In this document: in pieces, positions 1 through 64,000 of the stretch
Layout: each line of letters begins with the position of its first letter
Numbering within the stretch: the stretch's first letter is position 1
Program-made: the position numbers and the translations under genes
From: a virus
DNA length: 64,000 bases
Reading direction: 5' to 3' (one strand)
Virus record (IMG/VR): IMGVR_UViG_3300045120_000498
Span: 32,001-96,000 of that record
The notes under the pieces: model-generated
Seen by the model: the letters and a program-made list of their open reading frames with translations, nothing else
What the model was told of the DNA's origin: nothing
Databases searched by the model: none

Positions 1-286
1 CGCGCTCGCGCGCCTCGAACTCCGCGCGCAGCGTCACGTACGCATCGCCTCGCGCCTTCGCCATCGCCTCGCACAGCATCAGGTGAACCTCCTGCCCGAG
101 CGCCGTCAACCGCTGCTTGTTCGGATCGTGCGGCACCGCCTCCGTCAGCGGCGAATGCACCAGCCACCGTTCCTGCTCATCCTCCGGCCGCTGGCTCCGG
201 GGCAGGAACATGCCGCTGAACCCGGCCGCGAACAGTTCGCCGATTAGCTCACGCCGCCGCCGCATTTCCCGCTCGTGCGCGCTCAT
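1..286 (-). CDS. Hypothetical protein (runs off left edge)
   Basis: ATG at 286 (MSAHEREMRRR...), preceded by hairpin plus GGGAAGG SD at 296-318. Confidence 0.65.
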   Translation of the reverse strand, partial: MSAHEREMRRRRELIGELFAAGFSGMFLPRSQRPEDEQERWLVHSPLTEAVPHDPNKQRLTALGQEVHLMLCEAMAKARGDAYVTLRAEFEARER

Positions 287-323
287 CTCTTGCCCCTTCC
301 CGCGGGGATCGCCCCGCCATCGT

Positions 324-689
324 TCAATCGTCCTCGCCTCGCAACACGCGAGCGGTCGCCACGTTCCGGGCGACACCATCCCAGCCCTCGACCACCCGCA
401 GGATGTCGTCCGGCCGGAACCGGATGATCCGGCGCGACTTGTCCAGCGCCACCTCGACCGTCGAATCCTCGCGCACGCCCGTCACGACGCCGTACCGGTC
501 GCCGCGCATCCAGTGATCCGTCGCCGGGTGCAACTCGACCCGCTGACCCACGCGCGGGGAGATGTAGACCGCCTCGCGCAGCCGCTCGTGGCAGAGTCCG
601 CCGTCCTTACTCGGCACCGCGCACACCAGCGGCCCCGTGGGGCCGCCGTAGCGATAGCCGACCTGCGGCCCATGCGTCGGACAGATCAT
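324..689 (-). CDS. Small SH3/KOW-like phage protein
   Basis: VGQRVELHPATDHWMRGDRYGVVTGV beta-barrel pattern; ATGA overlap with upstream gene. Confidence 0.75.
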   Translation of the reverse strand: MICPTHGPQVGYRYGGPTGPLVCAVPSKDGGLCHERLREAVYISPRVGQRVELHPATDHWMRGDRYGVVTGVREDSTVEVALDKSRRIIRFRPDDILRVVEGWDGVARNVATARVLRGEDD

Positions 690-844
690 GTCGCCGCCCT
701 CCAGGCGCGCCGGTCGCGCTTCGTGTAGCCCTTGCCCTTACCGCGCACGCCGCCGCGCAGCGCCTCCCGCTTCGCGAGCGCCAGCGCGTACTCGTCCCGC
801 AGCACCCGCCGCGGCAACGTCGTCGTGATCGTCGTCTTTGCCAT
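686..844 (-). CDS. Small basic hypothetical protein
   Basis: MAKTTITTTLPRR..., GGAGG RBS, coupled to neighbours on both sides. Confidence 0.65.
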   Translation of the reverse strand: MAKTTITTTLPRRVLRDEYALALAKREALRGGVRGKGKGYTKRDRRAWRAAT

Positions 845-1161
845 CACCAGCCTCCAGTCTGCTCGGCGTACCACTCCGCCCCGAAGGGCATCAGCGCCTC
901 CTCGCGGTCGCGCCGGTCGGCCTCCACCTGCTCGCCCCAGGCCGCAGCCTCGACCGCGTAGAACGAGCGCACCGTGCGCTTCACGTCGCCCGCGAAGTCC
1001 GGCTCGTCGTTCGTCGAGTCGAAGCCGCTGTCGGCCTCGCACTCCAGCGCGAGCAGCGCCGCCGCGTCGAACGTGTCGGCCGTGGCGAACACCTCTGCGT
1101 GCGACTCGAACTCGCCCGTGTAGTAGCTCGTGTAGGTCGTCTCGATCACGAGAGCAGCCAT
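844..1161 (-). CDS. Hypothetical protein, first gene after a boxed promoter
   Basis: MAALVIETTYTSYY...; GGAAAGG RBS. Confidence 0.75.
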   Translation of the reverse strand: MAALVIETTYTSYYTGEFESHAEVFATADTFDAAALLALECEADSGFDSTNDEPDFAGDVKRTVRSFYAVEAAAWGEQVEADRRDREEALMPFGAEWYAEQTGGW

Positions 1162-1170
1162 CGTGCCCGT

Positions 1171-1231
1171 CCTTTCCGCGGGTTCTTCCCGCACCCGGAG
1201 TGTAGCAGGTCTAGCGCACGTTGTGTGTATC
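1171..1231 (-). promoter_or_regulatory. Promoter/operator box + shifted -10 + hairpin-SD leader
   Basis: Box 1212-1231; TGCTACACT -10 9 bp downstream; GCGGG/CCCGC hairpin then GGAAAGG. Confidence 0.8.
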
Positions 1232-1828
1232 TGGCAGGTACAGGCCGCTCGGGTTCCGGTCGGTCAGCATCCCCACGATGTCGATGGGAATGATCCCGGC
1301 CAGCGTCGCGCCCGGCACCGACGGGTGCGGCGTGTCGCACATCGCGCCCAGAATCTCGCCCGCAGGCCAGCCCTGCACCGGCGCGTGCGCGAGCATCGAC
1401 CAGCCGCTCACGTCGAGCGGCCCGAGCAGGTCGAGGAAGCTCCGCGCGCGGTCCGACCACGGCGTGCTCGGCGTCAACTCCACCGCCGGGCCGACCGCCT
1501 TGTGCGGACGACCCCACTGCCAGATCGACCCCCAGCCGAACGGCAGGTGCCGACCGTCGCACATCGTGCCGACCCAGATGCCCTCGACCGCCGCGTCGTA
1601 GCTCCACAGCGTCGGGTCGATGATCGTCGCGTCCCGGTCGTAGCAGTCGTCGCCGACCACGATCCACGAGTGCTGGCCGCCGACGCCGACGCCCATGCCT
1701 CGCGCGACGCGCGCGCGGAAGCTCGCCTCCCGCACGACCTTCAGGCTCGCCGCGTGACACTGCGCCGCCCACCCGTCGAGCGGCCCCAGAATGCGCGCCG
1801 CCTCGGCCACCATCGCGTCGGTCGTCAC
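1211..1828 (-). CDS. Putative transglutaminase-like (Cys-His-Asp) protein
   Basis: QCHAAS...GQHSW...IIDPT order matches transglutaminase-like triad; GTGA overlap start. Confidence 0.5.
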   Translation of the reverse strand: MTTDAMVAEAARILGPLDGWAAQCHAASLKVVREASFRARVARGMGVGVGGQHSWIVVGDDCYDRDATIIDPTLWSYDAAVEGIWVGTMCDGRHLPFGWGSIWQWGRPHKAVGPAVELTPSTPWSDRARSFLDLLGPLDVSGWSMLAHAPVQGWPAGEILGAMCDTPHPSVPGATLAGIIPIDIVGMLTDRNPSGLYLPDTHNVR

Positions 1829-2115
1829 AGCGTCCCACCCGGGCACACGAGCATGTCGTTGATCCGGTGCGGCCCGCCGCACTCATACGAGCCGCACCAC
1901 TGCACGCCCTGCTCCGACCAGCCGGGCGACGCCCCCGGCACCGCCAGCCCGCGCTTGCGGCACTCGCGCACCGCGTAGCCGTACGACTCGACGGCCTCAT
2001 CCACGGCGACCTGCGCCGCCGCCAGTCGGTCGATGGCCTCGGCCAGGAGCCGCGCGCGCACCTTCGCCGCCGTCTGCGGCGAGCCGTTCGGCGCGATGCT
2101 CATGTCTCGGGTCAT
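1825..2115 (-). CDS. Hypothetical protein
   Basis: Coupled ORF with GC3-rich codons. Confidence 0.65.
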   Translation of the reverse strand: MTRDMSIAPNGSPQTAAKVRARLLAEAIDRLAAAQVAVDEAVESYGYAVRECRKRGLAVPGASPGWSEQGVQWCGSYECGGPHRINDMLVCPGGTL

Positions 2116-2390
2116 GCTCCCTCGTCTCTCTCACGGGCGCACTGCGTGCAGACGCCCAGCTTGTAGTCCGCCGTCTCGTCCACCTCGGCCAGATAGCGCA
2201 CCCGCAGGCACACGCTGCACTGACCCATCGGCCAGAAGTCCTCCGCCAGCCCGACCAGTTCCTCGCACAGCGCCACCTTCGGATCGTCCATCCGGACGCA
2301 CACCAGCGTCCGGGCGCCGAACGTGACGACGTTCACCACGTGCCCGGTGTCGTGCGTGCCCTTGTCGCGTACCTGATCACCCACCTTCAC
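2112..2390 (-). CDS. KOW-like + CxxC zinc-finger hypothetical protein
   Basis: MKVGDQVRDKG...CSVC...CTQC; GTGA overlap. Confidence 0.65.
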   Translation of the reverse strand: MKVGDQVRDKGTHDTGHVVNVVTFGARTLVCVRMDDPKVALCEELVGLAEDFWPMGQCSVCLRVRYLAEVDETADYKLGVCTQCARERDEGA

Positions 2391-2674
2391 TGGAACGACC
2401 TCCTCGGATCGTCGCTGCCGTACGGACTGACCGCCGGGGACCCCGGCACCTCCGGCCACCGCGGCTCGTGCTCCGGGCAGCACAGCACCTTCGCCTTGCT
2501 CGTCTCGTCCTGCACCCACTCGCCGTTCACGCAGCGAGCGCGAACGAGGCGCCACCCCTCGGGGTAGGCGCCGCCGTCCGCCATCGTGCCGACCACCGGC
2601 CCGACGTGCAGACCCGGCACGCAATACGCGCGCACCGGGAGCCGCCGACTCGGCGCAGGGCGCCGGGGGATCAC
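2387..2674 (-). CDS. Hypothetical protein
   Basis: GTGA overlap start; coupled ORF. Confidence 0.55.
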   Translation of the reverse strand: MIPRRPAPSRRLPVRAYCVPGLHVGPVVGTMADGGAYPEGWRLVRARCVNGEWVQDETSKAKVLCCPEHEPRWPEVPGSPAVSPYGSDDPRRSFQ

Positions 2675-2973
2675 AGGTTCACCCCGGGCCACTCCGGCAC
2701 GTCGAAGCTGTCCGGGTGGCAGTTCGCCCAGACGCCGCCGTAGCCGCTGTCCCAGATGCTCACGAACGGCGACTCGTTGACGCCGTTCTCGAACGCGGCC
2801 ACGACCATCCCGGTCGTCTTCGTCAGCCCCGCCGCGGCGACCGCCCGGTCGCACAGCGTCCACGTGCTGGCCCACGACCTGCCGTCGCGGTCGCTGATCA
2901 CGACCGGCACCACTTCCATCTCCAGCGCCGGGGTGCACACCATCGCGGCCACCGTCGTCATCACCGTCGTCAT
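2671..2973 (-). CDS. Hypothetical protein
   Basis: MTTVMTT..., GAGGGG RBS. Confidence 0.65.
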   Translation of the reverse strand: MTTVMTTVAAMVCTPALEMEVVPVVISDRDGRSWASTWTLCDRAVAAAGLTKTTGMVVAAFENGVNESPFVSIWDSGYGGVWANCHPDSFDVPEWPGVNL

Positions 2974-2974
2974 C

Positions 2975-3265
2975 TCAGTTGCCCCCTCGGTAGAAGTCAG
3001 CCGCATCGGCCAGGAACCGGGCGCGCTCGTCCTCGCCCATCGTGCGCAGCAGGTGGAACGTCTCGACTTCCTCGTTCGCCGTCACCCGCCCGCCGTGGTA
3101 GTACCGGACGACCGCATCGCGCATCGCCCACTGCGACCGCGGCCGCAGATTCGTCGGCACCATCAGGTACGCCGTCTCCAGCGCCGCCGTCAGGCCCGCG
3201 TGATCGTCGCGCGTCAGGTCAGCCGCCACGTCGAGCGCCCGCGCCAGCCGGAGGTTCGCCCTCAT
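2975..3265 (-). CDS. Hypothetical protein
   Basis: MRANLRLARAL..., ATGA overlap. Confidence 0.65.
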   Translation of the reverse strand: MRANLRLARALDVAADLTRDDHAGLTAALETAYLMVPTNLRPRSQWAMRDAVVRYYHGGRVTANEEVETFHLLRTMGEDERARFLADAADFYRGGN

Positions 3266-3495
3266 CGGGCACCCCCTCCGGCCAGCCACGCGACCGCCTC
3301 GCGCTTCGTGTCGAACCAATCCAGCACCTCGCCGTCAGCGACGCGCACCGCGCACCAGCCGTCGTCGTCGCACCCGGCGTTCACGCCCAGACCGTCGCGC
3401 TCGTCGGCCGTCACGTTCCCGGTCACGTCGCGCTCGACCCGGAACTTGCCGTCCAGCGTCTCGTAGACGCCCGGCGCTACTCGCTTCATTCGCAT
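3262..3495 (-). CDS. Hypothetical protein, first gene after a boxed promoter
   Basis: MRMKRVAPGVYETLDGKF...; GGAAAGGAG RBS. Confidence 0.75.
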   Translation of the reverse strand: MRMKRVAPGVYETLDGKFRVERDVTGNVTADERDGLGVNAGCDDDGWCAVRVADGEVLDWFDTKREAVAWLAGGGAR

Positions 3496-3504
3496 CTCGC
3501 GTCT

Positions 3505-3565
3505 CCTTTCCGCGGGGCCTTCCCGCACACCCATTGTACCAGGTATCGCACACGACGTGTGTATC
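3505..3565 (-). promoter_or_regulatory. Promoter/operator box + shifted -10 + hairpin-SD leader
   Basis: Box 3546-3565; TGGTACAAT -10 9 bp downstream. Confidence 0.8.
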
Positions 3566-3785
3566 AAGCGTCGCGGTACAGCACCGACCCGTCTGACCGC
3601 TCGCACACCCACCGCCCGTCCTTCCACTCCCACAGCCGATAGCTCGTGGACGGGTGCCAGTCAGGACGAATCTCGCGCAGCCGCCGGTGCAGCCGGAGCG
3701 ACGCCACCGACCGGCTCTCGGCGTCCAGAGTCACCTCCGGAAGCCCCGAGCCGGGCGGCGGCTCGCACAGCCACAGCCGCGTCAT
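3564..3785 (-). CDS. Hypothetical protein
   Basis: ORF track; ATGA overlap. Confidence 0.6.
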   Translation of the reverse strand: MTRLWLCEPPPGSGLPEVTLDAESRSVASLRLHRRLREIRPDWHPSTSYRLWEWKDGRWVCERSDGSVLYRDA

Positions 3786-3985
3786 GCCATCGACGCAGCG
3801 ATGAACGCCGACGGGTCATCGGCCAGCTTCGACAGCGAGTCGCGCACATCGCACCACGTGCCCCAGATCGCCCACCAGTTGTCGTCGGCCGACTCGTTGT
3901 TCGTCGGATCATTCGGACGCACCGAAGCCAGCGTCTCGGCCACCCTCGACTCGGCCATCCCGGCCGTCTTCTCGCAGTTATCCAT
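3782..3985 (-). CDS. Hypothetical protein
   Basis: MDNCEKTAG...; GGAGG RBS. Confidence 0.65.
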   Translation of the reverse strand: MDNCEKTAGMAESRVAETLASVRPNDPTNNESADDNWWAIWGTWCDVRDSLSKLADDPSAFIAASMA

Positions 3986-4284
3986 CACCCACCTCCCTCC
4001 CAGGTGTAGTCCAGGTCGGACTTCGCCTCGCCACCGGCCAGAATGGCCTCGATGAGGCTCATCGACGGGGCATCCAGGATCAACTCGTAGGTCACGTCGC
4101 CCACCGGGGACACGACCGTCTCGCCGTCCTCGTTCTCGGTGCTGTTGAAGCTGACCGGCCACACGACCTTGATCGCCACCGGCGCGCCGAACAGCCCGCT
4201 GAACAGGTTCGTTGCCTGCTCGATCCGCTGCTGCGCCGCGTGCGCCTCGTCCGCGTCGGAGAAGTAAAGCCTGAACTCGGCCAT
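3985..4284 (-). CDS. Hypothetical protein
   Basis: MAEFRLYFSD...; TAATG coupling. Confidence 0.7.
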   Translation of the reverse strand: MAEFRLYFSDADEAHAAQQRIEQATNLFSGLFGAPVAIKVVWPVSFNSTENEDGETVVSPVGDVTYELILDAPSMSLIEAILAGGEAKSDLDYTWEGGG

Positions 4285-4673
4285 TACCGTGACATCCGGT
4301 CGTAGTCGGCCCACGTCTCGTAGCGGTCGTGGAGGTCCACCACGCGGTCGCGGACGCCGGTGATCTTCGTGACGGCATCGCAGAACCGCGAGTCCGACGT
4401 GCCGACCACCGTGCCGCCGTACATCGGCCCGGCCGCGCCCTCCGGCGCCGCGGTGCCGATCATCGGCACCCACCAGGTCGCCACCTGCATCGCGGGCACG
4501 ATCCGTGCCGTGCCGCGCAGGTTGCCGTCCACGAGCATCACCGCCGGAGCTTCCGGCGACGGCTCGTGCGGCCCGTCCACGTTCACGACGGTCACTTCGT
4601 CGGCCGTCTCGGAGATGCCGCCAGCCGAGTACGACTGGCCCTTGTGCTTGTAGATGTTGGCGATGAGTCCCAT
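4284..4673 (-). CDS. Conserved phage hypothetical protein (GPMxGG...SDSRF type)
   Basis: GPMYGGTVVGTSDSRF motif recalled from other phages; GGAAAGG RBS. Confidence 0.7.
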   Translation of the reverse strand: MGLIANIYKHKGQSYSAGGISETADEVTVVNVDGPHEPSPEAPAVMLVDGNLRGTARIVPAMQVATWWVPMIGTAAPEGAAGPMYGGTVVGTSDSRFCDAVTKITGVRDRVVDLHDRYETWADYDRMSR

Positions 4674-4679
4674 CGCGCT

Positions 4680-4740
4680 CCTTTCCGCGGGGTCTTCCCG
4701 CATCCGCAGCATAGCAGGTAAAGCACACGCCGTGTGTATC
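4680..4740 (-). promoter_or_regulatory. Promoter/operator box + shifted -10 + hairpin-SD leader, directly after terL
   Basis: Box 4721-4740; TGCTATGCT -10 9 bp downstream. Confidence 0.8.
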
Positions 4741-6463
4741 AGTAGTCCTCGGGGTCGTCCTCCGCCTCGTCGTCGAACACCTCGAACGCCGCGTCGCCCA
4801 TGTTCGGCCCGGCGTGGTAGCCCATCGACGCCGGATCGCCCACCTGCGACCGCTCGAACTCCAGATGATCCTCCAGCGGCACAACCTCCGTCCGCTGCGC
4901 GCCCGCCACGACCGCCTGCCGGTACAGCCACATCTCCGACGCCACCAGGTCGTACACCTCCGCCTGCGCGTAGTCGTCCGGCCCCGTCTTCTTGTAGCCC
5001 ACGACCACCTTGTCCACGTCGTCGATGGTCGCGTGCCGCACCAGCGCCCGCATCTGCGCGCCGTACCCCTCCGGCAGGTCCACCGGCAGCCAGTTCCGCT
5101 GCTCGCGCATCACCGCCATCATCGCGTCGATGGCCTCCGTCCGGCGGATCGACACCGTGCGTGTTTCCTCCCGCACGACCATCACCGCGCCGTCCTTCGG
5201 CGCCGAGTAGTTCACCAGGTAGACGATGCCCGGGAACTGATTCGCCAGCCCCATCGCCATCCGGTGCTCCGGCAGGTGATCGACGCACGCCATGTTCACC
5301 CGGAACTCGCGCATCTTCTCGGCCACCTCGTTGAACGAGTCGCACTCGCCGATCCACAGCGCCCGCTTCACACCGTCGCCCAGGTGCTCGCTGATCCGCA
5401 CGTTCAGCGCCCGCGTGGACGCCACGTCCACGCCCATCGTGACCAGGTTCACGCCGCCGTAGCCCGTCTCCATGTAGTAGAAGCCGCCCGCCGACTGCGC
5501 CGCTTGCAACACCGCCGACGTGAGCCGCCCTTCCTCCGGCGCGTATTCCTCGGCCAGGTCCTTGTTGTGGAACGTCGTGACCTCGTAAGGCCGCGTCGCC
5601 TTCGACGCCTTCACGATGCTCGCCAGCGCGCCGTTCTCGTTCGTCGCAACACGCGGCACGATCAGCCGCGGCGCGTGATAGCCGCGAATGTCGCGATCCG
5701 GGAACTCCGCCACCCACTCGCCGACGCCCACGTCGAGCGGCTTCCGGCACTGCCGACAGACCACCAGCACCCGGTCCTGATCGACGTTCTCCCAGAAGTC
5801 GATGTGCTGCCACGTCCCGCACCCGCACTTCACCATCCACCGCCGCTTGTCCGACGCTTCGTACTGACCGCTGACGCCGAACTCCGGCACCGACGGCACC
5901 CCGACCCGCCGGATCAGCCCGTGTTGCGAGCCGGACACGCGCCGCTCGGCGTCCGGGATGTTCTCCTGCGTGAGCGTGTCGTACTCGTCGAACGCGATGG
6001 TGTCGGCATCCACCGAGTCGAGCGCGCGCTTCACCTCCGAGCCACGGAAGTAGACGAACCCCAGACCGATCCGCTTCAGGCCCTTGTTCTGCACGTCCCG
6101 GCGGCTCGCGCGGCCCGACAGGTAGTCCGACCCGTCAATCAGCGTCTTCACCCGCGCGTCCGAGAAGTCGTACAACTGGCTCGCCGTCGGGAACACGTAC
6201 AGGCTCGTCCAGCCCTTCGTGTCGGCGTGGTACATCGACCACCGCACGAGCCACGCCGACACCCCGATCTGCGTCGCCTTCTTGACCACCAGTTCACGCT
6301 GATTCGCGCCCGCCTCGTATAGCTCGCGCTGGAACGGGAACCGGTCGAAGTCGAGCGCCGCCTTCGGCTCCGGCACCCGCAGCGCCCACGGCATGAACTC
6401 GACATCCAGCTTCTCGCGCTCCGCCGCATCCCGCTTCGCGCGAAGCTCAGACCGGGTGGTCAT
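4739..6463 (-). CDS. terL: Terminase large subunit, lambda GpA family
   Basis: FPFQRE adenine-binding motif, KKATQIGVS Walker A, IAFDEYD Walker B, CGCG...CRQC zinc finger, MGVDV nuclease motif. Confidence 0.9.
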   Translation of the reverse strand: MTTRSELRAKRDAAEREKLDVEFMPWALRVPEPKAALDFDRFPFQRELYEAGANQRELVVKKATQIGVSAWLVRWSMYHADTKGWTSLYVFPTASQLYDFSDARVKTLIDGSDYLSGRASRRDVQNKGLKRIGLGFVYFRGSEVKRALDSVDADTIAFDEYDTLTQENIPDAERRVSGSQHGLIRRVGVPSVPEFGVSGQYEASDKRRWMVKCGCGTWQHIDFWENVDQDRVLVVCRQCRKPLDVGVGEWVAEFPDRDIRGYHAPRLIVPRVATNENGALASIVKASKATRPYEVTTFHNKDLAEEYAPEEGRLTSAVLQAAQSAGGFYYMETGYGGVNLVTMGVDVASTRALNVRISEHLGDGVKRALWIGECDSFNEVAEKMREFRVNMACVDHLPEHRMAMGLANQFPGIVYLVNYSAPKDGAVMVVREETRTVSIRRTEAIDAMMAVMREQRNWLPVDLPEGYGAQMRALVRHATIDDVDKVVVGYKKTGPDDYAQAEVYDLVASEMWLYRQAVVAGAQRTEVVPLEDHLEFERSQVGDPASMGYHAGPNMGDAAFEVFDDEAEDDPEDY

Positions 6464-6498
6464 GCTCACCCGCCGCCGGATCAGGTCGGCGCCGCGGG

Positions 6499-6789
6499 TC
6501 ACGGCGACGCCTCCCACCGCATCGGGCCACGCTCCGTCGCGTGCAGCGGCCCGGCCAGTTCCATCTCGGCAGGCGTCATCAGCGGCGCTCGCAACACCAG
6601 CGCGTCGCGCGAGACGCGCGGCTCCGTCGAGGACAGGCCGACCGGTGGCCCCTTCCAGCCGAACGCCGCGCCGCAGTCCGCGCACACGACGGTGATTTCG
6701 GCCGCGAACGCATGAGGATCGACCTTGCCGTCGCTCGTCAACCGGAACACCTCGACGTTCGCAGCGAACTCCAGGTGCTCGCAGGTCAT
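6499..6789 (-). CDS. Hypothetical protein with CxxC
   Basis: MTCEHLEF...CADC. Confidence 0.65.
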   Translation of the reverse strand: MTCEHLEFAANVEVFRLTSDGKVDPHAFAAEITVVCADCGAAFGWKGPPVGLSSTEPRVSRDALVLRAPLMTPAEMELAGPLHATERGPMRWEASP

Positions 6790-7124
6790 GCCACGGCCCG
6801 CTCGGTCGGCGCGGGCACCGGCACGTACCGGCCCCTGCGCGCACGCCGCAACAGACCCCGCGCCTCCAACCGCCCCAGCGCCACCGACGGCGCCGAGTAG
6901 GGCGCCGCGTAGCCCAGCAACCGAAGCTCCCGCGTGCGCACCTCCCCATGCGCGCGCGCCCACTCCAGCACGCCGTGCTGCTGCTGCGTCAGCCCACGGA
7001 CATTCCAGGCGCGCTCGGGCGCCGTCAGCGCCAGTTGCTCAGACGCTCGCGCCAAAGACAAGCTCCGCCGCGCGCCGCGTGCCCATCGGCCTGCCGTCCA
7101 CTTCCCAGTAGCCACAGTGGTCAC
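6786..7124 (-). CDS. Winged-helix DNA-binding protein (start uncertain)
   Basis: LTQQQHGVLEW...VALGRLEARGLLRRARRGRY wing pattern. Confidence 0.6.
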   Translation of the reverse strand: MTTVATGKWTAGRWARGARRSLSLARASEQLALTAPERAWNVRGLTQQQHGVLEWARAHGEVRTRELRLLGYAAPYSAPSVALGRLEARGLLRRARRGRYVPVPAPTERAVA

Positions 7125-7551
7125 GCCGCAGGCCCCGCTCGATCAGACACGCCTCGACGAACGTCCAGTCCACCGGCAGCGGCGGCTCCGACGGCCCGAA
7201 CCGCGTCTCCGACCCCTGTACCCACAGCGTGCCGTACTGCAACCGGTGCCCCTCGGGCATGTCGTTGTCGGTCACGACCGGCATCCGCACCCGGAACAGG
7301 CTCGTCTCCACCTCCATCCGCAGCTTCGTGCGCGCGCGGAGCGGCTGCCGCAGCGGCGGCATCTCGACCGGCGACTCGACCCGGTACGCGCCGCCGTCAT
7401 CGCGCCACCGGACAGCGCCGATGAACTCGGTCAGCGTGCCGCCGAACGATCCGTACAGCGCGATCCGGGTCAGCAGCATCTCCTCGTCGATCCCCAGCGG
7501 GCCGCCGACTCGCAACACAGTCGGCTTGCCGAATACGACCGCCCCGTCCAT
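7039..7551 (-). CDS. Hypothetical protein
   Basis: ORF track, GC3-rich codons. Confidence 0.6.
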   Translation of the reverse strand: MDGAVVFGKPTVLRVGGPLGIDEEMLLTRIALYGSFGGTLTEFIGAVRWRDDGGAYRVESPVEMPPLRQPLRARTKLRMEVETSLFRVRMPVVTDNDMPEGHRLQYGTLWVQGSETRFGPSEPPLPVDWTFVEACLIERGLRRDHCGYWEVDGRPMGTRRAAELVFGASV

Positions 7552-7563
7552 GCCCGAAGCGTA

Positions 7564-8007
7564 CTAGCGGACGTAGTTCAGCGCGCGCTTCGGCGCCGCC
7601 GCGCACCGCTGCCAGTGCGCCGCCACATGCGTGATCGCCATGTCCCGCCCAGCCCGCCGCAGCCGCTCGCTCATCATCCGCGCGTCCATCGCCTCCGCGG
7701 CGATCCCGCGCCCATCGACCATCACCAGCGTCCCGTCGCGCACCGACACGAACTCCATCGGCGTGCCGGTCGTACAGCCGCGGCCCAGGAACACCAGCCC
7801 GCCACACGAGCCGCACCGGTACGGCGGCTCCGGCCGCAGGTGCCCGGTCGGCACGTCCTCGACCACGTTCGAGTCGTCCCACTTCAGCCGCGTCACGTGG
7901 TTGTCGCTCACGCGCACGAACCCGATCCGGCCCGGCCACGACGTAGCGAACGGGTCCACCGTGTCCGTACCCGGCTCGAACCGCACCCGGTCACCCACGT
8001 TCAGCAT
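7564..8007 (-). CDS. KOW-like + CxxC hypothetical protein
   Basis: MLNVGDRVRF...CGSC; GAGGAGG RBS. Confidence 0.7.
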   Translation of the reverse strand: MLNVGDRVRFEPGTDTVDPFATSWPGRIGFVRVSDNHVTRLKWDDSNVVEDVPTGHLRPEPPYRCGSCGGLVFLGRGCTTGTPMEFVSVRDGTLVMVDGRGIAAEAMDARMMSERLRRAGRDMAITHVAAHWQRCAAAPKRALNYVR

Positions 8008-8149
8008 CGTCGTCCTCCTCGGTGATGTCCTCGACTTCGGCGTTGGCAATCTCGTCCATCGAGAAGCCGTGCTCCCACAGGTGCGCGGCGCTCAACTCCA
8101 GCGGCACCTTCGCGCCGCAGATGCCGCAGATGCTCATTTCCTCGGTCAC
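7991..8149 (-). CDS. Small C2H2-like zinc-finger protein
   Basis: CGIC...HLWEH. Confidence 0.6.
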   Translation of the reverse strand: MTEEMSICGICGAKVPLELSAAHLWEHGFSMDEIANAEVEDITEEDDDAERG

Positions 8150-8349
8150 GGCCACACCTTGCGGCCCTCGTGCACGACGTGCAGCGCCGGAACCTCGTCG
8201 CCCCGCTCCGCCGCGAGCCGCTGCTTGCGCTCGCAGAACTCGACCGCGCGCTCCAGCGTGTCGCGAAGCTGGCACTCGCGCCACTCCCGCACAAGCTGCC
8301 CGGGTCCGACCAGGAACGTGCCCAGCTTCATCACCACGTACAGGCTCAC
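8146..8349 (-). CDS. Hypothetical protein
   Basis: Coupled ORF. Confidence 0.6.
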   Translation of the reverse strand: MSLYVVMKLGTFLVGPGQLVREWRECQLRDTLERAVEFCERKQRLAAERGDEVPALHVVHEGRKVWP

Positions 8350-8552
8350 GAGCCGTCCACTATCTCTCGCGCCTCGTTCAGCGCGTTCTCAATCTCGGCC
8401 GTGATGGTCGCCACCGGCACGCCCCGCAGATACGCCGCGACGACGGCGCCGTGCAGCGTCCCGCGCGCCTTCCCCTGCACCTCGTCACCCGCCGTCAGGT
8501 ACGGATTGTCCGGGCACCGGATCAAAACCTGGACGACAGGCGCCTCAGCCAT
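8346..8552 (-). CDS. Hypothetical protein
   Basis: MAEAPVVQVLIRC... Confidence 0.6.
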   Translation of the reverse strand: MAEAPVVQVLIRCPDNPYLTAGDEVQGKARGTLHGAVVAAYLRGVPVATITAEIENALNEAREIVDGS

Positions 8553-9030
8553 TGGACGGCTCCTTCGCGGCAACCACCAGCGCGCGAAGCTCCATCTCGC
8601 TTGACGGGTGCCAATACTCCGGCACCACGTTGTATCCGGGGCGGAGGATGACGGCAAGGTCGGCGAGGGGCAGCCCGGGCGGAAGCAGCGGCACCTCGAT
8701 CCAATGCTGCGCTGGCCGACCCTCGCACGCGCACTCCATCTCCTCGATGGCCGTCTTGCAACTCGGGCAGTACCAGGCGGTAGGCGTGTCGGCGGGAGCC
8801 GCGGACCGGGCCGACCCGCGCGGGCGGCCGGGCATGTTCTGCGGCAGGCCCGCAGCGTCCACCGCCGCGCTCCACGTGCCGAAGTGGCGTACGACCGTCG
8901 CCCTGGACGGAAGATCAATCGCACCCGAACGCCGCGATGTCTGCGACGGGGATCGTCCGTGACGCGCGTGGAAGTTCTGGAACGCAGCGATCACAGCGTC
9001 CCTCGTCCAAGGATTCGTGCTCAATGCCAT
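8545..9030 (-). CDS. Homing-endonuclease-associated-repeat protein with CxxC module, no nuclease domain
   Basis: WTRDAVIAAFQ...PSRATVVRHFGTWSAAVDAAGL matches the repeat consensus. Confidence 0.7.
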   Translation of the reverse strand: MALSTNPWTRDAVIAAFQNFHARHGRSPSQTSRRSGAIDLPSRATVVRHFGTWSAAVDAAGLPQNMPGRPRGSARSAAPADTPTAWYCPSCKTAIEEMECACEGRPAQHWIEVPLLPPGLPLADLAVILRPGYNVVPEYWHPSSEMELRALVVAAKEPSNG

Positions 9031-9036
9031 CGGCTC

Positions 9037-9095
9037 CCTTTCCGCGGGGGCCGGTCGCTCCCGCACACCGGATCATAACGCACTCCGTGTGTATC
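9037..9095 (-). promoter_or_regulatory. Promoter/operator box + hairpin-SD leader
   Basis: Box 9076-9095; -10 TATGAT. Confidence 0.75.
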
Positions 9096-9099
9096 CCCC

Positions 9100-9141
9100 C
9101 AGAAATGCGAACGCCCGGCCGGTAGCTACTCCGGCCGGGCG
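9100..9141 (-). terminator. Intrinsic terminator-like hairpin
   Basis: 11-bp stem 9112-9122/9131-9141, followed on - by TTCGCATTT. Confidence 0.65.
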
Positions 9142-9321
9142 ATGCTGCGTGACGCCTCACCGCCTGCATAGCGGCTATCGCCCGTCTTCGACCACCGCCG
9201 CCCATTCCGAGCGAACGCGCCGCTCTCACCGTGTGCACCAGGTGAGCACATCGACGAAGGAACCTCCACGAGTCAGCCACTCGGACTGGCGGGGGTCGAA
9301 CCCACTCCCACGTCGCGCACC
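9105..9321 (-). ncRNA. Candidate ~210-nt structured small RNA with T-arm-like hairpin
   Basis: Bounded by boxed promoter (9329-9348) and terminator; GTGGG-TTCGACC-CCCGC hairpin; no ORF with genome-like codon bias. Confidence 0.45.
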
Positions 9322-9324
9322 CAG

Positions 9325-9348
9325 AGAATAGCACACTTTGTGTGTATC
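9325..9348 (-). promoter_or_regulatory. Promoter/operator box
   Basis: Box 9329-9348; -10 TATTCT. Confidence 0.8.
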
Positions 9349-9362
9349 GCGCCGGTTACGCG

Positions 9363-9398
9363 GCGGCCCCCGGCGACTGCGAGGAAACCGGGGGCCGC
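9363..9398 (-). terminator. GC-rich hairpin after coiled-coil gene
   Basis: GCGGCCCCCGG/CCGGGGGCCGC 11-bp stem; no U tract. Confidence 0.45.
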
Positions 9399-9422
9399 AC
9401 ATGCGTCGTCGATGGGACGGTT

Positions 9423-9848
9423 CTAGGCCGGAGGCTGATCCGCAGGCGCGCCGCCCGCGCCGGGATCGGCCGGAGCAGCGCCGCCGCCCTGCGCGTCGGA
9501 CACCGCAGCCTGCATGTCCACTGCCGCCTGCGACAGCGACTCGGCCACGGCCGTGATCTTCTCGGCCGCCGCGCCCGTGTCGGGCGCGCTCCGCACCTCG
9601 TCCGCGAGCGTGCGAAGCTCCTCGACTACGGCCGTCTTCGCGTCCTCCACGACCGACTGGGTGGCCGCCTGAAGGTCCAGGATTGCCTGATCAAGGTCCG
9701 CCATCTTCCGCTCCATCCTCTCCGCCCATGCGGGCTGTTGCTCAGTGGCAGCCGCCGCAATCGTCTCCAGCGCCGTCGCGATCCGATCAAGCTCGCGCAC
9801 CGCGACGTGCTCCAGGAAGTGATGCTCTTGCCGCTCTCGCTCGTTCAT
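9423..9848 (-). CDS. Alanine-rich coiled-coil hypothetical protein
   Basis: Heptad-like helical sequence. Confidence 0.7.
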   Translation of the reverse strand: MNERERQEHHFLEHVAVRELDRIATALETIAAAATEQQPAWAERMERKMADLDQAILDLQAATQSVVEDAKTAVVEELRTLADEVRSAPDTGAAAEKITAVAESLSQAAVDMQAAVSDAQGGGAAPADPGAGGAPADQPPA

Positions 9849-9884
9849 CCCCGCGGAGCATAGGCCGAACCGTCCCTCCCTGCG

Positions 9885-11159
9885 TCAAGCGAACAGGCTC
9901 AACTGCTGGAGCCGCTTGGCCGCCAGCTTCAGGTAGTCCGCCTTCAACTCGACGCCCACCGCGTGCCGACCGAGACGCCGCGCCACCAGCGCCGTCGTGC
10001 CGCTCCCCAGGAACGGGTCGAGCACCACGCACGGCCGCACCGGATGCGCGTCGAGCGAGACGCGCGGCCGGTACACCTGCACCGGCGTCACCGTGCCGTC
10101 CGGCTCGTCCACCATCACCGTCTCGAACTCGCCGTTGCACGAGCAGGTCGGCGCCCACCCGACCGTCTCCGTCTCCGTGAACCGCTGGCCGTTGTTCCCA
10201 CCGCCGTAGATACCGGCCCGCTTCGCCTCGTCGTACCGGCCCGGCCGGTAGCGAGGATCAGCCGGGTCAAGCTCGAACCGCTCCACCGACCGCCGCTGCA
10301 CCTCGCGCGCCCACGGCGCGCCGCACACCCCGCAGCAGCCACGCTCCGACGTGCCCGCCTTCACGCACGGCTCCACGAGCTTCTGCGGGAACGTCGCGAA
10401 GTGCGCGCCCGGATAGTTCTCCGTCGGGATCGTCCACACCGACCGCAGGTTCCGACCCGAGCCGTCGAAGCTGCTGCGGCCGCCGCCGCCCCCGGCCTGC
10501 TCGGTGTCGTTCTGGAACGCCGCGCCGTTCACGTACCGCACGTCGCGGAAGTTCGCCGACCGGCCGAACCCCTCGCCCTGCTCGCGCACCGCCTCCGCGT
10601 CGAAGAAATAGCGGCTCGCCTTCGTCAGCAGGAACAGGTACTCGTGCGCCGTCGTCGGTCGGTCCGTCGCCGCCTCCGGCATCGGGTTCGGCTTGTGCCA
10701 GATCACGTCCCGGCGTAGCCACCAGCCGTCGTCCTGGAGCGCCAGCGCCACCCGCCACGGCGCGCCCACCATGTCCTTCACCTTCATCCGCGGCAGCCGC
10801 GGTCGCGTCGGCAGGGCAGCGGCACCGCGATTCCGCGCCTGCTTCGAGGCAGCATTGCTCGGCGCGTCCCGCGAATAGCCGCCGTCGCCGACGTAGCTGT
10901 CGCCCAGGTTCAGCCACACCGTGCCGTCCGCTCGCAACACCCGCCGCACCTCGCGGAACACGTCCACCAGCGCCTCGACGAACTCGGTCGGCGTCGCCTC
11001 CAGGCCGATCTGCCCCGGCTCGCCGTAGTCGCGCAGGCCGAGATACGGCGGACTCGTCACCACGCAGTGCACCGACCCCGCGGGAAGCTCTCGCAACACC
11101 TCCCGCGCCTCGCCGTGGTAGAGACGGACATCGCCGTCATCCAACCACGGCGGCCTCAC
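9885..11159 (-). CDS. DNA methyltransferase, beta class (N4-C/N6-A)
   Basis: VTSPPY motif IV, HFATFP, VLDPFLGSGTT motif I; Cys-rich insert CCGVCG...CSC. Confidence 0.92.
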   Translation of the reverse strand: MRPPWLDDGDVRLYHGEAREVLRELPAGSVHCVVTSPPYLGLRDYGEPGQIGLEATPTEFVEALVDVFREVRRVLRADGTVWLNLGDSYVGDGGYSRDAPSNAASKQARNRGAAALPTRPRLPRMKVKDMVGAPWRVALALQDDGWWLRRDVIWHKPNPMPEAATDRPTTAHEYLFLLTKASRYFFDAEAVREQGEGFGRSANFRDVRYVNGAAFQNDTEQAGGGGGRSSFDGSGRNLRSVWTIPTENYPGAHFATFPQKLVEPCVKAGTSERGCCGVCGAPWAREVQRRSVERFELDPADPRYRPGRYDEAKRAGIYGGGNNGQRFTETETVGWAPTCSCNGEFETVMVDEPDGTVTPVQVYRPRVSLDAHPVRPCVVLDPFLGSGTTALVARRLGRHAVGVELKADYLKLAAKRLQQLSLFA

Positions 11160-11503
11160 GTCTCGGCGGCCTCCATCAGCCGCACCGCGTCGCCGGTCAC
11201 GCTCACGACAAGCTGATCGCCCAGCACCCGCGCCGACACCTCTCCTACCCGCTGGCCGTTGCGCACGAGCACCATTCTGCCGAACAGCGAGTTGTCGCGC
11301 CGCACCGCAAACCCGTTCCCCTGCCGCGGGATCGCGGACGCCTCGATGGCGTCGATGGCGTCCAGCAGCGCACGCCGCTCGCGCTTGTCCCACTGCACGT
11401 CGTCAGGCACCTCGGCCGCGTCGATCCGCTCCGTCAGGTAGTCCACCCGGCGGCGGAGAATCGCCGCCGTCCGCTTCGGGCCGATGCTCGCGTCCTTCGC
11501 CAT
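11156..11503 (-). CDS. Hypothetical protein
   Basis: ORF track, coupled. Confidence 0.65.
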   Translation of the reverse strand: MAKDASIGPKRTAAILRRRVDYLTERIDAAEVPDDVQWDKRERRALLDAIDAIEASAIPRQGNGFAVRRDNSLFGRMVLVRNGQRVGEVSARVLGDQLVVSVTGDAVRLMEAAET

Positions 11504-11504
11504 C

Positions 11505-11717
11505 TCACCCGCCCGATCCGTCGTAGGACTCGACCGACGCCACGTGCGCGGGCGCGATGAACACCGTGCCGGACGCCAGCCCGCGGGCGCGGTACTTCGG
11601 GAACTCGATCAGCGCCACGTCGTAGTCGGCCGAGTTCAGCGTCTCGGCCACCTCGTCAGCCAGGCCGTCCAGCAGCACAGCCTCAGCGATTCCAGCCAGC
11701 CTGACTCGCGTTGCCAT
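11505..11717 (-). CDS. Hypothetical protein
   Basis: MATRVRLAG...; GGAAAGG RBS. Confidence 0.65.
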   Translation of the reverse strand: MATRVRLAGIAEAVLLDGLADEVAETLNSADYDVALIEFPKYRARGLASGTVFIAPAHVASVESYDGSGG

Positions 11718-11835
11718 CAGCGCCGTGTCCTTTCCGCGCGGGCCTTCTGCTTCGCCTTCGCGCACTGCCGTGCACCGTACCCGAACAGGGCCAGGATCAC
11801 GAGCGCGTTGAAGGTCGCGTTCGCGAGAATCCCGA

Positions 11836-12045
11836 TCACGTCTCCACCTCGATCAGGTCGGTCGTCCGCAGCGTGCAGGAACCCCAGCCGACGCCCAGCT
11901 TCACGCCCCACCCGCCGGGCCAGCCGAAGTGCTCGTCGTGCTCGCCCTCGACCACCTCGCGCAGCCGGTGAAACGCCGTGCCGTCCGGCATCCGCGCCTT
12001 CATGCCGACCGTCGCGCAGACGGCCGGGATCGTTTCCGTCGCCAT
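11836..12045 (-). CDS. Hypothetical protein
   Basis: MATETIPAVC... Confidence 0.6.
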   Translation of the reverse strand: MATETIPAVCATVGMKARMPDGTAFHRLREVVEGEHDEHFGWPGGWGVKLGVGWGSCTLRTTDLIEVET

Positions 12046-12302
12046 CAGACCAGCCCGCCGACTGTCTCGATCCGCCAGGCCAGCGCGTAGGCGTACAACG
12101 CCGCCTGCCCCGCGCTGTAGAACTGCACCACGTTCTCGGTCTGCGGCGCCGATACCTCGTAGACCGTGTTGCCGTGATCGGCCACCGACACGCCGCCGAT
12201 CACGACGTGCACGTCCACGCTCTCGATGGAGACGTGCATCGACGCCTTGACGGCCTCCAGCGCGTCCGCTAGCGCGTCGATCTGCTCGTTGTCCATCGTC
12301 AT
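12045..12302 (-). CDS. Hypothetical protein
   Basis: MTMDNEQIDAL...; GAGG RBS. Confidence 0.65.
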   Translation of the reverse strand: MTMDNEQIDALADALEAVKASMHVSIESVDVHVVIGGVSVADHGNTVYEVSAPQTENVVQFYSAGQAALYAYALAWRIETVGGLV

Positions 12303-12304
12303 CC

Positions 12305-12535
12305 TCACGACCGCCCCGCATCGCTCGGGCGGAAGTCGTCCGGATGCTCGTCCGCGTCCTCGTTGACCGCGGCCCACATCGCGCGCTCCGACGCCTTGTC
12401 CTCGTCCTCGGCCATCTTCTTCTCGCTCCAGGCCCGCTCCGACGGACGACGCAGGAACGCCCTTGCCGCGTCCTCAGCCCGCTTCAGCGCCACGCCGCGA
12501 TACGCAATCGCGCGCTCGATCTTTTCACGGTTCAT
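12305..12535 (-). CDS. Hypothetical protein, first gene after a boxed promoter
   Basis: MNREKIERAIAY...; GGAAAGGAG RBS. Confidence 0.7.
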   Translation of the reverse strand: MNREKIERAIAYRGVALKRAEDAARAFLRRPSERAWSEKKMAEDEDKASERAMWAAVNEDADEHPDDFRPSDAGRS

Positions 12536-12542
12536 GCCGTCT

Positions 12543-12595
12543 CCTTTCCGCGAGCACCGCTCGCACGTCGAACAATAGCACCCATCGTGTGTATC
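12543..12595 (-). promoter_or_regulatory. Promoter/operator box + hairpin-SD leader (variant stem GCGAGC/GCTCGC)
   Basis: Box 12576-12595; -10 TATTGT. Confidence 0.8.
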
Positions 12596-12845
12596 AGCGA
12601 GTCGGGGTCGCCTTCCGCACGAACCGCATGTCCAGGCACACCTCCCGCGTCCCGCCCTCCGGCGGGTCGTACTGCACCCGCCACAACGCAGAGCCGTCAC
12701 GCGGCGGCGGAGGCGCCGCCACGGCCACGAACGACCACACCGGCGCCAGCGGCACGAACACCGAGTGCCGCGTCGGCGGCAGCCGATCCTCCAGCAGCAC
12801 CTCCCGCGGCACGAACCACACCGTGATCCGGTAGGCACGCGCCAT
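12594..12845 (-). CDS. Hypothetical protein
   Basis: ORF track. Confidence 0.6.
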   Translation of the reverse strand: MARAYRITVWFVPREVLLEDRLPPTRHSVFVPLAPVWSFVAVAAPPPPRDGSALWRVQYDPPEGGTREVCLDMRFVRKATPTR

Positions 12846-12854
12846 CCGGGGAGC

Positions 12855-13193
12855 CTACTCGTCCGGGTTCAGGCTCGGCGTGACGCTCATCGAGCCGCCC
12901 ACGTGCAGCGAGTACGTCGCACCGCCGAACGGGCCGTTCGGCCACCCCGCATCGCGCGCCGCGACGAACTCGGCCTCCGATATCGCCGTCAGCACGCCCG
13001 GCGCGAGCGCGCCCAGCGCCATGTCCTCGCCCGCCGAGAACACGTGCATCAGCACGTAGCCCCCCGTCTTCAGGTCGTTCGCGTGCTGGCGCTCCAGCGG
13101 GTCCGAAACCTGCTCCGGATCGACCACCTCGTAGTAGACCCGGCCGTGCCCCTCGATGTCGCGGTAGCCGAACCGCATGTTCTCGTCAGCCAT
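12855..13193 (-). CDS. Hypothetical protein
   Basis: ORF track; GAGG RBS. Confidence 0.7.
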   Translation of the reverse strand: MADENMRFGYRDIEGHGRVYYEVVDPEQVSDPLERQHANDLKTGGYVLMHVFSAGEDMALGALAPGVLTAISEAEFVAARDAGWPNGPFGGATYSLHVGGSMSVTPSLNPDE

Positions 13194-13362
13194 CGTCCAC
13201 CTCGTTGAAGATGTCGCCGGATTCCTCCGTCGCGCAGTCCAGCCACGCCACGAACTTCCGGTCGCGCGTCACCGAGATGTTGCCAGTCCGGTTCCCGGTC
13301 AACTCGTCGTCCGGCCGCAGCCGCCCGTCCGCCACCATCTGAAGCAGGTCGCTCACCGTCAC
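13186..13362 (-). CDS. Small hypothetical protein, paralogue of 24291..24521
   Basis: ADGRLRPDDELTGNRTGNISVTRD vs ADERLRPGDVVMGNELGNLVVLRD. Confidence 0.65.
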   Translation of the reverse strand: MTVSDLLQMVADGRLRPDDELTGNRTGNISVTRDRKFVAWLDCATEESGDIFNEVDDG

Positions 13363-13799
13363 CACGTTCTCCGATCCGGGAGCCGCCGCACCCACCGATT
13401 CCAGGCCCGTTGCCACGACGGATGTAGGTAGCCACGCAGCCACGGCCTCCGCCGCCGGGCCTCGTTCAGCCACACCGGCTCCGGCTGCTCAACCGGGCCG
13501 CCGAAGCCCTTCTCCAGCAGCGACTTCGGCATCGGCTTCGACTTCGGCATCGGCTTCGCAGGCGCCCGCGGAACCCCCGCGTACGGATTGAGCGCCATCT
13601 GCGTCTGCCACGCCGTCAGCCGCTTGCGCTCGCGCACCGCCACCCGCCACCGCACCAGCGCCACCGTACCGTCGAAGCACAGCGCGCCGACCACCAGCAG
13701 CAGACACGCCGCCGCCACCAGGCAGTACCACGCGCCGACCAGCATCAGCCGCATCACCGGGAACATCGCGACCAGCACGATGAACGCCAGGAAGATCAT
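13359..13799 (-). CDS. Membrane protein
   Basis: Two N-terminal hydrophobic stretches. Confidence 0.6.
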   Translation of the reverse strand: MIFLAFIVLVAMFPVMRLMLVGAWYCLVAAACLLLVVGALCFDGTVALVRWRVAVRERKRLTAWQTQMALNPYAGVPRAPAKPMPKSKPMPKSLLEKGFGGPVEQPEPVWLNEARRRRPWLRGYLHPSWQRAWNRWVRRLPDRRTW

Positions 13800-13972
13800 G
13801 GCTCGCACCGCCCCCGATGCGTCGGCAACGCCCGCCCAGCGATCAGCGCCCCGCACACCACGCACCAGCGCGGCCGCGGCGCCGAAGCGTCCGTGTGCAC
13901 CTCCATCGCCACCACGAACCCCGGCGGATCAGACGACACCACGACGCCATCCAGCACCTTCGTCGGCTCCAT
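13796..13972 (-). CDS. Small CxxC protein
   Basis: MEPTKVLDG...CVVCG. Confidence 0.55.
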   Translation of the reverse strand: MEPTKVLDGVVVSSDPPGFVVAMEVHTDASAPRPRWCVVCGALIAGRALPTHRGRCEP

Positions 13973-13982
13973 GTCCCGCTCC

Positions 13983-14855
13983 TTACCGCTCTGTGCCCTT
14001 CGGCCCAGTGCTCCATGCCCGCGTCGGGTGATACGTCGCCTGCGGGCAGTGCCCCCACGCGCCCATCCCCGCCGCACGCGCTTTCCGCGCCGACCTGTCC
14101 AGCGTCGCCGCATACCGGCCACGGTCACCGCCGAAGAAGTACGGCGCCGCCGCCCCGTCCAGCACCAGCCGGTGCTGCACCAGCCTGCCGCCCACCGACA
14201 CGTACCGCAGCAGCCTGCCGAACCGATCCACCTTGTCCAGCTTCGGGTCGATGCTCACGACCACCCGCTTGCCCAGCACCAGCCGCCGAAGCTCATCCCG
14301 AGCCGCCAGCCCGAAGCACTCGCCCGGCCGAAGCTCCGGCGTGTCGATCTGCACCAGCCGGATCGTCCGCACCTTGCCGTCCCGGAACCGCGCCTTCAGC
14401 GTGTCGCCGTCGTACGCCGACACGACCGTCACCTTCGCGCTCGTGCCAGCAGACCGGCCCACCGTCCGCCACCGCGCCTTCGCGATCCCGTCGATCCGCA
14501 GCGCCCGCCCCGGCCGGTACGTCAGGTCAACGTCCCGGCCAGCCACGAACGGCCCGCGATCCTGCACCGGCACGACCACGCACCGCGAGCGGACGCAGAC
14601 CTGAATCCGCGTCCCGCACTTCAGCGACTTGTGCGCGACCGCCCACGTCCTCGTGGTCACCCGCCTGCCGTTGCACGCCATCCCGCCGCAAGGCTCCCCA
14701 GCAGCCCCGCACGGCCCGTACGTGCTCGCGATGGTCGTATGCCACGGCCCGGCCGCGTGCGCGTGAGGCGGCCAGATGATGCACATGGCGACCGTCAGCG
14801 GCAGCGCCAGCGCCAGCCGCCGCCCGAGCCGTTGCCAGCGTTCCCTCGGCGTCAT
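13983..14855 (-). CDS. Exported RlpA-like DPBB domain fused to staphylococcal-nuclease (thermonuclease) domain
   Basis: Signal peptide ending AHA-A; ASTYG, AHKSLKCGT, VQDRGP, DVDLT (RlpA); YDGDT, IRLVQIDTPE, DRFGRLLRY (SNase). Confidence 0.85.
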   Translation of the reverse strand: MTPRERWQRLGRRLALALPLTVAMCIIWPPHAHAAGPWHTTIASTYGPCGAAGEPCGGMACNGRRVTTRTWAVAHKSLKCGTRIQVCVRSRCVVVPVQDRGPFVAGRDVDLTYRPGRALRIDGIAKARWRTVGRSAGTSAKVTVVSAYDGDTLKARFRDGKVRTIRLVQIDTPELRPGECFGLAARDELRRLVLGKRVVVSIDPKLDKVDRFGRLLRYVSVGGRLVQHRLVLDGAAAPYFFGGDRGRYAATLDRSARKARAAGMGAWGHCPQATYHPTRAWSTGPKGTER

Positions 14856-15469
14856 CACAGGCCCGCCTCCTTTTCGTCCCGCGTGAGCACCGCATCCAGT
14901 GCTCGCAACACGCGCTTCAGGCCGCCCTTCAGCGCCGCGTCGCGCCACAGGCCGACGCCGCCGAGCACCGTCTTCAGGCTCGCCTGCACCGCCCGCATCT
15001 CCTCGTGCAGCCGGTCGGCGCGCGGATTCGGGATGTACCGCTCGGTCGGGCCGAACGCCTCGTCGATGGCCTCCATGTCCTCGTCGTCCGGCCGCACCAG
15101 CGGCCCGCGCGCGTCCTCGCGCAGGCGAGCCTCGTCCAACTGCCGCCGCAAGGCCGACAACTCGTCGTCCACGCCCAACTCCGGCCGGTTGTTCAGCAGG
15201 TGCAGCAGCGTCGCCTGCGCCTCGACCAGGTTCAGCGCCGCCTCCAGCGCCATCTCGCCCGCCGTGTACCGATCCGTCGCCACGTGCAGGTCGCGCGACA
15301 ACTGCGCGATGCGATCAGCGGCGTCTTCGGCTAGCCCTGCCCCAATCGGATCGCCTTCCTGCACCCAACTCCACGCTGCATCGCGAAGCTCCTTCTGGAT
15401 GCCGTCGTCGCTCACGCGCACGGCCTCAACCGGCACGTCCAGATTCTCGTCCACAGGCCCCTGAGCCAT
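14855..15469 (-). CDS. Coiled-coil hypothetical protein
   Basis: MAQGPVDEN...; hairpin plus GGAAAGGAG leader at 15477-15501. Confidence 0.7.
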   Translation of the reverse strand: MAQGPVDENLDVPVEAVRVSDDGIQKELRDAAWSWVQEGDPIGAGLAEDAADRIAQLSRDLHVATDRYTAGEMALEAALNLVEAQATLLHLLNNRPELGVDDELSALRRQLDEARLREDARGPLVRPDDEDMEAIDEAFGPTERYIPNPRADRLHEEMRAVQASLKTVLGGVGLWRDAALKGGLKRVLRALDAVLTRDEKEAGL

Positions 15470-15511
15470 CAGGACTCCTTTCCGCCCCCGCAATCGGGGG
15501 CATCACGCCCC

Positions 15512-15988
15512 TCAGAAGGGGATGTCGTCGTCGATCCCGCCCGGCGTACCAGGCGCGCCCGCGTCCCACGGGCCGCCCGGCGCGTCCGGCCGCCGCCCAG
15601 GCGTCGCCACCTCGTGCGGCACCGGCTCGTTCGAGCCGCCGTCCGAGCGCCGTCGCTCGCACGGGATCGCCTTGTCCGCGATCACGTCCAGCGTCGAACG
15701 CCGAGTGCCGTCCGGCGCGTCCCACTGACGGAACCGTAGCTTGCCCTGCACCGCCACCATCGTGCCCTTCGACGAGTTCCGGGCCAGCCACTCGCCCAGC
15801 TTCCCGAACATCGAGCAGTTCACGAACACCGGCCGGTCGATCCACTGATCGGTTTCGCGATCCTTCACCTGCTCGTTCACCGCGATCCCGAAGTCGCACA
15901 CCGACAGCCCGCTCGGCAGCACCTTCAGTTCAGGGTCGCGCGTCATGTTGCCCATCAGGCACACGACGTTCACTGCGAATGCGCTCAA
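15512..15988 (-). CDS. ssb: Single-stranded DNA-binding protein
   Basis: NVVCLMGNMTRDPELK OB fold, VQGKLRFRQW, acidic DDDIPF tail. Confidence 0.95.
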   Translation of the reverse strand: MSAFAVNVVCLMGNMTRDPELKVLPSGLSVCDFGIAVNEQVKDRETDQWIDRPVFVNCSMFGKLGEWLARNSSKGTMVAVQGKLRFRQWDAPDGTRRSTLDVIADKAIPCERRRSDGGSNEPVPHEVATPGRRPDAPGGPWDAGAPGTPGGIDDDIPF

Positions 15989-16016
15989 CTACCAGCCCTC
16001 GGTCTAGGGTGTCTCG

Positions 16017-16040
16017 ACACTAGCACACACCGTGTGCATT
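16017..16040 (-). promoter_or_regulatory. Promoter/operator box upstream of ssb
   Basis: Box 16021-16040; -10 TAGTGT. Confidence 0.75.
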
Positions 16041-16774
16041 CAGCCCAGCAGGCTCATCTGATGCTCGGGGTCGGCCCACACGACCTCCGCCGCCATCCGC
16101 CCCATCGAGTCGCGCGAGCCGCGCAGGTGCCGGAACGGCAGCCAGTCCGCCCCGTCCTGCTCGCACACGATCCGCTGGCCCGGCAGCGACCGGCACCACG
16201 CGCCCAACTCGGCGTAGTCCAGCGACGCCGCGCCGCACCCCTTCGCGTACCCCGCGCCCTGCGGCCGGATGTTCCCATTGGGCGACCGCTCGCCGATCAT
16301 GTACGGCGGGTCCACGAACCACGTCGCCTCCGTGCCCTGCGGGACGCACCAGCGCGCCTCGTGGTAGTCGCCGAGCACGACTTCGACCTTCGCCTTCACC
16401 GCCTCCAGCAGCGGCCCCATCTGCCGCAGCATCCCGCGGAAGTAGCTCGCCTGCCGCGCCGTCACCGTCATCGACTTGCACGACGCGATGGCATTCGACG
16501 CCGCGCTGGTCATCACCAGGAAGTCGGTCGTCGTCTCGCCCTCAACCGGGTCAGGGAACGCCCGCAGGTCGTCGGCGCTCATCTGGAGCAGCCGCAGCCA
16601 CGTGTGCACGACCCGCGGGTCCTTCTCGATCAGCACCACGCGCCGCACCGCCCGGCTCCGCACGTGCCGCATCGAGTACGCCGCCGCCCCGGCGAACGGC
16701 TCGATGATCGTGTCGTACGACGGCGGCGGGTACAGGCCCGCCAACCGTCGTTTCGAGCCGTAGTAGTAGAACAC
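16040..16774 (-). CDS. DNA adenine methyltransferase, Dam/D12-like alpha class
   Basis: YYGSK, IIEPFAGAA motif I, WFVDPPY motif IV. Confidence 0.88.
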   Translation of the reverse strand: MFYYYGSKRRLAGLYPPPSYDTIIEPFAGAAAYSMRHVRSRAVRRVVLIEKDPRVVHTWLRLLQMSADDLRAFPDPVEGETTTDFLVMTSAASNAIASCKSMTVTARQASYFRGMLRQMGPLLEAVKAKVEVVLGDYHEARWCVPQGTEATWFVDPPYMIGERSPNGNIRPQGAGYAKGCGAASLDYAELGAWCRSLPGQRIVCEQDGADWLPFRHLRGSRDSMGRMAAEVVWADPEHQMSLLG

Positions 16775-16784
16775 CGGAGAGAGC

Positions 16785-17477
16785 CTACCCGAGCACCTTC
16801 CGCTGCCGCCGGAGCTTCACGATCAGCCCATCAGCCGCGCGCAGTTCATGCTCTGTCCGGCCGTTCGTCTCGGCCAGCGCCGCGATCTTCCGGCGCAGGT
16901 CGTCGTCCTCGACTCGCAACTCCAGCGTCCGCATCAGCCCGGCCAGCACGTCCGTCAGGTCGGCCAGGTCATCCACGTACCCCAGCAGGTCCTCGCTCGT
17001 GACGACGCCCCAGAACGCCATGTCCTTGTCACTGACGCTCTCGATGTTCGCCGTCGCCCGCATCGTGTTCCGCCGCAACTCCAGCCACAGCCCTCGGTCA
17101 CCCGGCTGCCGCTTCGGCATCTCCGCCAGCCGTCGCCGCACCGAGCCACGCCTGCGCTTGCGCTTCCCACCGGCCTTCGCCTGCCGCGCCGCGCAGTCCG
17201 CGGCCGCCTGCTCGACCTCGCCCATCGGCACGGCCACGTAGATCATCGGCTTGATCCCGTTCGTCGTCGCCTCCGTGTCCCGCCCGGCGTCCCGCAGCAG
17301 ACCGAGCTTCATCAGCTTGCCCAACTCCTTCGTCAGGCCGTCGCCGCGGTTACACGGCGCACGCAGCCGCGGAGCCGTCACCGGCCCCTTCGCAGCCTCA
17401 GCCATGATCGTCCGATACACCTGCGGTAGCCCGGCAAGCAGCGCGTCGTATTCGTCCCTCGTCATCTGCACCTCCAA
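16785..17477 (-). CDS. Putative winged-helix + coiled-coil protein
   Basis: TKELGKLMKLGLLRDAG wing-like segment; GGAGG RBS. Confidence 0.6.
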   Translation of the reverse strand: MEVQMTRDEYDALLAGLPQVYRTIMAEAAKGPVTAPRLRAPCNRGDGLTKELGKLMKLGLLRDAGRDTEATTNGIKPMIYVAVPMGEVEQAAADCAARQAKAGGKRKRRRGSVRRRLAEMPKRQPGDRGLWLELRRNTMRATANIESVSDKDMAFWGVVTSEDLLGYVDDLADLTDVLAGLMRTLELRVEDDDLRRKIAALAETNGRTEHELRAADGLIVKLRRQRKVLG

Positions 17478-17487
17478 GTGCAGGCGT

Positions 17488-17523
17488 GGGGGGCAGCGCA
17501 GGCCGAAGCCCGCGCCGCCCCCC
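17488..17523 (-). terminator. Strong intergenic hairpin
   Basis: GGGGGGC-A-GCGC-A-GGC-CGAA-GCC-C-GCGC-C-GCCCCCC. Confidence 0.45.
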
Positions 17524-17535
17524 AGGCCGCCCTAA

Positions 17536-18186
17536 CTACTCGCCAGCCTCGGTGGACACGCCCAGCGCAAGCTGGAACGTCTCCCGAGCGTGGGTCGTAG
17601 CGGTCTTGGTCGCGGACTTCACGACGGACTCGGCGTGCGCCGCCAGCGCGGGCTGGCGAACGCCCACCAGGCCCATGTTGCGCGCGAACCGCTTTGCCAG
17701 GTTGTCGAGCTTCTTGTCGAGCGGAGCGATGAAGTCCCGGTCGAGGCACTTCTGATCGCCCGTCACGTAGCAGGCGGGCACCTCGTTCGCGTCGATGGCG
17801 ACGCCGAACTTGACCAGGATCATGCCCTCGGCCAGTTCGCCGACCATCCGCTGCACGGCCGAGTTGTATTCCGGTGACGCCTCGCGCCACACGGCCGCCT
17901 CGATCTTCACGTACGCCGCGTTCTCGACCTCGGACGCCGACTCGCGCGCCTCGCCGGTCGGCTGGACGGACGGCACGACCAGGCACGTCAGCGCGCCCTT
18001 CGTGATCGCCTTCGCCTTGCGGTCGGCGAGCGACGCGGCGACGCAGTTCGTGGCGACGTGCTCCGCGATCCGCGTCCGGAGCTTGCCCTTGTCCAGCACG
18101 CCCTCGTCGGTCAGTAGATCGGCCGCCGCGTACCACTGGCTGACCTGTGCATCGACCTGCTCTTGCAGGTCACTTCTCGTAGCCAT
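17536..18186 (-). CDS. Hypothetical protein
   Basis: MATRSDLQEQ...; GGAAAGG upstream. Confidence 0.7.
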   Translation of the reverse strand: MATRSDLQEQVDAQVSQWYAAADLLTDEGVLDKGKLRTRIAEHVATNCVAASLADRKAKAITKGALTCLVVPSVQPTGEARESASEVENAAYVKIEAAVWREASPEYNSAVQRMVGELAEGMILVKFGVAIDANEVPACYVTGDQKCLDRDFIAPLDKKLDNLAKRFARNMGLVGVRQPALAAHAESVVKSATKTATTHARETFQLALGVSTEAGE

Positions 18187-18260
18187 TTCCGCGGCCACCC
18201 TTTCCTCAGTCCGCGATCCATCCGGCGCGAGTGCGGCGGAATCGTCGGGGAGCGGGATTC

Positions 18261-18346
18261 ACCGTACCTCACGGCGTGCGTATCCGCAACCCTCGTGGCC
18301 GCTATTTGCGGGATCGGCTGTCACCTGCTACGCACAACGTGCGCTA
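18261..18346. promoter_or_regulatory. Two boxes in opposite orientation
   Basis: Degenerate box 18265-18284 with -10 TACGGT; reverse-oriented box 18327-18346. Confidence 0.6.
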
Positions 18347-18547
18347 CAGGCGGCCGTACTCGTGGATCGTGTCCCACGCCAGGTACAGCGTCACCACGAA
18401 CGCGCCCAGCGCCCACACCTCCAGCAGCCGATCAAGCGAATGCGGATACGTCAGGCTCGACGCCCACACCGCCAGCGACGACAGCACCAGCGTGATCACG
18501 GCCGCGGCAACCACCCGCCGCCGTGCATACCGGTGCTCATGGATCAC
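18344..18547 (-). CDS. Small two-TM membrane protein
   Basis: Two hydrophobic helices. Confidence 0.65.
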   Translation of the reverse strand: MIHEHRYARRRVVAAAVITLVLSSLAVWASSLTYPHSLDRLLEVWALGAFVVTLYLAWDTIHEYGRL

Positions 18548-18983
18548 CCAGCGCCGCCTTGATCAGTTCCGCCTCCGCATCGAACGACGCCGCCTCGGCC
18601 GCGTCCGTCGCCCATTCCTGCTTCGCCGCGTAGATCGAGTTCACGATCCCCTGCCACGTCTCCCGCGTCGCCGTGATCGCCACCTCGTCCGTCGAGAGCG
18701 GCGGCACGCCGTCGCCGCTCGACCACTGGTACTTGCGCTCGAACACCGACTCCAGGCACGGGTAATACTCGCCCTGCGTCCCGCAGATCACCCAGTAGCC
18801 GACGGTCGCCGTCGCCTCGCCGGTGTCCGTCGGGATCACCAGTACCGTCTCCGGCTCCATCCCCGGCGCCGTCGAACGGTTCACCACGCGGCCGCCGCAC
18901 CACTCGGCGATGGCCTCCCAGTCGGCGTCGTCCGTCAACTGCACGGCCTCCACCTCAGCAGGCTTCGTCACGTAGCGATCCAT
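18537..18983 (-). CDS. Conserved phage hypothetical protein (KPxEVEAVQ...GEYYPC type)
   Basis: YVTKPAEVEAVQ...YWVICGTQGEYYPCLESVFERKY. Confidence 0.8.
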   Translation of the reverse strand: MDRYVTKPAEVEAVQLTDDADWEAIAEWCGGRVVNRSTAPGMEPETVLVIPTDTGEATATVGYWVICGTQGEYYPCLESVFERKYQWSSGDGVPPLSTDEVAITATRETWQGIVNSIYAAKQEWATDAAEAASFDAEAELIKAALGDP

Positions 18984-19079
18984 CGTTCCTCCCGGTGTGT
19001 TGCGAGGCGGAGCCTGGTACGTCGCAGCCTCGGCCGCGGCCCCTCCGGCAGGGAGGCTCGCCCCGCAGTGCCGGAAACC

Positions 19080-19400
19080 TCAGCGGCGCGCCATCAACTC
19101 GGCCATCGCGGCGTTCCGCGCCAGCGCGTACTTGTCGAACTCGACCTGAATCGCCGCGTGCGTGTCGCGGATGCCCTCGGCCAGCCGGTCGCGCAGACCG
19201 ACCAGCTTCTCGTGCCGCTGACGCTCCAGCGTGGACTTGCCCAGCGTCCGCCAGCCGTCCGTGCCGTGCAGCAGCAGGTCAACCGACTCCAGTTCCGCGG
19301 CCGCCTCGCGCGCGACCGCGAGCAGGTCGGTGATCGCGCCGAGCATGTCCTTCGTGAAGTCCACCCGCTCCTCGGGCATCGTGCCCTCGACGACGCTCAC
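19080..19400 (-). CDS. Helical hypothetical protein
   Basis: Coupled ORF. Confidence 0.65.
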   Translation of the reverse strand: MSVVEGTMPEERVDFTKDMLGAITDLLAVAREAAAELESVDLLLHGTDGWRTLGKSTLERQRHEKLVGLRDRLAEGIRDTHAAIQVEFDKYALARNAAMAELMARR

Positions 19401-19801
19401 GGCGCGTCTCCCTGCTCGTCTCCCGCATCGGGATCGACCGGAGCCACCGGCTCGGCCTCGTCCGAGCGTGGCGTCAGCGAGGCGTACACGTCCCGTCCGT
19501 GCGCGTTCACCTCCAGCACCATGCCCGTCGGCACCTCAGCCGCCGAATCGAGGAAGTCAGCGAACCGCTCCGCCCGGCTCGGATCACGGAACGACCGCAC
19601 CCGCGCCGTCCGCCCCGGCTGAAGCGTCAACGCCCGCACGATGGCCGCAGCCGACCGGCTGTCCGTCGTGCTCGCACCCTGATCGCGCCACTCGAACGAC
19701 GGCGGCAGGTTCTCGATGTCAGCCACCCCGGACCGGTCGCGCGCACGCGGGCGCCGACCACTTCCCGGAGCGGGCGCCTCGGCAGCGCCTCGTCTCGCCA
19801 T
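19397..19801 (-). CDS. Hypothetical protein, first gene after a boxed promoter
   Basis: GGAAAGG RBS. Confidence 0.65.
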   Translation of the reverse strand: MARRGAAEAPAPGSGRRPRARDRSGVADIENLPPSFEWRDQGASTTDSRSAAAIVRALTLQPGRTARVRSFRDPSRAERFADFLDSAAEVPTGMVLEVNAHGRDVYASLTPRSDEAEPVAPVDPDAGDEQGDAP

Positions 19802-19826
19802 ACGTGTTCCTTTCCTCGGACGCGCA

Positions 19827-19850
19827 ACACTAGCACGCGCCGTGTGTATC
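19827..19850 (-). promoter_or_regulatory. Promoter/operator box
   Basis: Box 19831-19850; -10 TAGTGT. Confidence 0.8.
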
Positions 19851-20185
19851 TAGCTGATCCTCCACACGTGCACGACCGTCCCCGACCACGGATCGGTCGT
19901 CGTGCCAATGTACGCCGCCGTGGGATCGGCCGTGACGAACTCGTCCGGCAGAAGCTCGCCGGTCGTCACGATCCGCAGCAGCACCGCCACGTCCGGTCGG
20001 TCCACCGGCACCAGCGCCCACGCCATCAGCCGCATCTTCCCCTCGACCGGCTGGAAGCCCACGTCCAGGAACCGCGCCGGAGCAGGCGCAATCACCTTCG
20101 CGACCAGCGCCCCGCCGTCCGGCGTGTCGTTCGCGTAGTCCGCGTCCGGGCCGGTCAGTTCGTACTTCCAGATCGCCAGCGTCAC
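19850..20185 (-). CDS. Conserved phage hypothetical protein
   Basis: IWKYEL...YIGT...VVHVW pattern. Confidence 0.7.
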   Translation of the reverse strand: MTLAIWKYELTGPDADYANDTPDGGALVAKVIAPAPARFLDVGFQPVEGKMRLMAWALVPVDRPDVAVLLRIVTTGELLPDEFVTADPTAAYIGTTTDPWSGTVVHVWRIS

Positions 20186-20189
20186 GCGC

Positions 20190-20486
20190 TCACCCCGCAG
20201 CGCCGGGCGGCGCCTCGTCCAACTCGCCCATGATGTCGGACTCGTCCATCTCGCCCGACCCCAGATCGGACGGCGCAGGCTCGATCACCCGCGCGATCAG
20301 GCCCATGAACTCCATCCCGTGCGGCGCCGCCAGCGGATCGGTGACGGTGATGATCGTCTTGCCCTTGCCCGTCTCGATGATCTGCGGACCGGCCGCCGCG
20401 AAGCCGACCACGATCCGCTCGACCTGATTCGTGCCGTCGGAGTAGACCGCCGTCATCGCGATGCACGGCGCGAAGATGAACGTCAT
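20190..20486 (-). CDS. Hypothetical protein
   Basis: GGGAGGG RBS. Confidence 0.65.
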   Translation of the reverse strand: MTFIFAPCIAMTAVYSDGTNQVERIVVGFAAAGPQIIETGKGKTIITVTDPLAAPHGMEFMGLIARVIEPAPSDLGSGEMDESDIMGELDEAPPGAAG

Positions 20487-20680
20487 CGCTCCCTCCCCTG
20501 CTCGGTTGCACGAGCGACCATACCAGCGGCGTTCGCGCGCGGCGGATGCGAGTCAAGCAGCGGCCGCGGCAACGCCCCGACGATCATGCTCGTGCACACC
20601 CGGCCCGGCTTCGCGCCGCACACCGGGCACGTCACCGTCAGCGCCAACGCCCGCCGTGCTCGCGACGCGCCCACGCTCAC
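20483..20680 (-). CDS. Small zinc-finger protein (CxxC-x7-C...H)
   Basis: CPVCGAKPGRVC...SHPPR. Confidence 0.65.
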   Translation of the reverse strand: MSVGASRARRALALTVTCPVCGAKPGRVCTSMIVGALPRPLLDSHPPRANAAGMVARATEQGRER

Positions 20681-21006
20681 TCGACCGCCAGGATCGCGCG
20701 CGCGGCCCGGCCACGCTCCGCGTCCGCCTCCAACTCGCGGCACTCATCCGCCAGCCGCAGCACCAGCGCCGCCAGGTCGTCCAGCCGGTCAGCCAGGGTG
20801 CTCGCAACACGATCCCCGTTCGACCGCACCTGCGGCCGCGCGACCTGCCCAGTGCGCGTCAACGAGTAGTACCGCTGCGCGATGGTCAGCGGCTTCACGC
20901 CGGTCGCAATCGCCACCCGGTTGATCGCCGCTTTCGGTCCCAGCCCATCGTTGATCAGGTCGGCCACCCGCTGCGCCGTCAGCAGCGTCGATTCGTTCGC
21001 GCTCAC
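20677..21006 (-). CDS. Putative HTH + coiled-coil protein
   Basis: AAINRVAIATGVKPLTIAQRYY helix-turn-helix-like segment. Confidence 0.55.
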   Translation of the reverse strand: MSANESTLLTAQRVADLINDGLGPKAAINRVAIATGVKPLTIAQRYYSLTRTGQVARPQVRSNGDRVASTLADRLDDLAALVLRLADECRELEADAERGRAARAILAVE

Positions 21007-21162
21007 GACGACACGCTCCGCAGCGCCACCAGCGTGAACACGGTCGCCATCACGACCACGCTCGCCATCCACCCCGGCTTCACGCCCAGGCCGCGATAGA
21101 CCAGCCCGACGCCCGCGCCCAGCGCCAGCGCGACGGCCACCTCGACCACGCCCACCGCCACG

Positions 21163-21675
21163 TCACGCATCGACAACCGCCCCCGCTCCGCACGCGAACG
21201 CCGTCACCGCGACGACCTCCTTGTCGTCCCACTTGCGGCCCGCCAGCGTCAACGCCAACTCGCCCGCCAGCGCCAGCGCCGCGTTCTTCAGGCAGCCCTT
21301 CAACCGGCGGCCCGGCATCGTCCCCGGATTCGCCCACCAGTCGGCGAACTTCCGCCGCGTGTAGGTCGCCTTCGCCTGCGCGTTCACGAGCAGCTTGCGC
21401 GCGCCGCACTGGCACGCCTCGATGCGCGTCCCGCGCGCTCGCGCGATCCCGCTCGCGACCTGGTACTGCACCCGCCGCGCGTTCGCGGCCAGCAGCACGT
21501 CCACGTAGTTGCCGCCGCACACCGTCACGCGCGCCCGGTGCGTGAACGGATGCAGGAAGCAGAGTCGGTTCTGCTCGACCGACCGTTGCAGCGCCGTGCT
21601 CGCGTGCGCGGTGCCCGCCATCGGCACCGCCAGTGTTGCGAGAGCGAGCGTCATCGTCACCACTCGGCGTGTCAC
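21163..21675 (-). CDS. Exported Cys-containing protein with hydrophobic C-terminal helices
   Basis: Signal peptide ...LALATLAVPMAGTAHA-S; six Cys; start uncertain. Confidence 0.65.
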   Translation of the reverse strand: MTRRVVTMTLALATLAVPMAGTAHASTALQRSVEQNRLCFLHPFTHRARVTVCGGNYVDVLLAANARRVQYQVASGIARARGTRIEACQCGARKLLVNAQAKATYTRRKFADWWANPGTMPGRRLKGCLKNAALALAGELALTLAGRKWDDKEVVAVTAFACGAGAVVDA

Positions 21676-21710
21676 GATGCGCACCTCATCGTCCGGGTCA
21701 TGTAGACCAT

Positions 21711-21774
21711 CCTCTCCGCGGGAACCGCTCCCCGCCTTGCACACCCGCTCAGGCTAGCACACGTTGTGCGTAGC
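21711..21774 (-). promoter_or_regulatory. Promoter/operator box + hairpin-SD leader
   Basis: Box 21755-21774; -10 TAGCCT. Confidence 0.75.
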
Positions 21775-21785
21775 CGCTCGCCGGG

Positions 21786-22112
21786 TTAGTGCGACACCCG
21801 CGTCGGCCACGACCACGTGCCCAGCGGTGCCTCCGCAGCCTCCACGTGCGACGCCTCGACGCCCTCCTTCCAGAGCACGTCGTTGCCGTCCAGGAACACC
21901 TGAAGGTTCTCCGTCGGATCGGCCACCCGTACCACCATCGCAGCGAACACGTCGCCCGGCGCCACCCGCGCGCCCACGTGCAACTGCTCGCCGGTCGCCA
22001 GGTCCCCCCGGCCCATCGTCGCCCGCCGCCGGTTCACCGCCTGCGCGTCGCCGTCCGTCAGCTTGTAGTGCACGATCCGGCCCAGCGACGGACCCAGCGA
22101 CGGCGCCATCAC
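21786..22112 (-). CDS. Conserved phage hypothetical protein (PSxGRIVHY...NLQVFLDG...WxWP type)
   Basis: Motifs recalled from actinophage proteins. Confidence 0.8.
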   Translation of the reverse strand: MMAPSLGPSLGRIVHYKLTDGDAQAVNRRRATMGRGDLATGEQLHVGARVAPGDVFAAMVVRVADPTENLQVFLDGNDVLWKEGVEASHVEAAEAPLGTWSWPTRVSH

Positions 22113-22200
22113 TGCACCCCGAACAGCGCAGGCCCCAGGAACAGCAGCCAGTAGACCGCGAGCGCCAGCACGACCAGCCCGAAGAACGCCACCCGTTCGA

Positions 22201-22533
22201 TCACGCGGGCACCCACCGCCCGTCCGTGATGAAGCCGTGGTCGCCGCACGAGTTGCACAGCAGGCTCGGCGTGAAGGTCGGCGGGTCGAGCGACACCACG
22301 TCCCACGTCGCCGCGTACGGGTCGATCCTGCGTTGCGCGTCCGTCGGGAACGTGATCGCGCCGAAGCACTCCGCGCCGGTCGGCGTCAGGTGCCGCACCG
22401 TCGCGCCGTACCACGGCTCGTCCGCCACGTCCGCGTACTGCGGATTCAGCTTGCGGTCCGGCCGCCACGACGACCACCGCATCGCGTGATCATGGCCCAG
22501 GTCGAGCCACCCGCTGTCACCGCCGTCCGCCAC
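22201..22533 (-). CDS. DUF6527-like small metal-binding protein
   Basis: PTFTPSLLCNSCGDHGFITDGRW. Confidence 0.65.
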   Translation of the reverse strand: MADGGDSGWLDLGHDHAMRWSSWRPDRKLNPQYADVADEPWYGATVRHLTPTGAECFGAITFPTDAQRRIDPYAATWDVVSLDPPTFTPSLLCNSCGDHGFITDGRWVPA

Positions 22534-22545
22534 CCTCCGATCATG

Positions 22546-23010
22546 TCATTTGCCGGTGCCCAACTGCAACCGTCCGCCGTCTCGCAACACAGGGATCAGC
22601 GTCTCCCCGACGGTCGTGCCGTCCGGCGCCTCGATGAAGCTCAGGAACACGTCCTCGAACCGCACCAGCCCGAACTCGGCCGCCTTCAGCGTCGCCTCCA
22701 GGTAGTGCGCGATCCCACGCCATGCCTGCCGGTCGCGCTGCTCGGGCGAGAACCGCCAGCCGGTGCCGCGCGACAGCCGCTCCGGCGCCAGCGGGTTCAC
22801 CCGAATCCGCACCACCATCTTCACCAGTTCGCCGTCCGACTCGCGCAGGATCGGCCACACGAACCGGCAGAACAGCGCCCGCGGCTCCTCCCACGTCTCG
22901 TCGAACGAGACGCCCAGCGCGCCCGCCTGCTGGAGCCGCTTCCGAATCTGGCCCTGCGACCGCTCGATGGACACCGCCGTGTCCTCGTAGGGCGACTGCA
23001 CCGGACTCAT
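22546..23010 (-). CDS. Conserved phage hypothetical protein
   Basis: YEDTAVSIERSQGQI...LKAAEFGLVRFEDVFL...PDGTTVGE. Confidence 0.75.
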   Translation of the reverse strand: MSPVQSPYEDTAVSIERSQGQIRKRLQQAGALGVSFDETWEEPRALFCRFVWPILRESDGELVKMVVRIRVNPLAPERLSRGTGWRFSPEQRDRQAWRGIAHYLEATLKAAEFGLVRFEDVFLSFIEAPDGTTVGETLIPVLRDGGRLQLGTGK

Positions 23011-23462
23011 CCCGCCTCCCTCCGGCGGCGGCGCTCGTCGTACCAGCGGTGCCCCTTCAGCGTCGCGATCCACACGATGGCCTCCGACCCCGTGTCCGTC
23101 AGGCGCGTCCGCTCAGAGTTCATCACCAGGCCGTCCCTCACCAGGTCGTTCTTCCGCGTCCGGTGCGCGTTCGTCTTGATCCCCGGGATCAACTCCATCT
23201 CGTTCTGCGTGTAGCCCTGGTGGCCGCTCTCCACAATCGCCCGCAGCAGCAGCCCAGCCTGCGCCTCCCAGCCCGGCAGACGACGCGCCGCCGCGGCGCG
23301 CTCCGTCGGCTGCGGATTGCGACGCATCGTGCCGGTGCTGCCGGGCCGCAACTGCGCCGCCTCGGCGTCCAGGCCGTCCGCGATCCGCACCATCATCTCC
23401 GCGATGTCGGGGTGGAAGATGCACCGCAGCGCACCCTCGCGTAGCTCATCGGCATAGCTCAT
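23007..23462 (-). CDS. Winged-helix DNA-binding protein
   Basis: GYTQNEME...RTRKNDLVRDGLVMNSERTR...AIVW. Confidence 0.7.
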   Translation of the reverse strand: MSYADELREGALRCIFHPDIAEMMVRIADGLDAEAAQLRPGSTGTMRRNPQPTERAAAARRLPGWEAQAGLLLRAIVESGHQGYTQNEMELIPGIKTNAHRTRKNDLVRDGLVMNSERTRLTDTGSEAIVWIATLKGHRWYDERRRRREAG

Positions 23463-23606
23463 CGGGCCGCCGCCCTCCTCTCGGTCAAAGCTCGTAGAAC
23501 ACGATCATCACGGCCCAGACGATTGTGGCTACCGCGCAGGCGAACACGAACGCCTCGGCCGGGTCAAGGCCCGTGTCCAGCCACTTCCGCCAGTAGTCGC
23601 GAAGCG

Positions 23607-23894
23607 TCACGTCTCCAGCCCCGGCTCGATCCGGTCCAGCACCTCCACCAGCCGGAACCGGCGAAGCTCGATGTGGTTCGGCGCCATCGCCGCCATCTGC
23701 TGCGCCGCCTCCCGGTACTGCTCCACCCGCCGCCGGTCGGCACCGATCAGCGGCATCGGCCCGAGCGCCGTCATCGTCGCCAGGATGCCCTCGTTGTCGT
23801 CGTTCGGGTCAAGCATCACCCACGCGAACACCTCCGTGATTCGGTCGCCGCGGCGCGTGCCGCCGTCCCCGTCGCCGTAGCTACGGACGTTCAT
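23607..23894 (-). CDS. Hypothetical protein
   Basis: VFAWVMLDPNDDNEGI...PLIGAD. Confidence 0.65.
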   Translation of the reverse strand: MNVRSYGDGDGGTRRGDRITEVFAWVMLDPNDDNEGILATMTALGPMPLIGADRRRVEQYREAAQQMAAMAPNHIELRRFRLVEVLDRIEPGLET

Positions 23895-24319
23895 GCCTGC
23901 CTCGCAGGGGTGTTGATCTGGAACAGGCCGCGATCCTGCGACGGCTCGCGCACCGCGAACACCCGCACGTGGTTCATGAACATCTGCCGCACCGGGAACC
24001 CGGCCGACACCTCGTCCGTGTAGACCTGGAGCCGCGTCACCGTCCAGCGCCCGCCGTGCCGGTCGGTCACCGTGTCGCCCGGCTCCACGTGCACGATCCG
24101 GCCGTAGCCGCCGGACGGGATCGACCGGTCGCACCACGGCGCCTCGAACGGCAGCCCGTCGTAGATCAGGAACTCGCCCGGCTCGCGGTGCGTCCACGTC
24201 TCCGACAGGCCACCCATCCGCTGGCGTGCTCGCGCCGCCGCGCGGAGCCGCCACCTGCCCCACCAGGACAGCCAGTCCGGATGGATCGGGTCACCCCGCG
24301 GCACGATCCGCCCCCTCAT
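23891..24319 (-). CDS. Hypothetical protein
   Basis: ORF track. Confidence 0.6.
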   Translation of the reverse strand: MRGRIVPRGDPIHPDWLSWWGRWRLRAAARARQRMGGLSETWTHREPGEFLIYDGLPFEAPWCDRSIPSGGYGRIVHVEPGDTVTDRHGGRWTVTRLQVYTDEVSAGFPVRQMFMNHVRVFAVREPSQDRGLFQINTPARQA

Positions 24320-24521
24320 CGAAGAAGTCCAGGCCCCGGCCCATCGTGCCGCGCAGGTCGATCCACCCGACGTACGTCTCGCCGTCTCGCAACACGACCA
24401 GGTTCCCGAGTTCGTTGCCCATCACCACGTCGCCCGGCCGCAGCCGCTCATCGGCCAGCACCTCGACCAACTCCCCGATGGTGAGCGGCTGGAACGGCAC
24501 GCTGGCAGGCCAGTCGGTCAC
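24291..24521 (-). CDS. Small hypothetical protein, paralogue of 13186..13362
   Basis: See paralogue alignment. Confidence 0.65.
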   Translation of the reverse strand: MTDWPASVPFQPLTIGELVEVLADERLRPGDVVMGNELGNLVVLRDGETYVGWIDLRGTMGRGLDFFDEGADRAAG

Positions 24522-25192
24522 GTGCTCGACGACGGCTTCGTCGTGACCGTCTCCGCCTCGTCCTCGTCCGGCACCGCCTCCGGCTTCACGAAGGCGTCGT
24601 CCTGCGCCTTGCCGCTACGCAGGTAGCTCCGCGTGTCGATCACGCCGCGGTCACCCATGTAGCCCATCCCCTGCGCCGACACGTTCCCAGCCCCGGCGCC
24701 CTTTGTCATGTTCCGGCTCGACACCGACTCCAACTCGGCCGCCAGGAACACGAACGTCCACCGGCCCGTCTTCGTCCGCTTCCGCATCACCTTCTGGAGC
24801 CGCGCCCAGCCGTCCTTGTCCGCGTCGAACTCGGTGCTCGCGTTCTCCTGCCCGTCGGTGATCACGACCACCAGCGTGCGGCTGTCGTCAGCGTCCGTCT
24901 TGTCCAGCTTCCGGATCATCTGCGCCGTCGCGTCGTACAGCGCCGTCGAACCGCGCGGCTGCACCTCCAGGCCCGACCAGTCGTCGAGCGGCTTGCGCTT
25001 CTCGTGCTCGAACTGCTCGTCGAAGTAGACGACGCGCATGTCCGTGCGCTCCGACCCGGGCGCGCCCTGCACGCCCTCCAGCCACTTCGCCAGGTCCTTC
25101 GTCGCGTGCGGATTCGTCCACCGCATCGACCCGGAACGGTCGATCACCAGCCCGATGTGCGTCTCGCCCTCGAAGCCTTCGTCCGTGCTCAT
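24518..25192 (-). CDS. von Willebrand factor A (vWA) domain protein
   Basis: IDRSGSM MIDAS motif, TALYDA, VVITDGQENAS. Confidence 0.9.
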   Translation of the reverse strand: MSTDEGFEGETHIGLVIDRSGSMRWTNPHATKDLAKWLEGVQGAPGSERTDMRVVYFDEQFEHEKRKPLDDWSGLEVQPRGSTALYDATAQMIRKLDKTDADDSRTLVVVITDGQENASTEFDADKDGWARLQKVMRKRTKTGRWTFVFLAAELESVSSRNMTKGAGAGNVSAQGMGYMGDRGVIDTRSYLRSGKAQDDAFVKPEAVPDEDEAETVTTKPSSST

Positions 25193-25204
25193 GTCGTGCT
25201 CCCT

Positions 25205-25477
25205 TCAGCCCTTCCCGGGCATCCCAACGAACCCCAGGTCCTTGCCGTTCGCGCGGAAGATCGCGCGCAGGTGCATGATCAGGTCAGCCATCGCCGTCGC
25301 GTCGTCCGCGTAGCCGTGCATCACCAGCCCGCCCCGCTTCTCGTCTTGCAGGAACACGATGCACTGCACGTCCTCGCCGTTCTCCGGCTGCGCGACCAGC
25401 GCCTCGATCATCGCGTCGCACAGCCGCGTCAGCCGATCCACCGGCTCGGATGTCCGGGTCGGTCGTTCCTCAGCCAT
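25205..25477 (-). CDS. Hypothetical protein
   Basis: ORF track, coupled. Confidence 0.65.
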   Translation of the reverse strand: MAEERPTRTSEPVDRLTRLCDAMIEALVAQPENGEDVQCIVFLQDEKRGGLVMHGYADDATAMADLIMHLRAIFRANGKDLGFVGMPGKG

Positions 25478-25932
25478 CAGATTTCTCCCATCTCCCGGCC
25501 ATGCTCCCGGATCAGCCCCGCCAGCGGGTGCCCCTCGGCCAGCAGCGCCTCGACCAGCGCGTCATACCGCGCGACCGCCTCCGGCGACTTCCGCACGTCC
25601 CGCATCTCGCCGGTCGTCGCGACCTCCTCGGACTTCAGGCGCCGCTGCACATGCACCGCCGTGCCGCTGCCCGGCAGCACCCACTCGCCTGCCCGGTGAT
25701 CGCCCACGCCACGCAGCATGTGCCGCGCCATCGCCTCGCTCGACACGCTCGACTTGCCGATGGCGCTCGCGTGCCAAACTGGCCCGCCCAGGTCGCGCTC
25801 GATTCACTCATAGCCCGCGTTCACCGTCAGCACGTGCGTCCCCGAACCGCTCACCCACCCGAACCGCGGATGGATCGTCTCGGCCGCCAGCAGGCAGAAG
25901 TTCCCGAGCGCCCTGATCTGCTCCGGCGTCAT
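25477..25932 (-). pseudogene. 151-codon gene with one in-frame TGA (pseudogene, readthrough or sequencing error)
   Basis: MTPEQIRALG...VNAGYE*IERDLGGPVWHASA...; TGA at 25804-25806; same frame and codon style on both sides. Confidence 0.6.
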
Positions 25933-26026
25933 CGCCGCACCGTCGTTTCAGTTCCGTTCGAGCCGTCATTTCGGTTCCGCACGTCGCGGCCGCACCCGAA
26001 CCCGACCACGAACGCGGACGACGCGC

Positions 26027-26299
26027 TCACCCTCGGAACTCCAGGGCGCGGTAGGCGTGATCGAGCACGACCACCTTCTGCCAGCGCGGCTGTGCCCCCT
26101 CAACCTGCTTGATCAGCGCGCGGAGCGCCGCCTCCAGCACGGCCTCGCGGGCGGTAGGCGACTGGCCCGGGACGAGCAGCGGCACTTCGATCATCTCGAC
26201 GGGGCACCATCCTTCGTCGTCCTCGTGGTCGCCCGTCAGGTCGTAGCCCGAGACGTGACGGCAGTAGGGGCACCACCAGGCGGTAGGCGACTCAGCCAT
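26027..26299 (-). CDS. CxxC hypothetical protein sharing a module with 8545..9030
   Basis: PTAWWCPYC...IEVPLLVPG. Confidence 0.65.
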   Translation of the reverse strand: MAESPTAWWCPYCRHVSGYDLTGDHEDDEGWCPVEMIEVPLLVPGQSPTAREAVLEAALRALIKQVEGAQPRWQKVVVLDHAYRALEFRG

Positions 26300-26838
26300 C
26301 ACGCCGTCGCCCGCCACTCGCTCGCCCACAGGAAGTCGATTGAGCAGATCATCGCGCACTCCGCGTCCTCCACCCGGTCGCCGACCATCAGCGCCAGGTG
26401 CGGCGGATAGAACTCGCGGTGGATCGGCGCCATGATCAGCCCCGCCTCGATCAGCAGGCCCGGCGCAGGCTTCCGGCACCAGCATCGCGCGTACTCGGGA
26501 TCAGCCGCGTCCGGGTGATGCGCGCAGACCATCATCCGGTCGAACAGGCGCTCGGCCTGCCGCTGCGTCTCCACCATCGCCAGCATCACGTCCGCCAGCG
26601 TCACCAGGCCGAGCGCGACGCCGCCCTGATTCGACACGCCCACGATCCGACCGCCGCGATCCTTCCACCGGCGCATCAGCACCACGGCCTCCGGGAACAC
26701 GCGCACGTCCTCGGGGCCGTTCACGAACCGGCCCAGCGGGTCGTCCTTGCCCTCCCGCACCGTGCCGTCGATGTCGAGGTACAGCACCGGCGTCGCCTTC
26801 CCGTGCGGGGAATCCGCATGAGCTTGGATCGTGCTCAC
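26299..26838 (-). CDS. HAD-IIIA phosphatase (GmhB/HisB-N/PNKP-like)
   Basis: LDIDGT, VSNQGG, CWCRKP, MVGDRVED. Confidence 0.88.
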   Translation of the reverse strand: MSTIQAHADSPHGKATPVLYLDIDGTVREGKDDPLGRFVNGPEDVRVFPEAVVLMRRWKDRGGRIVGVSNQGGVALGLVTLADVMLAMVETQRQAERLFDRMMVCAHHPDAADPEYARCWCRKPAPGLLIEAGLIMAPIHREFYPPHLALMVGDRVEDAECAMICSIDFLWASEWRATA

Positions 26839-27078
26839 TCAGCCACCACGCAGCCGCTCTGCGTCCGACGGCGACAGCAGCCCCTCGCGATCCGCTCGCA
26901 ACACCGCCAGCGCCGACCACAGGCACGCCGCATCCTCCACCGCGGACATCGCCATCACCTGCGCTCGACCCTCCTGCGTCTCCGCCGCGTTCGCCATCGT
27001 CGAGTACGTGTTCCACGACGACCGCTCACCGCGAAACCACGCCCGCGCCTCGTCCACCCGCACCTGGATGTCGGTCAC
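26839..27078 (-). CDS. Hypothetical protein
   Basis: GTGA overlap start. Confidence 0.55.
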   Translation of the reverse strand: MTDIQVRVDEARAWFRGERSSWNTYSTMANAAETQEGRAQVMAMSAVEDAACLWSALAVLRADREGLLSPSDAERLRGG

Positions 27079-27272
27079 GTGAACACCCCGTCGTTCGCCT
27101 GCCCGACGAACCGCCGGACTTCCTCCAGCACCCACTCGCCGCGCCCAGCCGCGATCAGGTCGTTCGGCGACTCGCCTCCGAAGCGGCGGTTCTTGCCGCG
27201 CATGAACTGCTCCACGCCCTCGGCCGTGTAGACCTCCGACAGCATCAGCCGAACCTGCTCCGTCTCGGTCAT
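27075..27272 (-). CDS. Stand-alone Xre/MbcA/ParS-type antitoxin C-terminal toxin-binding domain
   Basis: EGVEQFMRGKNRRFGGESPNDLIAAGRGEWVLEEV...GVFT pattern; ATGA-coupled to RHH gene. Confidence 0.65.
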   Translation of the reverse strand: MTETEQVRLMLSEVYTAEGVEQFMRGKNRRFGGESPNDLIAAGRGEWVLEEVRRFVGQANDGVFT

Positions 27273-27544
27273 CCCGTCCACCCGCAGTACCCGCATCTCT
27301 GGCCCTTCCGGTGCCGCTGCTGATTCCGGCACTGCATCGTCCCGGCCGTGTTGCGAGACGGCACCACGCTCACCGCCGCGCCGCTCGTGCTCGTCACCTG
27401 GTAGCCCGGCCCGGCCAGCACGTTCTCGACGCACCCGCGGATGAACTCCGACATGCCAACGCCGCGCTGCTCCGCAGCCTCCCGCCACCGGTCGCGATCC
27501 GCTTCCGCCAGCCGTAGCCGCACCGTCGTGTCACTTGTAGCCAC
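27269..27544 (-). CDS. Ribbon-helix-helix (CopG-like) regulator with C-terminal Cys/His finger
   Basis: TVRLRLAEADRDRWREAAEQRGVGMSEFIR; CRN..H...CGYC; apparently leaderless. Confidence 0.8.
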   Translation of the reverse strand: MATSDTTVRLRLAEADRDRWREAAEQRGVGMSEFIRGCVENVLAGPGYQVTSTSGAAVSVVPSRNTAGTMQCRNQQRHRKGQRCGYCGWTG

Positions 27545-27580
27545 AACGGCGATCCTAGCACCAGTTGTAGCTACACGTCA
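27536..27580 (-). promoter_or_regulatory. RHH gene promoter with two palindromic sites
   Basis: TGTAGCTACA 27566-27575 and TGTAGCCACA 27536-27545 flank TGCTAGGAT -10. Confidence 0.6.
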
Positions 27581-27669
27581 CGAGCGGGGCCATCGCCACA
27601 GCAGCAGCGCAGCGATCACGAGGAACCCGACGATCAGTTCCACGGCAAGCACGATGTCCGCGACATCCA

Positions 27670-27900
27670 CTAGCGGCCGCGCTGGCGCTGCAACGCCGCG
27701 ATCCGGCGCTGCTCGAACTCGTCCAACTCCCTCGGCAGCACGTCCGACCCGGCCGGGTTCACCGCGATCCCCAACGCCTCCAGGATCGGCAGCGCGTCCG
27801 CCGGGTCAGCCATCCCCTCCCAGTACGCCGCGTACACCGCGTACGCGACCGACAGCCACGTCTCCCGCGACGCCGCGACGGTGATCTGCTCGCCGCTCAT
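27670..27900 (-). CDS. Hypothetical protein
   Basis: MSGEQITVAASRETW... Confidence 0.6.
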   Translation of the reverse strand: MSGEQITVAASRETWLSVAYAVYAAYWEGMADPADALPILEALGIAVNPAGSDVLPRELDEFEQRRIAALQRQRGR

Positions 27901-28079
27901 CGGCCGTTCACCAGCCGACTCAGCGTCTCCACCAGCAGGTCGCGCTCCGTGCACACGTGCCCGATGCCCCGCACCAGCGTGCGCGTCGGCAGCGCAGGCA
28001 CCATCGGCGGGATCGTCGGCGCCTGCCACTCGACCGGCACGTCCACGGCCGCGCCGCAGTCGGGGCACTCGACCGTCAT
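27897..28079 (-). CDS. Small zinc-finger protein
   Basis: CPDC...HVC. Confidence 0.6.
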   Translation of the reverse strand: MTVECPDCGAAVDVPVEWQAPTIPPMVPALPTRTLVRGIGHVCTERDLLVETLSRLVNGR

Positions 28080-28303
28080 GTCCAGTCTTCCAGGTGCCAG
28101 TCGTCCGGCGGCTCGGGCACCACGACTCGCAACACGCAGTCGTCGCGCAGCCGCAGTTCCATCTGGCCCAGCACCACCTCGTCGTTCTCGGTGACCGGCA
28201 GCAGCATCACGCCGTGCCGCATCGCCAGGCCCATGACCACGCCGCAGTAGAGCGCGTGCCGGGTGCGCCGCTCGGCCTGCTCGGCGGTCAGCAGGTCGGT
28301 CAT
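28076..28303 (-). CDS. Hypothetical protein
   Basis: Coupled ORF. Confidence 0.6.
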
Positions 28304-28650
28304 GCCTCCACCAGCAGCCGCGCAAGTTCATCGTGGATGCCGCATAGGCCGCTCCGCCGCCCCGCGCGCCGACGACACCCATCCTCCCGGCATGTCCGAA
28401 CCCGACTCTCCCCGAGCGGGTCGCCCGCCTCGCGCCACCGCTCGTAGTGCCAGCGGCACCAGCCGCGGCTGTGTGCGGGGCGGTCGCATCCCTCGATGGA
28501 GCAGTAGCCCGCTGGCAACGCTCGCCTCGCGATAGACCGCGCCGCGAGGGGATCGCCGTGGCGCCGCCAGCGTGCGTAATGCGATGAGCACCAGGTGCGG
28601 GCGATCTGCGGATAGTCGCAGCCCGCCACGCTGCACGGCTCGCCGGTCAT
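28300..28650 (-). CDS. Triple C-x4-C-x8/9-C-x2-H zinc-finger protein
   Basis: CSVAGC..WCSSH; CSIEGC..WCRWH; CREDGC..LCGIH. Confidence 0.8.
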
Positions 28651-29207
28651 GCCTCGACCAGCGCGTCAAGCTCATCCAGGAACGCGGCCTGCATCTCGTC
28701 CGGCACGAACCGCAGCGCCACCTTCACCATCTCGTCCGCGACGCGCGCGATGTCGCGCGGGTCCAGGCCGCGGCCCTGCTGGAGCGCGCGCGAGCGGTGC
28801 TCGGCGTCCATCCCGAACTGCACCATCCGCAGCACCGTCGCCGGTGGCATGTCCGCGATCCGCTTCAGCGCCTCGTCGTCGTCGTCGGGCAGCAGGTGCT
28901 TCACGCCCAGTTGCCACGCGCGGCGGCCGACTCCGGCGTGCTCGTCCAGCATCTTGCGGCGCATCTCGCCGCGTTCGATCTGATCGCGGGCCTGGTCGGC
29001 GGCGTCGGCTTCGGCGTCCCACGCGCGGACCCGGACGCGCCAGTCGTAGGTCCGGCTGAAGCGGGCCATGATCGTCTTCGACTTGCCGAACATCGCGGCG
29101 ACCTGCGCGTGCGACCGGTTCATCGGCCCCATGTCGCGGTATGCCTTGAACGCTGCCCAGGCTTGGTCTGACTCGTTGTCGCGGCGGTCCCAAGCCTTGG
29201 TCGGCAT
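28647..29207 (-). CDS. Terminase small subunit-like HTH protein
   Basis: [24 protein letters not shown]...GKS.....RFS..YDW..R..AWD family, often seen next to terL in other phages. Confidence 0.55.
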
Positions 29208-29240
29208 GGCACTATCGTACAACCGGTGCGTAACGGTCAG

Positions 29241-29417
29241 TCACACGCGGGTCAGGGCTAGCTGCGCGAACGGTACGCGGCGTCCGAACTCGAAGATCGG
29301 TCGCACGAGCAGCACCGTCTCGGCGGCGAAGTCAATCTCGCCGATCCGCCATACGCGGCAGTCCCAGTAGACCGGCGTCTCGGCTTCCGCTGCTTCCCGT
29401 ACCTCGTCCGCGGTCAT
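29241..29417 (-). CDS. Hypothetical protein
   Basis: MTADEVREAA... Confidence 0.55.
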   Translation of the reverse strand: MTADEVREAAEAETPVYWDCRVWRIGEIDFAAETVLLVRPIFEFGRRVPFAQLALTRV

Positions 29418-29764
29418 CGCGGCGGCTTGCAGTCGGCGTGGGTGTAGTAGCTGCCCCACATGGTGGCGACGGGAGCCTTCCAGCGCGTGCCGTCCCACTC
29501 GGCTTCGCCCTTCAGGTAGCCGCCGTAGATGCCGACCGGCTGGCCGCAGCGGACGCAGACGCAGTTCACGACCGGCGGGCGGCGCTTATCCTCGGGCATC
29601 ACAGGCCGCCGAGTAGCCCGGCGACGGCCAGCTTCGACAGATACGCCGCCAGGATCACGGCCACGGCGACTATCGGCGTCCACGGCGGACGCACCCCCGC
29701 CCAGCGCAATGCCAGGGCCATCGGAACCCCGAGCGCCACGCCCAGCAGCAGCGCACTGAACAGG

Positions 29765-29953
29765 TCAGAGTCGGGCATCGTCCGCGTCCTTGTGCAGCAG
29801 CGTGACCCGGAACGTCGCGCCCTCGCGCGGGTCGGGTGCGTGCGCGTTGAGCGCGTCGCCGACCGTCTCGGCCACGATCACGCGGTTCGTCAGCACGCGG
29901 TCGTCCTCGTCGGGGAAGCGGCTGTCTAGCGTCTCGACCCGTACGACCATCAT
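29765..29953 (-). CDS. Hypothetical protein, first gene after a boxed promoter
   Basis: MMVVRVETLDS...; GGAAAGG RBS. Confidence 0.65.
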   Translation of the reverse strand: MMVVRVETLDSRFPDEDDRVLTNRVIVAETVGDALNAHAPDPREGATFRVTLLHKDADDARL

Positions 29954-29963
29954 CGGGGACCTG

Positions 29964-30016
29964 CCTTTCCGCGGGTTCCTCCCGCACGTCTGAGAATAGC
30001 ACACTTCGTGTGTATT
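29964..30016 (-). promoter_or_regulatory. Promoter/operator box + hairpin-SD leader
   Basis: Box 29997-30016; -10 TATTCT. Confidence 0.8.
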
Positions 30017-30601
30017 TCAGCGGGTCACGATGCGGCCCTGGCCCTTGCACATCACGCACTCCGTCTCGCCCCCGGCGGGGTCCACGACCACCGTGCCGTA
30101 GCCCGAGCACTTCGGGCATCGCAGCACCTTGCCGGGCATCGTGCCGGTCAGATGGATGCGCGCCAGGCCGCGGATCGCGCTCACGCCGACCGGCCCCACC
30201 GGAACGTCGGCGCGTGGCGTTGCGCGCCGCACCGGCGGCAGCGTTCCAGCCACACGACCTTCGGGTCGCGCTTCCAGCGGTGCCGGATCGTGCACAGGTA
30301 CGGGCGGCGGGGCAGCTTCAGCTTCACGCCAGCAGGCGGACGCCGGTGCCGCCGCACGACGTGCACTCGTGCGTGGCGATGATCGGGTCGAGGCAGCAGC
30401 GGCCCTGCACGAGGTTGCCGCAGCAGCGGTAGTCAAAGTCCAGGCCGTGCTCGCATTCGCACGGGGACGAGAGTAGGGCGGCGGGCGCCGCGACGGCCAA
30501 CGGCGTCGTGGTCACGTACTCGGTTTGGGTTGTCATCGGGTGGGCCTTCGATGGGTCGGCGAAGCAGCCGCCGACGTGTGGCAGGAAGTAGCGGAGCGTG
30601 C

Positions 30602-30880
30602 CTACGAGCCGCGGGGTGGCGGACGTACGGGTAGCTCGGTGCCGCACAAGCGGCAGGCTGTGTCCCGCTCGTGCAGTGCGCCGCATCCGCTACACACGGT
30701 GTGTGTCAGTTCGGCGTACACGAGCGTGCCGTGGATCAGTCGGTGCATCAGGCGTCCTGCGCCGCCGCGCAGGTAGACGGTGTTGGGCGGTGCGGAGTTG
30801 ACCCACATCGCGTGCGCGGAACGGCTCACGGTGAGGATCGCTCCATCGAGCGGCCCTCCCCATACCTGAACGGCGCCCAC
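30602..30880 (-). CDS. Small CxxC...CxxC protein
   Basis: CSGC...CRLC. Confidence 0.6.
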   Translation of the reverse strand: MGAVQVWGGPLDGAILTVSRSAHAMWVNSAPPNTVYLRGGAGRLMHRLIHGTLVYAELTHTVCSGCGALHERDTACRLCGTELPVRPPPRGS

Positions 30881-30912
30881 GCGGCGAGTCTAGCGCGCGT
30901 GTCCAGGAAGCG

Positions 30913-30951
30913 CGAAGCCCGCGCTCGCCGGGGCAACGAGCGCGGGCTTCG
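30913..30951 (-). terminator. 15-bp hairpin
   Basis: CGAAGCCCGCGCTCG / CGAGCGCGGGCTTCG. Confidence 0.55.
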
Positions 30952-31007
30952 GTGTCAGGCTCGGCGCGGAGGGTGGGGGAGGAATGCGCCGTGCCTGCTC
31001 CGGGTCG

Positions 31008-31373
31008 TTAGGGCGAGATGCCCGCGGCCCGAAGGTCGTAGTGGCAGTCGTCGCCACTGATCGCTGCTAGCAGAAGGTGCAACGCTGCTCCGTCGGTGTC
31101 GTTCTTCAGGGTGAGCTTATCTGCCAGATACGACGCCATCGGGGCGCCGACGGGGAACTCGTAGCTCGTTCCGAAGTTCAGGATGGCGACGATCCACTGA
31201 TCGGGGTATTCGTGCTTGGCGGGGCCGACCTGCTCGGCGTAGTTCACGATCAGGATGTCGTACCGGGTGCCGTTGCCGGGCTGGTACTCGACGCGCACCG
31301 TGCCGTTCGAGTGGAGCGTGTTGCGAGCGTCGGCGCCCAGCGCGGCGATGCCCTCCAGCGTCATCGCGGGCAT
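31008..31373 (-). CDS. Hypothetical protein
   Basis: YQPGNGTRYDILIV... Confidence 0.7.
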   Translation of the reverse strand: MPAMTLEGIAALGADARNTLHSNGTVRVEYQPGNGTRYDILIVNYAEQVGPAKHEYPDQWIVAILNFGTSYEFPVGAPMASYLADKLTLKNDTDGAALHLLLAAISGDDCHYDLRAAGISP

Positions 31374-31717
31374 CAGCCGCCATCCCTCTCCACCAGCAGC
31401 CAGTTGGGCGCCGGACGCTCGTCCAGTTCGACCTTGTATCCGACCCCGCGGAGGAAGGCGGCGAGCCGGTCCAGCGGCTCGTTAGCGAACACGGCCATGA
31501 TCCGGTCGGCCTTATCCTCGACGCCTTCGCCGAGAAACAGCGCCTCGATGATCTTCGCGCGCAGGGTAGGCGACTCAGCCGCGCCGGTTTCAAGGTCGAG
31601 GCGCCGCGCTGTCTCCGGCGGGATGCCGTCGTGACCGTTCTCGCAGACCGGCCCGTACTCGCCCATCGCGACGATCTTGCCGCCGCACACCTCGCAGACC
31701 GCCTCGGCCTCGCTCAT
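31373..31717 (-). CDS. Hypothetical protein with CxxC
   Basis: MSEAEAVCEVC... Confidence 0.65.
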   Translation of the reverse strand: MSEAEAVCEVCGGKIVAMGEYGPVCENGHDGIPPETARRLDLETGAAESPTLRAKIIEALFLGEGVEDKADRIMAVFANEPLDRLAAFLRGVGYKVELDERPAPNWLLVERDGG

Positions 31718-32094
31718 GCCAGCCCTCCCGGCATCGCGGGCACCGCGTGCTGCGCGAGCATCCCGGTGCGGAACGTCGTGGACGCCATCGCGCCGATGGT
31801 GTAGAAGCCGCCGTCGAGCCAGCTTCGCGTCGTGAGCCAGTTCTTGAACGTGCGCTCGAACTCGCGCCGCGACATCTCGTAGGCCACGGCCGGGCGATCC
31901 GTCGGGTACGTCTCGACGCGGAACCGCTCGTCGAGTTCCATCCGTTCGATCAGCCCGCGGTAGGCGGAGAAGTTCGCGTTCTCGTGCGCGAACACGATCC
32001 CACGTGCGGCCTCGGCCGGGGTCGGGTTGCGCAGCGTGGTGCACGTGACGCGCGCCGGGTGCGGGCGCCGCAGAATGTCCGGCTCGTAGCTCAT
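31714..32094 (-). CDS. Hypothetical protein ending MPGGLA
   Basis: MSYEPDILRR... Confidence 0.65.
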   Translation of the reverse strand: MSYEPDILRRPHPARVTCTTLRNPTPAEAARGIVFAHENANFSAYRGLIERMELDERFRVETYPTDRPAVAYEMSRREFERTFKNWLTTRSWLDGGFYTIGAMASTTFRTGMLAQHAVPAMPGGLA

Positions 32095-32423
32095 GCCAGC
32101 CCTCCCGGCATCTGCGCGGCGCCGTCCGGGTCGAACGTCGCGACCCACGCGCGGAGCAGGTCGATACCGCGCACGACAGCCTTGTGCTCGCCCCAGTTCA
32201 GGGTGATGAAGTCGGTGCCCATCCCGGTGCCGGTCTGGACGCTGCCGACGGAGGACCCGTCGTCGCCCTCCAGGTCGAACATCTGCGCTCGGAACCCGCA
32301 CGCGATGGACTCAATCGTGCTGATGTAGGCGTACGGCACGGCCAAGTCGGCGGTGCGCTGCTTCCCGAGCATCCCGCTCATCGTGGCCTGCTCGCCGTCA
32401 CTGGTCTGTACCCTCGCGTCCAC
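32091..32423 (-). CDS. Hypothetical protein ending MPGGLA
   Basis: GTG start with GGAGAGGAG RBS. Confidence 0.65.
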   Translation of the reverse strand: MDARVQTSDGEQATMSGMLGKQRTADLAVPYAYISTIESIACGFRAQMFDLEGDDGSSVGSVQTGTGMGTDFITLNWGEHKAVVRGIDLLRAWVATFDPDGAAQMPGGLA

Positions 32424-32462
32424 TCGTGCTCCTCTCCGCGGCCGTTGCCGCTGGTCGTTGGA

Positions 32463-32537
32463 TGCCGCTGCCGGGAGTCGAACCCGGACGCCTGCCCACA
32501 GTGGAGTCGGGGCGAGCGCAGCCGATCTGACAGCGGT
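32463..32537 (-). tRNA. Degenerate tRNA-like element (possible CCA anticodon)
   Basis: Perfect T-arm CCGGG-TTCGACT-CCCGG; 6-bp acceptor CCGCTG/CAGCGG; 75 nt; D and anticodon arms poorly paired. Confidence 0.4.
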
Positions 32538-32652
32538 GCCGGAGCCGACGTGGTTGACAGGGCTGGCTCCATGCCCTTCGGAGGAATGCCGGGGCGCGAA
32601 AGGTGAACGCACCGGCTTGTCGTTAGGCCACTCACGTCTAGGCCCGGCGCTC

Positions 32653-32853
32653 TCAGCCGTCTCCGGCCAGGCGCCTAATCTCGTTCGCGTACGACCGCCA
32701 GTAGTCGTGCAGGCTGTCGTTCAGCAGCTTCTCGGCCGCCTTGCGCAGGCTCCAGCGGCCGTCGCAGGGCGCCAGCGCCCAGTCTTCCCGGGCGTGCGTG
32801 ATGCCGTCCTCGGGCAGCATCTTCGGCAGCGGCGTTACCGTCGCGGCGGTCAC
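32653..32853 (-). CDS. Hypothetical protein
   Basis: GTGA overlap. Confidence 0.6.
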   Translation of the reverse strand: MTAATVTPLPKMLPEDGITHAREDWALAPCDGRWSLRKAAEKLLNDSLHDYWRSYANEIRRLAGDG

Positions 32854-33110
32854 GGCGTGCCCTTCGCCTGCCGCGCCTGGAGCCGGTCGGCGAACTCGCG
32901 CATCACGAACTGCGCTTCGGCCGCGGGCATCTTCGGGGTGGTCGCCGTCCACGACGAGCCGCCGATGCTCTGCACCGCGATGGCCGTGCCGTAGTCCCAC
33001 AGCCCGCTGTTGCCGGGCCTCTCGGCGTTCTTCATCCCCTGGTGGTAGGCGCCCTGGAGCGCGCGCATCTCGTCCGTGGTCGCGCTGTCGATGTGAATGG
33101 CGATCCTCAC
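32850..33110 (-). CDS. Hypothetical protein
   Basis: Hairpin plus GGAGAGG leader at 33121-33143. Confidence 0.65.
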   Translation of the reverse strand: MRIAIHIDSATTDEMRALQGAYHQGMKNAERPGNSGLWDYGTAIAVQSIGGSSWTATTPKMPAAEAQFVMREFADRLQARQAKGTP

Positions 33111-33291
33111 TCGCCCGTCCCCTCTCCGCGGGTCGGAACCCGCAAGTCGATCAGTTCGATGCTCGCCGTCGGCCGTGGCGCGTGCTCGCCGCACGCCTCC
33201 CACGTCCGCCTGATCCGGCGGCCGTGCGTCTCCATCACGAGCACGTCGGCCGGAGCGCCGCAGGTGACCCCGCGCGTGTGCCGCGCGCAGG

Positions 33292-33597
33292 TCACGCCAG
33301 CGTCTCCCGGGCGATGCCGTGCGTGCGCCGGTGCGCAGCGTTGACCGCGCCCAGCACCTCGGCCGCCGTCAACTCGCGGTAGTCGGTGATGAACAGGTCC
33401 TCGCCGAAGGTGAGCAGGTAGTACCCGGCGTTCAGGCGCCCGTCCGTGCGGCTGTTCGTGATCCGCTCCGCGAGCGCGGCGTCGTCGGCCACGTAGGCCG
33501 TGACCGTGCCGGTGCCGGTGGTGCTGACGGTGAACTGGAATCGCTCGATCGCGTGGTCGAAGATCACGTTCAGCAGGTAGACGTTCTGGGTCGCCAT
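33292..33597 (-). CDS. Hypothetical protein, first gene after a boxed promoter
   Basis: MATQNVYLLNV... Confidence 0.7.
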   Translation of the reverse strand: MATQNVYLLNVIFDHAIERFQFTVSTTGTGTVTAYVADDAALAERITNSRTDGRLNAGYYLLTFGEDLFITDYRELTAAEVLGAVNAAHRRTHGIARETLA

Positions 33598-33608
33598 CTC
33601 GAACCGTC

Positions 33609-33661
33609 CCTTTCCGCGGGGTTCTCCCCGCACTCCAAGTGTAGCACACGTTGTGTGTATC
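33609..33661 (-). promoter_or_regulatory. Consensus promoter/operator box + hairpin-SD leader
   Basis: Box 33642-33661; -10 TACACT. Confidence 0.85.
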
Positions 33662-33672
33662 GCGCCGGTCGA

Positions 33673-33930
33673 TCAGCAGCGCGGTCGTGTCAGCCGATCC
33701 TCGATGTCGCGCAGCACCTCGGGCGCGACGTTCGGGTCGTCGTTTAGGGTGAGCACCTGCCCGTAGCCGGTGCCCAACTGGCCGAGCCACACGCCCGTCC
33801 AGCGCGCGTCCGCCGCGCACTGCACGCAGAAGTTCCCCCACGGCCCGAACGTCGTCTTCACGTCCACCCGTGCGTCGCCGCCGCACACGTCGCACGACGG
33901 CAGCTTCGCGACCTGCACCCACTCGCCCAT
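33673..33930 (-). CDS. Conserved phage zinc-binding protein (CDxC...GPW..CxxC...LGxGxGQ type)
   Basis: CDVC...TTFGPWGNFCVQC...LGTGYGQ. Confidence 0.75.
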   Translation of the reverse strand: MGEWVQVAKLPSCDVCGGDARVDVKTTFGPWGNFCVQCAADARWTGVWLGQLGTGYGQVLTLNDDPNVAPEVLRDIEDRLTRPRC

Positions 33931-34130
33931 CACGAGCCTCCCACGATCATGCGGGGCGGCTCGACGCCGCAGCGGTAGTCGGCCGCGGCGTGCCACGGCT
34001 TCGAGTCGCAGTTCACGCAGCGGACCTCGTAGTCGTCGCCACCGCCCATCGCGGCGAAGTGGTGCGTCGCGCGGTTCTCGGCGCGCTCCGCGTCGGTGCC
34101 GGTGAAGCGGACTGGCATGTCCATCGCCAT
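33930..34130 (-). CDS. Small Cys/His protein
   Basis: THHF...CVNC...YRC. Confidence 0.6.
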   Translation of the reverse strand: MAMDMPVRFTGTDAERAENRATHHFAAMGGGDDYEVRCVNCDSKPWHAAADYRCGVEPPRMIVGGS

Positions 34131-34348
34131 CAGACCTGGCCCTCCAGCACCATCTCCGCGACGACCTTGGCGAGCGTGCGGCGCGCCGTCATCAGTTCGC
34201 TGACCCCGGCGCGGACGCCCGAGGCGCCGCTGGTGCCCTCGGCCTGCATCTCGGCGCGCACCGTCTCGACGTTCATGACCAGGTTGTCGAGCGCCGTGAT
34301 CATGCCCTCCAGCCTCGCGATGTAGCAGTCGTTCGTAGCGTTCGTCAT
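34130..34348 (-). CDS. Helical hypothetical protein, first gene after a boxed promoter
   Basis: MTNATNDCYIARLEG... Confidence 0.7.
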   Translation of the reverse strand: MTNATNDCYIARLEGMITALDNLVMNVETVRAEMQAEGTSGASGVRAGVSELMTARRTLAKVVAEMVLEGQV

Positions 34349-34359
34349 CTCCGAGCCGT

Positions 34360-34432
34360 CCTTTCCGCGGGACCCTTCCCGCACACGGAGCATAGCACAT
34401 TCCGTGTGTATCGCGCCGCCAACGTGTGTATC
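34360..34432 (-). promoter_or_regulatory. Promoter/operator box with tandem half-box + hairpin-SD leader
   Basis: Box 34393-34412; -10 TATGCT; second GTGTGTATC ending at 34432. Confidence 0.8.
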
Positions 34433-34448
34433 ATGGCGGCGCGGAGGT

Positions 34449-34487
34449 GGCCGCCGGGCCGGACCGCGAAGCCCGGACCCGGCGGCC
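34449..34487 (-). terminator. GC-rich hairpin
   Basis: GGCCGCCGGG / CCCGGCGGCC stem. Confidence 0.5.
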
Positions 34488-34492
34488 CTCCC

Positions 34493-34699
34493 CTACTCAG
34501 CCTCGCGGATCACGACCGTCCGTTCGTACTTGCGCGGCGAGTTCGTGTACCGCGCGACGTACGTCCCGGCGTGCGAGATGACCGCGAACTGGTACGTGCG
34601 CTCGGACATGCGCCGCCCGATCACGTCGCCCGCCGAGTTGCGGACGACGTGCAGGAACCGCTTGCCCTTCGGCTCGCGCGTGGCGGTGTAGACAGTCAT
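34493..34699 (-). CDS. Hypothetical protein
   Basis: GGGAAAGGGG RBS. Confidence 0.65.
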   Translation of the reverse strand: MTVYTATREPKGKRFLHVVRNSAGDVIGRRMSERTYQFAVISHAGTYVARYTNSPRKYERTVVIREAE

Positions 34700-34995
34700 C
34701 GGTCGTCCCCTTTCCCTAGCGTTCGGTCAAGCTCGGCCTTCATCCGCTCCCACATGCCGGGCTGCGGCTCGCGGGAACGCTCGACCAGGATGTTGTCCGG
34801 GCCGCGCTCCAGCACCGCCGCCCAGACCGTCTCGTCCTCGGGGTAGTCGGGCGTGTAGAACACGCACACGAGCTTGCTCCGCGGCGGCACCGTCACGGCC
34901 ATCACCAGGTCGGTCGTGGTGCCCAGCACCTCGGCCACCTCGTGCATCGCCGGAGCGGTGCGGTCCACCCAGCGGACATCGGGGTCGCCGGTCAT
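34696..34995 (-). CDS. Hypothetical protein
   Basis: MTGDPDVRWVD... Confidence 0.65.
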   Translation of the reverse strand: MTGDPDVRWVDRTAPAMHEVAEVLGTTTDLVMAVTVPPRSKLVCVFYTPDYPEDETVWAAVLERGPDNILVERSREPQPGMWERMKAELDRTLGKGDDR

Positions 34996-35204
34996 ACCGT
35001 CGTCACCTTCCAGCACTCGCCGTGCTCCGGGTGCGCCGCGATGTGCTGGACGCTGCCGGGCCACTGGTAGCCGAAGTCGTAGCCCAGCGCCGCCTGCCGC
35101 ACGCGGGCGACGGCCTCCTCCTTGCCGCGCGCCTCGGCCTCGGCCGCGTCGTCGTAGTAGGCCCAGCCGACCTTGCAGCCGGACTCGGTGTGGATCAGCG
35201 CCAT
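34992..35204 (-). CDS. Hypothetical protein behind a long structured leader
   Basis: MALIHTESGCKVGW... Confidence 0.7.
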   Translation of the reverse strand: MALIHTESGCKVGWAYYDDAAEAEARGKEEAVARVRQAALGYDFGYQWPGSVQHIAAHPEHGECWKVTTV

Positions 35205-35321
35205 CTCCGTGCCTCGCTTCCCGCGGGGTCAGTCCCCGCCTCGGGTTTCCTGGAGCAGGGCGCGCCGCCGGTGGGAGATTGACGACCCCCGGATCAGGCG
35301 ACGCAGCCTGCTCCAAACCGA

Positions 35322-35345
35322 AGTATAGCATACGGCGTGTGTATC
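35322..35345 (-). promoter_or_regulatory. Promoter/operator box
   Basis: Box 35326-35345; -10 TATACT. Confidence 0.8.
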
Positions 35346-35374
35346 GCCTTCAGGCCCCGCCTGGCCTGGCGCCC

Positions 35375-35572
35375 TCAGTCAGTCGATTTTGGCCTCCGCA
35401 GGCCGTCACGCGCGACGCTCGCGCGGACCATCGCCAACTGCCGCTCGGCGTCCCGCATCCGGGTCAGGTCGCCCGGGAACTCGCCCGTCCGGCGCAGCCG
35501 CTCCGCGTACGCCCGATGCGCGTCGGCCACCAGCCGGTGCGCCCGCTCTAGCGCCTCCAGGTCATCCGCCAC
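35375..35572 (-). CDS. Hypothetical protein
   Basis: ORF track. Confidence 0.6.
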   Translation of the reverse strand: MADDLEALERAHRLVADAHRAYAERLRRTGEFPGDLTRMRDAERQLAMVRASVARDGLRRPKSTD

Positions 35573-35746
35573 GCAAGCGCCTGATCCGCTTGCGGAACCG
35601 CCGCGCCCGCATCGACTTCGCGCGTGCCCGCGCCTGCCGCTCGAACAGCCCCGTGCTCGGCGGCTGCGGCACCCTCGGATGCTGCGGGTGCACGAGCATC
35701 TTCCCTCGCCGCCGCCGGTACACGTCCGGACCGACCGGCCGCGGCC

Positions 35747-36058
35747 TCACGTCGCCTCCGGCCCGGCGCTCCACGACTTGCCGTCGAACACGAACGCCAG
35801 GACGCCATCGACCGGCGTCAGCGGACCGGGCGCCATCGTCGGCTCGACGCCGCGCAGCCCGCGGTCGGCGAAGTACGCGCTGGCCTCCGGCGTCTCGGCC
35901 AGCGACTCGATGTCGCCACCCTCGATCAGCGCGGACACCTCGCTGTCCGACGTGTAGTGCTCTCGCAACACGTCCAGCGCGTCCTTGTCGTCGCGAAGGA
36001 AGACCGACCGGTACAGGTCGTGCTCGGGGTCAACCAACTGGTACAGAATCGCGGTCAC
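35747..36058 (-). CDS. Hypothetical protein
   Basis: GTG start with GAGGGAG RBS. Confidence 0.65.
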   Translation of the reverse strand: MTAILYQLVDPEHDLYRSVFLRDDKDALDVLREHYTSDSEVSALIEGGDIESLAETPEASAYFADRGLRGVEPTMAPGPLTPVDGVLAFVFDGKSWSAGPEAT

Positions 36059-36129
36059 GGTGTCTCCCTCGTCTCGGTGTGCCCCCGCGCTCGCCACCGA
36101 GACGTGCGAGCGCGGGGACGGGGGGAACT

Positions 36130-36969
36130 CTACGCCGACGCGGCGGCGCGCTTGCGCTTGTTCGCAGCGACCAGCGACGCCTCCAGCGCAGCCATCAGGT
36201 TGTCCGCCGCCTTCTTCGGAGCCGCGGACACCGGCGCCTTGTCGATGGGCTTCCCGGCCGCGGCCTTCGCGATCAACTCGACCCGGCGCTCGCGCACCTC
36301 GTCCGTGAGCGAGTCGATGGCATCGACCGGCTCGGTGTAGGTCGCCACGAGCGCGCGTGCTGCCTCCAGGTGGCGCTTGTCGGAGTCCAGCCCGGCGAGC
36401 GACCCCATCGCCTCGTCGATCTGCCGGAAGTCCTCAGCCCACGCCAGCGTGTTGACGATCAGCCCGTCGCCCTCCGGGTACACGACCGCGAGATGCTGGA
36501 GCGAGCGCGGCATCAGCTTGAACACGCCCGCCATCGCGCCACGCTTCTCGGCGCCCTTCGGGATCGGCTTCAGCGCGTCGAGCAGCAGCCGCAGCGCCGT
36601 CGGCGACGATCCCTTCGCGGGCATCAGGTAGTAGCTGTCGAGCACCCGCGCGCGCGAGATGTCGGCCAGCGGCACGAAGAACTCCACGTCGAACGAGTCG
36701 AGCTTCGTGGCCGCCTCGATGTTCGCGATGGCCTCGTCGGGGATCGGATAGAACGTCCCGTCCTCGTCGCGGAAGCCCTTCGCGATGTCGGCGGCTTCGA
36801 GTGTCTTGCCGGTGTCGGCGTCCACCTCGATCCGCTTCACCGCGGCGCCGCCTTCCTTGGCGCCCCGGTGGAAGTTCACCTCGCCCTTGGTCGTGATCTT
36901 GCGTAGCGCCACGGGCACGTGGAACGTGCCCCCGATGCTCAGTGTGCTGTTCCGCACGGTCGATGCCAT
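36130..36969 (-). CDS. ku: Phage-encoded Ku DNA end-binding protein
   Basis: STLSIGG..VPVAL, VNFH, IAKGF, FDVEFFVP, SYYLMP, QHLAVVYP..GLIVNTL.WAEDFR. Confidence 0.92.
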   Translation of the reverse strand: MASTVRNSTLSIGGTFHVPVALRKITTKGEVNFHRGAKEGGAAVKRIEVDADTGKTLEAADIAKGFRDEDGTFYPIPDEAIANIEAATKLDSFDVEFFVPLADISRARVLDSYYLMPAKGSSPTALRLLLDALKPIPKGAEKRGAMAGVFKLMPRSLQHLAVVYPEGDGLIVNTLAWAEDFRQIDEAMGSLAGLDSDKRHLEAARALVATYTEPVDAIDSLTDEVRERRVELIAKAAAGKPIDKAPVSAAPKKAADNLMAALEASLVAANKRKRAAASA

Positions 36970-36976
36970 GCCGTCC

Positions 36977-37031
36977 CCTTTCCGCGGTCAGTTCCGCTAT
37001 TGATCGGAGTCTAACACACGTTGTGTGTATC
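36977..37031 (-). promoter_or_regulatory. Promoter/operator box + hairpin-SD leader upstream of ku
   Basis: Box 37012-37031; -10 TAGACT. Confidence 0.82.
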
Positions 37032-37404
37032 AGGCGGCCCGGGTCACGTCCGGCAACACGAAGAACCTGCCGAGCGCCATCGTCTGCACCTCGCTCGTCA
37101 CGATCACCTTCACCTGCGTGTCGTAGAAGTACCGGCCCGGGTCGAGCACCGCCGTCTCCCCGGCCGGGATCACCACGTCCACGACGTGGTTGTTCGGCGG
37201 CACTCGGATCGCCATGTCGCCCGCGCCCATCCGCTTCCGGATCACCGCCTGCGAGTCCGGGTCGGCCGGGTCGATCTTCACCGTCAGCCACACCTCGTGC
37301 GTCGTGTCCGCAATCGGGAACGGCTGCATCGTGCCGCTGTCGTCCGGCTTCGCGAGCACCAGCGTGATCGTCGCCGTGTCGCCTCGAAGCACCTCGATGT
37401 CCAC
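37030..37404 (-). CDS. BppU N-terminal-like Ig-fold virion protein
   Basis: RGDTATITL...T..L.PGRYFYDTQV..TSEVQT...GRF.V..DVT. Confidence 0.7.
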   Translation of the reverse strand: MDIEVLRGDTATITLVLAKPDDSGTMQPFPIADTTHEVWLTVKIDPADPDSQAVIRKRMGAGDMAIRVPPNNHVVDVVIPAGETAVLDPGRYFYDTQVKVIVTSEVQTMALGRFFVLPDVTRAA

Positions 37405-40400
37405 TACCGACCTCCCCTGCGCACCGTCACGGTCGTCCCCATCTGGGAGGCGCCGGTCTGCACCGAGACGCCCGCCTGGACGCCGCCGCTCACCGTAGCA
37501 ATCGTGCCTCCGCCGTTGCCGTTCGCGCCGACTCCGGCCAGGACCCGCCCCTCGTCGTCGCTCACCGCGGCGACCACGCCGCCCACCCGGCTGACGATGG
37601 CCTCGACGGTCGGCGTGCCGAACGTCAGTGTGCTGGCGATCCCGTCCGCCTCGATGTGCGCCTCGGTCGCCATCAGCAGGTCGGACTGGGGCGAGAGCAG
37701 GCCCGCGTACGCCGTCGCCAGCGCCCGCCGGATCGCGCTCACCGGCGCGACCGCTCCGCCCAGCGCCTTCCCGGCGGACCGCTTCACCAGGCCGACCGGC
37801 GCCAGCGCGCCGCTGATCAGCAGCGGAACCGCGTGCGACACCGAGTCTGCGCCGGACAGCGGCAGCGCCGCCGTAAACCGCTTCGCGCTCGACTTGACCC
37901 GCGCCCCGGTCGGCGCCAGCGCCCCGGCCAGCGGCTTCCCAACCGACCGCCGCAATGGCGCGGTCAGCGCGAGCGCGCCCGACAAGGCCACCAGGAACGC
38001 GCGTGCCGTCGCCAGCGTCGCCGCAGGCGAGACGCTGCCCGTCATCCGCCGCGCCGTCTGCCGCGTCTCCGTACCCGCCGGAACGGTCGATCCGGTGTAC
38101 CGGGTGGTCGTCGTGCGGATCACGATGCTCGTCGGCGTCGCCGAGCCGACCGTCCTCGGCGTGCTCGCACGACGCATGATCCCGATAGGGTTCAGCGCCG
38201 CCGACAGCGCGACCAGGTACGCCTTCGACGTAGCGAACGTACTGGCCGGAGTGATCGTGCCGGTCGCCTTCTTCGCCGTGTTGCGAGCCACCGCGCCGGT
38301 CGTGCCGACCGCGCCGGTCAGCGGCTTGCCGGTCGAGCGGAACAGGTTGCCGATGGGCGCCAGCGATCCGGCCAGCGCCCGCGTGGTCGAGAACCGCAGC
38401 GTCGCGGCCGGAGTGATCGTCCCGGTCAGCCTCCGCGCGAGCGACCTCGCGACCACACCCGCGGGCGCCACCGTGCCCACGAACGTGCGTGTGAGCTTCC
38501 GCGTCTCCGTCCCGGTCGGCGCGACCAGGGCCGACAGCGCCTTGCCGGTGTTGCGAGCGAGCGTGGCTGCCGGAGCGACGGTGCCGCCCATCGACAGCAG
38601 GAACCCGCGGATCGGCGTCACCGCTCCCGCCGGAGCCAGCGCGCCAGTCATCGTCTTCGTCATCGCGCGCTTCAGCGTCGCGGCTGGAGCGAGCGCCGCC
38701 GTCAGCGCCAGCGCGTAGGCGTGCGACATGGCCGTCACGCTGGCGGTCGGTGTGATCGCGCCGGTCGGCTTCTTGCCCGTCTGCCGCGTCTCCGTACCGG
38801 CCGACGTGATCGCGCCCGCCAGCGAGCGCGGGATCGACTTCGTGGCTACACCGGTCAGACCGAGCGCGGCCGTCAGCGTCCGAGCGAGCGCCCACCGCAG
38901 CGCCGACGTGCCCGGCGTGATCGACCCGCCGACGTTCTTCCGCGTCTGCTGGACGAGCGCCGACGGCCCCGGCGTGATCGCGCCCGCGAACGCCCGCACG
39001 AACGCCCGCGACGCAGCCAGCGTCCCAGCCGGAGTCAGCGTCCCGGCCACGCCGTGCGCGGTCGAGCGGGCCAGCGCACCGACCGACGTGATCGTCCCGG
39101 CCAGCGCGCGCGGGATCGACTTCGTGAGCAGCCCGACGGGAGCCACCGCGCCCGCCGTCTTCTTGCCAGTCTGCCTTGTCTCGACCCCGGCCGGAGTGAT
39201 CGTCCCGGCCATCGGGTGCGACGTGTTGCGAGCGACGACGCCGGTCGGCGAGAGCGTGCCCGCCGTGAGCTTGCCCATCGACCGCTTCTCCACGCCCGCC
39301 GACGTGATCGTCCCGGCCGCCGTCACCGCTCGCGTCAGCGTCCGCGCGAGCACGCCCGCCGACGTGACCGTGCCCGCCATCAGGTGCGTAGTCGAGCGCA
39401 CCTCGGCGCCGGTGGGCGAGAGCGTGCCGCCCGGCGTGATCGGATAGGTCGTCGTCCCAGCGACCTTGTTCGCCGCCAGCGCGCCGGTCGGCGCCGTCGA
39501 GCCGGTCAGCGTCCGCGTGATCGAGTAGGCGTCCGCGCTCGGCCCCGGCGTGACCGTCCCGGTCAGCGTGCGTGCCCACTGCCGCGTCTCCACGCCAACG
39601 GGAGTGACCGCCGCGTCCGGAGCCACCCACCCAGTCCGGGCCGCCGTGGCGGACCCGCCGCGGAACACGTCCACCCGCGCGGTCGTGTCACCGAACTCGA
39701 ACGCGAACCGGCCCGCCACCGGAGGGATCAGCGTGTTCGTCGCGGTCAGCACCAGCGACCAGCCGCCCGACCTGGTGAAGCGGTAGAAGTCAATCTTCGG
39801 GCCGACCTGCCGCACGCCCACCGTATCGCCCGCCGCGAACGGAACCGCCGCGGATGCCAGCACGCCGGTGTCGGCCCCGCCCACGTTGCCGCGCAACTCC
39901 CACGTGAAGTTCGGCGACCCCTGCACGAGCCGCAGCGCGTACGCCGTGAACGTCGAGCCGGGGTTCGCGATGCCCCACCAGAACTTGACGTACGACGCCG
40001 CCGTCGGCAGCACCGGCACCTCGAACTGGTAGTCGAACGGCGGCGAGTGAGTGATCAGGCCGCGGACACCGCCGCTCGCTGCCCCCGCCGCCATCCGCAG
40101 CGCCGAGACGTTCACGTTCGCGATCCCGTCGTTCGCCGAGACGGTGTTCCAAATCCCGGGGCCGCCAACGTCCACCGTGCCGTTCGCGCGGTCGAAGTCG
40201 TCCAGCGTCGTTGACTTGGACGGATACCTGCCGACCCGCGTGTACGCCCCCGTCGGCCCGCCGCTCGTGAGCGTGCCAGTGAACGTCCGCGCCCACGACT
40301 TCGCGAGCGCACCGACCGGCGACACCGCACCCGTCAGCAGCCGCGCCAGCGACTTCGCCAGCACGCTCGCTGGCGTGATCGTGCCCGCCAGCGGCTTGCC

Positions 40401-43400
40401 GATCTGCCGCGACTCCACGCCCGCGGGAGTGATCGTCCCCGCGAACGCGCGCAGGAACGCGCGCGACGCCGCCAGCACACCCGCAGGCGTGATCGTGCCC
40501 CCGAGCGGCGTGCCCTTCGTGATCGCCTTCGTCGGCGCACCGGCAGGCGTCACCGTCCCCGCGAGCGCCCGCACGACCGACTTCGCCAGCACGCCCGCAG
40601 GCGTCACCGTTCCCGCCGGAGGCTGCGTGCCCGTGGTCCCCTTGCCGACCAGCCAGGTGTCCGCGCTCGGCCCCGGCGTGATCGTGCCGCCAACGCTGAT
40701 CGGGTTCGTGACTCCCGTGACGACCGAGCCGCCGCCGAAGTCGTCGTACGTGGCCGAGGCGTCGTTCGTCCGGAACCCGATCCGCGTGCCGGTCGTCAGC
40801 GACGCATCGAGGACGCTCCCGATCACGTTCCACGCGCCCGCTCCGCCCGTCTGCTTGTAGACCGTGATGGTCGATCCGTACGCGCGGATGCCCACCTTGT
40901 CCCCGGCCGAGATGCCCCCGTTGAACGTCCCCAGCGTCGTGTACGTGCTCGGGCCGACGAACTTCTGGATCACGAACTGCCCGAGGCCGCCGTCGCCGGA
41001 CGGGTTGAACCACAACAGGTACGCCGTCGCGGACGTTGTGCCCGGGTTCGCGATCCGGACGTACAACTCGAACTGGTTCGGGAACGACGTGACGCACGTC
41101 AGGTACGCCTCGCAGTCGCTTGGGAACGTGGCCGCCGACCAGTAGTTCGACGACGGACTCGCGCCGCTCATCACGTTCGACGCGACGTTCATGCCGGTCG
41201 CCGCGTTGCCGATGGCGTTCGCTATCCAGTTGCCGGACGCCGCCAGCGTCGCGTTCGCGCGGTTGAAGTTGTCCAGCACCGACGTTGCCGGGAACGCGCC
41301 GCCGCTCGCCGGAGGCGTCAGCGTGTACGTGACCGCGACGCGGACGTAATCGAGCAGAACTTCCGTGACCGCCGACGTGGACGAGCCGGTGTTCGGCTTC
41401 ACGCCGATCCGCAGCTTGACCGGCCTGCTGGACGGGTCGAGCAGCCCGGTCTGATTCGCGCCGTCCGCACCCGCGTAGGTCGTGATGGCCGTGAACGCGG
41501 CGGGCGACGCCGAGAGCGTCTTCCGGACAGTCGTCCCCGCGCCGTCGCGAAGCTCGGCCGGACCGACCGTCGAAGATGCACCGGTCGTGTACGTCAGGCA
41601 TTGCCAGTCGTAGTCCAACTCGCACGCCGTGACGAGCGCGCCGGGAGGGACGCCCAGGTCCTCCCAGGTGCCCGTCCACTCCCAGTACGGCGTGCCGTCC
41701 GAAAGGCTCTTGCCGTTGCGGCGCGCGGAGAGGTTGCCGTTGATTGTGCTGCTCAACGGCTCATTGGGCGAGTCGGCGACGCCGCTCCACGCGCCCGTCA
41801 GGCCGGTGCCGCCGCCCGCGTTGAACACCCATCCCTCTAGCCCGGCGGTGAACGTGAACGGCGCGTCCATAGTCTGGACGAGCGACCCGGAAGCCTGATT
41901 CCATAGGCTCGGCGTGGCGCTCGACGACGCCGCGGCCCCGGCAGAGACGATCACCAGGAACTTCTCGCCTGGTGTCACGGTGATCGCCGTCGTCTTGCCG
42001 TACCCACCGCCGCCGCCACCCGCGCCGCTCGTGGTGGTCGATCCACCCTGCCCGCTGCCGCCAGGTCCCCAGACTTCGATGTCAATGCTGGTGTGTCCAG
42101 CCGCGACGGTGTGCACGTAGATGCCCGGCGTCGAGTACGTGGTGCCGTCCACGATCACCTTGCCAGCACTGCCAGCACCGCCACCCGCGAAGGTCGAGCC
42201 GTTGCTACCACCACCGGCGCCGCCGCCACCCGGTGCCGTTCCCGCGGCCGCAGCGCCAATGCCGATCACGCCGGAGCCGCCAGCGCCACCACCCGCCACC
42301 GCGACACCGCCAGCACCGCCCGCCGCACCGGTCGCGCCCGGGTTGCCACCCGCCGCTGTGCCCGCGCTGCCGCCGCCACCACCACCCGCCTGAGCGGAGG
42401 TTCCAGCCGCGCCGCCAGCGCCGCCTAGCCGAGGGGAGGCAGCCGAAGCACTGCCCGCCGTCGTGGGACCACTGGCCGATCCACCGCCTGTCGCGAGAAT
42501 GAGGAGCGCGCCAGCCAGAACGTACGTCGATCCGCCAGTAGCGCCAGCACCGGTAGTCCCCGGAAGGACGCAGGTCAGTCGTTGACCCGGCGTGACCGCG
42601 ATGGTCGTTTTCGCGTACGCGCCGCCGCCGCCACCGGAACCGGCGGAAACGTTCGTCACGCCAGCAGACCCGCCGCCACCGGCACCCCAGCACTCGATCA
42701 CGAGCGACGTGACACCGGCCGGAACCTGATAAGGACCCGTGCTGCTGACGGAGACGCCGTTCATGAGACACTTGCCGGGGAACGCCGCGGCCCCACCGGC
42801 CGCCGTAGTGGCGGTGCTACCGCCACCAGCAGCGCCACCGCCACCCGATGAGCCTGACCCACCCGCGCCGCCGCTCGTACCGCTGCCGCCTGCGACGCCA
42901 CCCGTTACAGCCGCGCCACCAGCGCCGCCCGCCAAAGAGGTTGCGCCCGGGTTCCCGTTCGCGGCCGTACCCGCGCTGCCGCCGCCGCCGCCACCCGTCG
43001 TCGTACCGGTCGCGCTTCTACCCGCACCGCCAGCCCCGCCCGAGAACGCCACGTCGCCGACGCACGACGCCGCCAGGCCACCCGCACCGCCCGTCAGGCC
43101 GACCGCGCCACCGCCACCGACCGCTCGGCACAGCAGATTGCCGACCGTGACCGGGGCGTAGTCAACGCTCGTCGCGACGTTGGCACCTGGATTGGTACTG
43201 GCAGTCACGGCCCCGGCGACGACCACCGTCAGCCTCGTGCCAGGCGTGACCGTCAGCGTCTTCTTCGCGTAGGCACCGCCACCGCCGCCCTGCCCGGAGG
43301 TAACGCCCGTCGTCCCCTTGCCGCCGGAACCGCCGCCAGCCCAGCACTCGATCACGATGGACGTGACGCCCGCAGCGACGGTGTGCGTGAACGTCAGCAC

Positions 43401-43775
43401 CCCGCCCGTCGCGTTGTCGTACGTGGTGCCGTCTACGATGGCCCGGCCTGCGGCACCGTTGCCGCCAGCGGACGAACCGGCCGTGTTACCACCAGCACCG
43501 CCGCCGCCCGGCGCAGTCCCCGCCCCGCCCACACCGGCGGTACTGCTGCCGCCAGCGAAGCCACCGGTCGGAGCCGCGCCGCCCGCACCGCCGGAAGCGC
43601 CGCCCGCCGCGCCGTTGTTGCCGTTCGATGCAGTGCCCGCGCTAGAGCCGCCGCCGCCGCCATTACCGGACGCCGCAGCAGCACCGCCCGAGCCACCCGC
43701 GAACACCACGTCGCCGATGGACGCCGCCGCAGTGCCGCCCGCGGCACCCGCAGGACCGGCAGCGAGGCAGATCAT
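37404..43775 (-). CDS. 2123-aa virion fibre: Gly-rich repeats, lectin-like beta-sandwiches, ~43 basic 18-aa repeats
   Basis: Repeated VIECWxxGGxG...GGGGGAYAK units; LDNFNRAN/LDDFDRAN domains; LAGTITPAG repeats. Confidence 0.85.
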   Translation of the reverse strand: MICLAAGPAGAAGGTAAASIGDVVFAGGSGGAAAASGNGGGGGSSAGTASNGNNGAAGGASGGAGGAAPTGGFAGGSSTAGVGGAGTAPGGGGAGGNTAGSSAGGNGAAGRAIVDGTTYDNATGGVLTFTHTVAAGVTSIVIECWAGGGSGGKGTTGVTSGQGGGGGAYAKKTLTVTPGTRLTVVVAGAVTASTNPGANVATSVDYAPVTVGNLLCRAVGGGGAVGLTGGAGGLAASCVGDVAFSGGAGGAGRSATGTTTGGGGGGSAGTAANGNPGATSLAGGAGGAAVTGGVAGGSGTSGGAGGSGSSGGGGAAGGGSTATTAAGGAAAFPGKCLMNGVSVSSTGPYQVPAGVTSLVIECWGAGGGGSAGVTNVSAGSGGGGGAYAKTTIAVTPGQRLTCVLPGTTGAGATGGSTYVLAGALLILATGGGSASGPTTAGSASAASPRLGGAGGAAGTSAQAGGGGGGSAGTAAGGNPGATGAAGGAGGVAVAGGGAGGSGVIGIGAAAAGTAPGGGGAGGGSNGSTFAGGGAGSAGKVIVDGTTYSTPGIYVHTVAAGHTSIDIEVWGPGGSGQGGSTTTSGAGGGGGGYGKTTAITVTPGEKFLVIVSAGAAASSSATPSLWNQASGSLVQTMDAPFTFTAGLEGWVFNAGGGTGLTGAWSGVADSPNEPLSSTINGNLSARRNGKSLSDGTPYWEWTGTWEDLGVPPGALVTACELDYDWQCLTYTTGASSTVGPAELRDGAGTTVRKTLSASPAAFTAITTYAGADGANQTGLLDPSSRPVKLRIGVKPNTGSSTSAVTEVLLDYVRVAVTYTLTPPASGGAFPATSVLDNFNRANATLAASGNWIANAIGNAATGMNVASNVMSGASPSSNYWSAATFPSDCEAYLTCVTSFPNQFELYVRIANPGTTSATAYLLWFNPSGDGGLGQFVIQKFVGPSTYTTLGTFNGGISAGDKVGIRAYGSTITVYKQTGGAGAWNVIGSVLDASLTTGTRIGFRTNDASATYDDFGGGSVVTGVTNPISVGGTITPGPSADTWLVGKGTTGTQPPAGTVTPAGVLAKSVVRALAGTVTPAGAPTKAITKGTPLGGTITPAGVLAASRAFLRAFAGTITPAGVESRQIGKPLAGTITPASVLAKSLARLLTGAVSPVGALAKSWARTFTGTLTSGGPTGAYTRVGRYPSKSTTLDDFDRANGTVDVGGPGIWNTVSANDGIANVNVSALRMAAGAASGGVRGLITHSPPFDYQFEVPVLPTAASYVKFWWGIANPGSTFTAYALRLVQGSPNFTWELRGNVGGADTGVLASAAVPFAAGDTVGVRQVGPKIDFYRFTRSGGWSLVLTATNTLIPPVAGRFAFEFGDTTARVDVFRGGSATAARTGWVAPDAAVTPVGVETRQWARTLTGTVTPGPSADAYSITRTLTGSTAPTGALAANKVAGTTTYPITPGGTLSPTGAEVRSTTHLMAGTVTSAGVLARTLTRAVTAAGTITSAGVEKRSMGKLTAGTLSPTGVVARNTSHPMAGTITPAGVETRQTGKKTAGAVAPVGLLTKSIPRALAGTITSVGALARSTAHGVAGTLTPAGTLAASRAFVRAFAGAITPGPSALVQQTRKNVGGSITPGTSALRWALARTLTAALGLTGVATKSIPRSLAGAITSAGTETRQTGKKPTGAITPTASVTAMSHAYALALTAALAPAATLKRAMTKTMTGALAPAGAVTPIRGFLLSMGGTVAPAATLARNTGKALSALVAPTGTETRKLTRTFVGTVAPAGVVARSLARRLTGTITPAATLRFSTTRALAGSLAPIGNLFRSTGKPLTGAVGTTGAVARNTAKKATGTITPASTFATSKAYLVALSAALNPIGIMRRASTPRTVGSATPTSIVIRTTTTRYTGSTVPAGTETRQTARRMTGSVSPAATLATARAFLVALSGALALTAPLRRSVGKPLAGALAPTGARVKSSAKRFTAALPLSGADSVSHAVPLLISGALAPVGLVKRSAGKALGGAVAPVSAIRRALATAYAGLLSPQSDLLMATEAHIEADGIASTLTFGTPTVEAIVSRVGGVVAAVSDDEGRVLAGVGANGNGGGTIATVSGGVQAGVSVQTGASQMGTTVTVRRGGR
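37650..40720 (-). repeat. ~43 degenerate ~54-nt (18-aa) coding repeats
   Basis: Consensus approx. L-A-G-T-I-T-P-A-G-x-L-x-R-S-x-x-K/R-x. Confidence 0.8.
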
Positions 43776-44044
43776 CCGTCAGCCTCCAGCCCAGCGCCGA
43801 GTCCGTCAGCCCGCTTCCCCTGCCGGTAGCTGATCGCAAGCTCCGTGCTCCAGATCGGGTTCACGCCGACGCTCACGACCCCGAACGCGAAGTGCACGTC
43901 CACGTACGGACCGAACCTGATCCCCTCCCGCGCCGTGACGCGGCGGTGCCAGTCCACGTGCACGCCCGGCAGGATCGTGAAGCCCTGCGACAAGCACCAG
44001 TGCGCCGCCCACCAGGAGCCGTGCCGGGAATGCCAACCGGCCAT
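43772..44044 (-). CDS. Trp/His-rich hypothetical protein inside the fibre module
   Basis: ORF track; overlaps fibre ATG. Confidence 0.55.
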   Translation of the reverse strand: MAGWHSRHGSWWAAHWCLSQGFTILPGVHVDWHRRVTAREGIRFGPYVDVHFAFGVVSVGVNPIWSTELAISYRQGKRADGLGAGLEADG

Positions 44045-44063
44045 GCTCCGGCGCCGCTAGCGC

Positions 44064-44777
44064 CTAGCCGCCCGCGGCGACGGTCAGGTCGTACGTCGCG
44101 GCGATGCTATCGCCGGACGACAGCGTGATCGCGGCGAACACCGTCCGGTCGAGCAGCGTGCCCGCCGTCGCGGCGCTGAACACGCCGTGCTCGCGGATCG
44201 CGGCGCCCGGCGTGGCGTCCACGGTGACGGTGCCGATGGTGCGGTAGACGGTCGCGCCGTTGTTCGTCTGGGAGCCGGTCGGCCGGGTGTTGTCCGGCGC
44301 GTACTCGGTCGTCAGTTCCGTCACCAGCGTGGTGTCGCCCGCGGCCTCCGCGGTGGAGCCGGTGCCGATCCCGTGGAACTTGAAGTTCGTCCCCGTCGTC
44401 ACGTCGTTCGCGCGCAGGAAATCGACGATCTTCGTCACGCCCGCCGTCGTCACGACCTTGTGGCCGACCAGGCCCAGGTCGAACCGCAGACCGTCCTCGC
44501 GGATCACTTCCAGGTACAGCGAGCCGTAGATCACGACCGCGCCGACCGCTCGCGCGGCGGCGACCTTCCGCAGCGAGCGCAGGTACAGCGGCATGTTCGC
44601 CGCGCGCCACCGGAACACGTCCGGCGTCAGGCCCGGCGTCGGCATCGACTGGCCCAGCATCTCGCGGACGGTCAGCGGCCGCTCGGGCAGCACCCGCTCC
44701 ATCGGCTCGATGACGCGGCCCGGCCGCTCGACCACGAGCGCCAGCCCTCCGCTCATGTTCGCCTCGCCTCCGTACAT
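44064..44777 (-). CDS. Virion structural protein (tail-collar/fibre-attachment-like)
   Basis: VVTTAG...HGIGTGSTAEAAGDTTLVTE...IREHGVFSAATAGTLLDRTVF. Confidence 0.7.
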   Translation of the reverse strand: MYGGEANMSGGLALVVERPGRVIEPMERVLPERPLTVREMLGQSMPTPGLTPDVFRWRAANMPLYLRSLRKVAAARAVGAVVIYGSLYLEVIREDGLRFDLGLVGHKVVTTAGVTKIVDFLRANDVTTGTNFKFHGIGTGSTAEAAGDTTLVTELTTEYAPDNTRPTGSQTNNGATVYRTIGTVTVDATPGAAIREHGVFSAATAGTLLDRTVFAAITLSSGDSIAATYDLTVAAGG

Positions 44778-44982
44778 GGCCCGTCCTCCTACGTGTTCGG
44801 CTGAACGACCTGCGCGTCGTCGGCAGGCTCGGCCTCGGGTTCGCGTCGCGCTATCTCGGCGCCGATGGCCTGGACCTTCTCGCGGGCCGCCTCCCGCTCA
44901 TCCATCGCCTCAGTGAGTGCATCTGCCAGTTCGGCATCGCTCAGGTCATCGAGCGCCATCCGAGCCAGTATGACAGCCGGAG

Positions 44983-45387
44983 CTACAGGGCGAAGATGCG
45001 CGAGCTTCCGGCGTCCCACGAGATGATGATGTTGCCGCCGTTCGGGGTCACCGAGAACCCGTCGATGTACGCCACCAGGTCGCTCGTCGCCTCGGTGCCG
45101 GTGTCCTTGAACAGCAGGATCGCCTCCGACGGGTCACCCGTCACGGCCGTCAGCGTCGTGTCCGCCGCGTCGAACACGCCCGGCGACGGCTGATTGATCG
45201 TCCTCGACGCGAGCGCGGTCGGCGTCCCCACCCGCGCGGCGACCGCCACGTCGTTCAGGAAGTCGTGCGCGGTCGAGAACGTGTAGTCCGCGCTGTCGAT
45301 CAGCACGCACTTGATCCCGGCGTCGTTCTCCAGGTCGATGCCTGCCGTCAGCAACAGCGCCTTCACACTCGGGTACAGGTCCGACAT
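44983..45387 (-). CDS. Conserved virion structural protein
   Basis: VFDAAD...DTG..ATS.L.AYID...TPNGGNI.I.W..G..RIFAL family. Confidence 0.75.
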   Translation of the reverse strand: MSDLYPSVKALLLTAGIDLENDAGIKCVLIDSADYTFSTAHDFLNDVAVAARVGTPTALASRTINQPSPGVFDAADTTLTAVTGDPSEAILLFKDTGTEATSDLVAYIDGFSVTPNGGNIIISWDAGSSRIFAL

Positions 45388-45630
45388 GCGTCGGATGATA
45401 CGCAAACCGTCACTCAGGCGTGGTTCAGCGGGCGGCCCAGATCAGGCTGCGACATCGCCTCGAACCGCCTGCCCTGCACCCGGCCGCGGTAGTAGAACGA
45501 CGGGGCCGCCGGGACCACGCCCGGGCACCATCGCTCCGTCGGCGTCTGCCACGGGCACAGCCATTCATGCGCTGCGTGCGGCTCCATCTTCAGGCACCGC
45601 AGCATCGACGGCCGCGTGTCGAGCATCGGC

Positions 45631-45996
45631 CTACGGGCCGCGGCGCAGGTCGATGCCGGGCGGCAGCACCACGTTCGGGATCACGACGCCGTTGTTTGGC
45701 GCCAGCCCGGCGGCCAGGCTCGGATCGTCCGCCATCGTCTTGTTCACCGCCTGTATCAGTTCGTTGATCATCGCCATGATCGTCGGGAGCGGCAGCGCCA
45801 CCTCGACGACGGCAGTCAGCACGTGCTCCGGCCCGCGCGCGGCCAGCCCGTCCTCCGTCGCCGTCCACCCCTCCGGCCCGTCGTCGCCCGGCTTCAGGTG
45901 GTACTCGACCTGCTGCGCCTCGACCAGCCGCAGGCGAACGCCGCCGGGGATTGACTCCGCCGACGGCGTTACGTAGCCCTCCAGCGTGAACTTCAC
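45631..45996 (-). CDS. Hypothetical protein
   Basis: GTGA overlap with upstream regulator. Confidence 0.6.
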   Translation of the reverse strand: MKFTLEGYVTPSAESIPGGVRLRLVEAQQVEYHLKPGDDGPEGWTATEDGLAARGPEHVLTAVVEVALPLPTIMAMINELIQAVNKTMADDPSLAAGLAPNNGVVIPNVVLPPGIDLRRGP

Positions 45997-46367
45997 GTCT
46001 CGGGCACCTCGCGCGGGACGCGCTTGCGGGCGAACGCCGCCGCGCGTACCGCGATGATCTGGGATCGCAGCCACACTGGGCCGGACCCGAGGATTGCGAC
46101 TGGCGTCGGGACCAGGCCGTTCCTGATCCACTTCGCGAGTCGCGGCTTCTCGACGGACAGGATCACCGCCGCTTCACCCGTGCCGACAAGCTCGTCGTCG
46201 AGCGGTGGTAGCTCCACGTTCAGGCGCTCCAGCACGCTCGCAACACGAACCTGCTTGACCCCGCTGTCGATCTTGGCCTGTAGCCACGCTCGTGTCTCCG
46301 GGGCGAGCATCGGCGCAAGCGAAGCATCGACCTGATCGTCCATTGGAGTCTCGATGCTGCTTGCCAT
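45993..46367 (-). CDS. AlpA/excisionase-like HTH regulator
   Basis: LVGTGEAAVILSVEKPRLAKWIRNGLVPTPVAILGSGPVW. Confidence 0.8.
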   Translation of the reverse strand: MASSIETPMDDQVDASLAPMLAPETRAWLQAKIDSGVKQVRVASVLERLNVELPPLDDELVGTGEAAVILSVEKPRLAKWIRNGLVPTPVAILGSGPVWLRSQIIAVRAAAFARKRVPREVPET

Positions 46368-46374
46368 GTCACCC

Positions 46375-46398
46375 ACAATAGCACACGTTGTGTGCATT
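46375..46398 (-). promoter_or_regulatory. Promoter/operator box upstream of HTH regulator
   Basis: Box 46379-46398; -10 TATTGT; near-leaderless. Confidence 0.78.
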
Positions 46399-47725
46399 AG
46401 ACCGTTCCCGGCTCGGTGTAGATGGGGCGGCCCTTCCACGGCGCTCCGGCAGGCCCCTTCACGTATCCGGCGATCCACACGCAGTACGCGCCCTTCGAGT
46501 CCTGCCACTTCGCGTGGTCGGCAGTGGATACCCGCCAGTGACCGCGCACCAGGAACCGGACCGTCAGATAGTTGCCCGTCTCGTCCTTCGCGTCGCTGGT
46601 CGCCGTCGCGATGCTCACGTTGTAGATGCGCGACTCGAACCGCTGCCGCGGCGCCGCCCGGTGCATCTGCTTCAGCGCCTTGCGGGGCAGGAACGTCTCG
46701 CGGCGATCCACGTTGCGGGCCGTCACCATGTCGGCCAGCACGACCGCCCACGCCAGCATCGCGCCGCGGTAGGCGTACTCGGAGTCGGCCACCATCGGCT
46801 GGTCGGCGTCCATCGGGATGAACAGCGCGTCCGGGTGCTTCGCGACCGTCAGAAGCTCGTGCAGGTCCACCCGCTCGTAGCGGAGGCTGGACAGGATCGA
46901 CCCGTCCTTGAACCGGTGCCCGCTCGTCCGCTGGTAGTAGTCGGCCGGATCGTCCAGACCGCCCGAGCCGGAGGCGACGTACTCCCAGTCGTCCTTGCGT
47001 ACCACGATGATGCCCCACGACTGGCCGGGCACCACCTCCGTGATGCCCAGGCCCCATAGCTCGGACGTGTCGTTCGCGTTCCACACGTCCTCCGGCGGCG
47101 TGCCGTGCCAGAGCGGCATGAAGTCGCCGTTCGGGCCGCGCGCCTCGAACCACATCCGCGGGTACGGCAGCGGCGGAAGCTCCGTGAACGGCAGCCCGCC
47201 CCAGATCGAGTCGAGCACGCCCTGGGCGCCGTCCTCGCCGCCGTCCACCCGGTAGATGCCGCCGGTGCTCATCAGCGCGCGCAGGAACGTGTGCTGCTCG
47301 TGCAGCACCTCCTGATCCACGTCCGCCGTCAGGTAGCGACGAAGCTCCGGCGGAACCGCCCGCAGAAGCTCGTCGTGCGCCGACAGCGCCAACAGCCGCG
47401 CCTGGCCGGTCGGCGAGATGACGTTCCAGTCCACGTGCGTCTCGTCGTAGCCGGGGCTGTGGCGGACCATCGTGTGCTCCGCCTGATCGGTGATCGACAC
47501 CCCCTCGGGGTTCCCGATCATCGTCGAGCCGCCACGAATCCCTAGCTCGCCCGTCTCCCCGATGCCGACCGAAATCCCGGCCGCCTGAATCGCGTACTGT
47601 CGCGCCTTCCGGCGATTGACCACGCCCGGCGGCTCGCGCAGCGTCTCCAGCGCGAGCAGCACGTCCTTCTCCCGGTGCGGGATGCGATAGCCCTTCGCCA
47701 GCAGCAGCTTCTCCGCCAGCAACAT
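46397..47725 (-). CDS. 442-aa hypothetical protein with C-terminal VRGHWR...WI..YVKGP motif
   Basis: Motif recalled from phage proteins of unknown function. Confidence 0.8.
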   Translation of the reverse strand: MLLAEKLLLAKGYRIPHREKDVLLALETLREPPGVVNRRKARQYAIQAAGISVGIGETGELGIRGGSTMIGNPEGVSITDQAEHTMVRHSPGYDETHVDWNVISPTGQARLLALSAHDELLRAVPPELRRYLTADVDQEVLHEQHTFLRALMSTGGIYRVDGGEDGAQGVLDSIWGGLPFTELPPLPYPRMWFEARGPNGDFMPLWHGTPPEDVWNANDTSELWGLGITEVVPGQSWGIIVVRKDDWEYVASGSGGLDDPADYYQRTSGHRFKDGSILSSLRYERVDLHELLTVAKHPDALFIPMDADQPMVADSEYAYRGAMLAWAVVLADMVTARNVDRRETFLPRKALKQMHRAAPRQRFESRIYNVSIATATSDAKDETGNYLTVRFLVRGHWRVSTADHAKWQDSKGAYCVWIAGYVKGPAGAPWKGRPIYTEPGTV

Positions 47726-47736
47726 GATGACCTTGC

Positions 47737-47788
47737 CCTTTCCGCCGGATCATCCGGCAGGCGGAGCATAGCACACTCCGTGTGTATC
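47737..47788 (-). promoter_or_regulatory. Promoter/operator box + hairpin-SD leader (variant stem GCCGGA/TCCGGC)
   Basis: Box 47769-47788; -10 TATGCT. Confidence 0.82.
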
Positions 47789-48188
47789 AGGTCGGCCAGG
47801 CTTCGATCACCGGCGGGTCGATCAGGTCGAGCGTGATCATGTCGCCCACCGTCGCCACCGGCGCCCGCCGCACCCGCACCCGCGTCGAACGCAGCCGCCC
47901 GTAGCTCGTGGTAGCCACCAGCGCCGTCACCGCGCCCCGCTCCCACACCACGCCGTCGCACAGGTGAAACAGCGCGAGCGCCTGCGCGAGCGGCATCTGC
48001 GCCTTCGGGTAGGCAGGCGCCAGCGTCTTCAGCAGCCCCTCCGACATGCCCGTCCCGTAGTGCGACTGCGGCCGCTCCACCGTCACGTGCACGTGCACCT
48101 CGATGGGACCCGGGATCGCCTCGTCCACCTCGGCCACCAGTTCCGACGGGTCGGACGGCTCGTGCAGCATCACGTCCATCACGTCCAC
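47787..48188 (-). CDS. Hypothetical protein
   Basis: GTG start after rusA stop. Confidence 0.6.
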   Translation of the reverse strand: MDVMDVMLHEPSDPSELVAEVDEAIPGPIEVHVHVTVERPQSHYGTGMSEGLLKTLAPAYPKAQMPLAQALALFHLCDGVVWERGAVTALVATTSYGRLRSTRVRVRRAPVATVGDMITLDLIDPPVIEAWPT

Positions 48189-48190
48189 GG

Positions 48191-49090
48191 CTAGCCAAGC
48201 GTCAACTGCGTCTGCGCCAACTCCGCCGTGCACTCGATGCTGCACGTCTGCGGCGGCCGCTTCCTGGTGCCCGGGTTGAACGGCTCGCAACACACCGCGC
48301 AGCGCGGCCAGTGGTCGGTCCCGCGAGGAATCGTCGGATCGACGTACTGCATCACCGAGACGACGGTACGCGGATTCTCGGTGTCGAGCGTCATGCCCGT
48401 CGCCTTCGCCGTCACCTGCGCGTCGTCCAACCACAGCCCACCATCGTTTCCCGCATCGAGCACCAGCTTCTCCAGGTTGTCCACGTCGATCCGTCGCCGC
48501 GACCCGAGCGCGAAGAACAGGCCCAGCGCCACGTTCCCGCGAAGCGTCGGCAGCGTCGCGAAGCGGGCCGCCAGCACGTCCCTCGCGGCCGTCGCGGCCT
48601 TCGGCACGTAATGCCCCCCGTCCGGGCGCGTCCCGGCACGCGGCCACGGGACCGGCGCGCCAGGCACCTCGATCACCAGCCCGGTCGCGCCGTGGCGGCC
48701 GACCAGCCACCCAACCGACACGCCCGCGATCATCGACGCCTCGCCGCCCACCCGGCCGCCGTCCCGCAGCAGGTGCGTGCCGTCGTCGAACTCCACCCCG
48801 ATCCGGAACGCGCGGTCGATCACCGCACCAGCCGACCGGCCCATCTGATGCGCCAGCAGCGCCACCGACGCCACGCCGTCCGCGCGCGCCTCCGGGAACT
48901 CGGCCCTGATCCGCGCATCCTCCCGCGCCCGGAACACACGCCGGAAGTCGTCCCGGCGCCGCACGCCCTCCTTCTTGAACCGCTGCTCCACCGACGCCCG
49001 CTGATTGCCGACCTCCAGCGCCACCAGCGCCGTATGCCCGAGCCGCGCGTACGACTCGATCAGCGCCTCCAACGGCAGACTCCGCGCCAT
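48191..49090 (-). CDS. rusA: RusA-family Holliday junction resolvase with N-terminal extension and C-terminal Zn finger
   Basis: PVPWPRA, IDVDNLEKLVLDA, DDAQV; CAVC...CSIEC. Confidence 0.85.
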   Translation of the reverse strand: MARSLPLEALIESYARLGHTALVALEVGNQRASVEQRFKKEGVRRRDDFRRVFRAREDARIRAEFPEARADGVASVALLAHQMGRSAGAVIDRAFRIGVEFDDGTHLLRDGGRVGGEASMIAGVSVGWLVGRHGATGLVIEVPGAPVPWPRAGTRPDGGHYVPKAATAARDVLAARFATLPTLRGNVALGLFFALGSRRRIDVDNLEKLVLDAGNDGGLWLDDAQVTAKATGMTLDTENPRTVVSVMQYVDPTIPRGTDHWPRCAVCCEPFNPGTRKRPPQTCSIECTAELAQTQLTLG

Positions 49091-49250
49091 CCCGCCCCCC
49101 TCAGTCGAAGTCGCGGTCCGGCGGCCGCCAGTGCAGCGCCCACAGGTACGCCAGGCGAAGCAGCGCCGCGATCCCAAGCACGATCACGACCACATCGGCC
49201 ACCGCGCCACCCTACCGCAACACCCATCCGCGTCACTCCCGACGTGTGTA

Positions 49251-49850
49251 TCACGAATCGGCCTTCCGATCCATCGACAGGTCCGGCACCGGCCCGATCT
49301 GCTTGACCACCGCCGGAGCCAGGATCGCAGGCAGCACGTTGCCCGTACGACGCCGGTCGAGCACCATCGCCTTCACCGCTCGCCGGAACCGGTCATCACG
49401 CTCGGGCACCAGGTTCCGGACGAACGCCCCGGAATCGTCCACGCCACCGGTCGTAGTCATGCCCCAATCACCCCACGACCCAGCCGCCAGCACGACCGCC
49501 TCCGCGATGATCGGATCGGAGAACTCCGGCATCGGCCGCTGCGTGCCACGGAACTTGCCGACCTCCGCGTACACCTCCGCCAGCCACCGGTTCGCGATCA
49601 AGTCCGGGTCAGCATCGACGCCGGTGGACTTCGCCGTCCACGCCTCCGCAATCTCCGGCCACGACGGCGGGAACGGCGAGCCACGCCGGAAGAAGTCGTT
49701 CACGACCGCCAGTGCGTGCTCCAGCGTCGCCTCCGGCGGCATCGTCCCAGCGACGACGGCGGCCGACTCGTCCGTCAGCGGATCGACCAGCCGCGGCGGC
49801 CACAGCGCCTTGATCGCCGCGTATACCTTCACCACGTCGCTCGCCTTCAT
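49251..49850 (-). CDS. Helicase loader/inhibitor (G39P/lambda P-like)
   Basis: FPPSWPEI...DPIIAEAV...GSWGDWG; directly after initiator gene. Confidence 0.6.
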   Translation of the reverse strand: MKASDVVKVYAAIKALWPPRLVDPLTDESAAVVAGTMPPEATLEHALAVVNDFFRRGSPFPPSWPEIAEAWTAKSTGVDADPDLIANRWLAEVYAEVGKFRGTQRPMPEFSDPIIAEAVVLAAGSWGDWGMTTTGGVDDSGAFVRNLVPERDDRFRRAVKAMVLDRRRTGNVLPAILAPAVVKQIGPVPDLSMDRKADS

Positions 49851-50683
49851 CGCCCCTCGGCCTCCAGCCGATCCGCCATCGCCACCAGGTCATCGAACGT
49901 CTGCACCGACCGCCGCCCTGCTGGCCGTGAGCCGGTGCCGCTCCACTCCTTCGAGCGAGCGAGCGCGTTCGGGAAGGCGTTCGGTCCGAAGATCACGTTC
50001 AGTCGCGGCGCACCGTCCCACCACGGCGACGCAAGCTCGGCGGCGATCACCGCCCGGTAGTCGGTCATCTCCAGCGTCGGATTGTCGCGAAGGCGGCCTA
50101 CCACGAGCCGCAGGTGTTCCCGAGGTTTGAGCGTGACCTTCGTCCCGGCAAGCTCGTTGAACACGGCGACCACCGCCTCAGCTTGCCGGAACTCGTCCGG
50201 CGTGACCTTCGCTCCGAGCACGACCGTGCCGACGCCGACGTGGCCTGTCGGCTTCCGTGCATCTGGGACTAGGGTTGACGGTTCACCTGACGGTTCACCG
50301 CTTTCCGGTCGCGCGCGCGTAGGGCGCTCCTGGAGTTCCCCATTTTCTGCGGCTGGAGTTCCTGATAACGGCGCCGAAGTGGCGGCCCTGGGTTCCTCAT
50401 TCTCGAAGCCGTATAGCGCCAGCACGTCGGCCGTCGGGAAGACGAGGTAGACGTTCCCGCCGCGCCGCCGGTTCCGGATCGCGAGGACGCCTCGCTCGAC
50501 CAGCTTCGCGAGCATCGTGCTGATGTGCCGCTCAGTGCAGTTACAGGCTCGTGCGAGTCGCGACCGGCCGGGGAAGCAGTAGCCGTCGGGGTTCGCCGCG
50601 TCGGCCAGCGCGAGGAGCAGCACCTTCTCGCCGTTCGGCATGTCCGGGAGGTACAGCGCCCGGCCGAATAGCTCCGCGCTCAC
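49847..50683 (-). CDS. Phage replication initiator (N-terminal wHTH, conserved C-terminal domain)
   Basis: EKVLLLALADAAN.DG.CFPG..RLA..C..TER.I...L..L...G; VFNELAG...IFG...F. Confidence 0.82.
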   Translation of the reverse strand: MSAELFGRALYLPDMPNGEKVLLLALADAANPDGYCFPGRSRLARACNCTERHISTMLAKLVERGVLAIRNRRRGGNVYLVFPTADVLALYGFENEEPRAATSAPLSGTPAAENGELQERPTRARPESGEPSGEPSTLVPDARKPTGHVGVGTVVLGAKVTPDEFRQAEAVVAVFNELAGTKVTLKPREHLRLVVGRLRDNPTLEMTDYRAVIAAELASPWWDGAPRLNVIFGPNAFPNALARSKEWSGTGSRPAGRRSVQTFDDLVAMADRLEAEGR

Positions 50684-51030
50684 GACCGCACCATCTCGTA
50701 GCTGCTGCCGGTAGCCAGGCCGCGCTCCCCTCCCTGCCCCACCGTGACCTCGCCCGCCTTCCGCAGCCGGATCAGTGACCTCCGAACGGCGGCGCGGGTC
50801 AGTCCCGTCTCGGCGGAGATGGCGAGGTGCGTCATCCCAGCAGCGGCACGTTCCGCGTTCGCCGTCAAGAACTCGCGGATGATCCGATCCTTGTCGGGCC
50901 GTCCGTTAGTGAGGTAGCCGCGGTCCGCCCACCGCGCCCGCGCGTCCAGTCGGCTTAGTTCCGCCATCTCCAACCGCAAGCGCGCTAGCTCGCGAATGCG
51001 CTCCTCGGCGCGGCTCCGTACCTGAGCCAT
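50680..51030 (-). CDS. Winged-helix DNA-binding protein
   Basis: THLAISAETGLTRAAVRRSLIRLRKAGEV. Confidence 0.75.
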   Translation of the reverse strand: MAQVRSRAEERIRELARLRLEMAELSRLDARARWADRGYLTNGRPDKDRIIREFLTANAERAAAGMTHLAISAETGLTRAAVRRSLIRLRKAGEVTVGQGGERGLATGSSYEMVRS

Positions 51031-51244
51031 AACCAGCCTCCCAGGCATCGCGCACGCCATGTGCTACGCTCACGATGCGTGTATTTGTTTGGCGGCCGGT
51101 AGGGGCAGTAACCCCGATGATCCGGCCGCTTTTCGTTCTAGCAGGACCGCCCCCGCAGCGTCCAACGTGACTTCCCGCACATAGCGGGAACCTCCGCAGC
51201 GGCGGACGCGGCCCAGCACCGCGCCCGCCGCGCGCTCCGGGGGC

Positions 51245-51649
51245 CTAATCCTCCGCCCGACGCACCCGGTGCATCCGCACCTTGTGCCGCCGCTCGGTGC
51301 CGTCCACGTAGCCGTCCTTGCCGAGATGATCGACGAACGCCACCTCCGTCACGATCCCCTCGACCCAGATGCGCACCCGCTCGCCCTTCTCGAACTGGCC
51401 CTCCACCGGCAGCGTCCCGCCCAGCAGCCGCATCGACGCCGACTCCGGCGCCTCGCCGCCCGCATCGAGCGTGATCGACCCGCCGGTGCCGGGAATCGGC
51501 ATCTGACCCAGCCGCGTCTCCAAGTCCTCGGCCTGCGCCTCGATGCTCGCCTCCGGATCACCCTCGCCGCCGTTGTCCGGCTGGCCCGGATCGTCCGGCT
51601 CGCCTTCGCCGTTGCCCGTGTCAGGGTCGGCCGTCTCGGCTTTCGCCAT
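51245..51649 (-). CDS. Acidic hypothetical protein
   Basis: GGAGGG RBS; MAKAETAD... Confidence 0.7.
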   Translation of the reverse strand: MAKAETADPDTGNGEGEPDDPGQPDNGGEGDPEASIEAQAEDLETRLGQMPIPGTGGSITLDAGGEAPESASMRLLGGTLPVEGQFEKGERVRIWVEGIVTEVAFVDHLGKDGYVDGTERRHKVRMHRVRRAED

Positions 51650-51737
51650 GCTGCCCTCCAGTCTCGCGGTCGGTCGATCATTGCCGTTCGCACCGGCGGG
51701 ACGCAACGACAAACCCCGCAGGTAGCGACCGTTTCGT

Positions 51738-52004
51738 TCAGTCCCGCAGCCACTCCAGCGGGATCGGGAAGTCGTCCTCGTGATCCTCGACGCCGACCAA
51801 CCGACCGTCGAACGCCGCCTTGAACTCGTGCACCGCCATCGCCTCCCGGTACACCCGCCGCAGCCGCGACGACACGTGCCCGGTCGAGAGCATCAGCGAG
51901 TAGTCCGGCAGCCCCGCGACCATCTCTCGCAACACGACCAGCGCCTCCGCCGAGTACGTCGCCGCGCCGGTCGCGCCCGGCGGCTTCACCCGGTACGTCT
52001 TCAC
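51738..52004 (-). CDS. Hypothetical protein
   Basis: GGAGGG RBS, GTGA overlap. Confidence 0.6.
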   Translation of the reverse strand: MKTYRVKPPGATGAATYSAEALVVLREMVAGLPDYSLMLSTGHVSSRLRRVYREAMAVHEFKAAFDGRLVGVEDHEDDFPIPLEWLRD

Positions 52005-52246
52005 GCCCCCTCCAGGGCAGCGTCGATCCGCTCGCACAGGTCGGCCACCTCGGCGTCCGGCGTGAACCGGCCCGGCAGCACGACGCAGATCACCGTCGCG
52101 CCCTCGCGTTCGTACACGCCGCGGAACAGCAGCGCCCGAGCCTCGCGTGGCAGATTCGGGTCGTTCCCTGCCATCACCTCCACACCGGGCCGGTGCTGCG
52201 ACCAGCCCAGGTGACCGATGACGATGCGAGCGGACTCGGCCATCAC
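52001..52246 (-). CDS. Hypothetical protein
   Basis: Coupled ORF. Confidence 0.6.
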   Translation of the reverse strand: MMAESARIVIGHLGWSQHRPGVEVMAGNDPNLPREARALLFRGVYEREGATVICVVLPGRFTPDAEVADLCERIDAALEGA

Positions 52247-52947
52247 GCGACCGGCTCCTTCTCAGCCGCCTGCATCCCGAACCCGCGCGTCTCCGCGCAC
52301 TTGAAGTGGTACGCAGGCATGTCGAAGCCCGGCGCGATCCCCGACTCCGACCAGCCAAACCGCTCACCGCACGCCGGACACCGCACCTTCCGCCACCGCT
52401 GAAGCCGACCCCACGGGATCACCTGCACGCTCCAGTGGTGAACGTGCCAGGCGTGCATGTGCCGGAAGACGAACCACCACCACCAGTCGGCCAGCTTGTC
52501 CTCGTCGTGATGCGCCGTAAGCTGCCGCGTCCGCACCGCCCGGCGGCACGAGTCGTCATCGCCGCCCTTGTCAGGATCGACGTGCCACACCGTGACCAGC
52601 GGCGGGAAGTAGTACCTGCGCCTGCCGAACAGCCAGAAGTGCCACGAGAAGTAGAGCCGCCGCCGCCGCGGGCACGGCGTGAAGCCGCGTCCGAGACAGT
52701 CCGGGCACTCGTCGCCCGGCCCGTACACGTGCCGCACCTGGTAGCTCGGCACCGGATCGCGCACCTTCCCGTCGTCGCAGTGCGCGCACGTGAACCGCGC
52801 CGCGCGACAGTTCAGCGGACCCCACTGCCGGTGCCGGTAGAGCTTCGGCTGCGGACTTCGCTTCTGCTCCGTCCACCGCTTCCCGTTCGGGTTCTTCTGC
52901 GGCCACGGCCGTAGCACGTCGAAGATCACCGTGAGCGGGTCATGCAC
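52243..52947 (-). CDS. Trp/His-rich protein with CxxCxGxG zinc fingers
   Basis: CAHCDDG, CPDCLGRG, CPACG. Confidence 0.7.
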   Translation of the reverse strand: MHDPLTVIFDVLRPWPQKNPNGKRWTEQKRSPQPKLYRHRQWGPLNCRAARFTCAHCDDGKVRDPVPSYQVRHVYGPGDECPDCLGRGFTPCPRRRRLYFSWHFWLFGRRRYYFPPLVTVWHVDPDKGGDDDSCRRAVRTRQLTAHHDEDKLADWWWWFVFRHMHAWHVHHWSVQVIPWGRLQRWRKVRCPACGERFGWSESGIAPGFDMPAYHFKCAETRGFGMQAAEKEPVA

Positions 52948-53122
52948 CGCGCACCCCCTGTTCTCTCAGCCACGTGTCGATCCGCTCGCGCAGGTCCTCG
53001 TGCCCATGCTGCGGATCGAACAACGTCACCTCGCGCGCCTCCCGCAGCAGATCGCGCGCCTCCGCCAGCGCACCCCGAATCTCAACTCCCGGGTCCGGCG
53101 CCGCCGTCGCCACCGCCATCAC
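52940..53122 (-). CDS. Hypothetical protein
   Basis: Coupled ORF. Confidence 0.6.
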   Translation of the reverse strand: MMAVATAAPDPGVEIRGALAEARDLLREAREVTLFDPQHGHEDLRERIDTWLREQGVRGA

Positions 53123-54423
53123 TCAGCGCCCCGCGCGTGCGCCTCCGCCAGCGCCCCCTCCAACGCCGCCAGGATCACCGCATCCTCCTCGTTCGACTTG
53201 TCCTTCCGAGGCACGTGCTCCACGTACCGCGTCGAGAGCGTCTTCCGGTACAGCCGGTCCGGATTCACCTCGCCCAACGCCAGCGCCGTCTCCAACGCCT
53301 CCCGCGTCGGCCGCTCGACCCGCTCAGACGCCACGTAGCCGTACACCCGCGGCCCCTTCGCATCCCGGATCGGCACCGGCCCATGCACGTCCGACCACGC
53401 CTGAAGCGCCGCCCGCGCCTGCTTCGCGACCGCCGCGCCGACCACCAGTTGCCGCGCCGTCCGCTGCGCATCCACCGCGTCGATGATCTTCCCCTCGCGG
53501 CGCAGGTTGATCGGGATGGGACACGCCTCCGGCCGCAGACAGAACGAGCACCGCTTCCCCGGCGACGGCGGGAACAGCCGCTCCGACCACGACCGGTCGA
53601 ACCGCTCCACCAGCGCCGCCATCTCCAACCGCACGTCCTCCAGCGCCTCCCGCGTCAGCGTCGCCTCGCGCGGCTCCGAGTAGCGCGGATAGAACTCGCG
53701 CAGCGTCACCCGCTCGATGCTCGGGTAGTTGTCGAACACCAGCAGCGCGTAGAACCGCTGCTGGAAGTAGCCGCCGAACGACACCTCCGCGGTCGCCGGA
53801 AGCGCCCACGTGTCCTTGAAGTCGATCACGATGGCGTCCCGGTCGCCGTGCTCCGCGAACAGCGCGTCAAGCTGCCCCGTCACCGTCCGAGACACGTAGC
53901 CACCGTGGCCGTCCGGGTAACGCACCGTCGCCGACAGCCGTTCCTCGACCGCCACCAGGTTCGACACGTCCCACTCCGTGTCATGCGCGAACTTCTTGAC
54001 CACCATGTAGAGGTCCTTCACCTCGCGCAACGGCAGGTTCATCAGTTGCGACGCGAACTCGTGCCCGCACTCGCGGCACTTCCGGTGCGACCGCGCATCC
54101 ATCCCCCGCGCGATGTCCGTCGAACCGCACACCGGACACTGCCGGTCGGCGTCGTCCTGTCGCAACACGTCATGCAGGATCGCCAGCGCCGCATCGACCG
54201 GGATCGACCCCTCCTTCATCTTCGCCATGTCCAGAAGGCACTGCGCAGCGACCCGGTGGAAGATCGTCCCGCGCGCCTGCGGCGTCGTCGCGCCGATCCG
54301 ATCCTCCGCCTCCCACCGCGCCGACAACGCGCACTCGTCGAAGGCCGACAGCATCGACTGCCGCACACGCGGGAACTTCAGCACCGCCGCCGCGTACGGC
54401 CCCAGCCCCTCGGTCGTCACCAT
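53119..54423 (-). CDS. PD-(D/E)xK (RecB/Cas4-like) exonuclease, partner of Bet
   Basis: RQS...FDEC, RGTIFH, GQLD...IDFK, QQRFYA, CSFC...C; inserted CPVC...CREC finger. Confidence 0.88.
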   Translation of the reverse strand: MVTTEGLGPYAAAVLKFPRVRQSMLSAFDECALSARWEAEDRIGATTPQARGTIFHRVAAQCLLDMAKMKEGSIPVDAALAILHDVLRQDDADRQCPVCGSTDIARGMDARSHRKCRECGHEFASQLMNLPLREVKDLYMVVKKFAHDTEWDVSNLVAVEERLSATVRYPDGHGGYVSRTVTGQLDALFAEHGDRDAIVIDFKDTWALPATAEVSFGGYFQQRFYALLVFDNYPSIERVTLREFYPRYSEPREATLTREALEDVRLEMAALVERFDRSWSERLFPPSPGKRCSFCLRPEACPIPINLRREGKIIDAVDAQRTARQLVVGAAVAKQARAALQAWSDVHGPVPIRDAKGPRVYGYVASERVERPTREALETALALGEVNPDRLYRKTLSTRYVEHVPRKDKSNEEDAVILAALEGALAEAHARGAE

Positions 54424-54677
54424 TCCTCCCTCGCTCGGGTAGCGGCCTCGATGTGCTCTCTCGCAACACGGTACGCCCTGTCCTCCCGGACGCCCCGGCG
54501 GTAGCGGATCAGCACCTCGATCAGCCCCGCCAGCGCCACGCCGGACACGATCAGGAACATCACGTCGAGCGGCACGTAGTTCGTCGCCCAGTCGTACGCC
54601 GCCGTCAGCGCAGGCCACCCCGTCGCGCCGGTCACGAACCCAGCGATCAGCAGCGCGATCACCGCCAACCACCTCAC
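54417..54677 (-). CDS. Two-TM membrane protein
   Basis: Two hydrophobic helices. Confidence 0.65.
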   Translation of the reverse strand: MRWLAVIALLIAGFVTGATGWPALTAAYDWATNYVPLDVMFLIVSGVALAGLIEVLIRYRRGVREDRAYRVAREHIEAATRAREEW

Positions 54678-55930
54678 GACTCGTCGTCTCCGTTCCCGAA
54701 GTTCAACTCGTCCATGTCGGCCTGCTCGCGCTGCTCGAACGCCTCCGCCTCGCGGTTCGCGTCCTCGACCGCCTCGTGCTCGGCCGCCAGCTTGTCGTCC
54801 TCGGTCGGAAGATTGACCCCGGCCGCGCGCATCGCGCGCTCCGCGGCCTTACGCACCTCGTCATCCGGTGCATCCTCTACCTGGGCGGCCGCGTCAACCT
54901 CACCCTTCGGTTCGGGCGCGGCCGCCTCTGGCTCCAACGGCGAGCCGTCGTCGTCCACGCCCTCCGGCTGCGGCTCCGACGGCTCGTGCACGTAGCCGTC
55001 CTCGTCCAACGATTCGGCCGGTTCCGTTGCAGCGTCGGCCGACTCGCCAACGTCCGTTGCATCGTCCGGTTCCTCCACCACGTCCGTCACCGTCTCCGCC
55101 ACCACGCCGCCGTGCGCCACGATGAACTCGCGAAGCTGCCCCTCTAGCTCCACCAGCCGATCCTCCGACGCGCCCGCCAGTTGCAGCCGTTCCTTCGCAG
55201 GCGTCCACGACGACGCATCGAACAGCCGCGCCTGGTCATACAGCGACCGCACCCGCTCGACCAACTCCGGCGGCCCCTGCGGCTCCGGCGCGGCGAGCGC
55301 CGCCTGCGCCTCCATCGACTTCGCCATCTCCTCCTCGGCCACGATCCCGGTGATCGAGAACGCCCGCCGCAGCGCACCCGCCTCCGCGCACTTCAGGATC
55401 ATCGTGCTCGGCCCCTTCGACCACTGCGAATGCACCGACGGGCTGTTCGGCTTGAAGTCGCTCATGGCCGCGTAGAAGTACGTCGGCAGCCGACCCGTCC
55501 GGTGCACGACGCAGTACGCCGCCACCGGCGCCCCGCGATCCTGCGTGTAGCTGTGGCTGATCAGCCGCTTGCCTTCCACGCTCTCGACCTGGAACTTGTC
55601 GTTCGCGTACACCACGTCGGCGTCCATGCCCAGGAAGTCCGGATGCCGCTGCGCGATCTTCAGGAAGCCGTCGCGGCCGACCATGATCATCACCTTGTCG
55701 GTACGCGACGAGCCGTCCTGATTCTTCGGGACGGCGCACCATATCTCCCGCGCGAACGGGTCCAGGTTGTACGTCGCCGCCAATTCCAGGAACATCATCA
55801 GTTGCGCCCGCGTCGCACCCTCCGCGACGGTCGAAGCGATCAGGTTGATCTGCTCCTCCGACCAGTCGCCGCGGCGACGCTCGGTCACCGCGCCGCGCTC
55901 GACGCGGGCTAGCGCCTGCTCACTACTCAT
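54674..55930 (-). CDS. bet: Single-strand annealing protein, Red-beta/RecT family, long acidic tail
   Basis: FLELAATYNLDPFAREIW, MVGRDGFLKIA, W..GPSTMILKCAEAGALRRAF. Confidence 0.92.
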   Translation of the reverse strand: MSSEQALARVERGAVTERRRGDWSEEQINLIASTVAEGATRAQLMMFLELAATYNLDPFAREIWCAVPKNQDGSSRTDKVMIMVGRDGFLKIAQRHPDFLGMDADVVYANDKFQVESVEGKRLISHSYTQDRGAPVAAYCVVHRTGRLPTYFYAAMSDFKPNSPSVHSQWSKGPSTMILKCAEAGALRRAFSITGIVAEEEMAKSMEAQAALAAPEPQGPPELVERVRSLYDQARLFDASSWTPAKERLQLAGASEDRLVELEGQLREFIVAHGGVVAETVTDVVEEPDDATDVGESADAATEPAESLDEDGYVHEPSEPQPEGVDDDGSPLEPEAAAPEPKGEVDAAAQVEDAPDDEVRKAAERAMRAAGVNLPTEDDKLAAEHEAVEDANREAEAFEQREQADMDELNFGNGDDES

Positions 55931-56122
55931 ATCGTGCTCCCTCGGTCAAAGAGAACCGTGCACCTCCGATGGTAACGACCCCATCGGACAGACAGGGGAC
56001 GACTCAGCCGTGTGCCGTTCCGAGCCGTCCCCCGTCACCGCCGGGCGGGTGCGGACGAAGCCCAGGGAGTCGAGCCAAAACCCGCCTCCCGACCGAGTGG
56101 GATTCGCCCGGCCGCCATGCTA
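55931..56122 (-). promoter_or_regulatory. Promoter and ~185-nt multi-hairpin leader of the recombination operon
   Basis: TGATAGCAT -10; stems GGGGACGGCTC/GAGTCGTCCCC, TCCGATGG/CCATCGGA, GCCGGGCG/CGCCCGGC. Confidence 0.5.
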
Positions 56123-56305
56123 TCAGCCGTCAGCTTCAGCGTCCCGAGCGGGCCTCGTCGGATCGTGCTCGGCGGCGCGCTGCTCGGCGCGCTGCTCCAG
56201 GCCCACCGCCACGATCCGCTCCAACTCCGCGATCCGCGCCCGCGCCTCCGCCAGCGCGACCGTCTGCCGCCCGATCATCTCGTAGAGCATCGCTTCGTCA
56301 GCCAT
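56123..56305 (-). CDS. Small coiled-coil protein after the tail fibre
   Basis: MADEAMLYEMIG... Confidence 0.65.
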   Translation of the reverse strand: MADEAMLYEMIGRQTVALAEARARIAELERIVAVGLEQRAEQRAAEHDPTRPARDAEADG

Positions 56306-58093
56306 CTACACGTTCCTCACGTCTATCGTCACGGACGACCTCGACCACGCCGCCACCGCACTGCCGGACCGGTCAGTCCGCATACAGACCAGCAGCATCC
56401 CGTCCGTCAGCGCGGGCATCGCCTGCCAACCGCTGTCGATGACCTGGACTCCGGTGCCCGCCAGCGAGCCAGACGCCCCAACCACGGCAGTCAACGTACC
56501 CGCGCCGCCCGTGTCGGTGATGTTCACGTACCGCAACAAAACCGTCCACGTGCCGTTCGTCGCCACGCTGATCGCCGCCGCAAACTGCCAGCGCCACTGG
56601 ATCGAGCCACCCATCGCATTGATCCCCGACTTCAGCAGCGGAATGCCCATCTGCACGTAGCCGAGGTTCGATTGCGTCCACCCGAAAGACGCATCGGCGC
56701 GCATGTCCAGCCCGTTCGACGTGCTGTCCGTGACAACGCCGCACGACTCGAAGAACGCGAAAATCCGCATCGGGTTCAGCCGCGACGCGCCGCCCGCCGT
56801 GTCGTAGATGCCTTGCGTAAGCTGGTGCCGGTGGTCCGCTCGCGCATACCGCTTCGAGACGCCGACCGCTGCCGCCGAGTCGTCCACCACCACCGGCGCC
56901 ACCGCCGACGCCTGATTGATCACGAACGCCGTCGTCGCCACGTCCACGCTCACCGAGTCCACGGCCATCGTCGGCGCGGTCATCATCCCGGTCGCCGACA
57001 GCGTGGCGGCCTGGAACGACCCGTTCATCACCAGCCCGCCAGGGGCCGACCGCTTGATCGTCGTGTCAGGCAGCGTCGCGCCGCCCGGCCCGAACGCGAC
57101 CCGCCCGACGCCAGCCGTATCGACGCCCACCTCTGCCCGCGCCTCGGTGTCGCCCAGCGTGTACGCCCGCATCGCCATCCGCGTCGTCGCGTTCGGCGCG
57201 ATCACGTCCAGCATCCGCGCCGTCCCGGCCACGTCGCCGCGCACCTGGAGGTTGTCGTCCGTGCTCCACGTGTCGGCCGCAGACCGGTACAGGTTCGTGT
57301 CCGGCGGCGACGTGCCGAAGCCCGCCTCGATCATCGGGAAGCCGGTGGCCGTCAGGCCCAGCCGCATCCGTGGCTGCGCGTCGCCCGCCACGAACGCCCG
57401 CACCGACCCCGCCGCGCCCGCCGGTTCGTACAGGTCGATGAACCGCGCCGCGCCCGCCGTATCGCCGCGCACGCCGAGCGAGTCGTCCGTCCGCAGGTCA
57501 TTCGCCCCGGCCCGGTACAGGTTCACGTCCTGCGCCGCCGCGCCAGTGCCCATCAGCAGCGTGCCGTCCGCTCGCAACACGACCCGCGGCAGCGCGTCGC
57601 CGCGCACCCGGGCCTGAAGGAACGTCGCCGCCGCCGTGCCGCCGATGAAGTCCTGCCAGTCCGCCGTCCGGATGTCGAGGATCACCCGCGTGATCGACGT
57701 GCCGTCCCACTCGACCGACCCGATCTGCCTCGACAGCGGCGCCGCAGGCGTGCCGGACGAGCGAATCTCCATCCCGAAGGCGTACACCGTCGAGTCCGAC
57801 TCCGGCGGCCCCGGCGCGAAGCTGTTGTCCGTCGCCGTCAGCCACAGCGTGTGCGTCGCCGCGGCGCCGCCCGGGTCGGCCGCCGTGATGTTCCCGACGA
57901 TGTACCGCCACTTCGCGCCGACGGCTGCGCACACCTGGCCGTTCCCCGCCGACGCAGCCACCTGCACCGTCGTCGCGTTCACCAGCGACACCCGGAAGTT
58001 GGGCGACACGTACGTGCCGATGAACTCCTGAATCTGATCGACCCACTGCTCCGGGAGCGCGTCCCCGTAGTTCAGGATACGATTTTGCGTCAA
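56306..58093 (-). CDS. Tail fibre / receptor-binding protein
   Basis: Three GD..PR...D.NLYR..A....TDD repeats; AVGVSKRYARADHRH motif; baseplate operon position; TTG start inferred. Confidence 0.75.
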   Translation of the reverse strand: MTQNRILNYGDALPEQWVDQIQEFIGTYVSPNFRVSLVNATTVQVAASAGNGQVCAAVGAKWRYIVGNITAADPGGAAATHTLWLTATDNSFAPGPPESDSTVYAFGMEIRSSGTPAAPLSRQIGSVEWDGTSITRVILDIRTADWQDFIGGTAAATFLQARVRGDALPRVVLRADGTLLMGTGAAAQDVNLYRAGANDLRTDDSLGVRGDTAGAARFIDLYEPAGAAGSVRAFVAGDAQPRMRLGLTATGFPMIEAGFGTSPPDTNLYRSAADTWSTDDNLQVRGDVAGTARMLDVIAPNATTRMAMRAYTLGDTEARAEVGVDTAGVGRVAFGPGGATLPDTTIKRSAPGGLVMNGSFQAATLSATGMMTAPTMAVDSVSVDVATTAFVINQASAVAPVVVDDSAAAVGVSKRYARADHRHQLTQGIYDTAGGASRLNPMRIFAFFESCGVVTDSTSNGLDMRADASFGWTQSNLGYVQMGIPLLKSGINAMGGSIQWRWQFAAAISVATNGTWTVLLRYVNITDTGGAGTLTAVVGASGSLAGTGVQVIDSGWQAMPALTDGMLLVCMRTDRSGSAVAAWSRSSVTIDVRNV

Positions 58094-58095
58094 GG

Positions 58096-58677
58096 TTACC
58101 GCCCGCCCTTTCGGAGGTTGCAGGCTGGATGAGTGACCTGCACGTTGTCGTAGGCGTGAGCACCGCCGAGCGCGAGTGGCACTACGTGATCGAGGTGCCA
58201 GCGTGCCGGGTCTGCGGCCTCGTGGCAGATTCCGCACACACCTCCGTCCCGCTCGAACACGACCGCACGATCCACTCTCTCGACTAGGACCTCCAGCTTC
58301 CGCGCTCGCCGCGTTCCCTGGACGCTGGTATGGAGCGACCGGCGTGCCGCGGCGAACTCGGGGTCGGCATCCATGCGCTCCGCGATGTACCGGCGGCTCG
58401 CGTCCGGATGAGCTTCGCGCCACGCCCGCGAGCGGAGCCGCCGCCGCTCTCGCTGCTCCGGCGTCAGGTTCGCGTTCGCCCGCCGGTGCTGCTCCTTGAC
58501 GGCCTCCGGATTCGCCTCTCGCCACGCCTTCGCGGCAGCCTTGACCTGCTCGCGGAACACCGGATCGTTGGCGTACCGTCTCTGCATACTGGCGGCCGAC
58601 CGCTGGCGGGCCAACTCGGGGTGCGCTCGATTCCACGCCACAGCGCGGTCAATATCGCTTTGGCTGCTGGCCGCCAT
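58096..58677 (-). CDS. Free-standing HNH endonuclease
   Basis: RDGGVCGIC...HLDHVVPL..GGAH..DN....H..CN..K. Confidence 0.9.
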   Translation of the reverse strand: MAASSQSDIDRAVAWNRAHPELARQRSAASMQRRYANDPVFREQVKAAAKAWREANPEAVKEQHRRANANLTPEQRERRRLRSRAWREAHPDASRRYIAERMDADPEFAAARRSLHTSVQGTRRARKLEVLVERVDRAVVFERDGGVCGICHEAADPARWHLDHVVPLALGGAHAYDNVQVTHPACNLRKGGR

Positions 58678-59222
58678 CAGATTCGCCCGACCCCAATCGG
58701 GCTGACGCCGATGATGAAGCCGCCCGCGCCACCGGCGCTGTAGGTGACCACCAGGTCGAGATGCGCCGGGGTGATCTGCCGCGCGAGCGCCAGAATCCCG
58801 AGCGCCGTGATGTCCGTCGAGCCGTACGGGATGATCAGCCGCACCGTGTACGGAGCGTAGTCCTCGGTGTAGTCCCACACGCCCGCGCCGAACGCCTCGT
58901 TCAGCGTCGCCACCCAGTCCGAGCCGGTCGCCGTCGTCCGCTTTCGCCGGTGCGTCGTGATCAGCAACGCCCGCTGATCATCCGTCAGGCCCGGCGGCGC
59001 GACCGGCATCCCCAGGTTGAACTCCCACATCCGCAGGAACGGGTCGGTGACCGTGAACTGCGGGAACCACTGGAGCCGGATGTTCTCGATCAGCGTCTCG
59101 ACCCGATCAAGCTCGCGCTGCATCACGTCCAGCAGGCCGCGCACCTGCGGGTCGTCCCGCAGGAAGTGAGGCACGTCATCGACGCGCTCCAGGCCCGTGT
59201 CCGTCATCACGCGATTCGCCAT
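58677..59222 (-). CDS. Baseplate wedge protein (DUF2313/Mu gp48-like)
   Basis: QWFPQ...L..WE..LG; TPAHL; follows baseplate J. Confidence 0.8.
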   Translation of the reverse strand: MANRVMTDTGLERVDDVPHFLRDDPQVRGLLDVMQRELDRVETLIENIRLQWFPQFTVTDPFLRMWEFNLGMPVAPPGLTDDQRALLITTHRRKRTTATGSDWVATLNEAFGAGVWDYTEDYAPYTVRLIIPYGSTDITALGILALARQITPAHLDLVVTYSAGGAGGFIIGVSPIGVGRI

Positions 59223-60607
59223 CAGGCGATCCCCGCCAGGCTCGAAATGAACGCCACCTCGCCGGTCGCGACGACCACGTTCGCGGCCGTCGCGTTCAGC
59301 GTCAGACCGGTCACGTCCGCGATCCCGGTGACGTTGAAGAACCGCGCCATCACGTGGTTGAAGATCACGTCACCGCCCGGCGGCAGCCGGTTCACGTACT
59401 CCTCCAGCGCCGACTCCACGTCATCGCGGATCGCGATGGTGCCGCCCGTGCCGTCCAGCGAATAGCCCATGTCGCACGTGACCGACGCGGCGATCACGAC
59501 CCCCTTCAGCACCGGCGTCGAGACGGCCACGATGGCGCCGATGGGAGCCAGCCCGTTCCCCTGACCGCCTTGGTACACGGTCGTGCCCGCAGGCACCGTC
59601 CCCGTGCCGCCCGTGCAGCCGGTCAGCGTCGTGCCCGTCTTGCCCGTGTAGCTCACCACCTGCGGCCCCGACGCGAGCCGCACGACCACCTTCCCGGCGT
59701 TGTCCATCCCGCTCGTGGACGCCACGTTCAGCGTCGCCACCGGCAACGTCTGCGAGCCGGTCGAGAGCGTCGAGAACTGGGGCGGGTCGATCTGCCCCTG
59801 CACCGCATCGACCTCCGCCGACGACGAGAACGGTCGGTTGTTCAGGTCGGTCACCACCAGCGACACCGTGCCCGGCCCGAACGCCAGCGGCGTCACGGCC
59901 GCGTACCCGATCCCCGGGTACGCCAGCGCCCACCGCCGGTAGTCCGTCTGCGTGCCCGCGCCCGCGGCGCCCTGCCACGCCAGCAGCACCCGGTCGCGAT
60001 ACACCTCGTCCGACTCCACGTCCGACCCGCCGCTCGTCGGCAGCGCGTTGTAGACGCTCGCGATCCCCGACACCGGCGACTGCAAGTCGTCGATCTGCCC
60101 GGCCGTCACGTTCCCGAACATCGACGCTTCCTCGGCCACGATGTCCAGCGTCACGACCTGCTGGCCGATGCCGATACTACCGCCCGACACCACGTGGAAC
60201 ACGACAGGCTCCTCGTCGGCCGACTGCGGCGTCGTCGCCACCAGCGTGCCGGTGCCGATCAGGATGGCCGCGGACACGGCCACGCCCGCGTCGAACGTCA
60301 CCTGCCCCGTCGCGGCCACCGAGTCCTTCCGAGGCACGCCCACCGACTCCCCCAGGTAGTCCAGGTAGTCGCCCCACGAGAACGCCGGGAACGTCGCCGC
60401 GATGGCCTCCGTCGCCACCACGTCGTACAGCCGCCCAATCTCCAGGATGAGCGGCTGCGTCAGCGTGTGATACATGCCGCCCTCGACCGTATCCACGTAG
60501 TCCGCGTCGGTCACCGACAGGCCCGCGTTGATATCGGCGTCCACCCGATTCCGGATCGACGCCACCGTCTCCGTCACGAGCGGGAGAAAATCGACCAAAT
60601 CTGGCAT
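59222..60607 (-). CDS. Baseplate J-like protein with internal beta-domain insert
   Basis: YLDYLGE..G..RK...ATG.V.F; G..GNV..G.I; GG.D.ESDE.YR.R; GT..DY..WAL; GPGTV. Confidence 0.9.
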   Translation of the reverse strand: MPDLVDFLPLVTETVASIRNRVDADINAGLSVTDADYVDTVEGGMYHTLTQPLILEIGRLYDVVATEAIAATFPAFSWGDYLDYLGESVGVPRKDSVAATGQVTFDAGVAVSAAILIGTGTLVATTPQSADEEPVVFHVVSGGSIGIGQQVVTLDIVAEEASMFGNVTAGQIDDLQSPVSGIASVYNALPTSGGSDVESDEVYRDRVLLAWQGAAGAGTQTDYRRWALAYPGIGYAAVTPLAFGPGTVSLVVTDLNNRPFSSSAEVDAVQGQIDPPQFSTLSTGSQTLPVATLNVASTSGMDNAGKVVVRLASGPQVVSYTGKTGTTLTGCTGGTGTVPAGTTVYQGGQGNGLAPIGAIVAVSTPVLKGVVIAASVTCDMGYSLDGTGGTIAIRDDVESALEEYVNRLPPGGDVIFNHVMARFFNVTGIADVTGLTLNATAANVVVATGEVAFISSLAGIA

Positions 60608-61180
60608 TTACATCAGCCTCGTGGAGAAGGGCACCACGTCGTTGTTGTCGAGCCGCAACCGGAAAGTCACGTCCACGCCTTCCTCGTCGTCGGTGATGCT
60701 CGTCGCGAAGTCGTCGATGCCGGTGATCTTCGGGTGGAACATCAGCGCCTCCTCGACCCGCTGGCGCAGGCTCGCGACGGCGGAGCCGGTGAACTGGCCG
60801 CCGATCAGCCCGTCGGCGTCCTCCAGCCCGTAGTCCTCCGAGTGGATCGCGAGCGCACCACGCGGCGTGTAAAGCGCCATCTCCACCCACTGGAACAACT
60901 GCGTCATGCCCGTGATCGCCAGCGGCGCTCGCGCCCGCCGCGGCGACGGCACGAACCGGCCCGTGCTGAAGTCGAACGCCCACGAGCGGCCCAGCGTGTA
61001 AAGCTCGGGCGCCGTATCGACCACCACGTCGTCCTGCTGGATGTCGTCGCCGAACAGCGTCGGATCGAGCAGGCCCGTCTCGATGGCGTCCAGTTCGACG
61101 GACGGCGAGAAGTCGTCGTCGTCACTGGCGACGAGCGATCCAAGTTCCTCATCAGGGTCAACGAAGCTCACTGCCACCAT
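60608..61180 (-). CDS. Baseplate wedge/sheath initiator (DUF2634/gp25-like)
   Basis: WAFDF..G.F...QWVEMAL.T.R.....S.DYG; R.VEEAL.FHP.I. Confidence 0.85.
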   Translation of the reverse strand: MVAVSFVDPDEELGSLVASDDDDFSPSVELDAIETGLLDPTLFGDDIQQDDVVVDTAPELYTLGRSWAFDFSTGRFVPSPRRARAPLAITGMTQLFQWVEMALYTPRGALAIHSEDYGLEDADGLIGGQFTGSAVASLRQRVEEALMFHPKITGIDDFATSITDDEEGVDVTFRLRLDNNDVVPFSTRLM

Positions 61181-61201
61181 CCATCTTAGGGATCGAAGCT
61201 G

Positions 61202-62299
61202 TCACGTCTTCACCAGCCAGTTGCCGGTGAAGAACGGTCCGACGTTCGCGTGCGGGTCGGCCGGGCTATTGCCAGCCTGGCCGATGGAGTGCGAGTGCGC
61301 CGTCTGCGTGATCGTGTGCGCGTGCGGGTCCACCGTGTGATCGTGCGCGGTCGGCGTGAACGTGTGCGAGTGGTCGGTCTGCGTGCCGTTGTAGCCCGTC
61401 GCACCCGTCCCGGCCGTAGTGCCCCACTGGGCATTCATCAGCAGGTCGCCGGGGTTCACCGCCGTGCCGGAGGCGTACCCCACCGGCAGCACGACGTGCG
61501 TCGTGCCGATGGTGCCCGTTGCGCTCGCCGTCTGGATGTTCGCGGTCGTGTTGTTGATCGTGATGGCCGCATTGGCAGTGCCCGTCGAGCCGCCGTGATC
61601 GTGCGCGGGCATCTGCCCAATCGTCAGCCGCACCGTCTCCGTGCCGCCGCGCGTGCCGAGCGCGTGCGTGGTCGCATCCGCCACCGTGTCCAGCCCGTTC
61701 GCGCCGACCGGCCCTGTCGCGCTCAGGGCGCCCATGAAGAACCGCCCGCGGCCGTCCGGCAGGTTGAACGTCGTGGTCGTGTCGCCCGGCCCGTAGCTCG
61801 TGCCGATCACCGCGAACAGCGCCGCGTACGTCACCCGGCTCACCGCCCGCCCGTCGCACAGCAGCCACCCCGCCGGTTCCGTCGAGCGCGCCGTCGGCTT
61901 CAGGTCGCCCGGCGACCACGCGGCCGCGCCCGCCGTCACCAGCGCCGCGCTCACCGCCGCCGTGATCGCGTCCGCCACCCACGACTTCGACGCCTGCTCC
62001 GCATGGGACTTCAGCGGCGTCTCGCTGATCACCGCCACCGCCACCAGTTCCTCGTTCATCGCCGGGACCAGCACAATCGTGTCGCCCACCGCGATCCCCA
62101 CGTCCCGGTCGTACTGGCGCACCTCCTGCGACACGACCAACTCGTCCGAGTCGATCACGATGTCCGCCGTCGTCAACTCGACCTCCAGCGGAACCACCGC
62201 TCGAACGATCCCGTACTCCGCCGCCCGCTTCTCCGTCGCCATCGCTCGCAACACAAGGTTCGCGACGCCCCGCGCGGCCTTGTCCGACTCGCGGCTCAC
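61202..62299 (-). CDS. Baseplate spike-like protein fused to tail-collar domain and HxH needle
   Basis: N-terminal OB-like segment (VGDT.VL); GWLLCDG...Y..LF..IGT.YG.GD..TTFNLPD.RGRF; five HxH motifs. Confidence 0.8.
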   Translation of the reverse strand: MSRESDKAARGVANLVLRAMATEKRAAEYGIVRAVVPLEVELTTADIVIDSDELVVSQEVRQYDRDVGIAVGDTIVLVPAMNEELVAVAVISETPLKSHAEQASKSWVADAITAAVSAALVTAGAAAWSPGDLKPTARSTEPAGWLLCDGRAVSRVTYAALFAVIGTSYGPGDTTTTFNLPDGRGRFFMGALSATGPVGANGLDTVADATTHALGTRGGTETVRLTIGQMPAHDHGGSTGTANAAITINNTTANIQTASATGTIGTTHVVLPVGYASGTAVNPGDLLMNAQWGTTAGTGATGYNGTQTDHSHTFTPTAHDHTVDPHAHTITQTAHSHSIGQAGNSPADPHANVGPFFTGNWLVKT

Positions 62300-63540
62300 A
62301 CCAGCACCGCCGCGCTCACCGTGTCCACCGTCACCTGCACACGATCCAACGCCGGATCGCCCAAGCCCATGAACGCGCGCCGCGACAGCGACAGTTCCTC
62401 CGTCAGCGTCTCCGAGTCGGAGTGCACGTACACGTACACCGTCCGCGCCGGAGACACGTCGCGACGCGTCACCACCAGCCGCTCGCCCACCATGTCAGCC
62501 AGCGGCCCGTCCACCGACACGATCCCGAACGCGCCCCGCTGCGGATCGAACGCCGTCCCGTGCCAGCCACACGTCGCCGGGATCGCCAGCCCGTCCCGGC
62601 CCGGATACTGGAGCATCCGCTGGCCGTCCGGCCACGGCAGCACCGCCACCTGCTCCTCCTCCATCCCCAGCGGGAACGCCGCCTGCGGCGGAACCGCCGG
62701 AGCCACGCCCGTCGAGAGCGCGAGCGTACCCAGCATCGGCACGTTCGCCACCGTCGTCTTCGGCAACGCCCTCGCCACCGAGCCAGCCGGAGAGAGCGTG
62801 CCCTTCGGACTGTTCGCCGGAGCCACCGTGATCGCCCGCCGCAGCGTGCTGCTCGGCGCGATCAGGCCCGAGTGCAGCAACTCCAGCGGGATCGAACCGC
62901 CGCCGAAGTCGTCCAGGTTCCGCGCCGAGTCCAACAGCGACAGGCCGATCAGCCCGCCCGACGGGAGAGCCGTGTCGCCCGCCGACCCCAGCAGCGTCCA
63001 CGCGCCCGCGGCCTTCTTGTACCACGCCTCCTGCGTGCTGCCGTAGACCCGCAGCCCAATCGAGTCGCCCGCCACCAGCGCCACCGGCATCGTCGAGCGG
63101 ATCAGCGTGCCGTTCGTGTTCGTGTTCGACACCTTCCCCAGCGCGAGGTAGCCGAGGTCCGGCCTCCACTCCAGCGTGTAGGCCGTGTAGGTCGTCGTTC
63201 CCCACCCCGTGCCGCGCGCGTACAACTCCGTGTAGCCGGTCCACGTCGGAGGCGCACCGCCCGCGGGCACGTAGGCCGCGCCCAGCGTCACGTACACCTC
63301 GTGGTTCTTGCTGAACGCCGTCTTCCAGTACCCCGAGGACGTCATGTTGCCGCCGAGGCTCACGTCCTTCGCCCCTTGCAGCGCGTTCGACACAACCTTC
63401 AGCCCAGCGTCCGGCCCCGAGAGCGCCGGGGTTCCGCCCGCAGGTCGGATCGAGTCGTTCCAGTTCGCCGACGCGGGCGGCCCGACGTTCGCCCGGTTGA
63501 AGTTGTCGAGCACCGCCGTGAACGGGAACGGAATCGTCAC
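62296..63540 (-). CDS. Virion protein: lectin-like beta-sandwich + C-terminal DPBB-like domain
   Basis: LDNFNRAN...DDFGGGS domain; EELSLSRRAFMGLG...VQV. Confidence 0.7.
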   Translation of the reverse strand: MTIPFPFTAVLDNFNRANVGPPASANWNDSIRPAGGTPALSGPDAGLKVVSNALQGAKDVSLGGNMTSSGYWKTAFSKNHEVYVTLGAAYVPAGGAPPTWTGYTELYARGTGWGTTTYTAYTLEWRPDLGYLALGKVSNTNTNGTLIRSTMPVALVAGDSIGLRVYGSTQEAWYKKAAGAWTLLGSAGDTALPSGGLIGLSLLDSARNLDDFGGGSIPLELLHSGLIAPSSTLRRAITVAPANSPKGTLSPAGSVARALPKTTVANVPMLGTLALSTGVAPAVPPQAAFPLGMEEEQVAVLPWPDGQRMLQYPGRDGLAIPATCGWHGTAFDPQRGAFGIVSVDGPLADMVGERLVVTRRDVSPARTVYVYVHSDSETLTEELSLSRRAFMGLGDPALDRVQVTVDTVSAAVLV

Positions 63541-64000
63541 GGCTTCATCGCCTTCGGCTCGAACACCATCACCGACACGTGCACGTTGTCCACCGACGGG
63601 AACCCGAGCGCCATGAACGTCCGCCGCGTCAGGCTCAGAGGATCAGGCACATCAGCCGTCCCCACCAGCACCGCGTACACGCCCCGCGTGCCGGACGACA
63701 CGTGCACCCGACGGCCGACCGCGACCGCCAGCGGCCCGTCCGGGCGCGCAAGCGCGAAGCACCCCTTCCGAGCGTCGAAGCTCTCGCCGTGCCAGCCGCA
63801 CTCCACCGGGATCGCGCCCACGTGCGCGTGGCCGATCCGCAGCGCCCGCTGCGCCTCGTAGAACGGCAACTCCGCCAACTGCTCATCCGACCAGCCGTCC
63901 GGGAGCGTCCACTGCGGCGTCGTCACGATCACCGCGCCGAGCGCCCGCCGCGACGGGATGCCGACCGGGTGCACCACCGACCCGCCGTTCAGCACCGGCA
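63537..64000 (-). CDS. Virion protein with DPBB-like C-terminal domain (5' end outside window)
   Basis: CGWHG..FD..G.F...DGPLA...LSLTRRTFMALG homologous to the previous gene. Confidence 0.65.
   Translation of the reverse strand, partial: PVLNGGSVVHPVGIPSRRALGAVIVTTPQWTLPDGWSDEQLAELPFYEAQRALRIGHAHVGAIPVECGWHGESFDARKGCFALARPDGPLAVAVGRRVHVSSGTRGVYAVLVGTADVPDPLSLTRRTFMALGFPSVDNVHVSVMVFEPKAMKP

Follow-up and report, generated by a model that had tools for sequence, protein, structure and literature searches.

Dispersed exact words have seldom been described in phages, and the systems with which they can be compared are of several kinds. Uptake sequences (USS in Pasteurellaceae, DUS in Neisseriaceae) are exact 9-12-mers that function in either orientation, often sit in coding DNA in the cheapest reading frames, and fill the host chromosome at a density near one per kb. 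Chi is a word of the host genome that is recognised by RecBCD, AddAB or AdnAB and acts in one orientation, and we know of no Chi sequence longer than 5-8 nt. HIP1 (GCGATCGC) of cyanobacteria is a palindrome of cellular genomes, linked to a methylase and found in all frames, and its function is unsettled.

One phage example is the exact 9-mer TACTRTGMC of phage tf, which occurs in 14 copies, or one per 3.3 kb (PMC3517423). The tf sites are all on one strand, the nicks of phiKMV-like phages are on the non-coding strand, and the tf genome has direct terminal repeats; few single-substitution variants were found, and co-evolution of the sites with a nickase was proposed by the authors (PMC3517423). 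The purpose of the nick sites of T5, tf and phiKMV is still open. The stoperators of cluster A mycobacteriophages are asymmetric words in tens of copies along an actinophage genome with a monomeric reader, with which the motif co-evolves, so that it varies from one related phage to another (PMC6550527, PMC9283540). They are 13 bp long, tolerate variation and lie mostly in one orientation relative to transcription, and they belong to a temperate immunity system in which the early lytic promoter is bound by the repressor as well (PMC6550527, PMC9283540). Chi itself is enriched in phages that have no recombination module of their own, and LLS and P1 are Chi-enriched phages (Zheng et al. 2025, PMC12315714).

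Copies of a ten-base word in a soil phage

The decamer CTCGCAACAC occurs in 47 exact copies in the whole 127.5-kb genome of an uncultured soil phage. By whole-genome count it is the commonest 10-mer of this genome, with a density of 369 per Mb (about one per 2.7 kb). The 64-kb window, which is the whole stretch of DNA that was first analysed, holds 26 exact copies, 18 as CTCGCAACAC and 8 as GTGTTGCGAG when read on the + strand. These copies had been listed with the same coordinates in an initial annotation, as had the two occurrences of GTCGCAACAC at 5643 and 54159, both of which are present. The sites in the window are as follows, "word" being an exact copy of the decamer.

338..347, + strand: CTCGCAACAC, mRNA sense GTG TTG CGA G (RVLRGE), kept in relatives L004 and L006
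5643..5652, + strand: GTCGCAACAC, variant with the 9-mer core
5921..5930, - strand: word in terL, read S-Q-H (SEH in relatives), kept in L001, L004-L007, L010 and L013
6588..6597, + strand: word in the VLR frame of a 96-aa gene missing from some population variants
7509..7518, + strand: word in the VLR frame of a 170-aa gene upstream of terL, kept in 84%-identity relatives
10931..10940, + strand: word in the gene of the N6/N4 methyltransferase, read RRVLRADG; this VLR is spelled GTG CTC CGC in relatives
11090..11099, + strand: second word in the methyltransferase gene (EVLREL)
14902..14911, + strand: word, VLR frame
18997..19006, - strand: word in a 5' UTR, immediately before a Shine-Dalgarno sequence
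20801..20810, + strand: word, xVAx frame (DRVAST)
21633..21642, - strand: word, L-A-T provided that the upstream ATG is the start of the gene
22581..22590, + strand: word, VLR frame
24386..24395, + strand: word, VLR frame
26895..26904, + strand: word, VLR frame
27348..27357, - strand: word, xRNT frame (PSRNTA)
28126..28135, + strand: word, VLR frame
31318..31327, - strand: word, xRNT frame (DARNTL); ASNT in relative G409
35962..35971, + strand: word, VLR frame
38278..38287, - strand: word, ARNT, in a repetitive 1488-aa fibre-like gene
38548..38557, - strand: word, ARNT, in the 1488-aa fibre-like gene
39223..39232, - strand: word, ARNT, in the 1488-aa fibre-like gene
46237..46246, + strand: word lying 11 nt before a called start
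48284..48293, + strand: word, C-C-E, in a RusA-domain gene
51926..51935, + strand: word, VLR frame
54159..54168, + strand: GTCGCAACAC, variant with the 9-mer core
54460..54469, + strand: word, xVAx frame (YRVARE)
57571..57580, + strand: word in the VLR frame of a 595-aa gene
62245..62254, + strand: word in the VLR frame of a tail-collar-domain gene

Dinucleotide shuffles of the window gave a mean of 0.13 copies and a maximum of 2, against the 26 found, and a 4th-order Markov model predicts 0.44 copies genome-wide against 47 (P about 1e-76). The enrichment also persists under codon-preserving models, which could have abolished it: for the 40 copies inside called genes, the mean was 0.94 (maximum 5) when synonymous codons were shuffled within genes, and 0.07 when codon order was shuffled. 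Near-variants are not enriched. Five one-mismatch words were found in the window, where 6.6 words with no or one mismatch are expected, and the 14 found genome-wide match the trend of the 2- and 3-mismatch counts. The 9-mer core TCGCAACAC occurs 53 times in the genome, position 1 being the only one that shows tolerance. No flank consensus was found around the copies, as the initial annotation had stated, and no hairpin or conserved structure was found at them.

The genes, roughly 195 in number, are all encoded on the minus strand, and about 85% of the copies are intragenic. Their use of frames is very uneven (21 VLR, 9 xRNT, 6 xVAx, 2 CCE and 2 SQH). These are the frames originally assigned, and the L-A-T reading at 21633 is valid only with the upstream ATG start. 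TTG and CGA, which had been thought rare in this phage, indeed make up 8.8% of Leu and 3.6% of Arg codons; out of 109 CGA codons, 21 are inside the word. The word is present at 21/28 VLR[ADEGV], 9/9 [APST]RNT, 2/2 CCE and 2/2 SQH sites, for which codon usage predicts 0.31 copies. Inside genes the positions of the copies are uniform and bear no relation to transcription units.

Genome-wide, the two orientations occur in a ratio of 33:14 (2.4), the 33 being in mRNA sense. Near-cognate words occur in ratios of 59:23 and 602:323, and the ratio expected from Markov models is 1.3-3.0. Thus, 33:14 is the ratio in which the coding strand offers near-cognate raw material, and orientation-dependent models, including the analogues of this kind that had been put forward at first, lose support. 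Since the orientations occur in the ratio of the raw material, either of them appears to serve. Both are interspersed along the genome with no positional polarity, and the copies are spaced a little more evenly than random placement would give (CV 0.76 vs 0.98, P = 0.024).

Origin, upkeep and distribution of the sites

Comparison with homologues shows that the word arose through point substitutions, both synonymous and amino-acid-changing, and not through insertion. Examples of the former are GTG CTC CGC to GTG TTG CGA and TCA CAG CAC to TCG CAA CAC, and of the latter MLRE or ILRE to VLRE, ASNT to ARNT and SEH to SQH. At several sites two or three substitutions were required, amino-acid changes among them. 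The creation of each site can be read in this way because word-free sister lineages retain the ancestral codons. Selection is therefore unusually legible in this phage: the making of a site is seen as specific substitutions, and its conservation in relatives shows its maintenance.

Indeed, drift at synonymous positions in relatives, which would have spoken for selection on the protein, is absent. All nine sites covered by relatives of 84-97% nucleotide identity are unchanged; 0/90 positions vary against a background of 11.7% (P = 1.4e-5 with codon-phase matching, 0.002 with 10-mer windows). A further seven sites are found in relatives at 98% nucleotide identity, and L007 holds an additional site in DNA that has no counterpart in the studied genome. 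The antisense sites in terL and in the GMC oxidoreductase gene are as conserved in relatives as the sense copies. Judged from these comparisons, the sites are held by purifying selection. The copies exceed codon-aware expectations, the word is kept exactly, and amino acids were altered to spell it. These results support the proposal, made from the window alone, that CTCGCAACAC is a previously unrecognised cis-signal under selection on DNA rather than protein. Since the word is mostly intragenic and sometimes costs amino-acid changes, something probably reads it on DNA.

Among the phages compared, the word is specific to this lineage. There are 0 copies in 20 related virus records (terL at 36-66% identity, 1.5 Mb), and no equivalent intragenic word was found in the three of these records that were fetched whole. 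Candidate hosts were sampled as about 800 Actinomycetota genomes, taken at class and phylum level, together with five genomes carrying the closest homologues of the phage GMC oxidoreductase, an auxiliary gene whose 76-80% amino-acid identity is the one lead to a host. In these five the word stays at the control level, with 4-6 copies per 4.8 Mb, and none of the about 810 genomes searched is enriched (maximum 20 copies), although the true host may lie outside this set. The search of candidate hosts that had been suggested at the outset thus returned the word at chance level. With no sampled genome enriched, a Chi-like or uptake-like word of the host, two of the analogues first considered, is unsupported.

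Possible readers of the word

In none of the genomes searched does the word behave as one of the host's own, and it shows no orientation preference beyond composition, which argues that its reader acts on duplex phage DNA and is probably carried by the phage. Our main reading, to which we give a probability of roughly 0.5, is that CTCGCAACAC, with its strict core TCGCAACAC, is a recognition word on double-stranded DNA whose reader is lineage-specific and most probably a phage-encoded DNA-acting protein. The word has been written into whichever gene was local, about every 2.7 kb, by point substitutions at near-cognate places with the use of rare codons, and once made it is maintained by purifying selection. 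From the all-or-none specificity we infer a reader that is enzyme-like rather than a typical regulator.

What such a reader does can be stated only tentatively. It may be that the word is an autonomous "self-word", read either way by a phage protein that tells phage from host DNA or processes phage DNA. For example, programmed nicks on both strands could seed recombination-dependent replication, or marked DNA could be spared from a phage nuclease. In such a system the phage would own its equivalent of Chi or uptake sequences, recent enough in origin that sister lineages lack the word. The likeliest single mechanism, still a doubtful one that is drawn from analogy with tf, T5 and phiKMV, is a putative nicking or processing of phage DNA at these specific sites, and breaks at the word might seed recombination-dependent replication. 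The phage encodes SSB, RecT, a PD-(D/E)XK exonuclease, RusA and Ku, and no polymerase or primase is recognisable in it.

The lineage-specific genes number about 110, so that co-occurrence cannot single out the reader. Pfam and PHROGs gave no function for most of these genes, and the reader was not identified among them. An orthologue of the DNA methyltransferase is common to relatives without the word; the enzyme is thus not an obvious reader unless its specificity has changed. If found, the reader would be a highly specific DNA-recognition protein for 9-10 bp and a new example of a virus labelling its own genome.

Among the alternatives, a host factor survives best, and even this is rather unlikely. 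The phage would have gained its copies for survival in a single host, where the word would serve as a Chi-like attenuator of AdnAB, RecBCD or a defence nuclease, or as a decoy operator titrating a host protein. A lineage-restricted word is expected of host tracking, and the low counts in the five best candidates are consistent with a titrated regulator, whose operator is rare in its host; the same counts, together with those of all sampled Actinomycetota, show none of the enrichment of a host word. The strand ratio equals the compositional null with no polarity towards the ends, and ten fully specified bases exceed the Chi lengths known to us. A host reader keeps some probability because the host lead comes from a single auxiliary gene. 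Chi-rich phages do reach comparable densities, but the Chi-rich lambdoid phages are without a Rec module (PMC12315714), whereas this phage owns RecT, exonuclease, SSB and Ku.

It is quite improbable that the word is a non-functional by-product of mutational or repair drive, such as methylase-linked very-short-patch repair, which was proposed for HIP1, or biased gene conversion. HIP1 is a precedent for coding DNA saturated by a word without a known reader, and the phage methyltransferase gene itself bears two copies, but relatives with the orthologous methyltransferase have 0 copies. Furthermore, the word is non-palindromic, the depletion of one-mismatch neighbours that drive predicts is absent, and sites that needed two or three substitutions, some changing amino acids, and that are under purifying selection do not fit a by-product. 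Even less probable is a signal in RNA or translation, with GUGUUGCGAG in mRNAs as the target of an sRNA or protein, or as a rare-codon pause site. All genes are on one strand, 33/47 copies run in the mRNA sense, among them 21 that read GTG TTG CGA with its two rare codons; however, the 14 antisense copies are exactly the raw-material proportion, the sense copies lie in three frames at uniform gene positions unrelated to transcription units, and conserved structure is absent. Chance, codon bias, repeated protein domains or assembly artefact, for which one could cite the three copies in one repetitive fibre-like gene and one copy that may descend from a host gene (in two host genomes the word is already spelled by the conserved peptide PQARNTE), are already refuted by the null models, every one of which falls short by 40-fold or more, and the flanks of different copies are unrelated to one another and separate assemblies, drawn from several samples and studies, contain the same sites.

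Comparison with known systems

The strong strand skew of KOPS and SRS, words that guide translocases, is co-oriented with translocation and is not seen in CTCGCAACAC, whose skew is no more than compositional. Like HIP1, CTCGCAACAC is written into genes in all frames, but HIP1 is palindromic and cellular, whereas CTCGCAACAC is asymmetric and phage-only, with host candidates at chance. With Chi it shares brevity, asymmetry and over-representation in a phage genome at similar density (PMC12315714); unlike Chi, it is without host enrichment in the searched genomes, without orientation dependence, and in a phage with a Rec module. With uptake sequences it shares the exact word, either orientation and the cheapest reading frames, and it differs in having no enrichment in any sampled Actinomycetota genome.

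The likeness to stoperators lies in the 47 asymmetric sites and their lineage specificity, relatives whose terL is at most 66% identical having none. Unlike stoperators, CTCGCAACAC is 10 bp long, all-or-none and about 85% intragenic, and its 70% one-way orientation is the compositional null among genes that are all co-oriented. The promoter box of the phage, ATACACAC-N3-GTGTGCTA, is unrelated in sequence to CTCGCAACAC, and the phage record, which is 88% complete, yielded no integrase, resolvase or ParB. The stoperators and HIP1, offered as analogues by the initial annotation, differ from the word in defining features.

The closest likeness is to the nick-site words of tf/LUZ24-like phages, phiKMV-like phages and T5. 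The tf sites are on one strand only, whereas CTCGCAACAC, at 33:14, has 30% on the other strand, and no nickase gene is recognised in the phage. In the other respects they agree: the words are exact and asymmetric, have about nine bases and number in the tens, with roughly 3 kb per copy, near-variants are scarce both in tf and for CTCGCAACAC, and direct terminal repeats are found in tf and in the relatives of the studied phage alike.

Excess, sharpness and coding of the decamer

All 26 copies of the asymmetric decamer that the initial annotation had located in the window were found in place, against 0.13 expected from dinucleotide shuffles. Over the whole genome the word occurs 47 times, 33 times on the plus strand and 14 times on the other, and is the commonest 10-mer. 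The excess persists against both a high-order Markov model and codon-preserving shuffles. A fourth-order Markov model gives 0.44 copies for the genome, and for the 40 copies inside called genes the expectation is 0.94 on average (maximum 5) when synonymous codons are shuffled within each gene and 0.07 when codon order is shuffled. The word is also sharp. Only 14 one-mismatch words are present genome-wide, a number that fits the counts for two and three mismatches (82 and 925), and mismatches are tolerated only at the first base, since the 9-mer TCGCAACAC occurs 53 times. The absence of a flanking consensus was confirmed, and neither a hairpin nor an extended motif was found at the copies. A full-text literature search with the word in both orientations matched primers and unrelated sequences only.

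In the mRNA sense, 21 copies read GTG TTG CGA (V-L-R), six xGT GTT GCG AGx and two TGT TGC GAG (C-C-E). In the opposite orientation, nine read xCT CGC AAC ACx (x-R-N-T) and two TCG CAA CAC (S-Q-H), and about seven copies lie outside called genes. The frames in use are the cheapest ones, judged by the fewest rare codons and awkward residues. The word spells 21 of the 28 VLR[ADEGV] sites of the proteome, all nine [APST]RNT sites, and both sites each of CCE and SQH; from codon usage, 0.31 such spellings would be expected in total. Word-bearing peptides are commoner than amino-acid frequencies would predict by a rough hand estimate, which suggests that residues have been altered to suit the word, and comparison with homologues confirms this. 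For example, the terminase has GSQH where five of the six closest relatives have GSEH. In G409, a relative of 88 kb, conserved shared peptides are spelled GTG CTC CGC and TCA CAG CAC instead of the word, and ATG CTG CGA GAG (MLRE), ATC CTG CGA GAG (ILRE) and GCA TCG AAC ACG (ASNT) stand at other word positions. The word was therefore built at near-cognate places through point substitutions. The alignments show substitutions and no gaps, which rules out the insertion of a 9-bp cassette as its origin. The several frames, both orientations, the peptides spelled by the word and the substitutions in homologues all uphold the earlier proposal that selection acts on DNA rather than protein.

Maintenance of the sites within one lineage

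Contigs of close relatives have either 92-97% nucleotide identity (L001, L004-L006) or about 85% (L007, L010, L013), and every aligned site is kept letter for letter in all of them. Nine sites are covered by relatives of at most 97% identity. At these, 0 of 90 motif positions vary, compared with 11.7% of other coding positions (P = 1.4e-5 matched for codon phase; P = 0.002 with whole 10-mer windows). Thus, the free change at synonymous motif positions that the initial annotation had named as evidence against selection on DNA is not seen, and the sites are maintained. Three more IMG/VR fragments of 98% identity have copies matching all seven sites spanned, and L007 has one extra copy, in DNA without counterpart in the phage genome. 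The 20-28 kb region (P0127-P0131) is site-dense. Scans of metagenome contigs, and of viral contigs with terL alone, gave no matches.

Twenty related virus records (terL 36-66% identity, 1.5 Mb in total) contain zero copies. Three of them were taken whole (88, 135 and 130 kb), and no equivalent intragenic word was found there among exact words, a search that a degenerate motif might escape. Only hairpin/Shine-Dalgarno cassettes of their own and tRNA T-loops rank among their most enriched words, as counterparts of CCCGCGGAAAGG in the phage. In a 14-mer scan of IMG/VR, at least three copies were present, among 117 loci listed, only in 98%-identical relatives, and these listed matches weakly suggest that unrelated phages lack the word. 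The word is lineage-specific.

The phage genome and its candidate hosts

The source of the window (bases 32001-96000) is a single record of 127,514 bp with 70% G+C, classed in IMG/VR as linear and about 88% complete. A GC3-based gene call over the whole genome gives about 195 genes, every one on the minus strand, and transcription is fully unidirectional. A strong, constant GC skew runs along the genome (G000:C1:1-127514).

Features of the phage (G000, whole genome; all genes on the minus strand)
GpA-type large terminase, recognisable in the gene call
N6/N4 DNA methyltransferase, recognisable in the gene call
RecT, recognisable in the gene call
PD-(D/E)XK exonuclease, recognisable in the gene call
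Baseplate J, recognisable in the gene call
Tail-collar protein, recognisable in the gene call
RusA, recognisable
Ku, recognisable
SNF2 helicase, recognisable
Zeta-toxin-domain protein, recognisable
SSB, recognisable
tRNA-Trp, one
Window 6497-6785: 96-aa gene, carrying one motif copy; the gene is missing in population variants from three further soil runs
Window 10931-11099: methyltransferase gene, two motif copies 159 bp apart close to its 5' end, the closest pair in the genome
Window 13363-14466: SNase/DPBB-domain nuclease gene, most of it missing in the same population variants
G000:C1:6646-19095: one 4149-aa open reading frame with four motif copies; homologues at 40-44% identity in all three relatives taken whole
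G000:C1:29357-30985: GMC-family oxidoreductase gene just left of the window (L004:17922-19550 in a close relative), adjoined by a small FAD-SLDH-like subunit gene
G000:C1:127400-127514: record end with long homopolymers (13 consecutive G and 19 consecutive C), possibly a genuine feature of the terminus, possibly just where the assembly stops

No polymerase, primase, integrase, resolvase or ParB was seen in this record of about 88% completeness. A promoter/operator box, gATACACAC-N3-GTGTGCTAnnnT, recurs some 23-28 times over window 1212-51085 and beyond (for example, genome sense-strand positions 7048, 8718, 58488 and 61858). After most of the boxes come a short GC hairpin and a CGCGGAAAGG Shine-Dalgarno cassette, and CCCGCGGAAAGG is present 14 times. 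This architecture is shared by relatives, which build it from different words: CCCCGCAGAGAGGA in G409, and CCGACCAAGGAG in both G406 and G415. A half-site common to the decamer and the box was rejected, as the sequences differ. No link was found between decamer sites and promoter-defined transcription units (8 of 24 lack a copy, against 9.1 expected) or position within genes.

Because its terL has at most 27% identity to those of GenBank phages, the phage has no cultured relative. It is a member of a large uncultured phage clade, in which the longest contigs reach about 120-145 kb and several members have direct terminal repeats, and it is present in several soil metagenomes. The only lead to a host is one gene, the GMC oxidoreductase, which looks like an auxiliary metabolic gene; its closest homologues lie in the chromosomes of soil Actinomycetota and Ilumatobacteraceae MAGs, with 76-80% amino-acid identity.

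A host factor could read the word in an unsampled host. However, searching candidate host genomes (Actinomycetota), as had been suggested, did not reveal an enriched word. Five genomes with those GMC homologues have 4-6 copies per 4.8 Mb, the level of the reversed-word control, and samples of 401 class-level and 401 phylum-level genomes have at most 20 copies each; the phage has 369 per Mb. This negative result is independent of the genomes flagged as unpublished (G267, G377, G040, G034, G047, G036, G028, G019 and G308 in one sample; G537, G426, G587, G786, G635, G470, G647, G442, G736, G563, G502, G674, G719, G742 and G507 in the other). Within the genomes searched it is not a host word, and its reading by a factor of an unsampled host is unlikely. 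A small excess in the actinobacterial genomes G371 and G288 is due to 59-60-bp intergenic tandem repeats that contain the word by chance. These occur at several loci (L097, at G288:C9:26300-27200, and L098-L102), with GGGGCTCGCAACACCGGCTCAC in the unit. A CRISPR origin, considered for copies 59-60 bp apart, was rejected, as the repeats are perfect tandem ones and form no repeat-spacer arrays; no link to the phage was found.

A proposed phage-encoded reader and its parallels

The preferred explanation is a phage-encoded, sequence-specific reader, to which we assign a probability of about one half. It would be an exact, asymmetric and orientation-indifferent recogniser of duplex DNA, would have originated in a single lineage and would act at points some 2.7 kb apart on phage DNA. 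Nicking or processing as its specific action, proposed by analogy, is a tentative suggestion. Pfam and PHROGs named no candidate among the small lineage-specific genes. A mutational drive behind the excess is highly improbable, because neighbours at one mismatch show no depletion and more than one substitution was needed at several sites.

The 33:14 ratio resembles a strand bias, but on a G-rich coding strand the sense spelling is simply easier to make. Markov models predict a 1.3- to 3-fold difference between the two spellings, and near-cognates divide 59:23 with two mismatches and 602:323 with three. A dependence of orientation on replication or packaging direction, raised in the initial annotation, did not emerge: the two orientations are intermixed over the whole genome, and neither end shows a polarity. 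Therefore, one-orientation models (Chi, translocase guides, stoperators, promoters, RNA targets) gain no support. An RNA-level signal is scarcely credible, as RNA targets need one orientation, which the strand ratio does not support. The copies are spaced a little more evenly than random positions (CV 0.76 vs 0.98, P = 0.024). A spacing rule for unoccupied VLR sites was rejected, their distance to the nearest copy being like that of random positions.

Among known systems, phages rich in Chi lack a recombination module (PMC12315714); the present phage has one. Cluster A stoperators share with the word its asymmetry, its copy number and a co-evolution with a monomeric reader that is particular to each lineage (PMC6550527, PMC9283540), but their sites are longer, tolerate more variation, follow the direction of transcription and serve a temperate immunity circuit. 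The closest documented case is phage tf. In tf and phiKMV-like phages, reported nicks are all on one strand, whereas the word is divided 33:14 across strands. In the tf genome TACTRTGMC is found 14 times, with 11 identical copies and a density of one per 3.3 kb; every copy is nicked in virion DNA, few variants with a single substitution exist, and the authors of that study proposed that the sites co-evolve with a phage nickase (PMC3517423).
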